Below, in pieces: positions 1-64,000 of a stretch of 64,000 nucleotides of DNA (its first letter is position 1; every line of letters begins with the position of its first letter). The stretch is from an uncultured Gemmatimonadaceae bacterium (lineage in GTDB: Bacteria; Gemmatimonadota; Gemmatimonadetes; Gemmatimonadales; Gemmatimonadaceae). The stretch spans positions 288,001-352,000 of the forward strand of contig CAWAGQ010000011.1 in assembly GCA_963781585.1 (NCBI GenBank), written 5' to 3'. The notes under the pieces were generated by a model. The model was given only the letters and a program-made list of their open reading frames with translations. It ran no database searches and was not told the DNA's origin. The position numbers were made by a program, and so were the translations under genes.

Positions 1-2
1 CG

Positions 3-869
3 GGGATCGACTCGGTCTCGCCGCGGCTCGGTCGATTCGACTACCAGATGGCGAGCGTGGACTACTTCAGTGCGATGGGCACGCGCATCCTGCGCGGCCG
101 GTCGTTCACCAGCGCCGATGGTGCGGGCGCACCGCGCGTAGTGGTGGTGAGCCAGCAGATGGCCCGCGTGCTCTGGCCGGGGGAGGATGCCCTGGGCAGG
201 TGCATCCGCGTTGGCGCGGACACGATGCCCTGCACCACGGTGATTGGTGTCGCCGAGGATGCGGTGCACGATCCGGTGAAGGACGAGCCGATCCGGTACT
301 ATCTGCCGTTCGATCAGTTTCCGCAGGAGACCGGCGCGATGATGGTGCTGCGAATGCACGGGAATCCCGCGGCAGCCGTCGAGCCGGTGCGGCGCACCCT
401 GCAGGCGGTGATGCCCGGCCAGCAATATGTCACGGTCGACCCGATGGCGAAGATGCTGGCGGCGCAGCGCCGCTCGTGGCGCGTGGGCGCGACCATGTTC
501 GTGGCATTTGGCGCACTAGCGCTGCTGGTGGCGGCGGTCGGTCTCTACGCCGTGATTGCGTACAACGTCGCGCAACGGATGCACGAACTCGGTGTCCGGA
601 TCGCGTTAGGCGCCCGCGACAACGATGTGCTGCGGCTGGTGGTTGGCCAGGGTGCGCGGCTCGCCGCCGCCGGGGTGGCGGCCGGGAGCGCACTCGCGCT
701 CGCGGCGGGTCGGTGGGTCCAGCCCCTGCTGTTTCACCAGTCCGCAAAGGACCCCGTGGTGTTCGTTCTGGTGGGGATGATCCTGATCGCGGTGGCGCTG
801 GCCGCGAGCGCGGTGCCCGCGGCCAGGGCGATGCGTGCCGATCCGAACACGGTGTTGCGCACGGAGTAG
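3..869 (+). CDS. ABC-type (MacB/FtsX, ADOP-like) permease, C-terminal part; 5' end truncated by the window
   Basis: 'YFSAMGTRILRGRSF', 'VGLYAVIAYNVAQRMHELGVRIALGA' and C-terminal 'DPNTVLRTE' are typical of ADOP/FtsX permeases; the frame is open from position 3. Confidence 0.85.
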   Translation, partial: GIDSVSPRLGRFDYQMASVDYFSAMGTRILRGRSFTSADGAGAPRVVVVSQQMARVLWPGEDALGRCIRVGADTMPCTTVIGVAEDAVHDPVKDEPIRYYLPFDQFPQETGAMMVLRMHGNPAAAVEPVRRTLQAVMPGQQYVTVDPMAKMLAAQRRSWRVGATMFVAFGALALLVAAVGLYAVIAYNVAQRMHELGVRIALGARDNDVLRLVVGQGARLAAAGVAAGSALALAAGRWVQPLLFHQSAKDPVVFVLVGMILIAVALAASAVPAARAMRADPNTVLRTE

Positions 870-1050
870 GACACCTGGGTCGCACCCGTACCGCAGCGTC
901 GCCAACCCGGCGCGCGCGTGGGGAGGTCGAGATAGAAACTCCAGAAGCGGAGCACGCCGTTCGCCGTGAAGAACGCGAAGCCGAGCGCCCGGGCTCTCCA
1001 TCCCGAAAGCCACGACACCTGCGGCCGTCGATCGATCATCGCGATGTGAG

Positions 1051-3015
1051 TTACCCGCCCTGTGGGGGAAGCGCAAATGCCACGATTGCGTCGCCCTCTC
1101 CAAAAAGGTCGCCGCCGCCCGCTGCGATCACCACGTACTGGCGCCCTCCCGCCTGGTAGGTCATGGGAGTCGCCCGCGCCCCGGCTGGCAGGCTCGCGTG
1201 CCAGAGCTCGCGCCCGGACGCGGTCTCGAACGCGCGAATCTGACGGTCCAGCGTGGCGCCGATGAACGTGAGTCCGGTGGCCGTGACGATCGGCCCGCCC
1301 AGTCCGGGCGATCCGGTGGGGTGCTGCACCGCGGCACCGTCCGGCGTGGGGAGATCCCCCAATGGGACGCGCCAGCGGATCTGTCCCGTGGAGAGGTCCA
1401 CTCCCACCAGCAGACCGAAGGGTGGCGGGGAGCAGGGCAGTCCCGACGGCCCCTTGACCAGACGCCGGCGCATGACATAGGGGGTGCCGCGCATCCGGGT
1501 GTACTCGTAGCCCGGCTCGCGCCGGAACCCGGGCGCATCCACCTTCTCGTCAGGCATGAGTTGCACCTCGGCGATGAGGGTGTTCACCGGAATCACCGCC
1601 ATGGCGCGCGCGCTGTCGGCGGCAGCGCCACCCCACGCCGCGCCGCCGATATTGGACGGACGTACGAGCGTGCCGTGCGTGCTGGGCGGCGTGAAGATCG
1701 ATCCCATGCGCAGACTGCCCACCATCCGGCGACACGCTGCGCGGTCGGCGGGCGTCGGGCCCCAGATGCTGTCGGTGGTGAAGCCGTGGGGACTGAGCGG
1801 TGGCGTGACTGTCGGAAACGGCTGGGTGGGCCACGCCTGCTCGCCCGGGACGTCGCTCGCGCGTACCGGGCGCTCTTCGACCGGAAAGACAGGCGCACCG
1901 GTCTCGCGGTCCAGCACGTACAGCATCCCCGTCTTGGTCGCCTGAAGCACCGCCGGGATGGCGCGGCCGTCCTTGATGATCGTGACCAGGGTGGGCGGTG
2001 ATGCATTGTCGTAGTCCCAGAGGTCATGGTGCACCGTCTGGAAGCTCCACACCACGCGGCCGGTCGAGGCGCGAAGCGCGGTGATGGAATTGGCGTAGCG
2101 ATTGGCGCCCAGGCGTTCACCGCCGTAGTAGTCGGGAGCGGCGCTGCCGGTGGGCACGAACACGAGATCGCGCGCCGGATCGGCGACGATGATCGACCAG
2201 GCGTTGGCCGCCCCGGTGCGCGCCGCGGAGCCGTTCAGCCAGGTGGACACGGCCGAGTCGCCCGGGTCCTGCGGGATGGGGTCCCACGTCCAGCGGAGCG
2301 CGCCGGTTCGTGCGTCGAACCCGCGGACTTCGCCGCTTGCCGGCGCGAGCCGGCCGTTGTCGGCGATGGCCGAGCCGACGACGACCAGTCCGTTGATCAC
2401 CGCGGGCGGGGATGTTTCCTCGTACGCCGGCGGCTCGAACGGGGCGACGCGCAGGCCCGTGCGCAGATCGATCGCGCCGTGATCGCCGAAGGCGTCGCAC
2501 GGCGTGCCGGTGGCGCCGTCGATGGCGATGAGCCGGGCGTCGATGGTGGCGATGTAGATGGAGCGACGGCACGCGGCGCCGGCGCGTGCCGATGGATCGA
2601 GCCAGGTTGCAGCGCCGCGGTTGGTGAAGTCGCCGTAGCCCCCTTCGGGGTTCACGTGGCTGTCGTAGCGCCAGCGTTCCGCCCCGGTGGCGGGATCGAG
2701 CGCGATGACGCGACCGAGTGCGGTGGTGAGGTACATGGTGCCATCGACCACCAGGGGAGTCGTCTCCAGGGCCGGTGCGCGTCCCCGATCGGGGTGAATG
2801 CCCATCTCACCCGTGTGGAAGGTCCAGGCCACGTCAAGCCGGGCCACGTTGTCCGGGGTGATCTGGGTGAGTGGCGAGAAGCGGGCGCCGCCGGGATCGC
2901 CGCCGTAGACCGGCCAGTCACCTGGCCGATTCGGGTTCGCTGGTGCGGAGGGTGCGCACGCGCTGAGGAGCGCAATCGCGATTCCCGGTGCGAGGATGCT
3001 CGTTAGGTGGCGCAT
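1051..3015 (-). CDS. PQQ-dependent dehydrogenase (glucose/quinate/shikimate family), probable lipoprotein
   Basis: 'DWPVYGGD..G.RFSPLTQITPDNV', 'HHDLWDYD', 'ATPMTY' and W-repeat beta-propeller motifs; start re-assigned to ATG 3015 (MRHLTS...LLSAC lipobox). Confidence 0.88.
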   Translation of the reverse strand: MRHLTSILAPGIAIALLSACAPSAPANPNRPGDWPVYGGDPGGARFSPLTQITPDNVARLDVAWTFHTGEMGIHPDRGRAPALETTPLVVDGTMYLTTALGRVIALDPATGAERWRYDSHVNPEGGYGDFTNRGAATWLDPSARAGAACRRSIYIATIDARLIAIDGATGTPCDAFGDHGAIDLRTGLRVAPFEPPAYEETSPPAVINGLVVVGSAIADNGRLAPASGEVRGFDARTGALRWTWDPIPQDPGDSAVSTWLNGSAARTGAANAWSIIVADPARDLVFVPTGSAAPDYYGGERLGANRYANSITALRASTGRVVWSFQTVHHDLWDYDNASPPTLVTIIKDGRAIPAVLQATKTGMLYVLDRETGAPVFPVEERPVRASDVPGEQAWPTQPFPTVTPPLSPHGFTTDSIWGPTPADRAACRRMVGSLRMGSIFTPPSTHGTLVRPSNIGGAAWGGAAADSARAMAVIPVNTLIAEVQLMPDEKVDAPGFRREPGYEYTRMRGTPYVMRRRLVKGPSGLPCSPPPFGLLVGVDLSTGQIRWRVPLGDLPTPDGAAVQHPTGSPGLGGPIVTATGLTFIGATLDRQIRAFETASGRELWHASLPAGARATPMTYQAGGRQYVVIAAGGGDLFGEGDAIVAFALPPQGG

Positions 3016-3130
3016 GCGGGCTCCGAAGCGAGGGACGCGGAGGAGAATGGCGGTCGCGGCACGGCGACGCAAACGGGATGGGAGAAACGGGACCAGCATG
3101 GGACGACCGGGACACGGCGGGGACGACGTG

Positions 3131-3175
3131 GGAGGCAGTGGACGCAGTGGAGGCAGTGGAGGCAGTGGAGGCAGT
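3131..3175. repeat. 9-nt tandem repeat (GGAGGCAGT) x5, one copy degenerate
   Basis: Read directly; lies between two divergent genes. Confidence 0.9.
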
Positions 3176-3338
3176 GGACCCTGGGGGACGGGCGGGACGA
3201 GGTGATACACGTGGTGCTGCAGCAATACCTTGACATCCGACAACAGGCGCATCATCCTGCAGGTTCGCGTTGTCGAATGTCTAGGTAAGGGGCACGCGGC
3301 TCCGGGCCGACGGGCCGGGTTCACGGAGGGCAGGGCGC

Positions 3339-6005
3339 ATGACCATTTTCAGACAGTTGCGCCGAAGGCTGTTCGGCCTGGTACGCCGGTCGCGCTTCGA
3401 GCGCGACATGTCGGACGAGATGTTGCATCACGTGTCGCTCGAGGCGGCGGATCGGATTGCGGCGGGCCTGACGGAAGGGGAGGCGCGGCGCCTGGCGCTG
3501 CGCGACTTCGGGGGTGTGGAGCGGTGGAAGGAGGAGGCGAGGGACGCCCGGGGTTTCGGTGGCTGGGACGCGTTCTGGCAGGACGCGCGTTATGCGCTGC
3601 GCGCCCTGAGGCGAGCGCCCGGGTTCGCCACGATCTCGGTGACCACGCTCGCGGTCGGCATCGGGGCAACGACAGCGGTCTTCGGCGTCATGAACGGGCT
3701 CCTGTTGCGGCCGCTCGAATACCGCGAGCCGGACCGCATTGTGCAACTTCTGTCGTACGATGCGGACGGAAGCGGCCGCGGCACCATCTCGGCCCCCGAC
3801 TACTACGACTGGATGCGGCAGTCCAGCGTGTTCGAGGCAGGCGCGCTCTACGACGAGTACAGTCCCACGCTGCTGATGGATGGCAGTGTGCGAAAGCTGG
3901 ACGCGGCGTCGGTGGGGGCTGGGTTCTTCGACGTCCTGGGCCTGCGGCCGGCGGTGGGGCGGTTCTTCCTGCCTGACGAGGATGCCGGCGGCGCCAACCG
4001 CGTGGTCCTGAGCTGGGGTCTGTGGCGCGACGCCTTCGGCGGCGATGCGGGCGTCGCAGGCCGGGTCATCAATCTGAGCGGCTTTCCGTACACCGTCGTG
4101 GGCGTGGCGCCCCGCATGGAGGAGCCCGGACTCTCGGGTGCGGGGTTCGGCGCGCCGCAACTCTGGCGGTCGACTCCGCAGTACTTCCGGAGGAGCGAGC
4201 GAGGGAGTCACTCGTTCACCGCGATTGCGCGGCTCAGAACGGGCGTCTCGCGCGAGGCGGCCGAGGCGTCGCTGGCGGCGATCGAGTCTCGTCTGGCGGA
4301 GACATTTCCGAGGGAAGACACCGGCCGCCGTGTCCGCGCGGCGTTGCTGACCGAGCAGATCGTGGGCGGTGTGCGGGGCGTGCTGTGGATGTTGCTGGCG
4401 GCGGTCGGCCTGGTGCTGCTCGCGTCATGTGCCAACGTGACCAATCTCCTCCTGTTCCGTGCCGCCGCACGCCGCCGCGAGATTGCCATGCGAACGGCGC
4501 TCGGCGCGTCCAGGTGTCGGGTGGTGCGTCAGCTCATGGTGGAGAGCCTCCTGTTGGCGCTGCTGGGCGCGGCGGGTGGTCTTGCGATCGCCGCTCTGTC
4601 CACGCGGTGGCTCGTATCGCTCGCTGCGGGCGAACTGCCTCGTGCCCAGTCGGTCGGCATGGACTACCGGGTGCTCACGTTTGCGCTGGTGGTCGCCTGC
4701 GGATCGGCGTTCGTGTTCGGCCTCCTCCCCGCGTGGCATACCGCGCGCGTGGACCTGCGCGCTGCGCTGGGCGGGGGACACGACACCGCGTCGCGTGGTC
4801 AGGGACGAGTGCGTCGGGCGGTTGTGGCGGCGCAGGTCGCCATGGCCGTGGTCGTCATGCTGGGGGCGGGTGTGCTGGGCCGCTCGTTGCTTCGGCTCGC
4901 GGCGGTCGATCCCGGCATCGTGGTGAGGCAGGTGCTCGCACTGCGCATCGATCCACCAGCGGATCCGTATGATCCGTCAACCGCCGCCGGCGAGACGGCG
5001 ACGCTGGGACTGTACGACCGACTCACGGAGCGGCTGGGCGCCCTGCCCGGTGTGCAGGCAGTGGGCATGACGGACCTCCTTCCGATGTCGGGAAGCTTCG
5101 ACGGGAACGGCTTCACCGTCGTCGGGCGTCCTGCGCCCGCGCCGGGTCATACGCCCTCGGAGGAGACGCGCGCCGTGAGTCCGGGGTACTTCCGCGCCAT
5201 GGGGATCCGCCTGATCTCCGGTCGCCTGCTGGAGCCGTCGGACAATGGCGCCGATACATCCGAGAACGTGGTGGTGGTCAACGAGGCCTTCGTGCGCCGG
5301 TACTTCCCGGGGGGCGGCGCGGTGGACGCGCACCTGCAGATCTTCGACGCGGATCCGCCACCGCGCATCGTGGGTGTGGTAGGTGACGTGGCGCAGTTCG
5401 CGCTGGATCAGGCGACCGAACCCGTGATCTATGTGCCCCAGTCACAAGCGCCGGTCTGGAAGCAGGACGAACCGTGGATCGTGCTGCGCACCACGACCGA
5501 TCCGGCGTCGCTCGCGGCGGCCGTGCGGGCGGTGATTCATGAGGTCGAACCACGGACGCCGGTCTATGCCACCCAGACGATGAAAGCGGTGGTTGATGCC
5601 ACGCTCGCGCGGCCCCGATTTCGCACCCTGCTCCTCCTCTCGTTTGCCGGGGTGGCCTTTCTGCTCGCGGCGATCGGCGTCTACGGCATGCTGGCCTACG
5701 CGGTGTCCGCGCAGATGCGCGAACTCGGTGTGCGGATGGCGATGGGCGCCGATGGCCGCCGCATTTTCGCGCACGTGATTGGCGAGGGCCTCAAGCCCGT
5801 CCTGCTCGGTGTCGCGATCGGGTTGATCGCCGGCTTCGGCGTCGTGCGTCTGCTGCGCGGTTTTCTATTCGGCGTGGGAGCGGCAGATCCCGTGACGTTT
5901 CTCGGGGTGCCGCTCGCACTCGCGACGGTCGCGCTGATCGCCGCGACGGGCCCTGCGTTGCGCGCGGTGCGCCTGTCGCCGACGACCGTGCTGCGGGGGG
6001 AATAG
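3339..6005 (+). CDS. ADOP-family duplicated ABC permease (MacB_PCD/FtsX x2)
   Basis: N-terminal permease-prefix 'ERDMSDEM..H...EARRLALRDFGG', 'DARYALRALRRAPGF', 'CANVTNLLL..RRREIAMR.ALGA', second FtsX domain; 888 aa. Confidence 0.92.
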   Translation: MTIFRQLRRRLFGLVRRSRFERDMSDEMLHHVSLEAADRIAAGLTEGEARRLALRDFGGVERWKEEARDARGFGGWDAFWQDARYALRALRRAPGFATISVTTLAVGIGATTAVFGVMNGLLLRPLEYREPDRIVQLLSYDADGSGRGTISAPDYYDWMRQSSVFEAGALYDEYSPTLLMDGSVRKLDAASVGAGFFDVLGLRPAVGRFFLPDEDAGGANRVVLSWGLWRDAFGGDAGVAGRVINLSGFPYTVVGVAPRMEEPGLSGAGFGAPQLWRSTPQYFRRSERGSHSFTAIARLRTGVSREAAEASLAAIESRLAETFPREDTGRRVRAALLTEQIVGGVRGVLWMLLAAVGLVLLASCANVTNLLLFRAAARRREIAMRTALGASRCRVVRQLMVESLLLALLGAAGGLAIAALSTRWLVSLAAGELPRAQSVGMDYRVLTFALVVACGSAFVFGLLPAWHTARVDLRAALGGGHDTASRGQGRVRRAVVAAQVAMAVVVMLGAGVLGRSLLRLAAVDPGIVVRQVLALRIDPPADPYDPSTAAGETATLGLYDRLTERLGALPGVQAVGMTDLLPMSGSFDGNGFTVVGRPAPAPGHTPSEETRAVSPGYFRAMGIRLISGRLLEPSDNGADTSENVVVVNEAFVRRYFPGGGAVDAHLQIFDADPPPRIVGVVGDVAQFALDQATEPVIYVPQSQAPVWKQDEPWIVLRTTTDPASLAAAVRAVIHEVEPRTPVYATQTMKAVVDATLARPRFRTLLLLSFAGVAFLLAAIGVYGMLAYAVSAQMRELGVRMAMGADGRRIFAHVIGEGLKPVLLGVAIGLIAGFGVVRLLRGFLFGVGAADPVTFLGVPLALATVALIAATGPALRAVRLSPTTVLRGE

Positions 6006-6011
6006 AAACGG

Positions 6012-6057
6012 CAGGTATCCGCGATCAGGTATCCGTCATCAGCTATCAGCTGTCAGC
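6012..6057. repeat. Degenerate heptamer array, family B (CAGSTAT-like)
   Basis: caggtat ccgcgat caggtat ccgtcat cagctat cagctgt cagc. Confidence 0.7.
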
Positions 6058-6163
6058 ATTCGGCCACCGCTGCGGCATGCCGCATTCAGAGGTCACGGTG
6101 TGCTACGTGCCATGAACGCCAGGATCCGCTACGACCTTCGGCTCATGAGCTCGTGACCTGCAG

Positions 6164-6652
6164 TCAGTTGAACCCATGCGACCTGCGCAGGCGTCGGTAC
6201 TCGAGCCAGGTGATACCGATGACGAACAGGTCGAGTGCGGAGAGCGCGAGCAGCCCGAGCGACTTGGTGTGGGTGTAGCGGTATAGTTGGTATAGAAGGA
6301 AGAGCAGGAAGGCGACGATGGCCCACCGATAGGCCCGGGCCTTCCGTCGTAACAGGGCGGCGACCAGTGCGACTTTGATTACGCCGTGGACGACCAGGTA
6401 CACGGCGCCGAACAGTTGGGTACTGGCGGACAGGTGCGCCGACGCCTGGAGGAGGATCCGTGCCAGAGCGTCTCGCGGGTCTTCGCTGAGCTCGTGCTGC
6501 GTCAACGTCGCTACGATGCCGGTGATCTGCGACCGGGTGAGGGCAACCAGGAGTACGCCGCCGGCGATCTCCAGTGCGCCGTCGATGCCTTTGACGACGA
6601 CACCGATGTCGAACAGGACGTGGACGAGTTCTCCGCGCCGGCGAATGGTCAC
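6164..6652 (-). CDS. DUF2127-like membrane protein
   Basis: 'KGIDGALEIAGG', 'HELSEDP.D', 'YLVVHGVIK', 'YQLYRY' with 4 predicted TM segments. Confidence 0.75.
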   Translation of the reverse strand: MTIRRRGELVHVLFDIGVVVKGIDGALEIAGGVLLVALTRSQITGIVATLTQHELSEDPRDALARILLQASAHLSASTQLFGAVYLVVHGVIKVALVAALLRRKARAYRWAIVAFLLFLLYQLYRYTHTKSLGLLALSALDLFVIGITWLEYRRLRRSHGFN

Positions 6653-6682
6653 GGGGCTCCGATGTCGCGCATTGGGATACGT

Positions 6683-6770
6683 CAGGTATCAGCTATCAGA
6701 GATCAACATGCAACTGTCGGCTCTCGCTCCAGGTCTTCACGCTGACTACTGACCGCCAACCGCAACCGGA
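6683..6770. repeat. Degenerate heptamer array, family B (forward then reverse tract)
   Basis: caggtat cagctat cagagat caacatg caactgt ... ctgacta ctgaccg ccaaccg. Confidence 0.6.
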
Positions 6771-6787
6771 CTATCTTTCGCCTCGCC

Positions 6788-7303
6788 ATGTCTCCACCAC
6801 CCAGACGGCGGCGCCCCAGGCGAAAGGCGAAGCCCAGGCGCCGCGTTCCCGAACATTCGTCGGTTCCGACTGGCCGGGCGGCGTATGCCGATACGCGCGC
6901 CTGGCTTCTCGCTGAGCACGGCCCGGTCTGCGCCTACTGCGGGCACACGTACACCCCGCGCTCGCTGACCCTCGACCATGTCGCCCCGCGCAAGGGACAG
7001 TCTGCGTACGACCGACGCGACAACCTCGTCCTCGCCTGCAAGCGCTGCAACACGGCGAAGGCCGACAAGCCGTTTCTCGTCTTCCTGCTGGCGCAGCGGA
7101 CGCGCGCCGAGCGGCTGCTCCGCTATGGCCAGCACCTGAGCAAGGGGATTCTGGACATCCTGCGCCACATGGCGCCTGACGTGATCGTCGAACCGAAGGC
7201 AAATGCGCAGGCGCAGCACGCGGGTCACCGGCCCGCCAAACGACACAAGTACGGTGACAGCGACGATTCTCCGTACCGGGACGACTCGCCGTACAGGACA
7301 TAG
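6788..7303 (+). CDS. HNH endonuclease family protein
   Basis: 'CAYC...LTLDHV.P.....DNLVLACKRCN' zinc-finger HNH (H-N-N) signature. Confidence 0.85.
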   Translation: MSPPPRRRRPRRKAKPRRRVPEHSSVPTGRAAYADTRAWLLAEHGPVCAYCGHTYTPRSLTLDHVAPRKGQSAYDRRDNLVLACKRCNTAKADKPFLVFLLAQRTRAERLLRYGQHLSKGILDILRHMAPDVIVEPKANAQAQHAGHRPAKRHKYGDSDDSPYRDDSPYRT

Positions 7304-7519
7304 AGCGTCAGCAGGCCAAAGACCACACCTCACCGACTGCCCCAGGTCTACACCGGGCTGATCTGCAAAGTCCCCGAGCGCACCGCCGCAGCCGTATATA
7401 TCATCACTGTCATCGCGGCTTCGACTGGTGCCGAGGCCGCTGCGACTGGGAATGGCGACGCAGGCAGTCTGTTCCCGACATCGGCGTTAGGCGGGCCCGA
7501 CCACATGATCACTCATCAT

Positions 7520-7633
7520 ACCAACCGGCGATGGAACGCCTGGTGCGGGGAGCGTCCGGCGTTGCACCGACCATGTACCAACCGGCGATGGAACGCTTGG
7601 TGCGGGGAGCGTCCGGCGTTGCGCCGACCATCT
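7520..7633. repeat. Tandem 57-nt duplication (54/57 identical) spanning a Shine-Dalgarno and TTG start
   Basis: Copies begin at 7520 and 7577; each contains GGGGAG followed by an in-frame TTG (7562, 7619). Confidence 0.9.
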
Positions 7634-8812
7634 CCGCATTTCGCACACCGCGGACTGCTCCTGCTCTGCCTGACGAGTGGAGTCGCGGGATGCAGCGGCG
7701 GCAGCACCGAAGCACCTGCCGTCGCCAGCGTCACGCTGACGCTCGCCAGCGAAACGCTGCTGCCGGGGCAGACCACCCAGGCGACGGCGGTCGCGCTCGA
7801 CGCGACCGGTCATACGCTGAGCGGCCGCGCCACCTCGTTTTCCTCGAGCAACACCAGCGTGGCGACGGTGGCCAGCGGCGGCACGGTCACCGCAGTCGCC
7901 GCCGGTACCACGGCGATTTCTGCCACCGTCGGTGGCCACTCCGGAGCCGCGCCGCTCATGGTGTGCCAGGCGGGACTCGAGGCGCCGGTTGGCGTGTCGC
8001 CGACCCTCTTCGTCTCGGCGACGATCGGCAACGACGCGACCGCAAACGGCACCTGTGCGGCGCCCTTCAGGACCATCACGCGCGGCGTCGCCCTCGCGCA
8101 GTCGGGTGACGTGGTGTGGGTGGCGCCCGGCAACTACGACGCGGGCCTCGGCGAGGTCTTCCCCATCGCGGTTGCGGCCGGCGTCAGCCTGATCGGTGAT
8201 GAGGCGAACAAGGGACAGGGGACCACGGCCACGAATGTGGTGGGCGGCGCAAACGTGTCGGTGGGAGGTGATTGTGGCACATACGGCGCGACGATCCTAC
8301 CGGGCGCGAACACGGTCATCGCCGGGTTGCAGCTGGCGAATACCATACATGCCTTCGATGCGATGACGCTTCTGATTCGCGCGAGCAGCGTGACAGTGCG
8401 CAGGAACAGCATCGTCAACAACGGGGGCGCCACCGCGGTCTACATCTGCAACAACTCCACCAACCACGTGATCACGGACAACGTGATCCGCGACAACGGC
8501 GGCACCGGACTCGGGTTCATTGGCGGCGGTGTGGGGAGCCGCGTGGAGCACAACGTGATCACCGCCAACCACTACGGTGTGGAATACGACTCGCCAGGCG
8601 GCGACCTCGGCGGCGGATCCACCGGCAGCGTGGGCGGCAACCTGATCTTCTGCAACACGATCAATGATCTCTGGACGAACACGCCGATCACCATCAACGC
8701 CGCGCTCAACCTCTGGGATCACGTGCCGTTGTCGGGCAACGATGTGTTCAACATCGCCGGCGCCACGATCATTACAACGGGGGCGGCGACCGCGCCGGGG
8801 AACTGCCCGTAG
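7619..8812 (+). CDS. Lipoprotein with Ig-like (Big_2) domain and DUF1565/right-handed beta-helix domain
   Basis: Lipobox 'GVAGC', 'SSSNTSVATV..GTVTAVAAG' Big_2, 'G.D..NGT.AAPFRTIT......G.Y....GE.FPI' DUF1565 pattern; start TTG 7619 inferred from SD (ORF track starts at 7505). Confidence 0.75.
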   Translation: MRRPSPHFAHRGLLLLCLTSGVAGCSGGSTEAPAVASVTLTLASETLLPGQTTQATAVALDATGHTLSGRATSFSSSNTSVATVASGGTVTAVAAGTTAISATVGGHSGAAPLMVCQAGLEAPVGVSPTLFVSATIGNDATANGTCAAPFRTITRGVALAQSGDVVWVAPGNYDAGLGEVFPIAVAAGVSLIGDEANKGQGTTATNVVGGANVSVGGDCGTYGATILPGANTVIAGLQLANTIHAFDAMTLLIRASSVTVRRNSIVNNGGATAVYICNNSTNHVITDNVIRDNGGTGLGFIGGGVGSRVEHNVITANHYGVEYDSPGGDLGGGSTGSVGGNLIFCNTINDLWTNTPITINAALNLWDHVPLSGNDVFNIAGATIITTGAATAPGNCP

Positions 8813-8976
8813 CGCGCGGGGACGTTCATTCGGTCGCCGGGCGTCGTCGGCCGCGCGCGGCTCTGCGTCGACCTCGAACATACCGAGCCGCCCGGCCGGG
8901 CCGGCCGCCGCCGACATGCCGTCGAGTGGTTGCGCAGGTCACGGGACGTACTCGACCACCGGCCGAGGGCGCGTAC

Positions 8977-9438
8977 TCAACTGCGGTCCCGGCTGCGTCG
9001 GAGATGGTGCTGGGCACCGACCGCCCAGGCCTCCCGCAGCCAACCTTCCACCACTGCGTCGACCTCCGATGCCGCGAACAGGCGAAAGTGATGGACGTGG
9101 TTTCGCGCTGAAATCGTGTCGATGCGGCGGAACCGAGGGTCCGGGCAGCGCCTCGCGAGCACGATGTGACCGTCCACCCAGGCCCGGCGGGGCGTGACCT
9201 GGGCGAACGACATGCGCACCTGGAACGCGATCCGGGTCTTTTCCGGGAGGACGATCACCGGGCCGCACCGGCGCGCGGCGGCCCGGACGGCATCGAAGAT
9301 GTCGCGGATCTGACGCGGCTTGCCGCGAAAATGGGAGGCCAGCGTGTAGCGGCCGCAGGCGTGCGACTGTCGCTTGCTGGCGAATCGGCGCCCGCAATCG
9401 GGACAGCGCCAGAGGGGGCGACCGGCGGGCGATGACAT
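8977..9438 (-). CDS. DUF5655-like protein with N-terminal CxxC..H.C zinc-finger motif
   Basis: 'WRCPDCGRRF....SHAC', 'KTRIAFQVRMSFA', 'WLREAW'; start ATG 9438. Confidence 0.7.
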   Translation of the reverse strand: MSSPAGRPLWRCPDCGRRFASKRQSHACGRYTLASHFRGKPRQIRDIFDAVRAAARRCGPVIVLPEKTRIAFQVRMSFAQVTPRRAWVDGHIVLARRCPDPRFRRIDTISARNHVHHFRLFAASEVDAVVEGWLREAWAVGAQHHLRRSRDRS

Positions 9439-9446
9439 CCGGAAGC

Positions 9447-10055
9447 CTAACGAGAATCGTTGTCCGTGGCCGACAACGTGTGCCCGGCCCGGCCGGCATC
9501 TCCGGCGCGCGATGCGGCAGCACGCCAGTCCCGGCGCAGCAGCGCATACCGCGCCACGTCTTCGAACCGCCCGTTCTTCAGGAGGTATTCGCGGTGCACG
9601 CCCTCGAGCGCCAGGCCCGACTTCTGCATGACCCGGCCTGACGCGGGGTTGCGCGTCAAATACATGGCCTGAATGCGGTTCAGGTCGAGTCGCTCGAACC
9701 CCAGGGCGATGACGGCATGTGTCGCTTCGGTCGCGAGACCGCGTCCCCAGAACGGAACGCCGATCCAGTACCCGAGCTCGGCCCGCCGATGCGCCGCCGT
9801 CAGCGTGAGGCTGATGGCTCCCACCAGCGCCCCGTCCATCGTGACGGCGTAGCTGGCCAGCTCGCCCACCTCCCAGCCCGGAGCGTGGGTGGCGATCCAG
9901 AGCGGGGCCGCACCTCGGGGATACGGATGGGGAATGGTCAGGGTGGTATCGGCCACCTCGAAGGCGCCGGCCATCCGCTCCACGGCGGGAGCATCGGCGG
10001 GCGCGAACGGGCGCAGCGTCAGGCGGTCGGTGGTGAGAATGGGCTGCGGAAACAT
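9447..10055 (-). CDS. GNAT family N-acetyltransferase (RimJ/RimL type)
   Basis: 'TDRLTLRP', 'AELGYWIG..FWGRGLATEA', 'NPASGRVMQKSG'. Confidence 0.9.
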   Translation of the reverse strand: MFPQPILTTDRLTLRPFAPADAPAVERMAGAFEVADTTLTIPHPYPRGAAPLWIATHAPGWEVGELASYAVTMDGALVGAISLTLTAAHRRAELGYWIGVPFWGRGLATEATHAVIALGFERLDLNRIQAMYLTRNPASGRVMQKSGLALEGVHREYLLKNGRFEDVARYALLRRDWRAAASRAGDAGRAGHTLSATDNDSR

Positions 10056-10109
10056 GTTTGTCAGCGGTGAGCGACGACTTGCGATGGAGATGGCGTTGAG
10101 GGCGCGCGG

Positions 10110-10775
10110 CTATTCGACGCGATCGATCACCGGCTGTGGCCGTTCGCCCAGGAACTCGATCCACGCCTTCTTCGCGCACGGATAGTGCTTGGCCGCCTCC
10201 ACGAGATCCATGAACGCCACGATCGTCTGCTCGAACCGCGCCCTGAGCGGGGCGTGCGCGATTCCGCTCTCGGCGCCGAACGCCTGGTGCGCCTGGGCCA
10301 GCGAAAACATGTCGGGGAAGACACGCGCGCCGAGATGCTCGAGCGGGATCCGCAACGCCCACAGCCCGCGGTTACCGCCCACCATGCTCGGGGATGCCGA
10401 CAACAGAAGCCCGTGCCGTTCGTTGAAGGGTTGGGGGCTGTGGCGAGACACCCAGTCGATCGCGTTCTTGAGCACCCCGGGCAGCGACGAATTGTATTCG
10501 GGTGACGCGATGACGAAGGCGTCGTTGGCTTCGAGGCGACGGCGGAACTCCTGCGCTCCGGGCGCCAGACCGTCTCGCGTCTGGACGTCCTGGTCGTACG
10601 ACGGACAGTCGAAGTCGCCCATCGCGGCCATATCCACCGTACCCCCGTGCGCCTCGATCACCCGTCCCGCCAGACGCGCCAGGAGGGAATTGTACGAGTC
10701 GGCGCGAAGAGACCCGGAGAACACGAGAAACCGGACGTCGCGCCCGACAACGGGCATCTCGGATGAAGAAATCAT
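10110..10775 (-). CDS. NADPH-dependent FMN reductase (ChrR/SsuE family)
   Basis: 'SGSLR..SYN', 'SPEYN.S.PGVLKNAIDWVSR'. Confidence 0.9.
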   Translation of the reverse strand: MISSSEMPVVGRDVRFLVFSGSLRADSYNSLLARLAGRVIEAHGGTVDMAAMGDFDCPSYDQDVQTRDGLAPGAQEFRRRLEANDAFVIASPEYNSSLPGVLKNAIDWVSRHSPQPFNERHGLLLSASPSMVGGNRGLWALRIPLEHLGARVFPDMFSLAQAHQAFGAESGIAHAPLRARFEQTIVAFMDLVEAAKHYPCAKKAWIEFLGERPQPVIDRVE

Positions 10776-10962
10776 GACGTTCCCTCCGGATTGGCTGGTT
10801 CGCGTCGTCCCCGCATCCGGACAACGTAATTGCGTTTCGTGCCGGGCGACGATTCCCGCAAGGCTTCCAGCATCCTATATAGAAGGCGGCTCCAGGTCGC
10901 CATTCACGTCGACGCTCAGGTCATCCGCGTCCGACTCGACCCACACCGAGGTACGGCGCCTC

Positions 10963-13245
10963 ATGCGTGTGTTTCGCCTTTTCGTGCTCGCACTCTGCGC
11001 CATCGGTCTGCCGGGAGCCCCGGCTGCCCACGCGCAGCAACGGCTCGATCCGTCACTGATTACGGTGGAGCGGATCTACAACTCCCCGGACTTCTTCCCC
11101 GAATCCTTCGGCCCCACACGCTGGCTGGATGACAGCAGCTATACGGCCGTCGAGCCGGCCGCCAACGGGAACGGTTCGAATCTAGTCCGCTTCGACGCGG
11201 CCACGGGTCGGGCCACGGTTCTGGTGACGGCGGCCCGGCTGGTTCCGGCCGGCGCCCGTGAGCCGCTCGACCTCGACGACTACTTCTGGTCCGCCGATCA
11301 TTCCCGCCTCCTCATCTTCACCAATTCCCAGCGCGTATGGCGCGCCAACACCCGTGGTGACTTCTGGGTGCTGGATCTCTCCTCCGGGCGCCTGAAGAAA
11401 CTGGGCGGCCCCGACGCGAAGCCGTCCACGCTGCAATTCGCGAAATTCTCGCCCGACGGCAAGCGCGTGGCCTACCTGCGCGAGCACAATCTCTACGTGG
11501 AGTCGGTCGATGACGGCGCGATCGTTCCGCTCACCACCGACGGATCGACGACGATCATCAACGGGACGTTCGACTGGGTCTACGAGGAAGAACTCAGCCA
11601 GCGCGATGGGTTCCGGTGGAGCCCGGATGGGACGCAGATCGCCTACTGGCAGCTCGACGCGAGCGGCGTGCGCGACTTCCTGCTGATCGACAACACCGAT
11701 TCCCTCTACTCGTTCGTGAAGCCCGTGCAGTATCCCAAGGCGGGAACGACCAACTCGGCGGCGCGGATCGGCGTGGTGCGCGCCGGCGGCGGGCCGACCC
11801 GGTGGCTCGACATCCCCGGCGATCCGCGGCAGAACTATCTGGCGCGAATGGAATGGGCCGGCGGGTCGGACGAAGTCGCGATCGAACAGCTCAACCGGCG
11901 GCAGACGGTCAACACGCTCTGGTTCGCCGATGCGAAGACCGGACACGCCCGCAGCGTGCTGGTGGACCAGGACAGCGCGTGGATCGACATCTACGACGAC
12001 TATGTGGACTGGGGCCCCGGGCCCGCGCTGCACTGGTTCGACGACGGCAAGGCGTTCATGTGGCTCAGCGAGCGCGACGGATGGCGCCACGCCTACCTGG
12101 TGAATCGCGACGGCACGATGCATCTGGTCACCAAAGGTCCGTACGACGTGATGAAAGTGGCGCACGTGGACAGGCAGGGCGGGTGGCTCTACTACTACGC
12201 GTCGCCTGACGACGCGACCCGCATGTTTCTCTGGCGCATCCGTCTCGACGGCTCCGGCGCGCCCCAGCGCCTAACGCCTGACTCGGCGCGGGGGAATCAC
12301 GAGTATGACATCTCCCCGGGTGGGAGCTGGGCGATCCACTCCTGGTCGTCATGGGGCACGCCCGGGATTACCGACCTGGTCAAGCTGCCCGACCATACCG
12401 TCACGCGCACCCTCGTGTCGAATGCCGCGCTCGTCACCCGGCTCTCCGCGCTGAAACAGGGGCCAGTGGAGTTCTTCAAGGTCGACATCGGCGACGGTAT
12501 CGCGCTCGATGGCTGGATGATGAAGCCGCCGGATTTCGACCCCGCGAAGAAGTACCCGGTCCTGTTCTACGTGTACGGGGAACCGGCCGATCAGACTGTG
12601 CGCGACGAGTACGACGGCCCCACATGGCTCTGGCACCTGATGCTGACGCAGCAGGGGTACATCGTGGCCAGCGTGGACAACCGGGGTACCCCGGCCCCCA
12701 AGGGACGCGCCTGGCGCAAGGCGCCGCACAACCAGATGGGCGCGCTGCGGGTGCGGGAACAATCGGCGGCTGCGCGCATCATCGGCCGCCGCCCGTACGT
12801 CGACTCCACACGCTTCGGCGTGTGGGGGTGGAGCGGAGGCGGCTCGTCGACCCTGCTCCTCATGTTCCGCGCGCCTGATGTGTACAAGGTGGGCATGGCC
12901 GTGGCGCCGGTGGCCGATGTCCACAACTACGACACGATCTACCAGGAACGATACGTGGGTCTTCCGCAGACGGACTCCGCCGCCTATCGCGACGCCTCGG
13001 CCCTCTACTTTGCCGGCGGATTGCGCGGCGACCTGCTGGTGGTCCACGGGTCAGGGGACGACAACGTGCACTATCAGGGGACCGAACAACTCATCAACGC
13101 CCTGGTGGCGCGCAACAAGCCGTTCACCATGATGGAGTATCCAAACCGGACGCATGGTATCTTCGAAGGGCGCAATACGCGGACCCATCTCTTCAACCTC
13201 CTGACGAGATTCCTGCACGAGCATCTTCCCGCGGGGCCGCGCTGA
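10963..13245 (+). CDS. Dipeptidyl peptidase IV (S9B), secreted
   Basis: Signal peptide, 'NG.FDWVYEEE', 'YPKAG', nucleophile 'GWSGGG', 'DDNVH', 'YPNRTH'; start ATG 10963. Confidence 0.93.
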   Translation: MRVFRLFVLALCAIGLPGAPAAHAQQRLDPSLITVERIYNSPDFFPESFGPTRWLDDSSYTAVEPAANGNGSNLVRFDAATGRATVLVTAARLVPAGAREPLDLDDYFWSADHSRLLIFTNSQRVWRANTRGDFWVLDLSSGRLKKLGGPDAKPSTLQFAKFSPDGKRVAYLREHNLYVESVDDGAIVPLTTDGSTTIINGTFDWVYEEELSQRDGFRWSPDGTQIAYWQLDASGVRDFLLIDNTDSLYSFVKPVQYPKAGTTNSAARIGVVRAGGGPTRWLDIPGDPRQNYLARMEWAGGSDEVAIEQLNRRQTVNTLWFADAKTGHARSVLVDQDSAWIDIYDDYVDWGPGPALHWFDDGKAFMWLSERDGWRHAYLVNRDGTMHLVTKGPYDVMKVAHVDRQGGWLYYYASPDDATRMFLWRIRLDGSGAPQRLTPDSARGNHEYDISPGGSWAIHSWSSWGTPGITDLVKLPDHTVTRTLVSNAALVTRLSALKQGPVEFFKVDIGDGIALDGWMMKPPDFDPAKKYPVLFYVYGEPADQTVRDEYDGPTWLWHLMLTQQGYIVASVDNRGTPAPKGRAWRKAPHNQMGALRVREQSAAARIIGRRPYVDSTRFGVWGWSGGGSSTLLLMFRAPDVYKVGMAVAPVADVHNYDTIYQERYVGLPQTDSAAYRDASALYFAGGLRGDLLVVHGSGDDNVHYQGTEQLINALVARNKPFTMMEYPNRTHGIFEGRNTRTHLFNLLTRFLHEHLPAGPR

Positions 13246-13366
13246 GTTCGCGCGCCGCCCCGGACGCCGCGCAGCAGGCGTCGGATCCATCAAGCGCGGT
13301 TAATCTCCGCGTAAGGCGGCGGGCCGATGTTATCAGGTTCCGCACCGGTGCCTGCCGCGCCACCCC

Positions 13367-13984
13367 GTGAATCCCCACGTCGAATCGACGCTCTACTACA
13401 CGATGAGCACGGTGGCCCAGACGCTGGCCGGGGCGATCGGGCTGCTCGGCGCCATCGTGCTGTTTGCCTTGCAGGCGACCGGCCGAAGCGTCGAGCGCGC
13501 GGCAAAGCGGCTGGCCGAAGTGCCGAACGAAGCCGCCAGCGCGCTGTACATCCGTCACCTGTACTCACGCCGCAGCTATCGCGCCCTCGCGCGGACCTAC
13601 GATCCGCTGCTCAAGCCGAGCTTCGAGATGAACTCCAACATGCTGGTGTACCACGCGACCCTGGTCTGGGAGCTCCAGCACGAAGAGGCGATACGGCGAT
13701 CGTTCTGGAAGGCCCTGCTGGCAAGCGCGGTGGCGATCGGGTTCGCAATCAGCTGTCTGGCCGTGTCACCGGAACTGGCAGCGAACAGCGGTGTCTGGGG
13801 GCGGCTCGCCCTTGCCATCGCGGTGATCGGTGCGATCGGTTGCCTGATCCTGTACGGTGTGCTCCTGCGGGTGGTGCTGCGCAGCGCGCCGGAGGAGGAT
13901 GCGACCGGGCTGTCGCCGGCGCCCGAGCGCGAGCGGCGCGTCAGCCTGCGCGAGCGATTGGGAGGCCGAGCGGCGCGCCGCTGA
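13367..13984 (+). CDS. Hypothetical membrane protein (about 3 TM)
   Basis: GC3-biased ORF with hydrophobic segments; no family recognised. Confidence 0.6.
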   Translation: MNPHVESTLYYTMSTVAQTLAGAIGLLGAIVLFALQATGRSVERAAKRLAEVPNEAASALYIRHLYSRRSYRALARTYDPLLKPSFEMNSNMLVYHATLVWELQHEEAIRRSFWKALLASAVAIGFAISCLAVSPELAANSGVWGRLALAIAVIGAIGCLILYGVLLRVVLRSAPEEDATGLSPAPERERRVSLRERLGGRAARR

Positions 13985-14110
13985 GCGCCGGTCCGGGGTG
14001 CGCGATGTGTGCGTGCCGCCCAGGTCTCTGCACAAGGGAAGACGGCGCGACCCCCTGAGGTCGCGCGGTCGTGTAACACCGTCGTGACTGCGCCCAGCCG
14101 TGCTGCCTGA

Positions 14111-15109
14111 CTAGCGTGGTTGATCGGACGGTGGGCGCCGTCGAGGCGGAGGGGGCGGGGGAACTGAGTCGCCGGGTACCCTGGGCCGAGCCGCCGAATC
14201 GGGCGGTTGTGGACGGACCATCCGACGATTCATCCGCGGCATCGGACCAACGCCTGCGCCCGGAGGGCCCATGCGTCCATCAGGTCCCGGTGCCTGGCCG
14301 CGAAACGGGCGCATGCCCCCGCCCGGTGCCTGGCCGCGAAACGGCCGCATGCCCCCGCCCGGCGCCATTCCACCGTTCTGTCCCGGGCCCATCCCCGGCA
14401 TCATGCCCGGCGCCATTCCACCGTTCTGTCCGGGCGTCATGCGCTGACGCATTCCGCGCCCCGGTCCGGGTCCCATCCAATTCATTGGAGGCCCCATCTC
14501 GAACGGGCGCCGCGGCATCATCCGGCCCCGTATTCCCGGCGCGCCCATTCGCCCGCCGCCTCCGAAACGGCCCTGGCGACCCCGCATCATTGCGCCCCGG
14601 CGCTGAGCCATGGGTCCGCCGCCCCCGCGTCGTCCCATCGCGCGGCCCATGGCGAACCCACGCTGGGCGGCCTGCATCTCGCTTACGCGTGCGCGCTGCG
14701 AGTCGGTCAGGACGCGGAACGCGGCGGCGCCGGCCGTGGAGTCGTTGCGCTGGATCTGTGCGCGAAGTGGAGCGAGAGAATCGAGGCGCGCCCGGAGCGC
14801 CGTGCGCTCGTCAGGCGTGAGGCCGCGGCGCTCACGATTTGGCACGAGGGAGTCGCGACGGCTCTGCAGTCGCTGAAGGACCGCGCCGTTCCGCTGCGCC
14901 AGGCTGCGCTCGATGGAGTCGAGCGCCGCCACCTGCCGGGGTGTGAGGTCGAGCTGACGCCGCATGTCGATGAGCGACGAGACTGGATTCGGCCCTGGAG
15001 GGGGTCCCATGCCGGGTCCGCGTCCACCCTGGGCCGTAGCGAAGGCCGGAAGCGCGATCATGGCAACGGCGAATGCTGCTCCGGCCAGCGGTTTACGGGC
15101 TGAGATCAT
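14111..15109 (-). CDS. Secreted Spy/CpxP-like protein with long G/M/P/R low-complexity tail
   Basis: Signal peptide (..FATAQ), 'LDLTPRQ' and 'VLTDSQR' LTxxQ motifs; start ATG 15109. Confidence 0.6.
   Translation of the reverse strand: MISARKPLAGAAFAVAMIALPAFATAQGGRGPGMGPPPGPNPVSSLIDMRRQLDLTPRQVAALDSIERSLAQRNGAVLQRLQSRRDSLVPNRERRGLTPDERTALRARLDSLAPLRAQIQRNDSTAGAAAFRVLTDSQRARVSEMQAAQRGFAMGRAMGRRGGGGPMAQRRGAMMRGRQGRFGGGGRMGAPGIRGRMMPRRPFEMGPPMNWMGPGPGRGMRQRMTPGQNGGMAPGMMPGMGPGQNGGMAPGGGMRPFRGQAPGGGMRPFRGQAPGPDGRMGPPGAGVGPMPRMNRRMVRPQPPDSAARPRVPGDSVPPPPPPRRRPPSDQPR
14286..14433. repeat. Coding repeats: 36-nt unit x2 (GGGMRPFRGQAP) and about 27-nt unit x2 at 48-nt spacing (GQNGGMAPG)
   Basis: Copies at 14286/14322 and 14357/14405. 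Confidence 0.85.
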
Positions 15110-15418
15110 CGTCTTGCATCCTGCGAAAGGGGAAACGGATGGTGCAGGAGGTAAGACGGTGAGGTGGGGGAGTTGGTTAAGGCCGTTGGAGCGGTCACAG
15201 CGATCGAGCCGCACCATCCTCTCTTCCAGCACGTGTGGGCCGGGGCGGCGTCAGTATCTCGCCGCCAGCGATCAGCGAACGAGCAGGGCTCGCGGCTGCC
15301 GGCAAGCGGCGGCCAGCACGCAGATCAAGCGGGAAGAACGCGCTCCGAAAGCTCGTTGCGGACAGCCGAGAAGCGCGAGCCCGGCGGGAATACCGTGAGC
15401 CGTCAGTTCGCTGCCCTC

Positions 15419-17851
15419 CTACGCCGCCGCCCCCGCCGCCGACCCCGGGTCCATGGCCTCGCGGATCTTGACGAGAAGACCATCGGACGTGAACGGCTTC
15501 TCGATGAATGATGCACCCGAGTCCAGCAGGGCTTCGCGCTGCGCGGTCTCCGCCGTGTATCCGGACATGAACAGCACCCGCGTCTTCGGCCATCGCTCCT
15601 TCACCCGCCGCGAGAATTCAAGGCCACCCATTTCCGGCATGACCAGATCGCTCAGGATGAGGTCGACCCCGCCTCCCAGGTGCTCGAGCATCTCGAATGC
15701 CTGACGACCATTCTCCGCGTCGTGCACGGTGCTGCCGTGCCTGGTGAGCACCCGGTGCACGACGTGTCGCACGGCGGAATCGTCCTCCACCAGCAGAATG
15801 ATCAGCGGCGGCAGGCTGGCGTCCGACGGGGCCGCCGCCGCGGGAACCACCGGCTCGACCACGTGCTGGCTGCGCGGGAAATAGATCTTGAACGTCGTCC
15901 CGCGACCACGTTCGCTGTAGAGGAAGATGTCGCCGCGCGACTGCTTGACGATCCCGTAGACGGTGGAGAGACCGAGGCCGGTGCCTTTGCCAACAGGTTT
16001 GGTGGTGAAGAACGGTTCGAACACGTGGGCCTGCGTGCCGGCATCCATGCCGATCCCGTTATCGGAGACGGCCAGCATCACGAACGGACCGGGCGTCACT
16101 TCGCTGTGCGTCGCCGCGAAGGCGCGATCCAGATCGACATTCGAACTCTCGATCACCAACCGTCCGCCATTCGGCATCGCGTCCCGCGCATTGACTGCCA
16201 GGTTGAGGATCACCTGCTCGAGCTGCCCGGGATCGACGTCGACCGGCCACAGGTCCGACGTCAGGCGCAGGTCGAGCTTCACGTCTTCGCCCAACAGCCG
16301 CTGCATGAGTCCTTCCAGGCTGGCGATGAGGCGATTGAGATCGAGCGCCCGGGGGTGCAGGAACTGCTGCCGACTGAACGCGAGCAACCGCCGCGTGAGC
16401 GCGGTGCCACGCTCGGTGGCCAGCAGGATCTGGCCGAGGTCATCGCGCGACGCGTGCTCGTCGCCCAATTCTTCCGAGGCGAACTGCGCGAACGCCGAGA
16501 TTGCGGTGAGAAGGTTGTTGAAGTCGTGGGCGATGGATCCCGCGAGACGGCCCACCGCCTCCATTTTCTGGGCGTGGAGCAGCTGGCGTTCGAGGTTCTT
16601 CCGTTCGGTGGCATCGACGAGGATCGCGCCCACACCCCGGACACTGCCGTCCTGGGAGCGCACCGGATACGCGCTCAGCGTCCAGTGACGCCGTTTCCCC
16701 GCTTCGGTGGCCGACTCGCCGTCGAATTCCACGCCCAGCACCGGCCGCTCAGTCTCGAGTGCCTCGACCAGTGCCGGCTCGATGACCGAAGCCAGCGTGG
16801 GGACGACATCGCGGAAGTGGCGACCGACATGCTCTTCGGGAGAGAGGCCACCGAGCCGCGCCAGAGCGCTGTTGGCACGCTCGAAGCGAAGTTCACGATC
16901 CAGCAAGGCCACCCCAAAAGGCGCCGCGCTCAGTACCAGCGCCAGCGTGTAATCCGTCTCGTCGCGTTCGCGGAGCGCGGAGGCGGTCTCCTCACGCGAA
17001 CGCGTCAGTGCCTCCACCGAGTCGCGCAGCTCGCGGTTCGTCGTTCTCAGATACTCGGCGAGCGAGCGACTGCGGGTGGCTTCGTGCTCGAAGGCCGTTG
17101 CCCGCGTTTCAAGTTCCAGCGACTGCTGCTCCAGGGTCTGCTGTTGTTCGCTGATGCGCCCCGCCAGAACGAGCGTCCGCCGGCGCGAGGCGACCAGCAC
17201 CACCGCCAGCACGAGCAGCTCACCGAACACCGCGATCAGGCCGATTATCGAAACCAGACGCTCGCGTCGCAGCCCGCTGCTGACCGCCGTTTCCTCGGCG
17301 ACGATAACGGCGCGGATGGCAACGCGGAATCGGTCGAAGAGCGTCTGCTCGCTCAACGGCGCCACCACCACAGGGCGTCCCGCCTGCACGCTGTCGAGGA
17401 TCGGGCGGGCATAACGCCGGTCCCACTCCACGTAGGCGTCGCGCGTGGAGGCCACGAGGCCTGACGCGACGGAGTCTCCCTGGCTGGCTGCCAGGAGGGA
17501 ATCGATGCGCGGTCCGATGCGCGGGCGGCCCGCCACTGCCGGCGCGATGGCGCTCAGGTCACGGGTGCGCAGATAGCTGCGGATGCCCGCCTCACCATCG
17601 CTCGCCAGCGCGCCCACGTCTCTCGCGGTACGCACCAGTTCCATGTGTCGCAGAATCCTGCCGTGGAGGCGCTCCATCGAGACGAGCGTAGCAAGGGTGG
17701 TCAGCGCAACGGCTGTGAGAGCGAGCACGCCGACCCAGATGGCGCGATCGAGCCGGGGAAGGAAAGCCGCGATCCCCGAGCCAGCCGAACCGGCCTGGCG
17801 AGCGGCAATCGCCGCGTCAGCAGCGGAATTCGCGGTGCGCACGGAATCCAC
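15419..17851 (-). CDS. Hybrid sensor histidine kinase (CHASE3-like, PAS, HisKA, HATPase, receiver; CckA-like)
   Basis: 'QKMEAVGRLAGSIAHDFNNLLT', 'NARDAMP', 'FEPFFTTK..GKGTGLGL', receiver 'LLVEDD..DLVMP.M.G..FMSGY..KPF'. Confidence 0.93.
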   Translation of the reverse strand: MDSVRTANSAADAAIAARQAGSAGSGIAAFLPRLDRAIWVGVLALTAVALTTLATLVSMERLHGRILRHMELVRTARDVGALASDGEAGIRSYLRTRDLSAIAPAVAGRPRIGPRIDSLLAASQGDSVASGLVASTRDAYVEWDRRYARPILDSVQAGRPVVVAPLSEQTLFDRFRVAIRAVIVAEETAVSSGLRRERLVSIIGLIAVFGELLVLAVVLVASRRRTLVLAGRISEQQQTLEQQSLELETRATAFEHEATRSRSLAEYLRTTNRELRDSVEALTRSREETASALRERDETDYTLALVLSAAPFGVALLDRELRFERANSALARLGGLSPEEHVGRHFRDVVPTLASVIEPALVEALETERPVLGVEFDGESATEAGKRRHWTLSAYPVRSQDGSVRGVGAILVDATERKNLERQLLHAQKMEAVGRLAGSIAHDFNNLLTAISAFAQFASEELGDEHASRDDLGQILLATERGTALTRRLLAFSRQQFLHPRALDLNRLIASLEGLMQRLLGEDVKLDLRLTSDLWPVDVDPGQLEQVILNLAVNARDAMPNGGRLVIESSNVDLDRAFAATHSEVTPGPFVMLAVSDNGIGMDAGTQAHVFEPFFTTKPVGKGTGLGLSTVYGIVKQSRGDIFLYSERGRGTTFKIYFPRSQHVVEPVVPAAAAPSDASLPPLIILLVEDDSAVRHVVHRVLTRHGSTVHDAENGRQAFEMLEHLGGGVDLILSDLVMPEMGGLEFSRRVKERWPKTRVLFMSGYTAETAQREALLDSGASFIEKPFTSDGLLVKIREAMDPGSAAGAAA

Positions 17852-18141
17852 GAGCCAATGGCTGGGTGTCGCTACCGACCGGAGACAACGGAACAGAACC
17901 TCGCAGTCGCGAGGCTTCGAAAGCGATGCCGTGCTGCTTCAGGTGCACGGCATGAACGGTCTGTTGGTCTCAATTACGGTAAGGACCTGGCGCGAAAAAG
18001 GGCTGAGGTGGAGGACTCGGGGTCAAGGACCGGTGCGGTCCAGGATTGGGAGCGTCCAACTATTCTCGCTCCCTGCATTTTTCGGTACCGACACGCTATG
18101 CGCAATAGTGATACATGAGGTAACATGGGCCGAATGCCAAT

Positions 18142-18288
18142 GGCCAAAGGTCATGGGCCAAAGGTCATGGGCCAAAGGTCATGGGCCAAAGGTCATGGGC
18201 CAAAGGTCATGGGCCAAAGGTCATGGGCCAAAGGTCATGGGCCAAAGGTCATGGGCCAAAGGTCATAGGCCAAAGGCCATAGGTCACG
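18142..18288. repeat. Heptamer family A array: (GGCCAAA GGTCATG) x8 perfect plus 2.5 degenerate
   Basis: Read directly; intergenic. Confidence 0.97.
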
Positions 18289-18358
18289 GGAGGCAGGGAG
18301 CTTCTGCGCAGGCGGTGGTCCGACGGAGGCGGCAAACGCCCGCGCTGTGGCGCATCCG

Positions 18359-21300
18359 CTACTTCTCCGCCCGCTGCAGCTTTGACATGCGGTCGCGCAC
18401 CTGTTTCACCAGCGGCTGCAGTTCCGGATCGGCGTTCTTCCAGAGCTCGACGAACTCAGCGTAGTGCGAGAGCGCCTTCTCGCGATCGCCCTTCGCTTCG
18501 TACAGCTCGCCGAGACGCTTGTGCGCACCCGCCAGGGTGTACGCGTCACCGAAAATCCGGGTGGGGTCCGAGGGCGAGTCGGTGTAGCGGCTGAACACCG
18601 CGAGGGCCGAGTCGGCGTTGCCGGCCAGATCGTAGGCACGGGCGAGATCGGGAAGGGCACAGACGGTGCATTCCCCCACGTCGGAAGCCCGGTACTCGCG
18701 AATGGCATCATCGAACCGGCGCTCCGCGAGCGCGATATCGCCGAGCATCTTGTGGCGCGTGTCGTCATCGCTGAGGTACGAGGATTCCTGTCGTCGGCGA
18801 TCGAATCCCGCCAGCATGGTCTTGGCCCGGTCGGGCTGGCCGGCGAGGGCGTACAGCAGGACAAGCCGATCGTAGGGGCGCTCGAGCGGGGGAATGGAAT
18901 CCAGCGGGTGCGCGGCCAGTCCGCGTTCGATGGTTCGGAGCGCGCGGGTGGTGTCGGCGCGGAACCAGGCATCGGTGGTGGCCGAGTCGAGGTAGACCTG
19001 GAGCGGCGCGTCGTGCAGGCCGAGGGTGACGCCGGCCGTGTTGGACGATTGAAAGGCGTGGAGACCGTCGGCCAACCGGCCGCGGGTGAAGTCGAGGGTT
19101 CCGATCCAGAATCCCGACCCGTTCTGGATGGTGGCATCGCTCGCGCGCGCTCGGCTTATGCTGTCGACCAGCGACGTGGCGCTGTCCCGCTCGCCCCGAT
19201 ATGCCAGCAGGTAGGCGCCGAGGAAGGCCGCCTGGGGATTGCGGGGGATGTTCCGCTGCGCGAGTTCGAGCGTCTGTTGCGCTTGCGCCAGCTTGTTCTG
19301 CGCGATCTGGCTCCAGGCGAGGTTGTTGTAGAACACCCCGGCGGTGGTCTGCACCTTGATGGCGCGCGCCGCGAGGTCCTCCGCCTTCGCGAATTCGCGG
19401 CGGTAGCGGTACTGGACCGCGAGGTTGTTGAGCGCGGTGACGTTCTCCGGATCGACGTCGAGGAGCGATTCGTACGCCGAGATGATTTTCGCCCGATCGG
19501 GGTGCGGTCCGAACTGATAGTACGCGGCGACGGTGAGGTATCGCTCGGCGTCGCTCAGCCGGTCCCGATGGTCGTAGGCCTTCTGGATCAGGTCGTTGAC
19601 GAGCGCGCGCGGCAGGAAGCGGTTGTTCATCTCGACCGCGAGCTTGCGGTAGGCCATGGCGAACCCGGAGTCGAGCGCAATCGCTTCCTGGAGGAGTGCC
19701 TCGCCCTTGGGCCAGTCGCCGTCCACTTCGAGCGCGCGGTTGGCGGCGACGTACTTCTGGAGCGCCTCCAGCGACGGGGTGGTGACTTTGTCGAGGGTCC
19801 TGGCCTGCTGCACCGAACGCAGCGACTCGCCGATCCTGGAGCGGAGGCTCTTGGTGAGGCGGCTGATGGCGGGGATGATGTCCTTTGCTTCGCTGGCGGT
19901 CTCGCGGAACGAGGCCAGCTCGTCGCCGGTCTGGGCGGCGACGAGGCGCGCCGACAGGACGTAGCTGCCGCCTAACGCGACGACCTCTCCGTCGATCACG
20001 GCCTTGATGCCCTCGCGGGCGGCGATCTGGCGGGCGACGTTGTAATCGACGCGGGTGGTGGGCGCCTGCTGCATGCGGCGCAGCGCCTCGCGCACGTCGG
20101 TGGCCGGCATGACCGAGAGGTTGGCTGATTGCGCGAGGTCGGTGCGGAACGCCTCGGTCACGGTGGGCCCGAGCAGGGAATCGTCAGGCGGGCCCTTGAA
20201 GTCGGTGAGGAGGACCTTCTCGCGGTCGGAGAACTTGCCGGCGGCCATCAGCGATCCGGCCGGGCCGATGCCGAGCGCCCGGAGGAGCATGTAGCCGGCG
20301 ATGAGGGCGATGAAGGCACCGCCGGCATAGACGCCGCCGATCGCGGTTCGGCGCCAGCTCACGTGCGGGGCGGCGCGGACGGCGATGGTGGCAAGCGTGC
20401 CCTGCGACGCCGGGGTGCCGCCGGGGGTGAGGGTAGGCGTCGTCGTGTAGGCGCGGCGGGTGGCGCGCTGCACGAACGCGGTGAGGAGAATGACCGGCAG
20501 GCCGAGCCCCATCACGATCAGCGCGCCCGGGAAGACCCAGTTCGGGAGTCCGATACCGACGATTGCCGCCCGGGTGAGCACGACCACGACCACGAACGCC
20601 GCGGCGTAGATGCCGAGCGCGCGTTTCAGCGTCCCGCGGCCGGCGAGCAGGACCTCGGGCAGGGACTGTTGCGTGCTGCCGCCGCTGGTCACGGTTTCCA
20701 GTACGCGAGCCAGATCGGATGCGCTCTGAGGACGGTGATCGGGCTCCTTTTCCAGGCACTGCATTACGAGTGCGGCCAGCGCCGGCGGCGAATCGGGGCG
20801 CAATTCGGTGATCGGTTGCGGCCGTTCCCCCATGTGCGCCGCCATCAGCTTGTGGGGGGTGAGCCCGTGGAACGGCGGGTGGCCAGCGAGCATCTCGTAG
20901 GCCATGCACCCGAAGGCATAGATGTCGGCCCGGTGGTTCGTGGAGGGATCGCCGGCCGCCTGTTCGGGCGCCATGTACGCCGGGGTGCCTAACGAGGTAC
21001 CCATGGCGGTCAGGGTCGGCGCGGCGGCCCCCTCCAGGCGCGACGCGCTGATGGCCTTGGCGATGCCGAAATCGGTGACCACGGCGCTGCCGCCGGTGAC
21101 CAGCACGTTGTCCGGTTTGATGTCCCGGTGCGCCACGCCGTGTTCGTGCGCGTAGGCGAGTGCGCGGGCCACCTCGCGCAGCACGCCGACCGCCTCGGTG
21201 ATGGAGAGCGGCCCGCGGGCGAGCCGGGCCCGCAGGCTCGACCCTTCGACGAACGGCATCGTATAGAACGGCAACCCGTCGATCTCGCCCGCCGAGAGCA

Positions 21301-21535
21301 CCGGCACGATGTGCGGGTGCTGCAGTCGCGCGGCCACCTGGATCTCCCGCTTGAAGCGGTCGACACTGACGCCGGCCGCGAGCTCCGGCGGCAACACCTT
21401 CACCACGACCTTGCGACCCAGGGCCACTTCGTCGGCGACGAACACGCGCGACATCCCCCCGCCACCCAATTCGTGCTCGAGGGTGTAGGCGGTGCCTAGC
21501 GAGGACTGCAGGCGTTGCCGGAGGTCGGAAGGCAG
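18359..21535 (-). CDS. Hanks-type Ser/Thr protein kinase with TM segments and C-terminal TPR region
   Basis: 'ELGGGGMSRV', 'VVVK', 'HRDIKPDN', 'DFGIAK', 'GTPAYMAPEQ', 'DIYAFG'; TPR-like helices; start inferred at CTG 21535 (ORF track: TTG 21469). Confidence 0.92.
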   Translation of the reverse strand: MPSDLRQRLQSSLGTAYTLEHELGGGGMSRVFVADEVALGRKVVVKVLPPELAAGVSVDRFKREIQVAARLQHPHIVPVLSAGEIDGLPFYTMPFVEGSSLRARLARGPLSITEAVGVLREVARALAYAHEHGVAHRDIKPDNVLVTGGSAVVTDFGIAKAISASRLEGAAAPTLTAMGTSLGTPAYMAPEQAAGDPSTNHRADIYAFGCMAYEMLAGHPPFHGLTPHKLMAAHMGERPQPITELRPDSPPALAALVMQCLEKEPDHRPQSASDLARVLETVTSGGSTQQSLPEVLLAGRGTLKRALGIYAAAFVVVVVLTRAAIVGIGLPNWVFPGALIVMGLGLPVILLTAFVQRATRRAYTTTPTLTPGGTPASQGTLATIAVRAAPHVSWRRTAIGGVYAGGAFIALIAGYMLLRALGIGPAGSLMAAGKFSDREKVLLTDFKGPPDDSLLGPTVTEAFRTDLAQSANLSVMPATDVREALRRMQQAPTTRVDYNVARQIAAREGIKAVIDGEVVALGGSYVLSARLVAAQTGDELASFRETASEAKDIIPAISRLTKSLRSRIGESLRSVQQARTLDKVTTPSLEALQKYVAANRALEVDGDWPKGEALLQEAIALDSGFAMAYRKLAVEMNNRFLPRALVNDLIQKAYDHRDRLSDAERYLTVAAYYQFGPHPDRAKIISAYESLLDVDPENVTALNNLAVQYRYRREFAKAEDLAARAIKVQTTAGVFYNNLAWSQIAQNKLAQAQQTLELAQRNIPRNPQAAFLGAYLLAYRGERDSATSLVDSISRARASDATIQNGSGFWIGTLDFTRGRLADGLHAFQSSNTAGVTLGLHDAPLQVYLDSATTDAWFRADTTRALRTIERGLAAHPLDSIPPLERPYDRLVLLYALAGQPDRAKTMLAGFDRRRQESSYLSDDDTRHKMLGDIALAERRFDDAIREYRASDVGECTVCALPDLARAYDLAGNADSALAVFSRYTDSPSDPTRIFGDAYTLAGAHKRLGELYEAKGDREKALSHYAEFVELWKNADPELQPLVKQVRDRMSKLQRAEK

Positions 21536-21615
21536 GAAGGACCGCGCCGAGTGGCAGGTTGCAGGTGAATGTAGAGAGCGACCAGAGGCGCGGCCAGCAA
21601 ACCGCGCGCGACGGC

Positions 21616-23103
21616 TCAGCGACCGGGTTCCCTGGAGCGCGGGCGGGGCAGCGTGGGCGCCTTGTTGATCTGGAGCTTCAGTTCCGCGTCGGCGAGCGCG
21701 CGCAGGCGGATGTCACCGATCGTCGCCCGAACCGCGGTGCCTTCGGCGCGAAAGATCCGGGCGCTCAGATCGACCCCCGGCGTCAGCGTCCGGTTCATTC
21801 CGCGCTCGGCCAGCACGCTGAGCTTTCCGAGCAACGCCGAGTCGGGAAGGCGAGCGCGCTGCCGGAGGAAATCGCGCATCTCATCGCCCTGCAGCCACTC
21901 GAACCCGCGTACCAGCAGGTCGGCGCTGCCCACGTCGTAGTCGAGGTCAGGCACGAAGACCTGGTGGCTGGCGCGATCGAGGCTCGGCGTTCCCGTCAGA
22001 AAGAGCCGGCCACGCACCGAACCGCCGAGGGTGACGCCTAACGCCACCCGACCGCCCCCGATCCCACTGAGCGTCACGTCGCGGATCCGGACACGCCGGC
22101 CCGACTCCGAGATCCACCTGCCCACCAGCGCCTTTCGCAGCAGCCCGGTCGCCACCGGATACGTGAACGACGCGTCGATCAGCACGATGGCTCCGGTCCC
22201 GACGCTGTCCACGCGCTCCAGCCGTGGAAGGGGCCGCATCCGCTCCCCTTCGTCCGGCCGGGGCCCGGTCAGCACGCGCGGCGACGCGATCAGCCGAAGG
22301 TTGCCCACGATCACGTTCCCGTCGGACGTCACGTCTCCGAGCTGGGCGGCGAACGGATTGATCACCATGTAGATGCTGTCGGCGAACCGGATGGGGCGCT
22401 CGAGCTGCAGCCAGACGTGCTCGAACCAGGACTTGGCATCCCAGCGCGACACCGATCGATCGAACCGCGCCAGGTTCCGCTCGAGCATCCGCTGGGTGGC
22501 CTCGATCACCCGACCGGTGACGTCGATGTGGAAGATCGTGACCCGGCAGTGGTCCCGCGCATCGGTGCTGTAGGGCTCGAGTCGCTTCACCCGCGTCCGC
22601 GTCACAACTTGCCAGTCCGGGGTGATCCGTGCCGACGAGACCAGCGTGGCGCGCACGCGCGGCCGCGGTACACCTCCGGTGCCACAGGCAGCACTCAACT
22701 CGGGACCGATGATCGGCCGATACCATCCGCGGGCTTCGTATTCAACGTCCGTGGAGATCGTGACGGTCAGCCCGTCCGACCGCACCCGGAACGGCGATCG
22801 CGACACGGCGAACGCAAAGTGCGCGCGCTTGTTGTTCCCTGCCTGGAGCCGTTCCTCGATGTCGCCGTAGTCGCGCGGCACAGCGGCCTCGAGGGAATCC
22901 ACGGCAGCGGAAAGGTCGTAGCTGATGGGCGCTTCGACGATGGAGGCGCGAGGCGCGGCCAGCGAGTCAGGTGAATCGGCGACGACCTCGGGAGGCGGGG
23001 CATCCAGCAGCAGGGGCCCGGACAGTATCTGGCGCAAGTACAGCGCGCCGCCGCCCCCGGCGACAGCGACCGCGAGGAGAGTCCACCGAATGCGCCTCTT
23101 CAT
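21616..23103 (-). CDS. DUF4403-like protein with N-terminal membrane anchor
   Basis: N-terminal TM, beta-rich body, 'G.LFLTGTP.LD.....V..DLDYD'; start ATG 23103. Confidence 0.6.
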   Translation of the reverse strand: MKRRIRWTLLAVAVAGGGGALYLRQILSGPLLLDAPPPEVVADSPDSLAAPRASIVEAPISYDLSAAVDSLEAAVPRDYGDIEERLQAGNNKRAHFAFAVSRSPFRVRSDGLTVTISTDVEYEARGWYRPIIGPELSAACGTGGVPRPRVRATLVSSARITPDWQVVTRTRVKRLEPYSTDARDHCRVTIFHIDVTGRVIEATQRMLERNLARFDRSVSRWDAKSWFEHVWLQLERPIRFADSIYMVINPFAAQLGDVTSDGNVIVGNLRLIASPRVLTGPRPDEGERMRPLPRLERVDSVGTGAIVLIDASFTYPVATGLLRKALVGRWISESGRRVRIRDVTLSGIGGGRVALGVTLGGSVRGRLFLTGTPSLDRASHQVFVPDLDYDVGSADLLVRGFEWLQGDEMRDFLRQRARLPDSALLGKLSVLAERGMNRTLTPGVDLSARIFRAEGTAVRATIGDIRLRALADAELKLQINKAPTLPRPRSREPGR

Positions 23104-23239
23104 TCTCTTCGTCGCGCGGAATGGTGGGCCCGGGTTCGCCAGGACCCAGAGGCGAGTACAGGGAGATGCCGGGAGCGTGACACCCCTTAGGGTAGCATCA
23201 CCCGGCCGTTTCGCTACGGGCCGAGGGTGGGGGTGGGCG

Positions 23240-23367
23240 TATGGCCTCCGGCCCATGCCCTCTAGCCCATGCCCCCTGGGCTATGGCCTCTGGCCCATGG
23301 CGTTTGGCCTTTGGCTTGTGGCCCTTGTGGCTTGTGGCGTTTGGCCTGTGGCGTTTGACCTTTGGCC
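23240..23367. repeat. Heptamer family A array, reverse orientation (TNTGGCC), degenerate
   Basis: tatggcc tctggcc catggcg tttggcc tttggct tgtggcc ... tttgacc tttggcc. Confidence 0.85.
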
Positions 23368-23482
23368 TCCGCCCCGGATGTATGTAACACTCGCGCTCGG
23401 CTTCCTGTCCCTTCCGCGGAGACGCGATACATTCTCTCCCCCCGCGGCCGTCCAACGGCCGGGCCAGGAGGATTGTCTGCTC

Positions 23483-23989
23483 ATGAAGTTGCTCGTCATT
23501 CGTCACGCCATCGCCGAAGACCGTGAAGAATTCGCCAAGGGCGGAGACCCGGATAGCGAGCGTCCGCTGACCGATTTCGGCCGGCGCCGTATGCGCCGGA
23601 ACGTCAAGGGACTCTTGCGCGCAACGGAGCGGCCGGATGTACTGGCCACCAGCCCGTTTGCCCGCGCCGCGGAAACGGCGCGAATCGTTGCCGACGCCCT
23701 GGGGCTCACCTCGATCGAGGTGCTGGATGCGCTGACGCCTGAACACCATCCCCGCGATCTCGAGGTGTGGCTGGGAAGGCAGGAGGCGGAAGCGACGATC
23801 GCGGTGGTAGGGCACGAGCCGCATCTCGGGAAGCTGATCACGTGGTTTGTGAGTGGGGGAGAGGATCCTCGGGTCGAGCTGAAGAAAGGCGGCGTGGCGC
23901 TCCTCGAGTTCGATCACCGTCCGGGGGCTGGCAAGGCGATGCTCAGATGGCTTCTGACGCCCGCGCACCTTCGAGCCATCGGTGACTAG
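23483..23989 (+). CDS. sixA: Phosphohistidine phosphatase SixA
   Basis: 'LLVIRHAIAE', 'D.ERPLT..G', 'TSP..RA.ETA', 'VVGHEP.L'; SD AGGAGG upstream of ATG 23483. Confidence 0.88.
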   Translation: MKLLVIRHAIAEDREEFAKGGDPDSERPLTDFGRRRMRRNVKGLLRATERPDVLATSPFARAAETARIVADALGLTSIEVLDALTPEHHPRDLEVWLGRQEAEATIAVVGHEPHLGKLITWFVSGGEDPRVELKKGGVALLEFDHRPGAGKAMLRWLLTPAHLRAIGD

Positions 23990-25532
23990 CCGCGGTTCAT
24001 TCGACGAGGAATTCGACGCCACGTTGCTGGACGAGCCCGCGCCGCGAGGCGCCCGGCTGGTGGCGTTGGCGTTGCTTGCCCGACTGGTGGCCGATCGCGA
24101 GCGGCTGACCGCGCGTCGTGACAAGGAGGCATTGCACGATTTCCGGGTCGCTCTGCGGCGGTTGCGGAGCTGGCTCCGCGCGCTCGAACCCGCGCTCACG
24201 GGGAGTTCGGCGCGCGGCTCGCAGCGCCGGCTGCGGCGAGTCGCCAAGGCATCGAACGCGGGCCGGGACGCCGAGGTGTTCCTGGGTTGGCTCCGCTCCG
24301 CACGCAAGCGGATTCCGGAGCGCAACCGCACCGCGGCGCGCTGGTTGATCACGCGGTTCGATCGCCAGCGACGCGAGGCCGAAGGGTCGCTCGGCGGTCT
24401 GCTCGAACGCGATTTCGCGAGGGCCACCGAACGGTTGCAGGTCCGGCTGGAATCGTATCGGGTGGTGGCCCACGTCCATGACGGCGTGCGGGACGCGCCG
24501 CTGGCAACGCTGCTGGCGCAGCTGGTGCGCGGGCAGGCGCGTGAGTTGCGGGGGCGTCTGGCGCTGGTGCGGTCGCCGGACGACGACGGTCCCGCACACC
24601 GGGCCCGGATCGCCGGGAAGCGCCTGCGGTACCTGCTGGAGCCGGTGGCGGCGTTTCTCGAAGGCGGCACCTCGCTGGTGCAGCGGCTCAAGCGCCTGCA
24701 GGACGCGTTAGGCGACCTGCACGATGCGCACGTCTGGCTGGCGATGCTGGGGGACATGGCGTCGGTGGCGGCGATGCAGGAGGGGCGCCGGATGGCGCGG
24801 ACGCCGGTGAGCGATGCGACCGGGAGTGGCGCGGAGGGCGATCGGGAGAGTGATCGCTACCCATCCCTCGCGGGCTTCGCGATTCTGGCGCGCCTGGCGC
24901 AGGAACTGGCGCTCGACGCCTTCCGGCGGCTGACCCGTGAGTGGGGGAAACGGGGCAGCGATCGCTTCCTCGCCGATCTGGAGAGGGCCTGCGTGGCCAT
25001 GGAGCAGCGGGAGCGGCAGGGGATGGAAATCGAGCGCAAGTACCTGCTTTCGGCGGTCCCGGACGAGATGCCACGCGCGCAGGCTTCACACATCGAACAG
25101 GGGTACGTACCGGGCAGCGTGCTGGTGGAGCGGCTGCGCATGGAGGAGCCGGAGGACGGGCGACGCGGTGCCAAACGTGGGGCCGCCGGGCTGCGGGGGC
25201 GGGGGCGGGGGCGGGGCATCCACTTCTATCGCACGGTGAAGTCCGGGAGGGGGATCGCGCGCATCGAGATGGAGGAGGAGACCTCGCGCGCGGTGTTCGA
25301 CACCATGTGGCCGCTGACCGAGGGGAAGCGTGTGACGAAGACGCGGTACCGCGTTCCGGACGGAGCGCTCACGTGGGAAGTGGACGAGTTTACCAACCTG
25401 GGACTGGTGGTGGCCGAGATCGAGCTGCCGACAACCACGACGAAGGTGGAGTTCCCGCCCTGGCTGGCGCCGTACGTGGAGCGTGAAGTGACCGGCGAGC
25501 CGGAGTACCTCAATGTGAACCTGGCGCGATAG
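23982..25532 (+). CDS. CHAD-CYTH fusion protein (polyphosphate-binding domain plus triphosphate tunnel metalloenzyme)
   Basis: CHAD 'EALHDFRVALRRLRS', 'HRARIAGKRLRY', 'LQDALGDLHD'; CYTH 'MEIERKYL', 'KTRY', 'WEVDEF', 'VAEIEL', 'REVTG...Y.N'. Confidence 0.9.
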   Translation: MTSRGSFDEEFDATLLDEPAPRGARLVALALLARLVADRERLTARRDKEALHDFRVALRRLRSWLRALEPALTGSSARGSQRRLRRVAKASNAGRDAEVFLGWLRSARKRIPERNRTAARWLITRFDRQRREAEGSLGGLLERDFARATERLQVRLESYRVVAHVHDGVRDAPLATLLAQLVRGQARELRGRLALVRSPDDDGPAHRARIAGKRLRYLLEPVAAFLEGGTSLVQRLKRLQDALGDLHDAHVWLAMLGDMASVAAMQEGRRMARTPVSDATGSGAEGDRESDRYPSLAGFAILARLAQELALDAFRRLTREWGKRGSDRFLADLERACVAMEQRERQGMEIERKYLLSAVPDEMPRAQASHIEQGYVPGSVLVERLRMEEPEDGRRGAKRGAAGLRGRGRGRGIHFYRTVKSGRGIARIEMEEETSRAVFDTMWPLTEGKRVTKTRYRVPDGALTWEVDEFTNLGLVVAEIELPTTTTKVEFPPWLAPYVEREVTGEPEYLNVNLAR

Positions 25533-25575
25533 CGCGGCGTCAGCTGGCAGCCGTTTCCCGTCACCTGATAACTGT

Positions 25576-26691
25576 TTGAATATCTTCGTCGTTACCAACG
25601 ACTTTCCGCCGCGCGTTGGCGGCATCAACTACTACGTCGACCAGATGATGCGGTGGTTTCCGGCCGGCGCGGTCACGGTCTTCTCGTCGCGGTCGGCGGG
25701 ATGGGAGGCGTTCGACGCGGCGTATCCGCACGAAGTGATCCGGCTGGACACGGAGATGATGCTTCCGTCTCCCGGAGTTCGGCGGGAACTGCACGCGCTG
25801 CTGCGGAGTCGGCGACCGGAGGTGGTGGTGTTCGGGGCCACCTGGCCGCTGGGTCACATGGGGCCGGCGATCCGCCGGAAGCTCGGAATCCCATATGCCG
25901 GTTTCACGCACGGGCTCGAGATCACCGGAGCCCGGGTGCCGGGACTGCTCGCGCGCATCGGACGGCATGCGTCGCTGTTGACGGCAGTATCGGCGTGGGC
26001 ACGCGACCGCCTCGAGGGGGCGTTCGGGTGGCGGGGGCGGATGCAGCTCCTGCCATCCGGGATCGACCCGCTGCGTTTTCATCCGGGCGTCTCGGACGCG
26101 GCGGTGCGTGCGCGCCATTCGTTAGGCGGCGTGCCGGTGGTGTGCTGTGTGTCGCGCCTGGTCCCCCGCAAGGGGCAGGATCTGCTGATCCGCGCCCTCC
26201 CGGCGGTGGCCGCGGCCTGTCCGGCGGTGCGGCTGCTGATCGTGGGGAGCGGGCCCTACGACCGCGCGCTGCACGCGCTGGCGCGCCGCACGGGTGTCGC
26301 CGATCGGGTGATCTTCACGGGTGCCGTTAGGTACGAGGAACTCCCGGCCCACTTCCGCGCGGGTGACGTGTTCGCCATGCCGTGCCGCGCGCGGTGGTTC
26401 AATCTGGATGTGGAGGCATTGGGAGCGGTGTTCCTGCAGGGCGCTGCGGTGAGCCGGCCCGTGGTCGCGGGAGCGTCGGCGGGCGCTCCGGAAGCGGTGC
26501 GAGACGGAGAGACCGGCTACGTGGTCGATCCCACGCGGCCCGAACCACTGGCCCAGGCGATCGTGTCGTTGCTGCGGGACCCGGCTCGCGCGGCGGCAAT
26601 GGGCCGCGCCGGCGCCGAGTGGGTCCATCGCGACTGGACGTGGGAGGCGATGGCGGGGCGGTTGGCGAAGCAGCTCACCGCCGTCAGATGA
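25576..26691 (+). CDS. GT4 glycosyltransferase, PimB'-like (phosphatidylinositol mannoside alpha-1,6-mannosyltransferase type)
   Basis: 'VTNDFPPRVGGI', 'THGLE', 'CVSRLVPRKGQD', 'FAMPCR....LDVE.LG' recall actinobacterial PimB'. Confidence 0.8.
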   Translation: MNIFVVTNDFPPRVGGINYYVDQMMRWFPAGAVTVFSSRSAGWEAFDAAYPHEVIRLDTEMMLPSPGVRRELHALLRSRRPEVVVFGATWPLGHMGPAIRRKLGIPYAGFTHGLEITGARVPGLLARIGRHASLLTAVSAWARDRLEGAFGWRGRMQLLPSGIDPLRFHPGVSDAAVRARHSLGGVPVVCCVSRLVPRKGQDLLIRALPAVAAACPAVRLLIVGSGPYDRALHALARRTGVADRVIFTGAVRYEELPAHFRAGDVFAMPCRARWFNLDVEALGAVFLQGAAVSRPVVAGASAGAPEAVRDGETGYVVDPTRPEPLAQAIVSLLRDPARAAAMGRAGAEWVHRDWTWEAMAGRLAKQLTAVR

Positions 26692-26837
26692 CAGCTTTCA
26701 TTGGAAGGAGCCAGCAGTCGACATTGGCCAGCAGCGGTGGGCTGCGGTCGGCTGCGGTCGATGTCACCGGCCGCGGTCGATGCCTGCTGACGGCCGCCCG
26801 GTTGACTTGATCGCTGACCGTCGTTCGCTGATGGCTC
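26691..26837. repeat. Degenerate heptamer family B tracts between convergent glycosyltransferases
   Basis: cagcttt..cagcagt..cagcag then ..tgatcgc tgaccgt cgttcgc tgatggc. Confidence 0.45.
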
Positions 26838-26842
26838 CCGTT

Positions 26843-27991
26843 CTACACGCCCGCCAGCACCCTCGACGCCGCGTGCTCGCGCATCGGCATGCGCGTCAGT
26901 TCCTCGTAGATCTCCTCGAGCTGATCGACGATCGTCTCCCAGTCGAAGTGCCGGGCGCGCAGCAGGCCATGCCGGCCTAACGCACGGGCCAGCGCGGGAT
27001 ACTCGAGGAGGTGCCTCACCGCCTCCGCCAGCTCGTCCGACTCGCCGGGGGTCACCAGCAGCCCTTCGCGCCCCCGCCGCAGCACCTCGCGATACCCCGG
27101 AATGTCGCTGGCCACCACCGGCAGCCCCGACGCCATGGCCTCGATGAGCACGATCCCGAAACTCTCCTTTCCGATCGACGGCGCGAGGAAGATGTTCGAC
27201 GCGCGGTAGAAGGTCGGGAGGGCCTGCTCCGACACACGGCCAAGCATGTCCACCCGCGCCCGCGCGGCATCGGGCAAGTCATCGATCGCGTCCCGGTCGG
27301 CGCCGTCGCCGACCACCACCAGCCGCAGGTCGGGATACTCCGTGGCCAGACGCCCGAACGCCCGCACCGCCACCGGAAATCCCTTTCGCCGCTCCAGCCG
27401 CCCCACGAACAGCAGCCGTCGGCCCGGCGGCAACGAGGCCGGTTGGGCGTTCGCGAAAACCTGGACATTGGCGCCGTTCGGAAGAACGCGCACTCCGCCG
27501 TCACCCATGCGCGAGCACACGCTGTAGCGCGCGGCCTCCGAAACCGCGATCCGCCTGTCGATGCGCTCCCAGACCGGACGCATCATCCGCATCATGGCGC
27601 GGTACGCCTTCGACTGCAGGTTCCCGCGCGGCACGTACGAGTGAAAGGTGGCCACCACCGGTGCGTTGGCCTGCAGCACGCCGTGCATGGCGGTGCTGGG
27701 ATTCAGGGGCTCGTGGACGTGAATCACATCGGGGTGGAATTCGCGCAGGGCGCGCCGCACCACCCGCGATGACCACGGACTGAGGCAGATGGGCGCCACC
27801 GATCCGTTCGCGCGGAATGGCACGGCGCGGCCGACGATGCGCACGTCGCTGCGCAGGTGCGGCGCCTCGCCCGGTGCGAGAATCAGGACTTCATGACCCC
27901 GACTGCCGAGATGGAGCGCCAGCTGACGAACGTGAACCTGCACGCCGCCGGGTGCATCCCAGCTGAATGGAGAGACCTGTACGATCCTCAT
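26843..27991 (-). CDS. GT4 glycosyltransferase, PimA-like (phosphatidylinositol alpha-mannosyltransferase type)
   Basis: 'MRIVQVSPFSWDAPGGVQVHV', 'NGSVA', 'HVHEP', 'VATFH', 'RKG', 'ESFGIVLIEAMASG'; start ATG 27991. Confidence 0.85.
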   Translation of the reverse strand: MRIVQVSPFSWDAPGGVQVHVRQLALHLGSRGHEVLILAPGEAPHLRSDVRIVGRAVPFRANGSVAPICLSPWSSRVVRRALREFHPDVIHVHEPLNPSTAMHGVLQANAPVVATFHSYVPRGNLQSKAYRAMMRMMRPVWERIDRRIAVSEAARYSVCSRMGDGGVRVLPNGANVQVFANAQPASLPPGRRLLFVGRLERRKGFPVAVRAFGRLATEYPDLRLVVVGDGADRDAIDDLPDAARARVDMLGRVSEQALPTFYRASNIFLAPSIGKESFGIVLIEAMASGLPVVASDIPGYREVLRRGREGLLVTPGESDELAEAVRHLLEYPALARALGRHGLLRARHFDWETIVDQLEEIYEELTRMPMREHAASRVLAGV

Positions 27992-28056
27992 TCCGTCGTG
28001 GTTGGGGTGAGCGCGCTGACCGCGTGCGTCAGCCCGCGACTGTGAGCCGTCGCCGG

Positions 28057-29421
28057 TCAGCCATGCGAGCGTCGAAGAACGACAACCTCTCCCGCCATGG
28101 CGGCTGCACAAATCAACACGCCAAGAATCAAAAGGGCCAGACGATGCGGGGAATGAGCTCCCAGGTAGCCCAGCACCGAGATGCCCCCTCCCACCAGGAG
28201 CGCCGAGACCATAAACGACGCCCCCAGCACCAGTTCCCGCGTGGAAAAGATGAGCGCGCGCGCCTCGGCCGGGGCGGATTCGTGCACCAGAGTGTCCTGC
28301 GAGACCATGATCGGCGCCAACGCCGTTCCCCCGACCAATGCGATGGGCATGAACACGCCGAATGAGAAGAAGGCACTTCCGACGATCATGAGCGCTCCTA
28401 CGAGGAGGCACCCTACGAGAATGATGTGCCGCTTGTTCCAGCGTGACCCGACGGTGCCGACGACCAGCGATCCCACGATCATTCCCGCCGCCGCCACCCC
28501 GCCGAGGAATCCTACCCCGCGGGGGCCCTGCTGCATCACGTTCTGCACGGCTGAGGTCATCACGACATAGATGGAAGCGGCAAGCACGCCCAGGAGCACG
28601 ATGGTGGCGAAGACGAAGCGGAGCTCCGGATTAGCCCGCACAAATGTCAGGGTCTGCCGCATGTCGCCGGTCAGGTGCGCAAACTCCCGACGGACGAGTG
28701 CGGCGGCCTCGGTCCCGGTCCAGTGCCCGAGAGCGGCGCGACGCGCGTGAGCGGCGCTGATGATCGTGATGAGCACCAGCGAGAGGACCGAAACCACGTA
28801 CGATGCGGAGTCCATGTAGAACCCGGCCTCGTAGCCGGCCAAGCCGAACCGGCGCCAGATGCTCCAGCCGATCATGAGTCCCCCACCAACGATCCCGGTG
28901 ACGGTCGCAATGCGTCCGATCAGCGTGAGCGCCGCGTTCGCGGGGAGTAGCGTATCGTGGCTTACCAGGTCGGGAATGAGCGCCATCTTGGCGGAATTGA
29001 AGAACACGCCGAGCAGGAAGACGAAGAAGGCGACAACGTAGACCGGCCAGAGATGTCCGCTGAAGCGGTAGAGGAGCGGGATCAGGGCCACGATGACCGC
29101 CCGGATCACATCGCACACGATCATCGTGACGCGCTTGTTCCACCGGTCGACCAGCGCGCCGGCGAGCGGTCCGAAGAGCATGGGGAGGGTGAAGACCACC
29201 GCCAGCTGCGAGAACGCGAATCCACTGGTCCGGGCCTCGGCTTCGGCGCCGACCAGCGCGATGAGCGCCATGTGATGCAGCTTGTCACCGAGCTGCGACA
29301 CGGTCTGGCCGACGACGAGCAGCGAGAACTGAGGGCGGCGCAGCACGCGCGCCAGGCCGCCGGCTCGCGATGCTTCGGGGGGACGGACCGCCGGCGGGGC
29401 CTCAGGACTTGCGTTGGTCAC
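28057..29421 (-). CDS. MFS transporter (DHA3/LplT-like)
   Basis: 'GQTVSQLGD', 'GPLAGALVDRWNKR..M...D..R'; about 12 TM; overlaps upstream acyltransferase. Confidence 0.88.
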   Translation of the reverse strand: MTNASPEAPPAVRPPEASRAGGLARVLRRPQFSLLVVGQTVSQLGDKLHHMALIALVGAEAEARTSGFAFSQLAVVFTLPMLFGPLAGALVDRWNKRVTMIVCDVIRAVIVALIPLLYRFSGHLWPVYVVAFFVFLLGVFFNSAKMALIPDLVSHDTLLPANAALTLIGRIATVTGIVGGGLMIGWSIWRRFGLAGYEAGFYMDSASYVVSVLSLVLITIISAAHARRAALGHWTGTEAAALVRREFAHLTGDMRQTLTFVRANPELRFVFATIVLLGVLAASIYVVMTSAVQNVMQQGPRGVGFLGGVAAAGMIVGSLVVGTVGSRWNKRHIILVGCLLVGALMIVGSAFFSFGVFMPIALVGGTALAPIMVSQDTLVHESAPAEARALIFSTRELVLGASFMVSALLVGGGISVLGYLGAHSPHRLALLILGVLICAAAMAGEVVVLRRSHG

Positions 29422-30283
29422 CCGATACCCATTGCGGTTGGAACACGTACCACTGGTCGGGATGGGCCTGAACCGCGGCCGAGAGCCGTTCCGTGATCTG
29501 TCGTGTCAGGCGCAAGCGTTCCTCGTCGCCGCGTCCGGCCGGCAGGAGGGGGGGATCGATCGTCGCAAGATAGCGCGGCGCGCGGGCGGGATTCTCGATC
29601 ACGTGTCCGACGAGTATCGGGGCGCCGGTCGCGATGGAGCAGGCGGCGGGTCCGGTGGGTATCGGTCGGGATCCATCGCAGAAGGGCAAGGTGATGGCGG
29701 TTCGGCCGTCGCCGATGACGCGGTCCGCCACCAGCACCACGATCCGGCCCTCGCCTAACAGGCGATAGGCCTCGCGAATGCCCTGGCGCATGGGAATGAG
29801 CTGCATGCCCGACGCCCGCCGGTACGTGGCCAGGGCGTCGGCGACGGCCGGCGCCAGGTCCTCCACCATCGCGTGCACGGGGTAGCCCACCGCGGCGAGC
29901 CAGGCTCCGCCCAGTTCGTACGGCCCGAGGTGCGCGGTGACGATGATGACGCCTTTCCCCGCGGCGAGGGCGGCATCGAGGTGTTCGCGTCCCCGCAACT
30001 CCATCAACGCGCGCACCTGTTCGAGCGGGATCGAAGGGAGGCGAAAGAGGTCGGCGGCGGCCGCGGCGAGGTTGCGGAACGTGCGACGGGCGAGCCGCCG
30101 GCGAGTGGCGGGCGACTCGTCAGGCACGATGTGCGCGAGGTTGTCGAGGATGATGCGGCGGCGGCGAGCCGCGACCAGGTAGGCCGCGGCACCGGCGGCG
30201 CGGGCCACGCCGCGCAGCACCGGCGCGGGCACCACGCGCGCCAGGAGGAAGGCGACGCGCAGGAACGTGGAGGAGGGAATCAT
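29402..30283 (-). CDS. Lipid A lauroyl / PIM acyltransferase family protein (LpxL/PatA-like)
   Basis: 'G.EHLDAALAAGKGVIIVTAHLGPYE', 'VLVADR', 'P.GPA', 'HPDQW..FQP.W'. Confidence 0.85.
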   Translation of the reverse strand: MIPSSTFLRVAFLLARVVPAPVLRGVARAAGAAAYLVAARRRRIILDNLAHIVPDESPATRRRLARRTFRNLAAAAADLFRLPSIPLEQVRALMELRGREHLDAALAAGKGVIIVTAHLGPYELGGAWLAAVGYPVHAMVEDLAPAVADALATYRRASGMQLIPMRQGIREAYRLLGEGRIVVLVADRVIGDGRTAITLPFCDGSRPIPTGPAACSIATGAPILVGHVIENPARAPRYLATIDPPLLPAGRGDEERLRLTRQITERLSAAVQAHPDQWYVFQPQWVSGDQRKS

Positions 30284-30292
30284 GCCTCAAAA

Positions 30293-30373
30293 GGCCAGAG
30301 GTCAGATGCCAAGGGCCATGGTCGGAGGCCAGAGGTCGAAGGCCAAAGTCCAGAGGCGAAAGGCCAGGCCAAC
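30293..30373. repeat. Heptamer family A array, degenerate (GGCCAGA/GGCCAAA)
   Basis: ggccaga ggtcaga tgccaag ggccatg ... ggccaga ggtcgaa ggccaaa gtccaga ggcgaaa; begins 10 nt from the acyltransferase ATG. Confidence 0.85.
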
Positions 30374-30726
30374 CTCAACGCGCCCTTCGGCCAGCCGTCG
30401 GATTTCGTCGAGCTGCGGTGTGGACGCCGCGACGCGCACGAACCCGTGCGGGCAGGGAGATCCGGACGGCGCGGGGTTATCCACGCCCGGGAAGGTGCCC
30501 GGTCAATCACCGCCCGACAAGTCGGGGCCGGTGCGGCTCCGACGCGGGCAGCGGAGCCGCGCCTACCTCCTGGCGGCGCGCGCGCGCTTGCGCCGGGCCG
30601 CGCGTCGGCCGGCGCCCGTGCCTAACGTTGGTATTCCGGTCGCTCCGCGGCAGAGGAAGTGAAACCAGGCCGCCCGATACCGGTCGGAGCGCGGTCCGGC
30701 GGGTCGCGTACCACGACGGCGGGGCT

Positions 30727-31152
30727 TCACGGAACGACGCCTCCGCCCAGCGTGCCCGCCCCTGTCGTCGGGGGACCGCAGATGATCGCCCCGCTCGGCA
30801 CGTTCACCGCGTCCGTACCGGAGTACGTGGCGCATTGCTGTCCCGGCATCAGCACGTGGGTGGCAATACCGGTGTAGCCGCCGATGATATCGGTACTGCT
30901 CAACGCCAGCCGCACCGTGGATGTGATGCGCATGCCGAGCGTGGCGGTGTCGGTGACGTACTGCTGATGCTCGGCGAAGTACTCCTCTTCGGCGATTCGC
31001 AGGTCGCCCAGATCCGAGCGCATCGACGCGAAATAGGCACGCTCCTTGAACATCCGGTAATGGGGAAGGGCAATCGCCGAGAGCACGCCGAGCAGGATCA
31101 TGCCGGCCAGCAGCTCGACGAAGGTGAAACCACGGGGTCGGTGATTCGACAT
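30727..31152 (-). CDS. Type IV pilin-like protein
   Basis: Prepilin N-methylation site 'RGFTFVELL' followed by a hydrophobic helix; C-terminal Cys pair; start ATG 31152. Confidence 0.85.
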   Translation of the reverse strand: MSNHRPRGFTFVELLAGMILLGVLSAIALPHYRMFKERAYFASMRSDLGDLRIAEEEYFAEHQQYVTDTATLGMRITSTVRLALSSTDIIGGYTGIATHVLMPGQQCATYSGTDAVNVPSGAIICGPPTTGAGTLGGGVVP

Positions 31153-31441
31153 GTGGGCGAGAATGAGGACATGGCTGGTGCGCCGCGTGCAGCAATGCGG
31201 CGTGGAATGCCGGGTGCCGGGTCGTGCCATCCTCGCCTCTCAGGGGGCACGTCGAGTGCCAAGACGAGATCATTTCTATGTCCATGGCCGGGAACCACTT
31301 CGAACGTCAGCCGGGTCAGGCTCCGATGGGGAACGAGGCGCCATCGCCACATGGCGGCCGCGCGATTTGCAGAGCCTCTGCGTCGGGCGTAGCTTGGCGC
31401 GGTGACCATGCCACGCTGCCGATCCCGGATCGTCTGACTCG

Positions 31442-32737
31442 ATGACGTCCGGAACGGGCGAGTCCAGGTGGCGGCTGCCGCCCGTGCGCGGGCTGATCAC
31501 GCTCGTCGCCGGCGAGGGTATCTCGCGCGTCCTCTCGTTCCTGGCGATCGCGATCCTGACACGCCGTATGAATCCGGCGGCGTGGGGTCCGGTGGCGGTC
31601 GCCCTGACCACACTGCAATTCGGGTCGCTGATCGTAGAGCTGGGCATGCGACTCTTCGGTGCGCGCGAGGTCGCGCGCCGCCCGGGCGATGCGCGCCGGC
31701 TGATGGGTCCTATTCTCGCCACCCAGGTCGTGGTGGCCGCGCTGCTGGTGGTGCTCGCAACACTGGTTGCCAGGCTTCACGTCGTCGAGGCCGATCTCGG
31801 ACGCCTGCTCCCGGGTTACTCGGTGAGTCTGCTCGCGTTTCCGTTCGTGCTCGCCTGGATCTACCAGGGGCTGGGCGCGATGCAGTGGGTGGCGATTCCG
31901 CAAGTCACGCGGTACGCCACCTTTCTTCTGCTCACCGTGCTGCTGGTGCGTTCGGCGGCGGACATTCCACGGCTTCCCTGGCTGGAGGTGGCCGCGTTGA
32001 GCAGCGCAGCGGTGGTCTCGGTCACGGCGCTTCGCCGCTTCGGCCTCCGCCTGTCGGTAGCGCCGCGCAAGGCATTCGACCGGACTATCCTGCGCGAAGC
32101 GCTCCCGATTTCCGCGTCGGAATTGATCTGGGTCGTTCGCATGTACCTCCCCACCCTGGCGCTCTGGTACGTGGTGTCGCCGGCGTCGGTGGGACGCTTC
32201 GACGTGTCCCATCGCGTGCTGATGGTCCTGCACGGGCTGCTGACGATGTATCTGATCAATCTGTATACGCCGCTTTCCCAGGCAGCGCATGGGCCGCAGC
32301 GGCGCTTCGTGGGACTGCTTGCCGGGTCGGCGGCCTTCGCCACGACGGCTGCGACGCTGGGCGCGATTGTGATCGCGGTGCGTCCGGCCATGCTCCTGAA
32401 TGCCCTGTTTGGCGCGCAGTTCAGCACGCCGGAAGGCGCGGCGACGCTCGTCATCCTCGCGTCTCTCATTCCGGTGCTGACCCTGCGCGGTCACGCGATG
32501 TACGCGCTGGTGGCGCTGGGCCGGCAGCGACGCGAGCTGGCGTGCTCGATCGCGGGAAGCGTGGTGCTGGCCGTGTTGCTGTGGATGTGGGTCCCGGCCT
32601 GGGGCGTTCGTGGCGCGGGGTTCGCCATGCTCGGATCGGAGTCGTTCGCGCTCCTGCTGACCGTGGTCGCGCTCGTCGACGCGCTCCGACGGCCCACCCG
32701 GATCACCACCGACTCCGAGGTCGTGGCGATCTCCTGA
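31442..32737 (+). CDS. Oligosaccharide flippase (Wzx/MOP superfamily)
   Basis: About 12 TM; 'ELGM..FG.REVAR', 'W.YQGL..M', 'VP.WG..GA' typical of Polysacc_synt family. Confidence 0.8.
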   Translation: MTSGTGESRWRLPPVRGLITLVAGEGISRVLSFLAIAILTRRMNPAAWGPVAVALTTLQFGSLIVELGMRLFGAREVARRPGDARRLMGPILATQVVVAALLVVLATLVARLHVVEADLGRLLPGYSVSLLAFPFVLAWIYQGLGAMQWVAIPQVTRYATFLLLTVLLVRSAADIPRLPWLEVAALSSAAVVSVTALRRFGLRLSVAPRKAFDRTILREALPISASELIWVVRMYLPTLALWYVVSPASVGRFDVSHRVLMVLHGLLTMYLINLYTPLSQAAHGPQRRFVGLLAGSAAFATTAATLGAIVIAVRPAMLLNALFGAQFSTPEGAATLVILASLIPVLTLRGHAMYALVALGRQRRELACSIAGSVVLAVLLWMWVPAWGVRGAGFAMLGSESFALLLTVVALVDALRRPTRITTDSEVVAIS

Positions 32738-32976
32738 ATGGTCGGCCGGCCCGCGGTCGGCACCGGTGGTGTCGCCCGTGCTGCCGCTGTGGCCGGTGCG
32801 ACGCGGGCCATTGGTCCCTTCCTGACGCGGCGGGCGGATTGCAGGTTATCCATTCTGGCGATGCGCCGCGCGTCGTGCCGCGACGCCGCGATGTGACCGC
32901 AGCCTGCGAGCCCGCTCGCTGCGCAGGGCACGACCTGGACCCGACGGGATCGCCGACTTCCACAGACGGACGAACA

Positions 32977-33318
32977 ATGCCCAACCTCGAGAATCAGATG
33001 CCGGAGTCGCGATCGGATGACCTCGATCGAGTGGCCACCGAGATCACGGATCGCCTGCGCGCGCGCGGCATCGCGATCCTGTCGCACGATACGACCGATG
33101 ATCTGGCCGCGCTGCTCGACGAAGTGGAGGCCTTCGAACTCGCGGTCGAGGAGGAGGGGGGAGATCTGATGATCGCGGAGCCGCGCGAAGGGAAGACGGC
33201 CGAGCCGGGCGACGAACAGTTCGCCCTCCCGGTGCGCGGCCCCCTCGAATCGGCGGGTGGCTACGTGGCGCGTCTGGCCGCCGCGACGCGCCGTGTGAGG
33301 CGCCACCCGGGTCGCTGA
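32977..33318 (+). CDS. Hypothetical acidic protein
   Basis: Coding-like composition only in the last 113 codons of the 31468..33318 ORF; ATG 32977. Confidence 0.6.
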   Translation: MPNLENQMPESRSDDLDRVATEITDRLRARGIAILSHDTTDDLAALLDEVEAFELAVEEEGGDLMIAEPREGKTAEPGDEQFALPVRGPLESAGGYVARLAAATRRVRRHPGR

Positions 33319-33346
33319 AGCGGCGGTCGCCGTTACGCGACTGTAT

Positions 33347-33362
33347 GCAAGTGCCTACTTGC
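33347..33362. promoter_or_regulatory. Inverted repeat GCAAGT-N4-ACTTGC, candidate TetR operator
   Basis: Perfect 6-4-6 inverted repeat ending 34 nt upstream of the TetR start. Confidence 0.55.
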
Positions 33363-33396
33363 GGCCCTTCCGGGTGCCCGCTAGCCTTCGGCGCCT

Positions 33397-34026
33397 ATGA
33401 TCAGCCGCGAGAAGCTGCTCGAAGCCGCGATGCGCGTCTTTGCGGAATCCGGATTCCGCGGAGCCACCACGCGCCGGATCGCTGAAGAGGCCGGCGTCAA
33501 TGAAGTCACGCTGTTTCGTCTCTTCAAGTCGAAAACGGCGCTGATCCGCGAAGCGACACAGTTCCGCGCGCAGGCGCGCTCCGAGTCGTCCCTGCCCGCC
33601 GTGCCGCGGCATCCACAGCGGGAACTGACGCAGTGGTGCACCGTACAGCTGGCCTTCCTCATGCGCTCGCGCGCGCTCATCCGCAAGTGCATGGCTGAGC
33701 TCGAGGAGCATCCGGAGATGGCGGAGTGTATGCGGGATAGTCCGCCGATGGCGCACTCGCAACTTCGTCACTACGCCGACGCGTTGTGCCGCCGCCACCA
33801 CGTGGCGTACCGCGGCGATCTGGTCGACGTCGCGTGCACGATGCTGGTCGGCGCCCTGTTCGCCGACGCCATGGGTCGCGAGATGATGCCCGAGATGTAT
33901 CCGCAACCGGAGCGGAAGGCGCCGGCGCAGTACGCGCGCTGCTTCCTGCGGGCGATCGGAATCGCCGAGGCGAAGCGCGCGCAGACCAATGGCGCGCGCC
34001 GGACGCGCCGCGCCGCCAGCGCCTGA
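33397..34026 (+). CDS. TetR/AcrR family transcriptional regulator
   Basis: 'REKLLEAA..VFAE.GF.GATTRRIAEEAGVNEVTLFRLF.SK' HTH. Confidence 0.93.
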   Translation: MISREKLLEAAMRVFAESGFRGATTRRIAEEAGVNEVTLFRLFKSKTALIREATQFRAQARSESSLPAVPRHPQRELTQWCTVQLAFLMRSRALIRKCMAELEEHPEMAECMRDSPPMAHSQLRHYADALCRRHHVAYRGDLVDVACTMLVGALFADAMGREMMPEMYPQPERKAPAQYARCFLRAIGIAEAKRAQTNGARRTRRAASA

Positions 34027-34051
34027 AGCCCTTCTCCATTCCTCCACGTCC

Positions 34052-35689
34052 ATGTCCCGCATCCACTCATTCGCCGTCGCTGCGCTCGTGATCGTCCCCG
34101 CGACCGGCGCCGCCCAGCAGACTCGCACGCTGTCGCTCAACGAGGCGCTGCGCCTGGCGGCATCGCAGAGCGAAGCGGTGCGCATCGCGCAGGCCGGTGT
34201 CGAGCGCGCCCACGGACAGCAGATGCAGGCGTTCAGCCAGTACCTGCCGCAGATCTCCGCGTCGCTCAGTTACACCCGCACCCTCGCCTCGCAATTCTCC
34301 GCGCTGAGCGCGGGTGCCGCGCCGCAACCGCCGGCCGGCACGCCCCCGCCGCCACCCGAGGACACGACCACCTACTTCACCCCCTGTACGCGATATCTGG
34401 CCCCCATGACGGCCACCGACGCCGAACGCGTGGCGGGCCTGGAGACCTTCGCGCGATGTTCATCGGGTGGCGGCGGCGGCATCGACTTCTCCCGCGTCGG
34501 ATTCGGCGCGAGGAATCAGTACCAGGTCGGGCTGCAGGGATCGATGACGCTCTTTTCCGGCGGCCGCGTCCCCGCCCAGAATCAGGCCGCCGACGCGGCG
34601 CGACGCACGGCCGACATCGAACTGGCGTCGCAACGCGCCCAGCTGGCGCTCGACGTGACCGAATCGTACTTCAACGCCGTCCTCGCCGACCGCCTGGTGG
34701 CCATCGCGGAATCGTCGCTCGCCCAGACCGAGAGCGTGCTGCAGCAAACGCGTCTGGCGCGGGAAGTGGGCAACCAGTCGGAGTTCGAGCTGCTCCGCGC
34801 CCAGGTGACGCGCGACAATCAGGTCCCCACGGTCCTGCAGCGACGCACCGACCGCGATGTCGCATACCTCCGCCTGAAACAGTTGCTGAACCTTCCGGCG
34901 GCGGGCCCGGTGGCGCTCACCACTCAGCTCGCCGACGAAAAGGAGTTGCTGGCGGCGTCGCGAACGGCCGGTCTCCCGGCCGCCCTCAGCGTCGCGGAGG
35001 CGGATACCAGCGCGGCCGACCGGGCGCCGGTGCGACAGCTCGAGGAAGCGCTCTCGGTGCAGGAGGCGCAGTTGCGGATCACCAGGGCCGAGCGGTATCC
35101 CTCGCTCACGCTCTCCTCGTCGTATGGACGGCTCGCGTTTCCGCAGGGCGCTGTTCCCAACTGGTCGAATTTCCTGACCAACTGGACGGTGACGGTGGGC
35201 GCCAGTTTCCCGCTGTTCACCGGCGGACGCATCCGCGGCGGCGCGATGATGGCCGAAGCCGGGGTGCAGGAGGCGCGCGAGCGCATCCAGCAGGCGCAGG
35301 AGCTTGCGGCGCTCGACGCCGCGCAGACGTCGGCGCAGTTGCGCCAGGCCGAGGCGGCGCTCCAGGCGAGCGCGGGAACAGCCGAGCAGGCGGCCAAGGC
35401 ATACTCCATCGCCGAAGTGCGCTTTCGCGAGGGACTGTCGACGCAGATCGAACTGAACGACTCGCGTCTCCTGTTGCAGCAGGCAAGCGCGAACCAGGCG
35501 CAGGCGGTTCGCAACCTGCAGGTGGCGCGGATTCGCCTCGCGCTGCTGCGGGATCTGCCGCTGGGCGCGGCCACGGGCGCGTCGGCGGGTGCGAACACGA
35601 CCGTTTCGCCGCAGAGCACGACCGCCTCCCCGCCGAGCGCGGCTTCCACGACCCAGCGGACCGGCGCTTCGCCGCAACCACCGCAATGA
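34052..35689 (+). CDS. TolC-family outer membrane efflux protein
   Basis: Signal peptide, 'LSLNEALRLA', 'PLFTGG', 'RFREGLST..EL.D'; start ATG 34052. Confidence 0.88.
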   Translation: MSRIHSFAVAALVIVPATGAAQQTRTLSLNEALRLAASQSEAVRIAQAGVERAHGQQMQAFSQYLPQISASLSYTRTLASQFSALSAGAAPQPPAGTPPPPPEDTTTYFTPCTRYLAPMTATDAERVAGLETFARCSSGGGGGIDFSRVGFGARNQYQVGLQGSMTLFSGGRVPAQNQAADAARRTADIELASQRAQLALDVTESYFNAVLADRLVAIAESSLAQTESVLQQTRLAREVGNQSEFELLRAQVTRDNQVPTVLQRRTDRDVAYLRLKQLLNLPAAGPVALTTQLADEKELLAASRTAGLPAALSVAEADTSAADRAPVRQLEEALSVQEAQLRITRAERYPSLTLSSSYGRLAFPQGAVPNWSNFLTNWTVTVGASFPLFTGGRIRGGAMMAEAGVQEARERIQQAQELAALDAAQTSAQLRQAEAALQASAGTAEQAAKAYSIAEVRFREGLSTQIELNDSRLLLQQASANQAQAVRNLQVARIRLALLRDLPLGAATGASAGANTTVSPQSTTASPPSAASTTQRTGASPQPPQ

Positions 35690-35739
35690 CGATAGGCAAT
35701 CCGGAACACCTGACGCGCAGGATAAAGGAGCGGAACGCA

Positions 35740-36870
35740 ATGAGTGTCACATGCACGAAGCGGGTTGCTGCGGGGGCGTCGGTCGCGGCCGTCGTGCTGC
35801 TCGCCGCTTGCGGCGGCAGGCCGGCCAACGCACGGGAGGACGGCGCAACGGGCGCGGTTGCGATCGGCCCGGAGAACGTCTTCGTGGTCGCGTCGGACAC
35901 GCTCGCCAGCGGTCCCGCGGTATCGGGGACGCTGGAGCCCGAGCGCGAGGCCACGGTCCGCGCGCAGGTGTCGGGCGCGGTGATGTCGGTGGCGGTGGAC
36001 CAGGGAACGCACGTGCGCGCCGGCGACCTGCTCGCGCAACTGGACGACCGCACGCTGCGCGACGCCTGGCTGTCAGCCAAGTCGAACCTGACCACCGCCC
36101 AACTCACCGCCGAGCGCGCGCAGCGCGATCTGGAGCGTTCCGAACGCCTGTCGGCGGCCGGCGCGATCGCCGATCGGGATCTGGAGCAGGCGAAGTGGAA
36201 CAACACGTCGGCGCAATCGCAGCTGGCCGATGCCCAGTCGCGCCTGACGATGGCGAAGAAGCAGCTCGACGACGCGCGGATCACCGCGCCGTTCACCGGG
36301 ATCATCAGCACCCGGTCGGTGGCGGCGGGCGATGTGGCGCAACCCGGTACCGCGCTGTTCACGGTGGTCGATCCGTCGAGCATGCAGTACCAGGCGACCG
36401 TCACCGCCCAGCAACTCGGACAGGTGCGGCTGGGCGCGCCGGTGACGTTCGCGGTGACCGGCTATCCGGGCAAGCGGTTCGACGGGAAGGTGACGCGGAT
36501 CAGCCCCACCGCCGACCAGGCTACCGGCCAGGTGCGCGTCATCGTCTCCGTGCCTAACGGGGCGGGAACGCTGGTGGGCGGCCTGTTCGCCGACGGCCGC
36601 ATCCAGTCGGAGCGGCGGGTGGGGATCACCGCCCCCTTCACCGCGGTCGACCTGCGCGGCCTGCGCCCGATGGTGCTGCGGCTCAAGAACGGCAAGTCCG
36701 AGCACGTCGAGGTCACGCTCGGGGTCCGCGATGAGGACCGCGAGCGGTTCGAGATCGTGCAGGGCGTGAGTCCGGGAGATACGCTGCTGATTGGCGCGGC
36801 GCAGGGCATCTCGCCGGGAACGACGGTGCGCGTGGGATCGCCGTCCGACCGGCCCGCAACCAAGAGCTGA
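35740..36870 (+). CDS. RND efflux periplasmic adaptor (membrane fusion lipoprotein)
   Basis: SD AAGGAG, lipobox 'LLAAC', 'VRAQVSG.V....V.QG..V..GDLLAQLD', 'ITAPFTG'. Confidence 0.9.
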   Translation: MSVTCTKRVAAGASVAAVVLLAACGGRPANAREDGATGAVAIGPENVFVVASDTLASGPAVSGTLEPEREATVRAQVSGAVMSVAVDQGTHVRAGDLLAQLDDRTLRDAWLSAKSNLTTAQLTAERAQRDLERSERLSAAGAIADRDLEQAKWNNTSAQSQLADAQSRLTMAKKQLDDARITAPFTGIISTRSVAAGDVAQPGTALFTVVDPSSMQYQATVTAQQLGQVRLGAPVTFAVTGYPGKRFDGKVTRISPTADQATGQVRVIVSVPNGAGTLVGGLFADGRIQSERRVGITAPFTAVDLRGLRPMVLRLKNGKSEHVEVTLGVRDEDRERFEIVQGVSPGDTLLIGAAQGISPGTTVRVGSPSDRPATKS

Positions 36871-36881
36871 GGTCCGCCCGC

Positions 36882-39800
36882 ATGCTCATCTCCGATTTTG
36901 CCATCCGGCGGCCGATGGTCACCGTGGTGACCGTGCTGGCACTGGTGATCTTCGGGCTCTTCGCGCTGCTCCGGCTGCAGACCGACGAGTACCCGGACGT
37001 GCAGCAGCCGATCGTCAACGTCTCCATTCCCTATCCCGGCGCGTCGCCCGACGTGGTGGAGCGCGAAGTGCTGGACCGCGTGGAGGAGGCCGTCTCGGGC
37101 ATCAGCGGCGTGGACCAGATGTCGGGGAGCGCGCAGGACGGGTTCGCCAACGTCCTCGTCACCTTCCTGTTCGAGAAGGACATCCAGCAGGCCACCCAGG
37201 ACATCCGCGACAAGATCTCCGCGATTCGCGACCAGCTGCCGCCGGAAATGAAGGAGCCGATCCTGACGCGGTTCGATCCGTCGGATTATCCGATCGTGCA
37301 GGTGGCGCTGAACTCGACCACGCTCTCAGCACCGGAGCTCACCCGACTCGCCGACCCGGACATGACGCGCGAGCTGCGCGGCATCGAAGGAGTGGCCAAC
37401 GTCACCGTGGCCGGCGGCGTGGAACGGGAGCTCACCGTCTACATCCGGCCCGAAGCCATGCAGGCCGCCGGTGTGAGCGTGGCCGAAGTGGTGGCGGCGC
37501 TCCAGGCGCAGAACATCGCCGTCCCGGTCGGGAAGCTGAACGGCGCCCTCGACCAACGCTCCATCCGGCTCCGCGGCAAGCTCCAGGCGCCGGAAGATTT
37601 TCTCGCGCTGACGGTCGCCGAGCGCGGCGGCACCCCGATCCGACTGGGCCAGGTGGCCACCGTGCTCGACGGAACGGCCGAGCCGACCTCGATCGCGCTC
37701 TACAGCGGCAACGAGTCGGTGGGTTTGCTGGTGAACAAGGCGAAGGGGTACAGCACCACCCAGGTGGCCGGCCAGGTGCTCGCTCGGATTCACGAGATGG
37801 AGAAGACCCTCCCGCCGGGCACGACGATGCAGGTGGTGCAGAATTCGGGCGATCGCGTGAGCCGGTCGGTCACCGACGTGGACCGCACGCTGTTCGTCGG
37901 CGCCTTCCTCACGGTCCTGGTGGTGTTCCTCTTTCTGAACTCGTGGCGGTCGACGGTCATCACCGGGCTGGCGCTGCCGGTGTCGGTGCTGTCCGCGTTC
38001 ATCGCGGTCTACGCGTTCGGCTTTACGCTCAACACGATGTCGCTGATGGGTCTCTCGCTGGCCATCGGCATCCTGATCGACGACGCGATCGTGGTCCGGG
38101 AGAACATCGTCCGCCACATCGAGCGCGGGAAAGACCACTACACGGCATCGCGGGAAGCAACGGACGAAATCGGTCTCGCGGTCGCCGCCACGTCGTTTTC
38201 GATCATCGCGGTGTTCGTGCCGGTGGCGTTCATGTACGGCATCGCCGGCCAGTGGTTCAAGCCGTTCGCGCTGACCATTGCCTGCGCGGTGCTCGTCTCG
38301 CTGTTCGTCTCGTTCTCGCTCGACCCGATGCTCTCGGCCTACTGGGCCGATCCGCAGCTCGAGGCGGGGCAGCACCGCAACTGGCTGTCACGCAAGCTGG
38401 AGGGCTTCAACCGCTGGTTCAACCGGCTCACGCGGCGCTACACGCTGGTGGTGGCGTGGGCGCTGGACCATCGGTGGTGGATGGTGCTGCTTGCCGTGAC
38501 GGCGTTCTTCGGCGCGATCTTCCTCCAGGTCACCTTCGGCGGCTTCGGATTCGTCCCCGATTCCGACCGCAGCGAGTTCGTGATTCAGGTGGAAACACCC
38601 CCGGGATCGAATCTCGACTATACGCGCCTGAAGACCGAGGAAGCGGCGCGAATGGCGCGCGCCCATCGTGAGATTGCCTACACGTTCAGCACCATCGGGA
38701 GCGGCGGCCTGGCGGTGCCCGGTGGCGCGCTCGGCTCTCCGGAGCTCGGCACGATCTACGTGAAGATGATCAGGAAATCCGACCGCAGCATCAGCCAGAA
38801 GGATTTCGGCGAGGTGATGCGGCACGAAGTGGCGCAGATCGGCGGGGCGACGGTCTCGGTGTTCGTCGCGGGATTCGGCGCCGCGGCGCTCAAGCAGATC
38901 CAGGTACAGCTGCGCGGCAGGGACGCGAACGTGCTGAATGTGCTCGCCGATTCGGTGATGCAGGTGGTGAAGAGCGTTCCCGGCGCGGTGGACGTCGGCC
39001 TCTCCACCAAAGGCCAGAAGCCGGAACTCGAGATCCAGCTCAACCGCCCGCTGGCGGGCGCGCTCGGGGTGACGGTCGGGCAGGTCGCGCAGGCGCTGCG
39101 TCCGGCGTTCGCCGGTGTGGACGCCGGCGACTGGGTCGATCCATCGGGCGAGAACCGGAAGGTACGTGTGCGCCTGACGCCGGAATCGCGCACCCGGGTG
39201 GTGGACATCCAGCGGCTCCCGCTGCTGGTCCCGAAGCCCGGAGGCGGCAGCGTCGCCATGCCGCTCGGACAGATCGCCACGATTTCCGAAGGGCGCGCGC
39301 CCGCCGTTATCACGCATCTGGACCGGGACAACGTCGTGGCAATCCAGGCGAACATCACCGGACGCTCGCTGGGTGAGGTGAACGGCGACATTCAGAAGAA
39401 GCTCGCGAGCTTCCCCCTGCCGGCGGGGTATCGCTTCTCGGCCGGCGGCGAAGTGCAGGACCAGCAGCGGTTCTTCAGCAGCCTGTTCGCTGCGCTGGGG
39501 CTCGCGGTCATGCTCATGTACCTCATTCTGGTCGTGCAGTTCGGGTCGTTCCTGGATCCACTGGCCATCATGATGTCGTTGCCGCTGTCGCTCATCGGTG
39601 TGGTGCTGGCGCTGCTGGTCACCGGCGGAAACTTCAACATCATGGCGATGATCGGCGTGATCCTGCTCATGGGGATCGTGGCGAAGAACGCGATTCTGCT
39701 GATCGACTTCGCCAAGTGGGCGCGCGAGAAGGAAGGATTGCCGTTGCGGGACGCACTGATCGAAGCGGGGTCGATTCGGTTGCGACCGATTCTGATGACC

Positions 39801-40058
39801 ACGCTTGCCCTGATCGCAGGCATGCTGCCGGTGGCGATTGGCGCCGGTGAAGGGGGCGACTTCCGCGCGCCGCTGGGACGGGCCGTGATCGGAGGCGTGA
39901 TCACGTCCACGATCCTCACCCTGCTCGTGATCCCGACGTTCTACGAGATCTTCGACAGCTGGCGTCAGAGGTTCTCGCGCGGGGTGGGTGTGCGGGTGCG
40001 GCAGAAGACGGCGACCCATCCGGTGCCGGGGCGGGCGTTGCCCGAGTCGGGGGATTAG
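36882..40058 (+). CDS. RND efflux permease (AcrB/MdtBC family)
   Basis: '[14 protein letters not shown]', '[13 protein letters not shown]', 'RLRPILMTT'; 1058 aa. Confidence 0.95.
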
Positions 40059-40069
40059 CGGAGAAGGCA

Positions 40070-40217
<148 letters not shown>

Positions 40218-40286
40218 ATGGCGCTCTCGACTTTTCGCGCGGTGGGCTAGATTCGTGGCTTCAACCCCGGATGCGTCGCAGTCGCC

Positions 40287-40910
40287 GTGACTCCTGCCAT
40301 ACTTGCCGCAGCACCACTGATTCCCCCGACGTCGACAATCCTGTCGCGTCTGAGCGAGGCGTGGGGATACGTGGTGCTGGCCGTGTCGACGATCTTCACC
40401 GAGGAACTCGCACCGGTCGTGGGCGGTTTCGCGGCGGAGCAGGGGCACGTGAGTCTGGTGGGGGTGATGGTGGCATGTGCGGCGGGAGTGTGGGCGCTGT
40501 CGCTCGGGTCATATGCCATCGGACACTGGAACGCGGCCTGGGTGCGCCTGTACGTGCGGCGCTCGTGGAAGACGGTGGGGCGGCTGCTCGGGTCGATGCG
40601 TGCGCGCCCATGGCGTGTATCGATCATGTCGCGCTTTGCCTTCGCGGCTCGGATCGCGTTCTCGATGGCTTGCGGGGCGGCGCATGTCCCGTTCGGTGTG
40701 TACGCTGCGGGGACGGCGATCGGCGCGATTGTGTGGTCGGTTGCGCTCACCATCCTCGGCTGGTTCTTCGGAGAGGGCGCGGTGCTGCTGCTGGGGCACG
40801 TACGACGCTATGAGGATCGTATTGCGGCGCTGCTGGTGGTGGCCGGCCTGATCGTGTATCTCATCATCCGGAGGCGAAGGGCGCGGACGGAGCAGCGCGG
40901 GGCATCGTGA
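40287..40910 (+). CDS. DedA/VTT family membrane protein
   Basis: 'FTEE...V.GG..A..G', 'Y.IG', 'SRF....R', 'W......GW.FG'. Confidence 0.75.
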   Translation: MTPAILAAAPLIPPTSTILSRLSEAWGYVVLAVSTIFTEELAPVVGGFAAEQGHVSLVGVMVACAAGVWALSLGSYAIGHWNAAWVRLYVRRSWKTVGRLLGSMRARPWRVSIMSRFAFAARIAFSMACGAAHVPFGVYAAGTAIGAIVWSVALTILGWFFGEGAVLLLGHVRRYEDRIAALLVVAGLIVYLIIRRRRARTEQRGAS

Positions 40911-41004
40911 CCGCGGCCACTGATTTCCGGTTGATGAATGCCCGAACTGGTTGCTCTGAGCCCCTGGCTCATGGCTGACACCTGATAACCAACTCTGACA
41001 ACCA

Positions 41005-42495
41005 TCATCGTGCCGCCGCCTTCTGAAGCAGTTGCCACGCTTCCGCCACGTGCTTGCGCTCGGTCCGCACGTTGCCGATCGACAGGCGCAGGACCATCCG
41101 GCCGTGGAGCCTGGTGTGCGACAGCAACACACGCCCGCTGGCGTTGACGGCATCCAGGATCTGCTGGTTGCGCCGGTCGCACTCCTCGTCAGGCAGACCG
41201 CGCGGCGCGTAGCGAAAACATACCAGCGAGAACATCTGCGGAGCGGCCAGCACCCAGTCGGGATCGGCCGCGACCCATGAGGCGAATTCGCGCGCCATCT
41301 CCATGTGACCGCGGAGGCGCTGGGCGATGCCCGACACCCCGAACGCGCGGATCACCATCCAGAGTTTGAGCGCGCGGAACCGCCGGCCGAGCTGGACGCC
41401 GTAGTCCATCAGGTTCACCACGACATCCTGCTCGGCCGTCACCAGGTACTCGGGCACGAGCGAGAACGCGCGCTTCAGCACCTCGGGGCGGCGCGTGTAG
41501 AGCGCGGAGATGTCGACCGGCGTGAAGAGCCACTTGTGCGGATTCACCACCAGCGAGTCGGCATCCTCCACGCCGTCCATGATGGATTTGTGTTCTGGTG
41601 TGATGGCCGCCACTCCGGCGTACGAGGCATCCACGTGCAGCCAGAGGTTCTCGCGGCGGCAGATGGCGGCGATGGCGGGCACCGGATCCACGCTCGCGGT
41701 ACTGGTGGTCCCGACCGTGGCCACCACCACCAGCGGCAGCCGCCCCTCTCGAAGGTCGGCCGCGATCGCTTCGTCGAGCGCGCCGGGCAGCATCCGGAAC
41801 GCGTCGTCCACCGGAACGTGGACGATGTTGTCCTGACCGAAGCCTAACGTGAGAGCCGCCTTGTCCACCGACGAGTGCGACTGCGCCGACGTGTACAGGC
41901 GCAGAGGCGGCAGATCGGGCCGGCCCGCCATACCGCGGCGGCGGATCTCGAGCTCCGGCCGGGCTTCCCGCGCCGCGGCCAGCGCGTACAGGGTTGACAT
42001 CGACGCCGTGTCGTTGATCACGCCGAACCACCCCGCGCGCAGCCCCATCATCTGTCGCAGCCAGTCCAGCGCGCGCTGTTCGAGCTCGGTCGCCGCCGGC
42101 GACGTGCGCCAGAGCATGGCGTTGACATCGAGCGCCGCCGCCAGCATCTCGGCGGCGATCCCCGGCGCCGATGCCGAGATCGAGAAGTAGCCGAAGAAGC
42201 CGGGGTGATTCCAGTGGGTGACGCCGGGGATGAGGATCCGTTCGAAGTCGTCGAGAATCCGGTCCATCGGCTCGGCACCCGGCGGAGGCTCGGCGGGCAG
42301 GCGCGCGGCGATGTCGCCCGGCGCGACCCGGGCGAGCACGGGGTAGTCGTCCACCTCCGCCAGGTACCGCTCGATCCACGCGGTCACACGCGTGAGCGCG
42401 GCGTGAATCTCGGCTGGGGAGAGATCGCCCGCCGCCGGCGAGTGGGTCACGGCGGGCGTCGGGACGGCGTGCTGCGAGGGCAGTTCCCGGCTCAC
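41005..42495 (-). CDS. PLP-dependent group II decarboxylase (aromatic L-amino acid decarboxylase-like)
   Basis: 'PGVTHWNHP.FF.YF', 'SPAATELE', 'LHVDASY.G', 'DSLVVNPHKWL', 'LGRRFRALKLW'. Confidence 0.92.
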   Translation of the reverse strand: MSRELPSQHAVPTPAVTHSPAAGDLSPAEIHAALTRVTAWIERYLAEVDDYPVLARVAPGDIAARLPAEPPPGAEPMDRILDDFERILIPGVTHWNHPGFFGYFSISASAPGIAAEMLAAALDVNAMLWRTSPAATELEQRALDWLRQMMGLRAGWFGVINDTASMSTLYALAAAREARPELEIRRRGMAGRPDLPPLRLYTSAQSHSSVDKAALTLGFGQDNIVHVPVDDAFRMLPGALDEAIAADLREGRLPLVVVATVGTTSTASVDPVPAIAAICRRENLWLHVDASYAGVAAITPEHKSIMDGVEDADSLVVNPHKWLFTPVDISALYTRRPEVLKRAFSLVPEYLVTAEQDVVVNLMDYGVQLGRRFRALKLWMVIRAFGVSGIAQRLRGHMEMAREFASWVAADPDWVLAAPQMFSLVCFRYAPRGLPDEECDRRNQQILDAVNASGRVLLSHTRLHGRMVLRLSIGNVRTERKHVAEAWQLLQKAAAR

Positions 42496-43460
42496 GGCGC
42501 CTCCCGCACCGGCGCCGGGGCCAGCGGCCGCCCGGCTCCCTCCCGATCACGGCCGTACAGCGTGATCAGCGCCACCGCGGCCACGATCACCCCGCCGGCG
42601 ACAACGATCCGGAGCGACACGGCTTCGCCGGCCACCACCGCACCAAGCAGCACCGCGACGACCGGATTGACGAACGCGTAGGTCGCCGCCAGCGCCGCGC
42701 TGGTCACGCCGAGCAGGTACATGTAGGTGGAATAGCCGACCACCGACCCGATGAGGATGAGATACACCAGCGAGAACCCGGACCGCCGCGTCACCGCACT
42801 CCAATCGAAACCATGGTACTCGCCGGCGACCGCGCCGAGGACGAGGACCGTCGCGCCACCGGTCATCAATTGCACGGCGCTGGTCTGAAGTCCCGAGCCG
42901 AGCCGGGGGACCCCGCGGGCGTAGATCGAGCCGCCGGCCCACAGCACCGTGCCGGACAGGACCACCCCCGCGCCTAACGGGTCGATCGGCGCACCGCCCA
43001 TCGAGTGCGGCCCCACCAGGACTACCGTCCCGAACACCCCCAGCGCGAGGCCGGCCATCACCCCCCACGCCGGCCGCCGGCCGCCGGGGCGCCACCACTC
43101 CAGCAGCACCATCCAGCACGGCGTCATGGCCACCAGCAGCGACGCGACCCCCGACGGAATGCGTTGCACCGACCACGTGATCGACACGTTGCCCAGCGTG
43201 AGCAGGATGCCGACCACCACGTGCGGTCGCCAGGCCGGGCTCACGCCCACGATGCCGCTCCGCCACGCCGCCAGCGCCAGGAGCACCGCGCCGGCCATGA
43301 AGAACCGGAACCCCGACACGCCGACGGGGGGAATGGTCTCCCCGGCAAAACGCATGAAGATGTAGGTCGAACCCCACACCACGTACAACGCGGCGAACGC
43401 CGTAATCAGCTGGCCGCGGGGCGCGTGCCCGTGCGGTCCGCCGCCGAAAGTCGTACTCAT
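42492..43460 (-). CDS. EamA/DMT transporter (YedA-like)
   Basis: 'LYVVWGSTY', 'TYAFVNPVVAVLLG'; 10 TM; start ATG 43460. Confidence 0.9.
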   Translation of the reverse strand: MSTTFGGGPHGHAPRGQLITAFAALYVVWGSTYIFMRFAGETIPPVGVSGFRFFMAGAVLLALAAWRSGIVGVSPAWRPHVVVGILLTLGNVSITWSVQRIPSGVASLLVAMTPCWMVLLEWWRPGGRRPAWGVMAGLALGVFGTVVLVGPHSMGGAPIDPLGAGVVLSGTVLWAGGSIYARGVPRLGSGLQTSAVQLMTGGATVLVLGAVAGEYHGFDWSAVTRRSGFSLVYLILIGSVVGYSTYMYLLGVTSAALAATYAFVNPVVAVLLGAVVAGEAVSLRIVVAGGVIVAAVALITLYGRDREGAGRPLAPAPVREAP

Positions 43461-44605
43461 CGCCAACGGAAAAGGCGCACCGCGAGGGTGAAGCACACCG
43501 CGAACCAGGCTCCAGCGATCGCGAGCTCGCCGCGCACGACGTGCCATCCGGCCCCCTGGAGCATCACGCCGCGCACCGCATCCACCACCGCCGTGAGCGG
43601 AAGCGCCTGGATGAACGGCTGCACCGCGGCCGGGAAATTCGACGACGAGAAGAAGACGCCGCTGGCCACCCACATCGGCAGCATCACCACGTTCATCCAC
43701 CCCGACGCCCCTTCCACGGTGCGGGCTCGTGCCGCGATCAGCAGTCCGATGGCGCCGAACGAAAGCGTCCCCGCCACGCACGAGAGCGAGAACAGCGCGA
43801 CCGATCCACGCATCGGCACCCCGAACACCAGCATCCCGAAGCTGGTGATCACCACGACCTCCACCACCATCAACGCCAGCCGCATCAGCACGAACGACAA
43901 CAGGTACTGGGGCCGGCGCATCGGTGTGGCCACGAACCGTTTCAGCAGCTTCTTGCGCCGGGCGTCGACGATGCTGTACCCGATCCCCCAGATGCTGCCG
44001 CCCATCAGGTTCATGCCCAGCAGTCCCGGGAGGACGAAGTCGATGTACCGGGATCCACGCTCGCGCACGATTGCGTTCCGCGCGGCCAGCGGATCCTGCC
44101 GGCCGGCGGCCCGCTGCATCGCACGATCCACGACGAACCGCGCGTTGCGGGCCTCGGGCCGTGCGTCGTCGAACCGGTATTCCACCGACCCGTCGGCACG
44201 CGGCGCCACCACCAGCGCCACCTTCCCGATGCGTAGCGCGGTCATGGCGGCCGAGTCGTCGAGCGCCACCACGCGCACGGCAGAGTCGGCGGCGAGTACG
44301 GCGCGGACCCGCTCGGCGTCAGGCGCCGATGCCACGACGGCCACCCGGGCCACGTCGGCCGGGCGCGAACGGAAGGCGATCCCGAGCCCGGTGGCCAGGA
44401 GCAACGGGAAGACGAACGTCCAGAAGACGGCTTCCGGTTCGCGCAGGAATTCGCGGAATCGGCTGCGGGTGAGTTCGACGAGTGGCGAGCGCGGGGCGTT
44501 GTGCGATGTATCGAGCCGCGCGGCCGGGGCGCTGCCGCGGTCGGGTCGCGGCGCCGCCCGATCGGGCGGTGGCGGGGCGGGGATCGTGGTGCGCTCGCCG
44601 CTCAT
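43457..44605 (-). CDS. ABC-2 type exporter permease
   Basis: 'REPEAVFWTFVFP', 'YIDFVLPGLLG', 'SGVFF', 'LPLT...DA.R'; start ATG 44605. Confidence 0.9.
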   Translation of the reverse strand: MSGERTTIPAPPPPDRAAPRPDRGSAPAARLDTSHNAPRSPLVELTRSRFREFLREPEAVFWTFVFPLLLATGLGIAFRSRPADVARVAVVASAPDAERVRAVLAADSAVRVVALDDSAAMTALRIGKVALVVAPRADGSVEYRFDDARPEARNARFVVDRAMQRAAGRQDPLAARNAIVRERGSRYIDFVLPGLLGMNLMGGSIWGIGYSIVDARRKKLLKRFVATPMRRPQYLLSFVLMRLALMVVEVVVITSFGMLVFGVPMRGSVALFSLSCVAGTLSFGAIGLLIAARARTVEGASGWMNVVMLPMWVASGVFFSSSNFPAAVQPFIQALPLTAVVDAVRGVMLQGAGWHVVRGELAIAGAWFAVCFTLAVRLFRWR

Positions 44606-45540
44606 GTCTCCCTCAGGTGGCGTCCGGTCAGCGAGACGAATACGTCCTCGAGGGTGGGCGTGTGCACGCGCAGCTCGGTGACGGTGGCGTCCAGGTCGTC
44701 GATCTGCCGGAGAATCGCCGGAAGCGCCTCGTGGGCCGCCGACACCTGCAGCGTCCAGACCGGGCCGTCGGAGCGCGAGGCGAGCACGCCCCGGACGCCA
44801 TCGAAGGCGCTCCCGGGCAGCGCCTGCCCGTCGCCCAGCGACAGTTCCACCACCTGTTCGGCGCCTAACGAGCGGATCAGGTCCCGCGGCGTGCCGGAGG
44901 CGATGATCCGGCCGTGGTCCACCACCGCCACCCGGTCGCACAGCCGCTCGGCTTCATCCATATAGTGGGTGGTGAGCAGGATCGTGCGCCCGGCCGCCCG
45001 CAGCCGGTCCACCAGCTCCCAGAGCTGGCGCCGCGACTGTGGATCGAGCCCGGTGGTGGGCTCGTCGAGAAACAGCAGCTCCGGATCGCCGACCAGCGCG
45101 CAGGCCACCGACAGCCGCTGCTTCTGGCCCCCCGACAGCGCCCCCACCCGCGCCCGCGCCTTCTCCTCGAGCTGCACCAGCCGCACGATCTCGCCAGCCG
45201 ACGGGCCCGATCGGTAGAAGCTGCGAAACAGGCTGACCGTTTCGGTGACCGTGAGCTTCTCGGAGAACTGCGTCTCCTGCAATTGCACGCCAAGCCGCTG
45301 ACGCAACTCGCGTTCGTCGCCGCGCCAGTGAAGCCCCAGTACTACCACCTCGCCCGCATCGGGAACGAGCAGACCCTCGCAGATCTCGATGGTTGTCGTT
45401 TTCCCCGCACCGTTAGGCCCGAGCAGCCCGAAGCACTCGGCGGCGCGCACCTCGAGATCGAGCCCGTCCACCGCCACCACGTCGCCATATGTCTTGCGCA
45501 ACGCGCGGACGTCCAGCACGTTCGCCCGGTTGATCGGCAT
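44602..45540 (-). CDS. ABC-2 exporter ATP-binding protein
   Basis: Walker A 'GPNGAGKTT', 'LSGGQKQR', 'LDEPTTGLD', 'TTHYMDEAE'. Confidence 0.95.
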   Translation of the reverse strand: MPINRANVLDVRALRKTYGDVVAVDGLDLEVRAAECFGLLGPNGAGKTTTIEICEGLLVPDAGEVVVLGLHWRGDERELRQRLGVQLQETQFSEKLTVTETVSLFRSFYRSGPSAGEIVRLVQLEEKARARVGALSGGQKQRLSVACALVGDPELLFLDEPTTGLDPQSRRQLWELVDRLRAAGRTILLTTHYMDEAERLCDRVAVVDHGRIIASGTPRDLIRSLGAEQVVELSLGDGQALPGSAFDGVRGVLASRSDGPVWTLQVSAAHEALPAILRQIDDLDATVTELRVHTPTLEDVFVSLTGRHLRET

Positions 45541-45663
45541 CCGCTGAGACTAATCGAACCGCTGCACCGGGGGGAGGCGCGCATCGTCCCGCGGAGCGGC
45601 ATCGCTCCGGTCCAGCCGGGTGCTCCCGTTTTCTCCAGTCGCGCTCACGCTTTGCCCCCGCCC

Positions 45664-46557
45664 ATGCTCACCATCCGGAATCTCGTCAAGGTCTATCCCG
45701 GGCCCGTGGCCGCCCTGCAGGGCGTGAGCCTGGACGTGCCCCCCGGTCTGTTCGGACTCCTGGGTCCCAACGGCGCCGGCAAGACCACGCTCATGCGCAT
45801 CGTCGCCGGCGTCCTGCAGCCGACGTCGGGGGCCGTTCATCTCGATGACCTAGACGTGCTCGCCAACCCGCAGGCGCTGTGGACCACGCTCGGCTACCTG
45901 CCCCAGGAATTCGGGTTCCTCCCCCACCTGAGCGGACAGCGAATGCTGGAGTACCTGCTGCGGCTCAAGGGCATTGCGTCCGACGGCGGCGTGTCGCGGC
46001 TCGCGGGCGAGTTGCTGGAGCGGGTGAATCTGAGTCACGCGGCGCGGCGCAAGGTGAAGGAGTACTCGGGCGGCATGCGCCAGCGCCTGGGAATCGCGCA
46101 GGCCATCGCCGGCGACCCGAAGCTGCTGATCGTCGATGAGCCGACCGCCGGGCTCGACCCCGAGGAACGCCTGCGCTTCTATCGCGCACTCGCGGAACTG
46201 GCGGAACGGCGCACCGTGCTGCTGTCGACACACATCGTGGAGGACGTATCGGTGCTCTGCCCGCGGTTCGCGATCATCCGTGACGGGCGGGTGGTGGCGC
46301 TCACGTCGCCTCGCGAGGCGCGCGAAGAACTGGCCGGGAGGATCTTCGAGGGCGACGTGGCCGCCGACGCCCTCGAGTCGGTCCGGCGCGACCGTCGCGT
46401 GACCCAGGCCATCCTCCTGGAAGGACGAAACCGGGTGCGCGTGTTCGAACCCTCGGGCGTGTGCCCGGCCGGGTTCGAGCCGGTGGCCCCCACCCTCGAG
46501 GATGCCTATCTCCTCGTTATGCAGGACGCCGGCGGAAGCGCCGGTGCGGCCGCGTGA
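45664..46557 (+). CDS. ABC transporter ATP-binding protein
   Basis: 'GPNGAGKTT', 'YSGGMRQR', 'VDEPTAGLDPEER', 'STHIVED'; start ATG 45664. Confidence 0.95.
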   Translation: MLTIRNLVKVYPGPVAALQGVSLDVPPGLFGLLGPNGAGKTTLMRIVAGVLQPTSGAVHLDDLDVLANPQALWTTLGYLPQEFGFLPHLSGQRMLEYLLRLKGIASDGGVSRLAGELLERVNLSHAARRKVKEYSGGMRQRLGIAQAIAGDPKLLIVDEPTAGLDPEERLRFYRALAELAERRTVLLSTHIVEDVSVLCPRFAIIRDGRVVALTSPREAREELAGRIFEGDVAADALESVRRDRRVTQAILLEGRNRVRVFEPSGVCPAGFEPVAPTLEDAYLLVMQDAGGSAGAAA

Positions 46558-49500
46558 GCCTGCGCCGTCTGGGAGTGGTCGCGCGGGACGAACTGCGCTA
46601 CACCGTGCGGCGCCCGATGGTCTGGATCCTCCTGGTGCTGCTGGTCCTGATCACCTGGGGGCTCAGCAGCGGCAACGTGCAGATCATCATCGCCTCGGGC
46701 GACGCCACGGTCGGGGGCAAGAAGGCATGGCTCACCTCGGAGTTCGCGCTGTCGCAGATCCTCGCCATCACGAGCTTCCTCTTCTACCTGTTCTTCGCCT
46801 CCGCCGCCGCGGGCCTGACCGTGATCCGCGACGCCGAGGCCGGGGTGCTCGAGATTCTGCAGGCGACGCCGCTGCGCCCGTCGGAATACGTCTGGGGCAA
46901 GTTCCTCGGCGTCCTGGGCGGGTTCCTCGCCGTGCTGGCGCTGCACGTCGCGATTCTCATTCTCATCCTGCAGGTGCTGCCGAACGCCGACATGCTCGAC
47001 ACGCGGGGACCGTTCGCGCTCGGCAACTATCTGCATCCGACGCTGCTCTTTGCGCTCCCGGTGATCGTCTTCGCCGCGGGAACCGCGTTCGGCGTCGGGA
47101 CCGCCACCCGCCGCGCGATCCTGGTCTTCGTGCTTCCGGTGGCGCTGACCCTCCTGGCCGGATTCTTCCTCTGGAGCTGGTCCCCGTCCTGGCTCGATCC
47201 CCGCATCAACCGGCTCCTGATGGCGATCGATCCCGGCGGCGTGCGGTGGCTGAGCGAGATGTGGCTCAAGGTTGATCGCGGCGCCGATTTCTACAACACG
47301 CAACCCGTCCGCCCCGACCTGCTGCTGATCGCCAATCGCCTCGTGATGCTGACCGTCGCCCTGGGCGCGGTCGCGCTCGGCGGACGCCGGTTCGCGCGCC
47401 TGGCCCGCGGGGAGCAGGCCGTCAGCACCGACGACGTGTCACGGGCCCTGGCGGCGCCGCCGATCGCGTCCGTGCCGGTGATGGCAGCGTCGGCGCCACG
47501 CCTCGCCACCCGGGTCGCGCGCGTGGGCTTCTGGGCATCGGCGTGGAAGATCGCCCGCGCCGAAGGGCGCGAGTTGCGCAGCCAGCCCGGCCTGTACCTC
47601 TTCATCCCGATCATCCTGCTGGAAATCCTGGGCGACTCGCTCACCGCACTGGGCCCGTTCGACACGCCGCTGCTGCTGGTGCCGGGCGACCTGGCGGTGG
47701 GCCAGATGCAGATGCAGGTGTCGTACGTTGCGCTGCTGCTGATTTTCTACGCCGTCGAGTCGCTGACGCGGGAACGCAGCACGCGGCTCAGCGCCATTCA
47801 GGACGCGACCCCCGTGTCGAACGGCGCGATCGTCACCGGCAAGGTCATGGCGCTGGGCGTGCTGTGGGCCATCATCGCGGGCGCCTGCCTGGTCGCGTCG
47901 CTCGTCGCGATCCTGATTCAGGGACGCGTCTCGTTCTCGGTCTGGCCGTTCGCCCTGGTGTGGGGCCTGATCCTCCTTCCGTCGTATCTCGTGTGGACCG
48001 CGTTCATCTTCGCGGTCTTCGCCATCACGCGGAGCCGGTTCACCACCTACGGTGTGGCGGTGGCCACGTTCGCCCTCACCATCTTCGAGGCCGTTCGCGG
48101 AAAGCTCACCTGGCTCTGGAACTGGCCCCTCTGGAATGCGATGCGGTGGTCGGACATGAGCGTGTTCGAGTTCGATCGGAGCGCGTTGATCCTGAACCGG
48201 TTGCTCATGCTCGGGTTCGCGGCCCTCCTGTTCCGTATTGCGATACGGCTTTACCCGCGCCGCGATCGCGACGTCACGCGCTCCCTGCACGCCTTCGCGC
48301 CGCGCGCGATGTGGGGAACCGTGCGGCGCGCGTGGGCCGTCGTGGTGCCGACCGCGATCGTGTTCTCGCTGCTGTGGCACCAGATCGCGATCGGCCCGGA
48401 CGGGCCGCAGGCCGACCGGATGGCGAAGAACTACTGGAAGAAGAACCTCGCCACCTGGAAGGACACCCGGATCCCGTGGCTCAAGCACGCCGACCTCCAG
48501 GTGGAGCTCGAGCCGGCGCAGCGCCGCTGGAGCGTGCGGGGGAGCTACCTGATCGTGAACCAGCTCGACTCCACCATCCAGCAGGTGCCGATTACCGTCG
48601 GCCGGTGGGACGACATGAGCTGGACCCTGGACGGCACCCCGTACACGCCGGATACGGCGTCGCACCTGTTCGTCTTCACCACCCCGCACCCGCTCAATCG
48701 CGGTGACAGCGTGCGCATCGGGTTCACGTACGTGGGCACGGAACGCGGATCGACCAAACGGGGCGGCGGCGCGAGCGAATTCGTGGTGCCCTCAGGCGTT
48801 GTCATGACCGGATTCTCTCCCCGCTACTTCCCGTACCTCGGATACGTCGAGGGCATCGGCGTGGAGCGTGACAAGAACCAGTACGAACCGCGCCAGTATC
48901 CCGACCGCTGGTACGAGGGTGTCACGCCACCGGTATTCGGGTCCCAGCGCCCCCAGACGGTGCGGATGCAGGTCACCGCCCCCGCCGACTTTACCGTGAA
49001 CGGCGTGGGCGAGCTGGTCGAGCAGCATGTCAGCGGCGGCAGGCGGACCGACGTGTGGGAGAGCGACCAGCCGGTCATGGCCTTCAACCTGGTTGCCGCG
49101 AAAGCACAGGAGCGGCGCGGAACCGGCACCGCGCTGTTCTACCATCCGGCGCACTCGTACAACATCGACGAGATGATCCAGGCCCTCGACGCGGCGCGGC
49201 ACTGGTACGGCGAATGGTACGGCGCGTTTCCGTGGAAGGAACTGAAGATCACCGAGTTCCCCAACCTCGCGAGCTACGCACAGGGATTCCCCACCAACAT
49301 CAGCTTCTCTGAGGGAATCGGATTTCTCACCAAGAGCGACCGGAAAACGAATCTCGCGTTCATGGTCACCGCCCACGAGTCGGCGCACCAATGGTGGGGC
49401 AACCTGGTGCAACCGGGCGTGGGACCGAGCGGCAACTTCCTCAGCGAAGGGATGGCGCACTTCTCCACCGCGCTGCTCCTCGAGCAGGTGAAGGGCGCGC

Positions 49501-50162
49501 ACGCGGCGATGGAATTCCGGCAGCGAATCGAATCACAGTACGGCGACCAGCGCCACGCCGACGCCGAGCGCAAGATGTACCGCGTGGACGGCTCCAAGGA
49601 CGGAGACAACACGCTCTGGTACAACAAGGGTGGATGGGTCTTCTGGATGCTTGCCGACCGCATGGGACGGCAGAACGCGCTGCGCGGGATGAAGGACTTC
49701 GTGACGAAGTACTATGGCAACCCCGACCATCCGGTGCTGTACGATTTCACCGACCACATGCGCCGCTACGCGAGCGACACGGCCGCCTACAACGATTTCG
49801 TGAAGCAGTGGTTCGACTCGGTGGTTGTACCCGAATACCGCGTGCGTGACGTGAAGCGCACCCGCGTCGATTCGGATGGAACGTCGTGGGAGACGTCGGC
49901 GACCATCGAAAACGCGGGCACCGGCCGCATGCCGGTCGAGGTCGCGGTGAGCCGCGGGGTCCGCTTCCCCAATGACTCCTCGGCGACGAAGGCAGACAGT
50001 ACGCGCTACGCCGACGCCCGCGTGACCATCACGCTCGACGGCGGCGCCAACCAGCGGGTGGTGATCCGCTCTGCGTTCGAGCCCGAGCAGGTGGTGGTGG
50101 ATCCGGACGTCCGGGTGCTGCAGCTGCGCCGCAAGTCGGCCATGGCGAAGATCCCGCGGTAG
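46554..50162 (+). CDS. ABC-2 permease (duplicated) fused to M1-family zinc aminopeptidase
   Basis: Two permease halves, then 'AHESAHQWWGN...LSEG.A' HExxH..E and 'YNKG'; GTG 46554 overlaps the ATPase stop. Confidence 0.9.
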   Translation: MSLRRLGVVARDELRYTVRRPMVWILLVLLVLITWGLSSGNVQIIIASGDATVGGKKAWLTSEFALSQILAITSFLFYLFFASAAAGLTVIRDAEAGVLEILQATPLRPSEYVWGKFLGVLGGFLAVLALHVAILILILQVLPNADMLDTRGPFALGNYLHPTLLFALPVIVFAAGTAFGVGTATRRAILVFVLPVALTLLAGFFLWSWSPSWLDPRINRLLMAIDPGGVRWLSEMWLKVDRGADFYNTQPVRPDLLLIANRLVMLTVALGAVALGGRRFARLARGEQAVSTDDVSRALAAPPIASVPVMAASAPRLATRVARVGFWASAWKIARAEGRELRSQPGLYLFIPIILLEILGDSLTALGPFDTPLLLVPGDLAVGQMQMQVSYVALLLIFYAVESLTRERSTRLSAIQDATPVSNGAIVTGKVMALGVLWAIIAGACLVASLVAILIQGRVSFSVWPFALVWGLILLPSYLVWTAFIFAVFAITRSRFTTYGVAVATFALTIFEAVRGKLTWLWNWPLWNAMRWSDMSVFEFDRSALILNRLLMLGFAALLFRIAIRLYPRRDRDVTRSLHAFAPRAMWGTVRRAWAVVVPTAIVFSLLWHQIAIGPDGPQADRMAKNYWKKNLATWKDTRIPWLKHADLQVELEPAQRRWSVRGSYLIVNQLDSTIQQVPITVGRWDDMSWTLDGTPYTPDTASHLFVFTTPHPLNRGDSVRIGFTYVGTERGSTKRGGGASEFVVPSGVVMTGFSPRYFPYLGYVEGIGVERDKNQYEPRQYPDRWYEGVTPPVFGSQRPQTVRMQVTAPADFTVNGVGELVEQHVSGGRRTDVWESDQPVMAFNLVAAKAQERRGTGTALFYHPAHSYNIDEMIQALDAARHWYGEWYGAFPWKELKITEFPNLASYAQGFPTNISFSEGIGFLTKSDRKTNLAFMVTAHESAHQWWGNLVQPGVGPSGNFLSEGMAHFSTALLLEQVKGAHAAMEFRQRIESQYGDQRHADAERKMYRVDGSKDGDNTLWYNKGGWVFWMLADRMGRQNALRGMKDFVTKYYGNPDHPVLYDFTDHMRRYASDTAAYNDFVKQWFDSVVVPEYRVRDVKRTRVDSDGTSWETSATIENAGTGRMPVEVAVSRGVRFPNDSSATKADSTRYADARVTITLDGGANQRVVIRSAFEPEQVVVDPDVRVLQLRRKSAMAKIPR

Positions 50163-50183
50163 CGTTCGGGGTCACCGTGCCCC

Positions 50184-50223
50184 GGTCCTCTGTGGTACGG
50201 CACGTCTTCAACCACAGGGGACC
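50184..50223. terminator. 13-bp stem hairpin after the permease-peptidase gene
   Basis: GGTCCTCTGTGGT..ACCACAGGGGACC with one G-U pair; no U-tract. Confidence 0.4.
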
Positions 50224-50354
50224 CAGCACACTGACGGCGAGGATTCTCACCGGACGCTCGTTCTCTGTGATCTCTGCGGTTTCTGCCCACCGAAACATTC
50301 GGCGGCTCCCGGCGTAGGTATTCCTCTCGCCGCTCAGGAAGGGGACGCTCGCGC

Positions 50355-52805
50355 ATGCTGGCCGTCGCCGCACTGTCACTCGCACTCCATGTCTCGGTCC
50401 AGGTCGGGGCCGGCGGCACGTCCGACAGCGCCAAGCGCGCCAACCGCGACTCCATTCGCGCTCTCATTCGGGAGCGGGAGTACGATCGCTCGCGCAGGCC
50501 GCCGGTGCGGATTCCCGTCACGCCCGAGCTCGAAGCCAGCGCCTTTCGCGACTCGCGCGCCAGGGACCTGTTGTTGAGTGCGCGGGCGGCGCGACTGCGG
50601 CAGGACTCAACGCTCCAGTCGTACGACGCCAACGCCTACCAGCGATTGTCGGTCGGGATCGGTCTTCGAGCCATCGGACGGGACCGGCTGTTCTTCCGCA
50701 CCGAAAACGCCACCCGCGTGCGCTGGTCGCGCGACGGCGGCGCCTGGATCGACGTCAAGGGAGAACGCAGCGTCGTGCCCGGCATCAAGGACGCCGACAC
50801 CGACGTCGACCTGAGCGATCTCGTCTCGCTGCCCTACTTCCCCGGACGCGAAGCGCTCTGGGTCGGCTCGAGCGCAACCGCGAGGCCCGAGGTTGACGAG
50901 CGGGAACTGGTCCACCCCATCGCGACGGGGTCCGAAGCGTACTACCGCTACTCGACCGGGGATTCCATCAAGTTCACTCTCCCCGATGGCAAGGTGATTC
51001 GCCTGCAGGAGCTGCGGGTCGAGCCGCGGCGGCCCGAGTGGAAGCTGTCGGTGGGATCGTTCTGGTTCGACGTCTCCTCGGGCCAACTCGTGCGCGCGGT
51101 GTACCGGTTGGCGGTGCCGATCGACATCTGGGCGGTGGCCAGCGACGAGGCGCGGCGCGACGCCGAGGAGGCCGTGGCGGCGGGGCGGAAGCCAAACAAG
51201 GACGATGATCCTCCCGGTTGGGTGAAGGGGCTGATCTCGCCACTCTCGGCCAATCTGGAAGTCGTGACGATCGAGTACGGACTCTACGGCACGCGCTTCT
51301 GGATGCCACGCACACAGTATGCGGAAGGCTGGGCCCGCGCGGGTTTCATGCGGATCCCGTTCAAGATCGAGGAATCGTTCAAGTACGCGAGCGTCAATGG
51401 CGGCGAGAGCATCCCGCCGGTTCCTCCGGCGCCGAAGACGTTGCGTGATTCGCTTTTCCCGGGCGACAGCACGCCGTGGCGCGACCTTGCCCCTGACGAG
51501 CGCCGTCGCCGGAACGCGGCCATCTCGGATGCGGCGGCCGAGCGCGCCAGGAATCGCGAGGCCGCGCGCAAGGACGAGTGCCAGACCACCGGCTCCTGGA
51601 CGCAGGTCATGGAACGCTACCAGGGCGCGGTACGGGTTGCCGTGCAGATTCCGTGCGACAGCCTCAAGCTGGCGACGTCTCCCGAGCTGCCGCCCTCGAT
51701 CTTCGATCCCGCGGACGAACTCTTCGGCGTGCACGAACGAGATGAGCTGGTCAAGGCGCTCGGGTTCTCGCTGCAGGCCGACTGGGCGCCGCAGCGTCCG
51801 GTGCTGCACTATGGCCTGGCGCTCACCCGGTACAACCGCGTCGAAGGCCTGTCCAGCGGGCTTGGTGTCACCTCGCAGCTTGGCCGTGGGTACACCCTCG
51901 ACGGCACCGCGCGCCTCGGGACCGGGGACTGGGAGCCTAACGCGGAACTGGGCGTGTCGAGATCGAACGGCCGCACCACCTGGCGGCTGGGTGGATACCG
52001 CCGCCTCGCGGTGGCCAGCGACTGGGGCAACCCCCTGTCGTTCGGGAGCAGCCTGACCGCGCTCCTGTTCGGACGCGACGACGGCTTCTACTACCGTGCC
52101 GCCGGCGCCCAGCTGGAACGATCGAGTACCGCCGGCGGCGGATTCTCCACGCGATTCTTCGCGGAATACGACACGCCCGCGCGTGTGACCACGCGATTCA
52201 ACCTGGCGCGCGCGTTCGGCTCGCCGACCGAATTCCGGGACAACGTCGACGCCGTCCGCGGAACGGCTCTTGGCACGGCGATACGCGACACGCGCAGCTT
52301 CGGACTGGATCCGGCGGGCTGGCGCGCGTTCACCGATCTGCGATTGGAGGGCGGGTGGTTCGCTCCGGCGCATTCGCAGGACGGTGCCGCGCATGCGTTC
52401 GCTCGCGCCGCCGCCGATGTCACCGTATCGCGCGGCCTCGGCGGCGCCCTGGCCGCGGCGCTCACCGTGGGCGGCGGCAACAGCGACCACGCACCCATCC
52501 AGCGCGCCTTCTTCCTTGGCGGAGCCCAGACGGTGCGCGGCCAGGTGCCGGGGACCGGGATCGGACAGGCATACTGGCTGTCGCGACTCGAACTGGGCAC
52601 CAGCGGCAGCGGCGCGCGGCGTGTGCTGTTCGGCGACCTCGGCTGGGCCGGTCCGCGCGCCATGTGGCAGCATCCCGGCCGGCCCATGAGCGGCGCCGGC
52701 GTCGGCCTCTCGTTCCTCGACGGCCTGGTTCGCGCCGATCTCTCACACGGCATCTATCCACGCAAGAAGCTGCGCTTCGATCTGTACCTGGAAGCACCCT
52801 TCTAG
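50355..52805 (+). CDS. Outer-membrane beta-barrel protein (Omp85/ShlB-like C-terminus), function unknown
   Basis: Signal peptide, 'RYNRVEGL', 'FFLGG..TVRG', amphipathic strands, terminal Phe. Confidence 0.7.
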   Translation: MLAVAALSLALHVSVQVGAGGTSDSAKRANRDSIRALIREREYDRSRRPPVRIPVTPELEASAFRDSRARDLLLSARAARLRQDSTLQSYDANAYQRLSVGIGLRAIGRDRLFFRTENATRVRWSRDGGAWIDVKGERSVVPGIKDADTDVDLSDLVSLPYFPGREALWVGSSATARPEVDERELVHPIATGSEAYYRYSTGDSIKFTLPDGKVIRLQELRVEPRRPEWKLSVGSFWFDVSSGQLVRAVYRLAVPIDIWAVASDEARRDAEEAVAAGRKPNKDDDPPGWVKGLISPLSANLEVVTIEYGLYGTRFWMPRTQYAEGWARAGFMRIPFKIEESFKYASVNGGESIPPVPPAPKTLRDSLFPGDSTPWRDLAPDERRRRNAAISDAAAERARNREAARKDECQTTGSWTQVMERYQGAVRVAVQIPCDSLKLATSPELPPSIFDPADELFGVHERDELVKALGFSLQADWAPQRPVLHYGLALTRYNRVEGLSSGLGVTSQLGRGYTLDGTARLGTGDWEPNAELGVSRSNGRTTWRLGGYRRLAVASDWGNPLSFGSSLTALLFGRDDGFYYRAAGAQLERSSTAGGGFSTRFFAEYDTPARVTTRFNLARAFGSPTEFRDNVDAVRGTALGTAIRDTRSFGLDPAGWRAFTDLRLEGGWFAPAHSQDGAAHAFARAAADVTVSRGLGGALAAALTVGGGNSDHAPIQRAFFLGGAQTVRGQVPGTGIGQAYWLSRLELGTSGSGARRVLFGDLGWAGPRAMWQHPGRPMSGAGVGLSFLDGLVRADLSHGIYPRKKLRFDLYLEAPF

Positions 52806-52930
52806 CAGGAAGCGGGACGAGGGATCCCGAAGGATGGCGCGGCCCCTGCGCCCCTCTGGCCGCACGCCCATCTCGTCACGCGATCCTCCCGGCTGCACAT
52901 TTCCGCATCCCACTTCGTGCGGAGGGCACC

Positions 52931-53248
52931 GTGTGGAAGGACTTCAAGGCATTCCTCATCAAGGACAACGTCGTTGGACTCGCGATCGCCGTCATCATCG
53001 GACTCGCGCTGAACTCGGTGGTCAAGTCGCTCGTCGATGACGTGCTCATGCCGGTGATCAATCTCGTCACGTCGTCGATGGGCGGCACGTGGCAGACGTG
53101 GAAGCTGTGGCTCACGTCCAACAAGACCGACGGTCCCGCGATCGGGGTGGGCAGCCTGCTGAGCAATCTCATCAACTTCGCGGTGATCGGGTTCGTCTGC
53201 TGGCGCATCAGCGTGATCTTCGTCCGTCCCGCCAAGGCGGCCGAGTAG
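52931..53248 (+). CDS. mscL: Large-conductance mechanosensitive channel, short form
   Basis: 'WKDFKAF....NVV.LAIAVIIG.....VVKSLVDDVLMP', 'G..L..LINF'; SD GGAGG and GTG 52931. Confidence 0.85.
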   Translation: MWKDFKAFLIKDNVVGLAIAVIIGLALNSVVKSLVDDVLMPVINLVTSSMGGTWQTWKLWLTSNKTDGPAIGVGSLLSNLINFAVIGFVCWRISVIFVRPAKAAE

Positions 53249-53274
53249 GAGCCTAACGCCGAAGCGGGACCCAT

Positions 53275-53295
53275 GCGGCGGCGCGCCGCCGCTTT
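53275..53295 (+). terminator. GC hairpin with short U tract after mscL
   Basis: Palindrome GCGGCGGCGCGCCGCCGC followed by TTT, between convergent genes. Confidence 0.5.
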
Positions 53296-53351
53296 CGGAC
53301 CGATGCGTCAGACCGGTTGATTCAGGGCGGCCGATTCAGGGCCGCCCGCGG

Positions 53352-54266
53352 TCACGCTGCCTCGATGCTTCCCTCGCAGACCAGCACACTCGATCCACCC
53401 ACGCGCACCGTGGTGACCGCACCCGCCTGCTTCTCCACCTCGATCTCGAGGAGGCTGGGCCGACCCATCTCGTAGCCCTGTTCCACCACCCACGCGAAGG
53501 TCCCCTGCGGCTCCTTCTTCCGTGCTCCGAGATAGCCGCCCAGCGCCGCGCATGCCGAGCCGGTCGCCGGATCCTCCGATACCGAGATGCCCGGCGCGAA
53601 CATCCGCGCCCGGATCTGGTGCCCCGGCTCCTCGGCATCCGGCGCGAAGACAAAGATCATCTCGCCGGGCGTGCCGGCGAGCCGCTGCTCCCATGGCTCT
53701 GTGCGAATGCGCGCGCGTCGCACGGCGTCGCGGTTCACGACCGGCACGAACGCGAAGGGGAGTCCGCATGAAACCACCTGCGGCTGGAAGTCGCCGCCCA
53801 CGAAGTCATCGTCGCGCAGCGAGAGGATCTGCGCCAGCTGTGACCGCTCAGGCAGCGGCGGCCCGACCTCCGGGCGCCTGGCGGCGGTGAGTTGCGAGAA
53901 GTAGGGCCGCCCTGCGCGCGATCGGATCAGCACCGGGACCGGGCCCACTCCCTCCTCCAGCACGATTCCGGTCTCGTCCCCGGCCAGGTCGATCTCGCCG
54001 ATCGATGCCAGCACGAACGCCGTGCCCACGGTCGGGTGACCGGCGAACGGCACTTCGCCACCCGGCGTGAAGATGCGCACCCGGCGCGTGTGCCCCGGGT
54101 CGGAGGGCGGCAGGACGAACGTCGTCTCCGAATAGTTGAACTCGCGCGCGATGGCCAGCATCAGCTCGTCGCTGAGTCCGGCGGCGTGAGGCAGCACCGC
54201 GAGCGGGTTCCCGCCGAAGCGCTTGGCGGTGAAGACGTCGGCGGTGAGATAGCGATAGGAAGTCAT
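53352..54266 (-). CDS. PhzF family isomerase
   Basis: 'DVFT...FGGNPLAV', 'EFNYSETTF', '[14 protein letters not shown]', 'EDPATGSA', 'QG.EMGRPS'; start ATG 54266. Confidence 0.93.
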
Positions 54267-54344
54267 GGCCTGGAACGGGGAGACGACTGAACACCCACCA
54301 CGCTCGCGGCACTTCACGCCGGCCGCGAGCGCCGCGCCCTCGCG

Positions 54345-56063
<1,719 letters not shown>

Positions 56064-56118
56064 GAAGGAACCTCTCCGCGGGCGACCTGAGGGATGAGTT
56101 GAAGACGTGAGTCCTGTC

Positions 56119-56146
56119 TTTGGCCTTTGGCCTTTGGCCTTTGGCC
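56119..56146. repeat. Heptamer family A array (TTTGGCC) x4
   Basis: Read directly; between divergent genes. Confidence 0.92.
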
Positions 56147-56269
56147 TAAGGTGGAATGATAGTCCGGCCGGAAACCATCGCCAACCGCGACCGGTCTATC
56201 GCGTCAACGGGGTCGGCTTCATAGCTTGCACTGCCACCCCCGGATCGCATCACTTCCTCCGGGCATCGC

Positions 56270-58882
56270 ATGCACACGACGGGACCCACCGTGACACCGC
56301 GCACGCTCGCCGGCGTCGCCGCGCCAATCGCGCTTCTGGTCATGCTCGCCTGCGGCGGAGGCGACAAAGCCGCCGGGCCGGGCGGTGTGAGCGTGGTCGA
56401 GATCACGTCGCCAGGCACGTCGCTGCAGGTTGGCGCCACGCTGGCGCTGACCGTGCGCTACTACGACGCCGCGCACACGCAACTCAGTGGGAAATCGGTC
56501 ACGTTCTCGTCGTCGAATACGGCGGTGGCGACGGTCAGCAGCGTGGGAGTGGTCAGCGGGGTGACCCCCGGCTCGGTCACGATCAGCGCCGACGTGGAGG
56601 GAACCGGCGGCACGATAACGCTGAGCGTGGTCCCGGTGCCGGTGGCGTCGATCGTCATCACGCCGGCCAAGCCCGCGGTGCGCGAAGGCGAGATGATCAC
56701 CCTCACCGGTCAGCCGGTGGATGTGGTAGGGCGACCGCTGTCCGGACACACGGTGAGCTGGTCGAGCGCCAACCCGGCGATGGCGACGGTGGACCCGTCG
56801 GGGGGCGTGGTGACCGGGATCACCCCGGGGTCGGTGTACATCCGCGCCGAGACCGAGGGGAGACGCGACAGCGTCAGCCTGCGGGTAAAGAGCCTGAACG
56901 CGCCGGTCATCACCGCCAGCGACCCGGCGCTGATCGTGCCCGGAATCACCGGCACCGTCACCGGGACCAATTTCGGCGCCACGCCTAACGACAACGAGGT
57001 CCTGGTCAACGGCGTGTCGGCCGTGGTCACCGCCGCCTCGCCCACCAGCGTGTCGTTCACCGTCCCGGCCGCCATCGCGCTGCCCTGTACCCCTACCGGC
57101 CCGGTTCCGGTATCGCTCGTCGCCAACGCCGATACCGCCACCGTGGCCATGGCGCTCCAGATGGCCACCCCCCGCACCCTGGCGCTGGGCGAGTCGCTCC
57201 TGCTCACCAGCCAGACGGATCTGTCCTGCAACGAGTTCGCGGCCACCGGTGGCCGCTACCTCATCACCGCCTTCAACTACGCGACCAACGGCGGCGTCCG
57301 CACCTCATTCGAGTTGCTCGGCGCCAGTACGGCTCCGGCGGCGATGCAACCGGCGGCGACAGGCGCGCGCCTCGACCCGCTGGCCACCACCGGCGCCCGC
57401 CTCGTCCTGCCGACCACGTCCGGCCTGCAGGCAGACGAGGATCCCCTCACCCGGCATCTGCGCGCGCACCTCGCCTTCAGGCAGCGGGATCAGGAGATGG
57501 CGCGGCGCCTGGGGAATCCGCGCCTGCGGGAGAGGATGCAACAGCGCGCGGCTCAGCCGAACGTGGCCTTCGCCGTGAATCCGCCGCCACCGGTGGGCAG
57601 CATGGTGACCTACCGCATGCCACGCACGCTCGGAAACTACGATACCTACGACAACGTACAATTTCGCGTGGTCTATGTGGGCTCCAGGATCATCATCTTC
57701 GAAGACGTGGGGGCGCCGCTCGCTCACACCATGGATTCCGAGTACCAGCGCATGGGCCAGGAATTCGACCAGGTGACCTGGCCGATCCTGCAGAACTTCG
57801 GCAATCCGCTCGTGGTGGACTCCGCGCTCGACAACAACGGCCACCTGATCGCGCTCTTCTCTCCACGCGTGAACAACTACACAGTCGCCGGTCTGTCCAA
57901 TCAGGTCCTCGGATACGTGACCCTCTGCGACTTCTTCACGCAGGCCGAGTGTGCCGCGAGCAACGAGGCCGAGGCGTTCTATGCGCTGGTCCCCAACCCC
58001 AACGGCGGCGGCTACTCGATCAGCACGTGGCGGCGATACATGCGCTCCACCCTGGCGCACGAGTCGAAGCACATCACGTCCTACGCCGAGCGGTATTACC
58101 GCGACGCCGACGTGAGCCAGCTCGAGGAAACCTGGCTCGAGGAGGCGACGGCGCAGGCATCGAGCGAGATCTGGGCGCGCCAGATGTATCACCACCAGGA
58201 ATTCGACGACATCGGCTGGGCCGATGGCCCGCTCTGCGACTACGCGCCCGACTCCGCCACCTGCCCCGATCCGGCCGAAGGGATCCTGCATCATTTCGGG
58301 TTTCTCTACGACCACTACGACGCCCTCGAGACCAAGTCGATTCTCGACGACCCCAACGGCGTCGAGGACCCGGTGATCTACGGGAGTTCGTGGTCGTTCG
58401 TGCGGTGGATCGCCGACACCTACGGCCCCGACGAGGGGACGTTCTTCCGCTCGATCGTGCAGGTGAAGAACGACCACGGCGTGCCGAACATCGAATCCAA
58501 GACGGGGCGGTCATTCTCGGAGCTGCTCGGGCTGTGGTCGCTGGCCTCGCTGGCCGACAACTATCCCGGTGGCACAATCAACGATCAGCGGCTGAAACTC
58601 CGCAGCTGGAACAGCCGTGACCTGTTCGCCGAAATGAGCGCCAACCTCACGTACGTCGGAGGCGGGACTCCCTTCCCCAAACCGTGGCCGCTGGCGGTGC
58701 GCGAGGTGAACTTCGGCACCTTCTCCACCAGTCAGCAGATGGTGTCGCAGCTGCGCGGGGGCGGCTTCGCGGCGTGGGACGTCTCCGGGGTGGAGGCGGC
58801 GCCCCAGGTACTGGCCATCCGCAACGTCAATGGCGGTCTTCCCCCGGCGTTGATCGGCATGGCGATCGTGCGGGTGCAATGA
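56270..58882 (+). CDS. Lipoprotein with 2 Big_2 domains, an IPT/TIG domain and a zincin (M30-like) metalloprotease domain
   Basis: Lipobox 'MLAC', two 'SS.N..VATV' Ig repeats, 'GTNF', 'TLAHESKH...E.TWLEE..A'. Confidence 0.75.
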   Translation: MHTTGPTVTPRTLAGVAAPIALLVMLACGGGDKAAGPGGVSVVEITSPGTSLQVGATLALTVRYYDAAHTQLSGKSVTFSSSNTAVATVSSVGVVSGVTPGSVTISADVEGTGGTITLSVVPVPVASIVITPAKPAVREGEMITLTGQPVDVVGRPLSGHTVSWSSANPAMATVDPSGGVVTGITPGSVYIRAETEGRRDSVSLRVKSLNAPVITASDPALIVPGITGTVTGTNFGATPNDNEVLVNGVSAVVTAASPTSVSFTVPAAIALPCTPTGPVPVSLVANADTATVAMALQMATPRTLALGESLLLTSQTDLSCNEFAATGGRYLITAFNYATNGGVRTSFELLGASTAPAAMQPAATGARLDPLATTGARLVLPTTSGLQADEDPLTRHLRAHLAFRQRDQEMARRLGNPRLRERMQQRAAQPNVAFAVNPPPPVGSMVTYRMPRTLGNYDTYDNVQFRVVYVGSRIIIFEDVGAPLAHTMDSEYQRMGQEFDQVTWPILQNFGNPLVVDSALDNNGHLIALFSPRVNNYTVAGLSNQVLGYVTLCDFFTQAECAASNEAEAFYALVPNPNGGGYSISTWRRYMRSTLAHESKHITSYAERYYRDADVSQLEETWLEEATAQASSEIWARQMYHHQEFDDIGWADGPLCDYAPDSATCPDPAEGILHHFGFLYDHYDALETKSILDDPNGVEDPVIYGSSWSFVRWIADTYGPDEGTFFRSIVQVKNDHGVPNIESKTGRSFSELLGLWSLASLADNYPGGTINDQRLKLRSWNSRDLFAEMSANLTYVGGGTPFPKPWPLAVREVNFGTFSTSQQMVSQLRGGGFAAWDVSGVEAAPQVLAIRNVNGGLPPALIGMAIVRVQ

Positions 58883-59493
58883 ACCAGACGCTGTCCGCCT
58901 CGCTTCGCTCCATTCCGCTGGCGCTCACCATCTTCCGGATCTGCTCGGCGCCGGTGCTGGTGGTACTGGCCGGCATGGGCAAGGATCGCTTCTTCCTGTG
59001 GCTCGCGGTCGCGGCGCTGCTGAGCGACGCGATCGATGGGACGATCGCGCGCCGCCTCGGTGCCGCGTCCGAGACCGGACGCCTGCTCGACAGCTGGGCC
59101 GATCTGCTGATCGCCCTGACCGCGTTCGTGGGCGCGACGCTGCTCTGGCCGGTGACGATGCGTCAGGAGGCGTACTTCTTCGCCCTCGCGCTGGCGGCGC
59201 TGGTGCTGCCTAACGCCTACGCGCTCGTCCGGTTCCGCCGGTTGCTGGGCTATCACACCATGTCGGCCAAGGCATCGGGGGTGCTGCTGAGCGTCGGTGC
59301 GGTGCTCATGTTCGTCGGCATCTCACCGCTCCTGTTCCGGGTTGCCGCCGTGCTCGAGGCGTGCGTCGCCTGCGAGTACGTCGTCATCTCCCTGCTGGTT
59401 CCGGAGTGGACGGGCGAGATCAAGTCGGTGTGGCACGCGTGGCGAATGCGGAGTGGTGCCGCACGCAGCTCTCAGCTGACGGCCGGCGGCTGA
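58879..59493 (+). CDS. CDP-alcohol phosphatidyltransferase family protein
   Basis: Signature 'DAIDGTIARR......GRLLDSWAD'; ATGA overlap with the upstream gene. Confidence 0.9.
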   Translation: MNQTLSASLRSIPLALTIFRICSAPVLVVLAGMGKDRFFLWLAVAALLSDAIDGTIARRLGAASETGRLLDSWADLLIALTAFVGATLLWPVTMRQEAYFFALALAALVLPNAYALVRFRRLLGYHTMSAKASGVLLSVGAVLMFVGISPLLFRVAAVLEACVACEYVVISLLVPEWTGEIKSVWHAWRMRSGAARSSQLTAGG

Positions 59494-59516
59494 CGGCTCT
59501 CGAGCAGAGCGGGCAG

Positions 59517-60404
59517 ATGCACTTCTTCGGCTCCCACACCAGCGCCGACGGCGGCATCCACATGGCCGTTCGCCGCGCGGCCAAGGCGGGCATGCGCGCC
59601 CTGCAGGTGTTCAGCGCCAAACCGCAGTTCTACGGCGACAATGTCACCGTGCGCGCGGAGCGCGCCGAGCGGTTCGCCAGCGCGGTGAACGAGGTGGGAC
59701 TCGACCGCCGGATGATCCTGGTGCACGCGGCCTACGTGATCAATGTCGCGTCACCCGAGCCCGACAAGTACGCACGCTCCCGGCACGGACTCGCCAAGGA
59801 GCTGGAGCGCACGACGACGCTCGGCGTACCGGGATTCTGCTTTCACCCGGGATCGGCCGGCGCCAGCGATCCCGCCGGCGCCCTCGAACGCATCGCCGGG
59901 GCCATCACCCATGCCATCGAGACGGTTCCCGGGTCGGCGCGAATCCTGATCGAAAACACCGCCGGTGCGGGGCGGACCATGGGGCGCACCGCCGAGGAGA
60001 TCGCGCGGATGATCTCGCTGGTCCCGGCGCACCTGCGCCATCGCACCGGCTATGGCCTGGACACCTGCCACCTCTTCGCGAGCGGCCACGACATCGCCGC
60101 CTCGGCGACCGCCCTGTCGGACGTTCTCGATCGCTTCACGGAGGCCGTCGGGGGCGCGCCCGCCTTCTTTCACCTCAATGATTCGGAAGGCGAGCTGGGC
60201 TCCAACCGCGACCGCCACGCGCTGATCGGCGAGGGACGCATCGGCGCCGAACCCTTCCGGTGGCTCCTTTCCGACGCGCGTTCGCAGGACGTTCCGCTGA
60301 TCCTGGAAACACCGCAGGCGCGTTCGCAGGTCGCCGACGACGACGAGTCGCCGGACGACAATGACGTGCGGATGCTTCGGGTGCTGGGGGAGATGGAGGG
60401 GTGA
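59517..60404 (+). CDS. nfo: Endonuclease IV (AP endonuclease)
   Basis: 'GSHTS..GG', 'HAAYVIN', 'HPGS', 'IENTAG', 'LDTCH', 'HLNDS......RDRH..IG.G', 'ILETP'; start ATG 59517. Confidence 0.93.
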   Translation: MHFFGSHTSADGGIHMAVRRAAKAGMRALQVFSAKPQFYGDNVTVRAERAERFASAVNEVGLDRRMILVHAAYVINVASPEPDKYARSRHGLAKELERTTTLGVPGFCFHPGSAGASDPAGALERIAGAITHAIETVPGSARILIENTAGAGRTMGRTAEEIARMISLVPAHLRHRTGYGLDTCHLFASGHDIAASATALSDVLDRFTEAVGGAPAFFHLNDSEGELGSNRDRHALIGEGRIGAEPFRWLLSDARSQDVPLILETPQARSQVADDDESPDDNDVRMLRVLGEMEG

Positions 60405-60410
60405 GTGGGT

Positions 60411-60520
60411 AGCTTTTCAGCGATCAGCGAACAAGTTGCGCGAGCAGGCGTCCAGCAACTGCTCGCTCTGCTTGATACCTGATGGCTGACGACAGAAAGT
60501 GACTAAAAAACTGATTACCG
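60411..60520. repeat. Degenerate heptamer family B (forward then reverse tract)
   Basis: cagcgat cagcgaa caagttg ... tgatacc tgatggc tgacgac. Confidence 0.5.
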
Positions 60521-60532
60521 AGTGGAGTCCCC

Positions 60533-62113
60533 ATGTCGCGACCGTCCCTCCCCCTGCTGTTTGCCCTGCTCACCTCCGTCGCGTCCACGGTCGCGGCCCA
60601 GCGGCGCGATGCCTTCGTGCTCCTGGTCGGCAATGACACGATCGCCGTCGAGCGATTCGTGCGATCGTCGACTCGGCTCGAGTCCGAATTGCTGTTCCGG
60701 GCCCAGAATGGACGCTTCACGTTCTCGGCGACCCTCAACCCCGACGGCACCGTCTCGCGGCTCGACAACGCCTATCGCAGCGCCGACGCGGACCGGACCG
60801 GTCCGCCCGCCCAGTCCGCCGTTTTCCACTTCGTCGGCGACAGCGCCATCGTCGACATCACGACCGGTGGACGCGTCGTGACCCAGCGCCTCAAGAGTGT
60901 CGAAGGTGCCATCCCGTTCATCAACCCGTCGTTCGCGCTCATGGAGCTCGTGCTGGCGCGCGCACGCCGGCTCGGCGGCGATAGCGTGGCCGTGCCCGCG
61001 TTCGCGGTGCAGGGCGGACAGGTCATCACCTTTACGGTGACCCATCTCGACGGCGATTCGGTGGCCATAGGGGCATCCAATGCGTCGATGCACGTCGCGG
61101 TGAACGCGGGTTCGGACATTCTCGGTGGCGTAGTAGCCGCACAGGGGCTCCGGATCGTCCGCGTGCGAAACGCCCCCGAGTCGGGGCTCACGGTGGCCCC
61201 GCGCGACTACTCCGCGCCGCCCGACGCTTCTTACACCGCCGAAGAGGTGGCTATCCCGACCACGGCCGGTTTCACGCTCGCGGGGACGCTCACCCTTCCG
61301 AAGGACGCCCCGCGGCCGCTGGCGGCCCTGGTGACGATCACTGGCAGCGGACTCCAGGATCGCGACGAGTCGCTCCCGATCGTAGCCGGCTACGGTCTCT
61401 TTCGGCAGATCGCGGACACACTCTCACGGCACGGGATCGCCGTGTTGCGGATGGACGATCGAGGGTATGGCGCCTCCGGCGGTAATGCCGCGCGCGCGAC
61501 ATCGGCCGACTTCGCCGACGACATCCGGTCGGCGCTCACCTACCTGCGCGGGCGCGCCGACATGGACGGGCGCCGCCTCGGACTCATCGGTCACAGCGAG
61601 GGAGGGATCATCGCGCCCATGATCGCCGCCACCGACGCGTCGCTGCGCGGCATCGTCATCATGGCGGGCCCGTCGTGGACAGGGCGCCGCATCATCCAGT
61701 ACCAGAACCGCTACCTCCTCGAGCAATCTCCCGACGTGGTGCCCGCGCAGCGTGATTCGCTTCTTGCCCTGTCCATGCACACCGTGGACTCGACCTCGGC
61801 GGGACAGCCGTGGATGCGGTATTTCCTCGCGTACGACCCGCTGGTCGCCGCGCGCAAGGTGCGCGTGCCGGTGCTCATTCTCCAGGGGGCGACGGATCGC
61901 CAGGTCACCGCCGAGCAGGCCCCGGAGCTGGCGGCCGCCATCCGGTCCGGCGGAAACAGCGACGTCACGCTCCAGGTCTTCCCGAACACGGATCATCTCT
62001 TCCTCGCCGATTCCACCGGGAATCCGCTGGAATACGCCAGGCTCGACACGCACACCGTCCGGAGCGAGGTTCTGGGCGCGGTGGTGACCTGGGTGCAGAA
62101 GCACTTTCGCTGA
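60533..62113 (+). CDS. Secreted alpha/beta hydrolase
   Basis: Signal peptide, 'LAGTLTLP', 'GSG.QDRD', 'DDRG.G.S', nucleophile 'GHSEGG', 'QG..D.QV', 'HLF'. Confidence 0.88.
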   Translation: MSRPSLPLLFALLTSVASTVAAQRRDAFVLLVGNDTIAVERFVRSSTRLESELLFRAQNGRFTFSATLNPDGTVSRLDNAYRSADADRTGPPAQSAVFHFVGDSAIVDITTGGRVVTQRLKSVEGAIPFINPSFALMELVLARARRLGGDSVAVPAFAVQGGQVITFTVTHLDGDSVAIGASNASMHVAVNAGSDILGGVVAAQGLRIVRVRNAPESGLTVAPRDYSAPPDASYTAEEVAIPTTAGFTLAGTLTLPKDAPRPLAALVTITGSGLQDRDESLPIVAGYGLFRQIADTLSRHGIAVLRMDDRGYGASGGNAARATSADFADDIRSALTYLRGRADMDGRRLGLIGHSEGGIIAPMIAATDASLRGIVIMAGPSWTGRRIIQYQNRYLLEQSPDVVPAQRDSLLALSMHTVDSTSAGQPWMRYFLAYDPLVAARKVRVPVLILQGATDRQVTAEQAPELAAAIRSGGNSDVTLQVFPNTDHLFLADSTGNPLEYARLDTHTVRSEVLGAVVTWVQKHFR

Positions 62114-62291
62114 GCGGGCGGCGCCTCCCGATGGCGAAGGCGACTGTGCGATGCGTATCGCGCATCGCGTTTTCCCGGGAGAAACACACATCTCCCTATT
62201 GCGCGTACCCAAGGCGATCTTAGTTTTGGCCCGTCGGAAGGTACCGTCCTCAGAGAGAATTCGCTTCGACCATATCACCAGGAGACAACCG

Positions 62292-62621
62292 ATGGCCGCT
62301 AAGAAGAAGGCTGCCAGGAAGGGCGCACGCAAAGCTGCGAAGAAGGCCCCCGCCAAGAAGAAGTCGAAGCGAGTGCCGAATGCTGCATTCATGAAGCCGA
62401 TGACGCCGAGCGCCGACCTCGCGGCGGTGATCGGCCCCAAGGCCCGCCCGCGCTCGCAGGTGGCGAAGTCGATCTGGGATTACATCAAGAAGAACAAGCT
62501 GCAGGATTCAAAGAACCGTCGCATGATCAACGCCGATGACAAACTGCGCCGCGTGTTCAACGGCAAGAATCAGGTCTCGATGTTCGACATGACGAAGCTG
62601 GTGAGCAAGCATCTGAGCTAG
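62292..62621 (+). CDS. SWIB/MDM2 domain protein with Lys/Ala-rich (histone H1-like) N-terminus
   Basis: 'PNAAFMKP..PS..LAAVIG....R......WDYIKKN.LQD..NRRMINAD.KL..VF.G...VSMF.MTK'; SD AGGAG and ATG 62292. Confidence 0.93.
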   Translation: MAAKKKAARKGARKAAKKAPAKKKSKRVPNAAFMKPMTPSADLAAVIGPKARPRSQVAKSIWDYIKKNKLQDSKNRRMINADDKLRRVFNGKNQVSMFDMTKLVSKHLS

Positions 62622-62648
62622 CGTACGAGTGTCGGACTTCGCGGTGTG

Positions 62649-62675
62649 AGAGGCGCGCCCCCGGGCGCGCCTCTT
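62649..62675 (+). terminator. Strong hairpin downstream of the SWIB gene
   Basis: AGAGGCGCGCCC-CC-GGGCGCGCCTCT. Confidence 0.6.
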
Positions 62676-62868
62676 CGCGTCACGGCACCCGACGCCGGGT
62701 GAGCCGTAGTTAGATTGGGTGCTGGCGTCGGGTGACCGGGGCGGTGGGCGCGGTGGGGGAGCACGACGACCCCGAGCATCTGCCGCCTTGTCACCCATGC
62801 CGGGCGCGCGGAACGCGTCGCGCCGAATCGCTGCCGGACCTCATCGACCACCGGAGCAGACCCCGCCG

Positions 62869-63678
62869 TTGCCCAAACGCTCGAAGACGCCGCGCAAGAG
62901 CGCCGCTCCGAAGCCCTCCAACGTCGTCGCCGCGGCTCGTGCCGGGAAGGCGCCGCGCAAGTCGACCACGACGCCGTGGGAGCACGTCAAAGGGATCGGG
63001 AGCGCGATCCTGATCTTTCTCTTTCTGCGCACCTTTTTCATCGAGGCCTATCGCATCCCGTCGGGGAGCATGATTCCCACGCTCCTCATCGGCGACTGGT
63101 TGTTCGTGAACAAGCTCGTGTACGGACCCCACATTCCGTTCACGCGGATCAACCTCCCCGGCTACTCGGAGCCGCATCGGTATCAGGTCGCGGTGTTCGT
63201 GTCCCCCCCCCAGTCCGATCAGCCGGACGACCCCACGCCGATACTGGTGAAGCGCATCATCGGGTTGCCGGGGGATACGCTCTACATGCGCGGCGGGAAG
63301 TTGTACGTGAACGGCATCGAGCAGCGTCAGGGATACGGCGCGCAGTCGGAGCCGGGGACGCCGCCCGACTACTACGACCCGCTGTTCAGCTGGCAGGCGC
63401 GGATCGCGCTTCACAACACGCGCTTCGGATCTGCGCCCGAGCATCCCCAGGTCGACGACTGGGGGCCGCTCCTGATTCCGGCGCGGCATTATTTCATGAT
63501 GGGAGACAACCGGTACCAGTCGAAGGACAGCCGCTACTGGGGGGTGGTGCCGCGGGAGAATTTCCGTGGGCGGCCACTGTTTGTGTATTACTCGTTTGTG
63601 CCCTCGAACGAGAGTGACCGACCGCTGTCGTTCATCACCGACATTCGGTGGCGGCGGCTGGGGCACTGGATCCGCTGA
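62869..63678 (+). CDS. lepB: Signal peptidase I
   Basis: 'IPSGSM.PTL.IGD.LFVNK', 'VKRIIGLPGD', 'YFMMGDNR..S.DSRYWG'; start uncertain (TTG 62869 proposed). Confidence 0.92.
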   Translation: MPKRSKTPRKSAAPKPSNVVAAARAGKAPRKSTTTPWEHVKGIGSAILIFLFLRTFFIEAYRIPSGSMIPTLLIGDWLFVNKLVYGPHIPFTRINLPGYSEPHRYQVAVFVSPPQSDQPDDPTPILVKRIIGLPGDTLYMRGGKLYVNGIEQRQGYGAQSEPGTPPDYYDPLFSWQARIALHNTRFGSAPEHPQVDDWGPLLIPARHYFMMGDNRYQSKDSRYWGVVPRENFRGRPLFVYYSFVPSNESDRPLSFITDIRWRRLGHWIR

Positions 63679-63689
63679 AACTCCGGCGG

Positions 63690-63784
63690 ACAGCTGTCCG
63701 CTTCAAGCCAGTAGCTGACCGCTGCTAGCTGGTGACTGACCGCCGTTCGCTGGCCGCTGATGTTGACCGCTGAACGCTGACAAC
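63690..63784. repeat. Degenerate heptamer family B, mostly reverse orientation (CTGAYNG-like)
   Basis: ctgaccg ctgctag ctggtga ctgaccg ccgttcg ctggccg ctgatgt ... ctgaacg ctgacaa. Confidence 0.7.
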
Positions 63785-63802
63785 CATTCCTGGAGGTGCC
63801 TC

Positions 63803-64000
63803 GTGCGCATGGGAATCGTGCTTCCTCTCGTCCTGGCCGGCGGAGTTTCGTTAGGCTGGGCGGTGGCCAGGGCCACGCCGGCGCAGCAGGGTGGCGCCAT
63901 CACCGAGACGGTCAACGGCATCACCTACCACATGCCCTACGGCCGGCCCACCCGTCCGTTCACGCCGGCCGTGCAGGTCGGCAATCTCCTCTTCCTGTCG
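63803..64000 (+). CDS. RidA/YjgF family protein with signal peptide; 3' end truncated by the window; absent from the ORF track
   Basis: SD GGAGG and GTG 63803; translates MRMGIVLPLVLAGGVSLGWAVARATPAQQ...RPFTPAVQVGNLLFLS, matching the RidA 'P.S.AV..G..LF.SG' start. Confidence 0.75.
   Translation, partial: MRMGIVLPLVLAGGVSLGWAVARATPAQQGGAITETVNGITYHMPYGRPTRPFTPAVQVGNLLFLS

Follow-up and report, generated by a model that had tools for sequence, protein, structure and literature searches.

The window, i.e., the whole 64-kb stretch of DNA analyzed here, encodes permease, peptidase, kinase, glycosyltransferase, RND adaptor, and ABC ATPase proteins, among others, and dispersed across it are 21 exact copies of an 8-mer that reads as GCCTAACG on the + strand in 15 instances and as CGTTAGGC in six, a density of about one per 3 kb (Table 1). 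An earlier sequence-only reading of this DNA had placed every copy at its correct coordinates and strand. Its breakdown by codon context stands for the 11 copies read as xCG-TTA-GGC, the one read as CTA-ACG, and the one supplying a TAG stop, but the G-CCT-AAC-G context holds six copies rather than five; likewise, its 17 coding and three intergenic copies become 18 coding and two non-coding, the copy at 59208 lying in an ORF, while the remainder of the partition is unchanged. The edges of the word are sharp at 8 bp, with no conserved base beyond these in the 21 copies, and partial words are scarce outside it (CCTAAC 24, GCCTAA 23, and CTAACG 23 occurrences in the window). As had been claimed, most of the CTAA and TTAG tetramers on the + strand belong to the word (21/33), and its A/T core opposes the 68% GC composition of the genome. 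The share of TTA codons inside the word, suggested earlier as a check, is 11 of the 15 in the window, with one further in a one-mismatch copy.

Table 1. Exact and near copies of the word in the window, with their codon contexts.
Word	Position	Strand	Context	Gene or remark
Exact	604..611	-	GCG-TTA-GGC (Ala-Leu-Gly)	FtsX/ADOP-type permease fragment 3-869(+)
Exact	7485..7492	-	non-coding	start codon of gene 7505-8812(+) 12 nt further on
Exact	9445..9452	+	TAG stop (9447-9449)	GNAT acetyltransferase 9447-10055(-)
Exact	12269..12276	+	CGC-CTA-ACG (Arg-Leu-Thr)	DPP-IV/S9 peptidase 10189-13245(+); sole copy in this phase
Exact	19970..19977	+	GCG-TTA-GGC	Ser/Thr kinase-TPR 18359-21469(-)
Exact	20987..20994	+	TCG-TTA-GGC	Ser/Thr kinase-TPR 18359-21469(-)
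Exact	22036..22043	+	GCG-TTA-GGC	DUF4403 21616-23256(-)
Exact	24706..24713	-	GCG-TTA-GGC	CHAD domain 23982-25532(+)
Exact	26120..26127	-	TCG-TTA-GGC	glycosyltransferase 25576-26691(+)
Exact	26975..26982	+	GCG-TTA-GGC	glycosyltransferase 26843-28054(-)
Exact	30620..30627	+	non-coding	~100 nt downstream of type IV pilin-like gene 30727-31230(-); outside any terminator-like hairpin
Exact	36552..36559	+	GTG-CCT-AAC-GGG (Val-Pro-Asn-Gly)	RND adaptor 35701-36870(+)
Exact	41842..41849	+	ACG-TTA-GGC	PLP-dependent decarboxylase 41005-42495(-)
Exact	42972..42979	+	GCG-CCT-AAC-GGG	ORF 42949-43365(+); uncertain gene call, no family match
Exact	44863..44870	+	TCG-TTA-GGC	ABC ATPase 44602-45540(-)
Exact	45411..45418	-	GGG-CCT-AAC-GGT (Walker A Gly-Pro-Asn-Gly)	ABC ATPase 44602-45540(-)
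Exact	51935..51942	+	GAG-CCT-AAC-GCG	816-aa protein 50355-52805(+)
Exact	53251..53258	+	GCG-TTA-GGC	ORF 52876-53274(-)
Exact	56983..56990	+	ACG-CCT-AAC-GAC	Big_2/TIG domain 56270-58882(+)
Exact	59208..59215	+	CTG-CCT-AAC-GCC	ORF 58684-59493(+); weak CDP-alcohol phosphatidyltransferase similarity
Exact	63849..63856	-	TCG-TTA-GGC	ORF from 63803 to window end (+)
GCCTGACG	1548..1555	-	G-CCT-GAC-G (Pro-Asp)	rare CCT
GCCTGACG	3971..3978	+	G-CCT-GAC-G (Pro-Asp)	
GCCTGACG	7174..7181	+	G-CCT-GAC-G (Pro-Asp)	
GCCTGACG	12204..12211	+	G-CCT-GAC-G (Pro-Asp)	
GCCTGACG	20182..20189	-	G-CCT-GAC-G (Pro-Asp)	
GCCTGACG	30118..30125	-	G-CCT-GAC-G (Pro-Asp)	
GCCTGACG	41187..41194	-	G-CCT-GAC-G (Pro-Asp)	
Near	9636..9643	+	GCG-TCA-GGC (Ser), in-gene reading	rare TCA
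Near	17459..17466	+	GCG-TCA-GGC (Ser), in-gene reading	rare TCA
Near	6327..6334	-	GCC-TAT-CGG	exact word in same phase gives TAA stop
Near	12982..12989	+	GCC-TAT-CGC	stop phase (TAA)
Near	29763..29770	-	GCC-TAT-CGC	stop phase (TAA)
Near	60770..60777	+	GCC-TAT-CGC	stop phase (TAA)
Near	63046..63053	+	GCC-TAT-CGC	stop phase (TAA)
Near	3588..3595	-	CGT-TAT-GCG	exact word in same phase gives TAG stop
Near	17409..17416	+	CGT-TAT-GCC	stop phase (TAG)
Near	46515..46522	-	CGT-TAT-GCA	stop phase (TAG)
GCCTAACA	29753..29760	+	CTG-TTA-GGC	among just four TTA codons outside the exact word

The enrichment claimed earlier holds both under Markov models of orders 1-3, which predict 0.42-0.95 copies in the window, and under codon-preserving shuffles, which hold all proteins and the pooled codon usage constant (mean 3.48, maximum 6 in 300 runs; mean 2.48 in 400 runs with one ORF piece added). 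The shuffle means contain the two to three non-coding copies that such shuffles cannot touch, so that the coding expectation is ~0.5 as against the 18-19 seen. With 100 dinucleotide shuffles of the window the mean is 0.77 and the largest count 3, as against 21, and among all 8-mers in the window the word ranks first as an outlier. At Leu sites with matching flanks TTA is used in 11/29 instances versus 4/1775 elsewhere in the window, and at the corresponding Pro sites CCT is used in 6/10 versus 39/972. The four open frames offer opportunities in the ratio 53:34:27:12 versus an occupancy of 11:0:1:6, with the TTA frame preferred ~10-fold above the prediction of a uniform bias, and the other open frame of the TTA-sense word, GTT-AGG, used at none of its 34 opportunities in the window. 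In 17 of the 18 coding copies the codon phase makes the position that differs in GCCCAACG, the synonymous one-step precursor with C for T, a wobble base; TTG is never used at the TTA-copy sites in the window.

The source lineage has a protein cluster of its own with two members, a single contig of 444,479 bases, and nearest relatives at ≤73-74% identity; a search of genome contigs and protein clusters found no close relative, no independent assembly, and no further locus of the same genome. In our comparison set, 80 Gemmatimonadales loci from relatives with 52-74% AcrB identity and 1.13 Mb in total, there are three copies, fewer than the 8-17 expected, and none of the 36 loci of at least 14 kb has a comparable outlier word. 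Pre-existence of the peptide was examined at the five of the 21 copies with aligned relatives, which keep Pro-Asn, Thr/Ser-Leu-Gly, or Gly-Pro-Asn-Gly through CCC/CCG or CTC/CTG/CTT codons, and none of which has the word at the orthologous site. At 36552, Pro-Asn is present in 68/70 aligned relatives, with CCG, CCC, or CCA in 67 and CCT in a single one (L012) without the full word; at 41842, Leu-Gly is found in 14/14 via CTC, CTT, or CTG; at 44863, five orthologs keep x-Leu-Gly via CTC/CTG; and at 51935, Pro-Asn is found in 36 of the best 40 homologs aligned. At 45411, five orthologs use CCC/CCG in their Walker A motif, and, as previously pointed out, the neighboring ATPase in the window likewise encodes its own as GGT-CCC-AAC-GGC (at 45763). 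Peptides conserved among relatives (Leu-Gly, Pro-Asn) carry the word here, spelled with codons that find almost no other use. We conclude that the DNA word GCCTAACG is genuine and specific to this lineage, that it has accumulated in the 64-kb window via a word-specific fixation bias, and that neither base composition, codon usage, peptide content, nor a repeat element is its source. This bias raises the odds of the word ~20- to 300-fold over local codon usage, operates regardless of the strand of the gene and inside as well as outside coding sequence, and spares proteins, exploiting wobble bases and the choice among six Leu codons where the peptide was already present. The codon-preserving shuffles, the codon phases, and the codons of relatives bear out the earlier proposal of a DNA-level signal that is not a by-product of peptide, RNA, or codon usage.

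The one-mismatch copies singled out earlier (3001, 26325, 29753) all exist, but the full tally in the window is 54 versus 44-47 expected, and such words are for the most part background. However, at sites where the encoded protein rules out the exact word, its closest one-mismatch form is over-represented instead (G-CCT-GAC-G, GCC-TAT-CG, CGT-TAT-GC): GCCTGACG occurs 18 times versus 6.6 expected under the codon-preserving shuffle, with G-CCT-GAC-G at 7/15 Pro-Asp sites, and, in the stop phases, GCC-TAT-CGx occupies 5/6 sites and CGT-TAT-GCx 3/3 (overall TAT share 23%). Both codons of the CGT-TAT pairs in the window co-vary as one unit. The precursor GCCCAACG is missing (0 versus 3.5 expected, P = 0.03, codon-preserving shuffle).

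As to the source of the bias, we tentatively favor a drive acting site by site, as in DNA-uptake sequences (DUS/USS), over the other candidates. A putative DNA receptor at the surface or in the periplasm, part of a competence machine, would favor word-bearing fragments, and recombination of these would spread new copies through the population. The USS core is GC-rich within the AT-rich Haemophilus, and the core of GCCTAACG similarly runs counter to the composition of its own genome. In agreement with the sequence-only reading, which knew of no match, the word differs from the DUS/USS, Chi, KOPS, and HIP1 sequences as generally known and as given in the literature (PMC5861425, PMC2397512, PMC1939737, bioRxiv 10.1101/2025.10.24.684340). 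Features described for uptake sequences are over-represented mismatched forms, a majority of copies within ORFs in H. influenzae, and no chromosome-wide orientation bias (PMC1939737), as well as a strong reading-frame bias with avoidance of stop-containing frames (bioRxiv 10.1101/2025.10.24.684340). The scaled advantage 2Nes of DUS is estimated at ~4 (PMC2397512), as compared with 3.0-5.7 for the natural logarithm of our 20- to 300-fold odds multiplier. Against the uptake-type drive stand the ~10-fold preference for the TTA frame, the lean of the 15:6 strand ratio toward polarity (P = 0.066 after correction), and the location of the copies: about half of the known uptake sequences are in terminators, often as inverted pairs (bioRxiv 10.1101/2025.10.24.684340), as opposed to only two to three non-coding copies here, with no hairpin at 30620, the sole non-coding copy tested. 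Further, known uptake sequences span 9-12 bp with flanks, whereas GCCTAACG has 8 bp without a flanking signal, and no report of natural transformation in Gemmatimonadota appears among the papers listed by the literature search, none of which mentions the phylum. There are no inverted pairs among the 21 copies, the nearest opposite pair being 548 bp apart. Family-wide sharing and 'dialects' are hallmarks of DUS/USS, neither of which was seen in a comparison confined to distant relatives. The type IV pilin-like gene in the window lends the uptake-type drive weak support; against it, the pilin resembles an ordinary major pilin, and no competence or receptor gene, nor any other candidate reader protein, was identified among the genes of the 64-kb window.

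The rewarded near matches would also fit the graded affinity of a protein, and it is conceivable, if rather unlikely, that the word is HIP1-like, viz., the binding site of an abundant nucleoid or chromosome-organizing protein selected at many positions with no uptake or repair role. Copies spaced a little more evenly than random (CV 0.71, P = 0.07) and heptamer tandem arrays in the source genome and its relatives are consistent with such a role, HIP1 being paired with STRR repeats in cyanobacteria. A HIP1 study gives a 15- to 300-fold enrichment, which encompasses that of GCCTAACG, and a similar location inside ORFs (PMC5861425); however, it also describes sites conserved between genomes, unlike the orthologous sites of the examined, distant relatives, which lack the word. 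Moreover, GCCTAACG is not palindromic, no candidate binding protein was found in the window, and the HIP1 periodicity is reported as 10-90 kb, for which 64 kb is too short a comparison.

The lack of a palindrome, a density near that of Chi in E. coli (about 1 per 3 kb), and a common orientation in 15/21 copies would suit a polar chromosome signal resembling Chi or KOPS/AIMS, which RecBCD/AddAB or FtsK would recognize on a single strand while translocating, selection maintaining its alignment with the direction of replication. The + orientation is also the commoner one in genes of both strands (+:- of 6:4 in + genes and 7:1 in - genes). Nevertheless, we regard this as improbable: the 15:6 ratio, earlier judged too weak for polarity, is not significant after correction for frame opportunity (13/18 coding copies on + versus 9.5 expected, one-sided P = 0.066). 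At four-fold sites, the GC skew, corrected for gene orientation, changes from +0.097 at 1-40 kb to -0.068 at 40-64 kb, with the cumulative skew peaking near 41 kb, but the word does not mirror this switch, being mostly + on either side (8:4, then 7:2). Further, Chi and KOPS are G-rich and composed of common codons, whereas the ~40-fold codon-aware enrichment here, achieved with the rarest codons, is far above theirs; the absence of recBCD, addAB, and ftsK genes from the 64-kb window says little.

The missing GCCCAACG and the wobble phase of its differing position in 17/18 coding copies would fit a modification or repair by-product, in which neighboring words are turned into GCCTAACG, either by an orphan methyltransferase coupled to repair of the very-short-patch kind or by deamination at a context-specific hotspot. 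This is decidedly doubtful, given a one-step precursor pool that is far too small (~3.5 expected versus 21 copies), the two changes separating the CTC/CTG of relatives from the 11 TTA copies with TTG unused there, and the co-variation of CGT-TAT pairs as a unit. VSP-type repair runs from T to C, opposite to the direction needed, and the window encodes neither a methyltransferase nor a Vsr-like protein. In its favor, hyper-abundant words have been proposed to be connected with methyltransferases in the case of HIP1 (PMC4390886). A complete C-to-T miscall would equally leave no GCCCAACG, and the single contig with neither close relative nor independent assembly is in keeping with an artifact of sequencing, polishing, or assembly (e.g., a modified base miscalled systematically) or with a word that was planted. 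Either is very unlikely: were all copies truly GCCCAACG, they would still be ~6-fold over expectation and TTG far above its 7% share; frame-blind miscalls would make in-frame stops, which the coding copies do not, the single TAG being a normal gene end; a single miscall would not give the near-match halo seen at Pro-Asp and at Tyr sites; the genes are intact, without signs of a noisy assembly; and random codon-aware planting predicts the opportunity ratio rather than the observed occupancy. Selection acting on the encoded peptide, on its mRNA, or on TTA as a codon, e.g., a bldA-like regulatory TTA in a fixed context, could account for the favored TTA frame, the 11/15 TTA codons in word context, and the display of CGUUAGGC in the mRNA of 11/18 coding copies, but is highly improbable in light of the seven coding copies of opposite sense, the two non-coding ones and the stop, the unused GTT-AGG frame of the same sense word, and relatives that share Leu-Gly and Pro-Asn without these codons.

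Under the favored uptake-type drive, GCCTAACG would end as a tag marking own-species DNA. The word recalls the 'watermarks' of other genomes, among them Chi, HIP1, and DNA-uptake sequences.

The 64-kb window contains 21 copies of the octamer GCCTAACG, which is not palindromic (it differs from its own reverse complement), 15 on the + strand and six on the - strand, and all 21 claimed in the sequence-only reading were recovered at exactly their positions. All results refer to this one window from one assembly. Across 100 dinucleotide-preserving shuffles the mean is 0.77 copies and the maximum 3; Markov models of order 1-3 predict 0.42-0.95. The word is also the strongest outlier among all 8-mers in the window. 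The sub-words CCTAAC (24 copies), GCCTAA (23), and CTAACG (23) are found almost only within the full word, which indicates a sharply bounded 8-mer and not the center of some longer repeat. Across 20 bases on either side of the 21 copies, no conservation was detected, and no repeat family recovered in the window includes the octamer; an Rfam search and a tRNA scan likewise returned no match and no tRNA gene covering it, so that an RNA gene does not explain the word. A dispersed repeat element of the REP or MITE kind was rejected, there being neither conserved flanks nor a repeat family or Rfam match.

The gene set used for codon analysis comprises 34 genes called by GC3 and named via Pfam and NCBIfam, along with four ORFs, and is of ordinary chromosomal character, viz., permeases, an RND efflux operon, kinases, peptidases, and glycosyltransferases. 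In the codon-preserving shuffle, synonymous codons are permuted among positions with the same amino acid, so that neither the proteins nor pooled codon usage changes; the mean was 3.48 copies over 300 runs (maximum 6) and 2.48 over 400 runs with one extra ORF piece. Since these means contain two to three non-coding copies that the shuffle cannot touch, only ~0.5 coding copies are expected, versus 18 observed plus one forming a stop codon. The massive over-representation proposed from the sequence thus survives codon-aware shuffling, and the abundance of the octamer is not an effect of codon usage. TTA codons are likewise concentrated in the motif rather than equally common outside it, with 11 of the 15 TTA codons among ~17,700 codons lying within the word and one more in a one-mismatch copy.

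By context, the copies read xCG-TTA-GGC (11), G-CCT-AAC-G (6), GC-CTA-ACG (1), and a TAG stop (1), with the remaining 2 non-coding (2-3 of the 21 by the range of our counts). When every place where the word could stand without a change of protein is taken as a writable site, it occupies 11 of 53 such sites in the frame [S/P/T/A]-Leu-Gly, 6 of 12 in x-Pro-Asn-[G/A/V/D/E], 1 of 27 in [S/C/R/G]-Leu-Thr, and 0 of 34 in Val-Arg. Where the flanks already match, Leu is encoded by TTA at 11/29 sites versus 4/1775 in the background (odds ratio ~270), Pro by CCT at 6/10 versus 39/972 (odds ratio 36), and CTA is used at 1/8 sites (odds ratio 26). A model with a uniform odds multiplier fits all frames but that of TTA, which is favored ~10-fold above its prediction; the GTT-AGG frame, which has the same orientation as the TTA frame, is empty. 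The idea that the word serves as an off-frame 'hidden stop' was rejected by reasoning, as any TAA or TAG would do and it cannot account for an exact 8-mer.

One-mismatch words in total are near expectation (54 vs 44-47) because most neighbors are plain background, and certain forms stand out in the codon-preserving shuffle: GCCTGACG with 18 copies versus 6.6 expected (0 of 400 shuffles reached 18), GCCTATCG with 6 versus 2.45 (P = 0.005), ACCTAACG with 2 versus 0.10, and GCATAACG with 3 versus 0.78. At Pro-Asp, G-CCT-GAC-G is seen seven times, CCT making up 7/15 of such sites, and two near copies read xCG-TCA-GGC. In the stop phase, i.e., the reading frame in which the exact word would supply an in-frame stop, GCC-TAT-CGx is found at 5/6 sites and CGT-TAT-GCx at 3/3, such that Tyr is TAT at 8/9 sites over both phases versus a 23% share among Tyr codons in general. 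CGT, itself rare, occurs at these sites only when paired with TAT. In both stop phases TAT is chosen over TAC. Near matches are hence rewarded where the protein rules out the exact word. Together, these data establish that fixation is biased toward this specific word, multiplying its odds roughly 20- to 300-fold (natural log 3.0-5.7). The bias acts on DNA whatever the strand of the gene, tolerates only protein-neutral changes, and is graded by similarity to the word.

A query with the AcrB-type protein against species-representative genomes retrieved 85 relatives, of which 80 loci totaling 1,133,495 bases were kept, none from the genome of the window and nearly all from Gemmatimonadales or Gemmatimonadaceae MAGs at 52-74% identity. 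These hold 3 copies of the word (in L022, L053, and L073) versus 8-17 expected from their own composition, and de novo 8-mer scoring of the 36 loci no shorter than 14 kb recovered no alternative word beyond log10 P ~-7.5, compared to -26.8 for the octamer on the same scoring. Orthologs from these loci were examined at 5 of the 21 copies, and the word is present at these sites in none of the relatives, which are distant; as relatives keep the peptides but encode them otherwise (see table), the word is a recent arrival at long-established peptides. In a large protein collection, the 816-aa protein falls in its own cluster of two members and one contig (444,479 bases), with the next relative beyond that cluster at 73%. 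This marks the source as an isolated branch, which a single assembly represents. A search of positions 1-25000 against a plasmid collection gave no match. Separately, a Gemmatimonas phototrophica MAG (L065) has its own G-rich, asymmetric word in the KOPS/Chi style, CAGGGGCA, with 14 copies in 23 kb versus 2 expected, which is unrelated to the octamer.

Sites and features with coordinates in the window, or in the related locus named
Location	Feature	Details
36552	Copy with orthologs	Pro-Asn in 68/70 aligned relatives, by CCG, CCC or CCA in 67; Pro is CCT in L012, yet without the full word
41842	Copy with orthologs	Leu-Gly in 14/14 relatives, via CTC, CTT or CTG
44863	Copy with orthologs	x-Leu-Gly in 5 true orthologs, Leu by CTC/CTG
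45411	Copy with orthologs	Gly-Pro-Asn-Gly in 5 true orthologs, Pro by CCC/CCG
51935	Copy with orthologs	Leu, Val or Ile-Asn in 16 fetched relatives; Pro-Asn in 36 of the 40 closest database homologs, the window's own protein counted
6788-7303	Small stand-alone HNH protein, 171 aa	HNH domain closest to IscB/Cas9d-type RNA-guided nucleases, far under family cut-offs; no RuvC part or guide RNA seen
7505-8812	Gene for Big_2/DUF1565 beta-helix protein	Opened by the 57-bp duplication
7519-7631	Tandem duplicate of a 57-bp unit	96% identical
13985-15418	1.4-kb region	No ORF with coding GC3 pattern, no family match
14286-14452	36-bp and 48-bp tandem duplications	Within 13985-15418
18124-18280	Intergenic 7-bp tandem array	
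23241-23368	Intergenic 7-bp tandem array	
30290-30367	Intergenic 7-bp tandem array	
40069-40217	Intergenic 7-bp tandem array	
56118-56147	Intergenic 7-bp tandem array	
30727-31230	Type IV pilin-like gene	Protein has one Cys pair and matches the generic pilin N-terminus only
36882-40058	AcrB-type protein	
~40000-42000	Sign change of GC skew	Adjoins the longest heptamer array
44602-45540 (-)	ABC ATPase gene	Divergent from the next
~45663-46557 (+)	ABC ATPase gene	
44602-50162	Stretch with the ABC ATPase pair	Pair adjoins a 1233-aa ABC-2 permease/M1 peptidase domain fusion
50355-52805	816-aa protein	
L066, 4064-4147	7-bp array	
L066, 6690-6812	7-bp array	
L066, 7612-7738	7-bp array	
L037, 15426-15610	7-bp array	
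L037, 16804-16942	7-bp array	

As the cause of the fixation bias, a drive acting per site would fit best, because the strongest codon avoidance in the genome must be beaten at many independent sites; biased DNA uptake followed by recombination is the known process of this kind. By analogy, it is possible, if short of probable, that the word works like an uptake sequence; as the word is shorter, has no flanks and no link to terminators or inverted pairs, and is not shared with relatives, the claim is one of working alike and not of membership. Like the DUS of Neisseriaceae and the USS of Pasteurellaceae (together DUES), it is short, non-palindromic, hyper-abundant, and found in both orientations. 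It further shares with them the over-represented mismatched forms and the many copies within genes (for DUS/USS, PMC1939737 reports both, the copies being inside ORFs, and no orientation bias), the avoidance of stop-containing frames with a strong reading-frame bias (described for DUS/USS in bioRxiv 10.1101/2025.10.24.684340), and a strength comparable to the scaled advantage 2Nes of DUS, estimated at ~4 in PMC2397512. Of genes that could bear on competence, the window shows just the type IV pilin-like gene, which is generic and ordinary-looking. Unlike DUS/USS, which are 9-12 bp with flanks, occur at ~1 per kb, and are family-shared with dialects, the word has 8 bp without a flanking signal, occurs at ~1 per 3 kb, is shared with no relative examined (the nearest being 73-74% identical in protein), and belongs to another phylum, one without described competence. 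It also differs in lacking inverted pairs (none among the 21 copies closer than 548 bp) or an association with terminators, in which about half of the known uptake sequences lie, often as inverted-repeat pairs, according to bioRxiv 10.1101/2025.10.24.684340. The copy at 30620 has no hairpin or terminator, and the spacing of copies is slightly more even than random (CV 0.71, P = 0.07). The stronger form of the proposal, that the octamer is the first 'self' tag of the uptake type beyond the two proteobacterial families known for them, implying a transformable Gemmatimonadota lineage and a GCCTAACG receptor unrelated to ComP, we regard as somewhat unlikely.

An unlikely alternative is a nucleoid site like HIP1 (GCGATCGC) of cyanobacteria, which is likewise an octamer, tens- to hundreds-fold over-represented and inside ORFs. 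The co-occurrence of short tandem heptamer arrays in the same genome is a further likeness, the cyanobacterial STRR heptamer repeats being found together with HIP1 and resembled by the arrays of the window. HIP1 is palindromic and common to most of a phylum, whereas the window's word is asymmetric and not a shared feature of the 80 related loci. HIP1 sites are also conserved at orthologous positions, and their function is still unsolved after decades (both per PMC5861425), whereas the word is at 0/5 orthologous sites examined in distant relatives. On a par with the proposal of a first 'self' tag, the octamer may instead stand for a hitherto undescribed class, that of asymmetric chromosome words resembling HIP1 and served by a reader of their own.

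The arrays themselves lie at gene ends in both orientations, with units AGGCCAG, AAGGCCA, or CATGGGC-CAAAGGT in up to 21.6 copies, and are the source of the window's other over-represented words (GGCCAAAGG, AGGCCAGAGG), which are unrelated to the octamer. Among the related loci, 39/80 hold 80 arrays of period 7, 14, or 21, those of period 21 being mostly coding; beyond L066 and L037, 7-bp arrays are seen in L017, L018, L020, L022, L028, and L008. Their units differ by lineage (e.g., GGAACTC, GAAGAGT, AATAGCC, GCTATCG, AGTCGCC), and heptamer arrays whose units change fast may characterize the order.

A polar signal comparable to Chi or KOPS appears improbable. In favor of a Chi-like site (RecBCD/AddAB), Chi words are asymmetric and of 5-8 nt, the density of the octamer is similar to that of Chi in E. 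coli, and most of its copies share one orientation, the 15:6 ratio having a two-sided binomial P of ~0.08 (13/18 coding copies on + versus 9.5 expected after correction for gene strand and frame, one-sided P = 0.066). Against it, known Chi sequences are G-rich and codon-friendly, whereas the enrichment of the octamer is an order of magnitude stronger and attained via the rarest codons. The window itself holds no RecBCD or AddAB genes. The octamer also differs from KOPS in not being G-rich and in a density several-fold higher than that of KOPS. Gene-orientation-corrected GC skew at four-fold sites is +0.097 at 1-40 kb and -0.068 at 40-64 kb, with the gene-by-gene cumulative skew peaking near 41 kb, and the word, at +:- ratios of 8:4 to the left and 7:2 to the right, ignores this switch. 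If the switch is related to replication or to an inversion, this speaks against a Chi- or KOPS-like signal; the switch may mark a replication terminus or origin or the boundary of an inversion, or may be due to chance, and no convincing dif-like AT-rich site was seen near it. The octamer does resemble the guides of FtsK/SpoIIIE, i.e., KOPS/SRS and architecture-imparting sequences, in being an asymmetric octamer spread along the chromosome (as stated for KOPS/SRS in PMC3384302), but its skew is only 71%, not the >~80% converging on dif.

A drive from DNA modification or repair is more doubtful still. The neighbor GCCCAACG, in which C replaces T, is the sole one convertible to the word by a synonymous transition in the two used frames, and it has 0 copies in the whole window versus 3.5 expected (codon-preserving shuffle, P = 0.03); its 7-mers are also low (CCCAACG 3 vs 8-12 expected, GCCCAAC 4 vs 7-10). 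This absence is what one would expect if a modified base were systematically miscalled, C being read as T, but an artifact of this kind, or a word planted blindly, is very improbable. A miscall would leave the abundance unexplained, as GCCCAACG would then still be ~6-fold over expectation, and would need TTG at 38% of sites versus 7% genome use and none in relatives. With a miscall or blind implant, one coding copy in three would carry an in-frame stop, and none does; a random implant that respects codons would be spread over the four open frames as 53:34:27:12, against the observed 11:0:1:6; and neither the co-variation of CGT with TAT nor the halo at Pro-Asp follows a single-miscall pattern. 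Selection at the level of RNA or of TTA, to which one might attribute the favored TTA frame, has an equally slim chance, the word standing also in CCT and CTA contexts.

Among the papers listed, none describes this word as a genomic signal, nor such a word in Gemmatimonadota; judging from part of the titles, matches to the string look incidental, as in primers and other oligonucleotides. Few hyper-abundant genomic words are known, and every one of them started a field of its own, DUS/USS leading to uptake specificity, Chi to recombination control, and KOPS to chromosome segregation, with HIP1 being unsolved. The kind is already known; new are this particular member with its asymmetry, the phylum it belongs to, and how recently it arose. 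It matters in that the phylum is poorly studied and mostly uncultured, and in that the signal is strong enough to override the most disfavored codons: a DNA word locally dictates codon usage in the source lineage, with consequences for gene finding, measures of codon adaptation, and horizontal-transfer tests. As the origin of the word is recent enough that all sampled relatives are without it, it offers a handle on how such signals arise; were it an uptake tag, it would have been born after the split from all sampled relatives and would present a young case of the birth of such a system. The octamer might also serve as a species tag in metagenomes, and it would point to an unrecognized DNA-reading protein.
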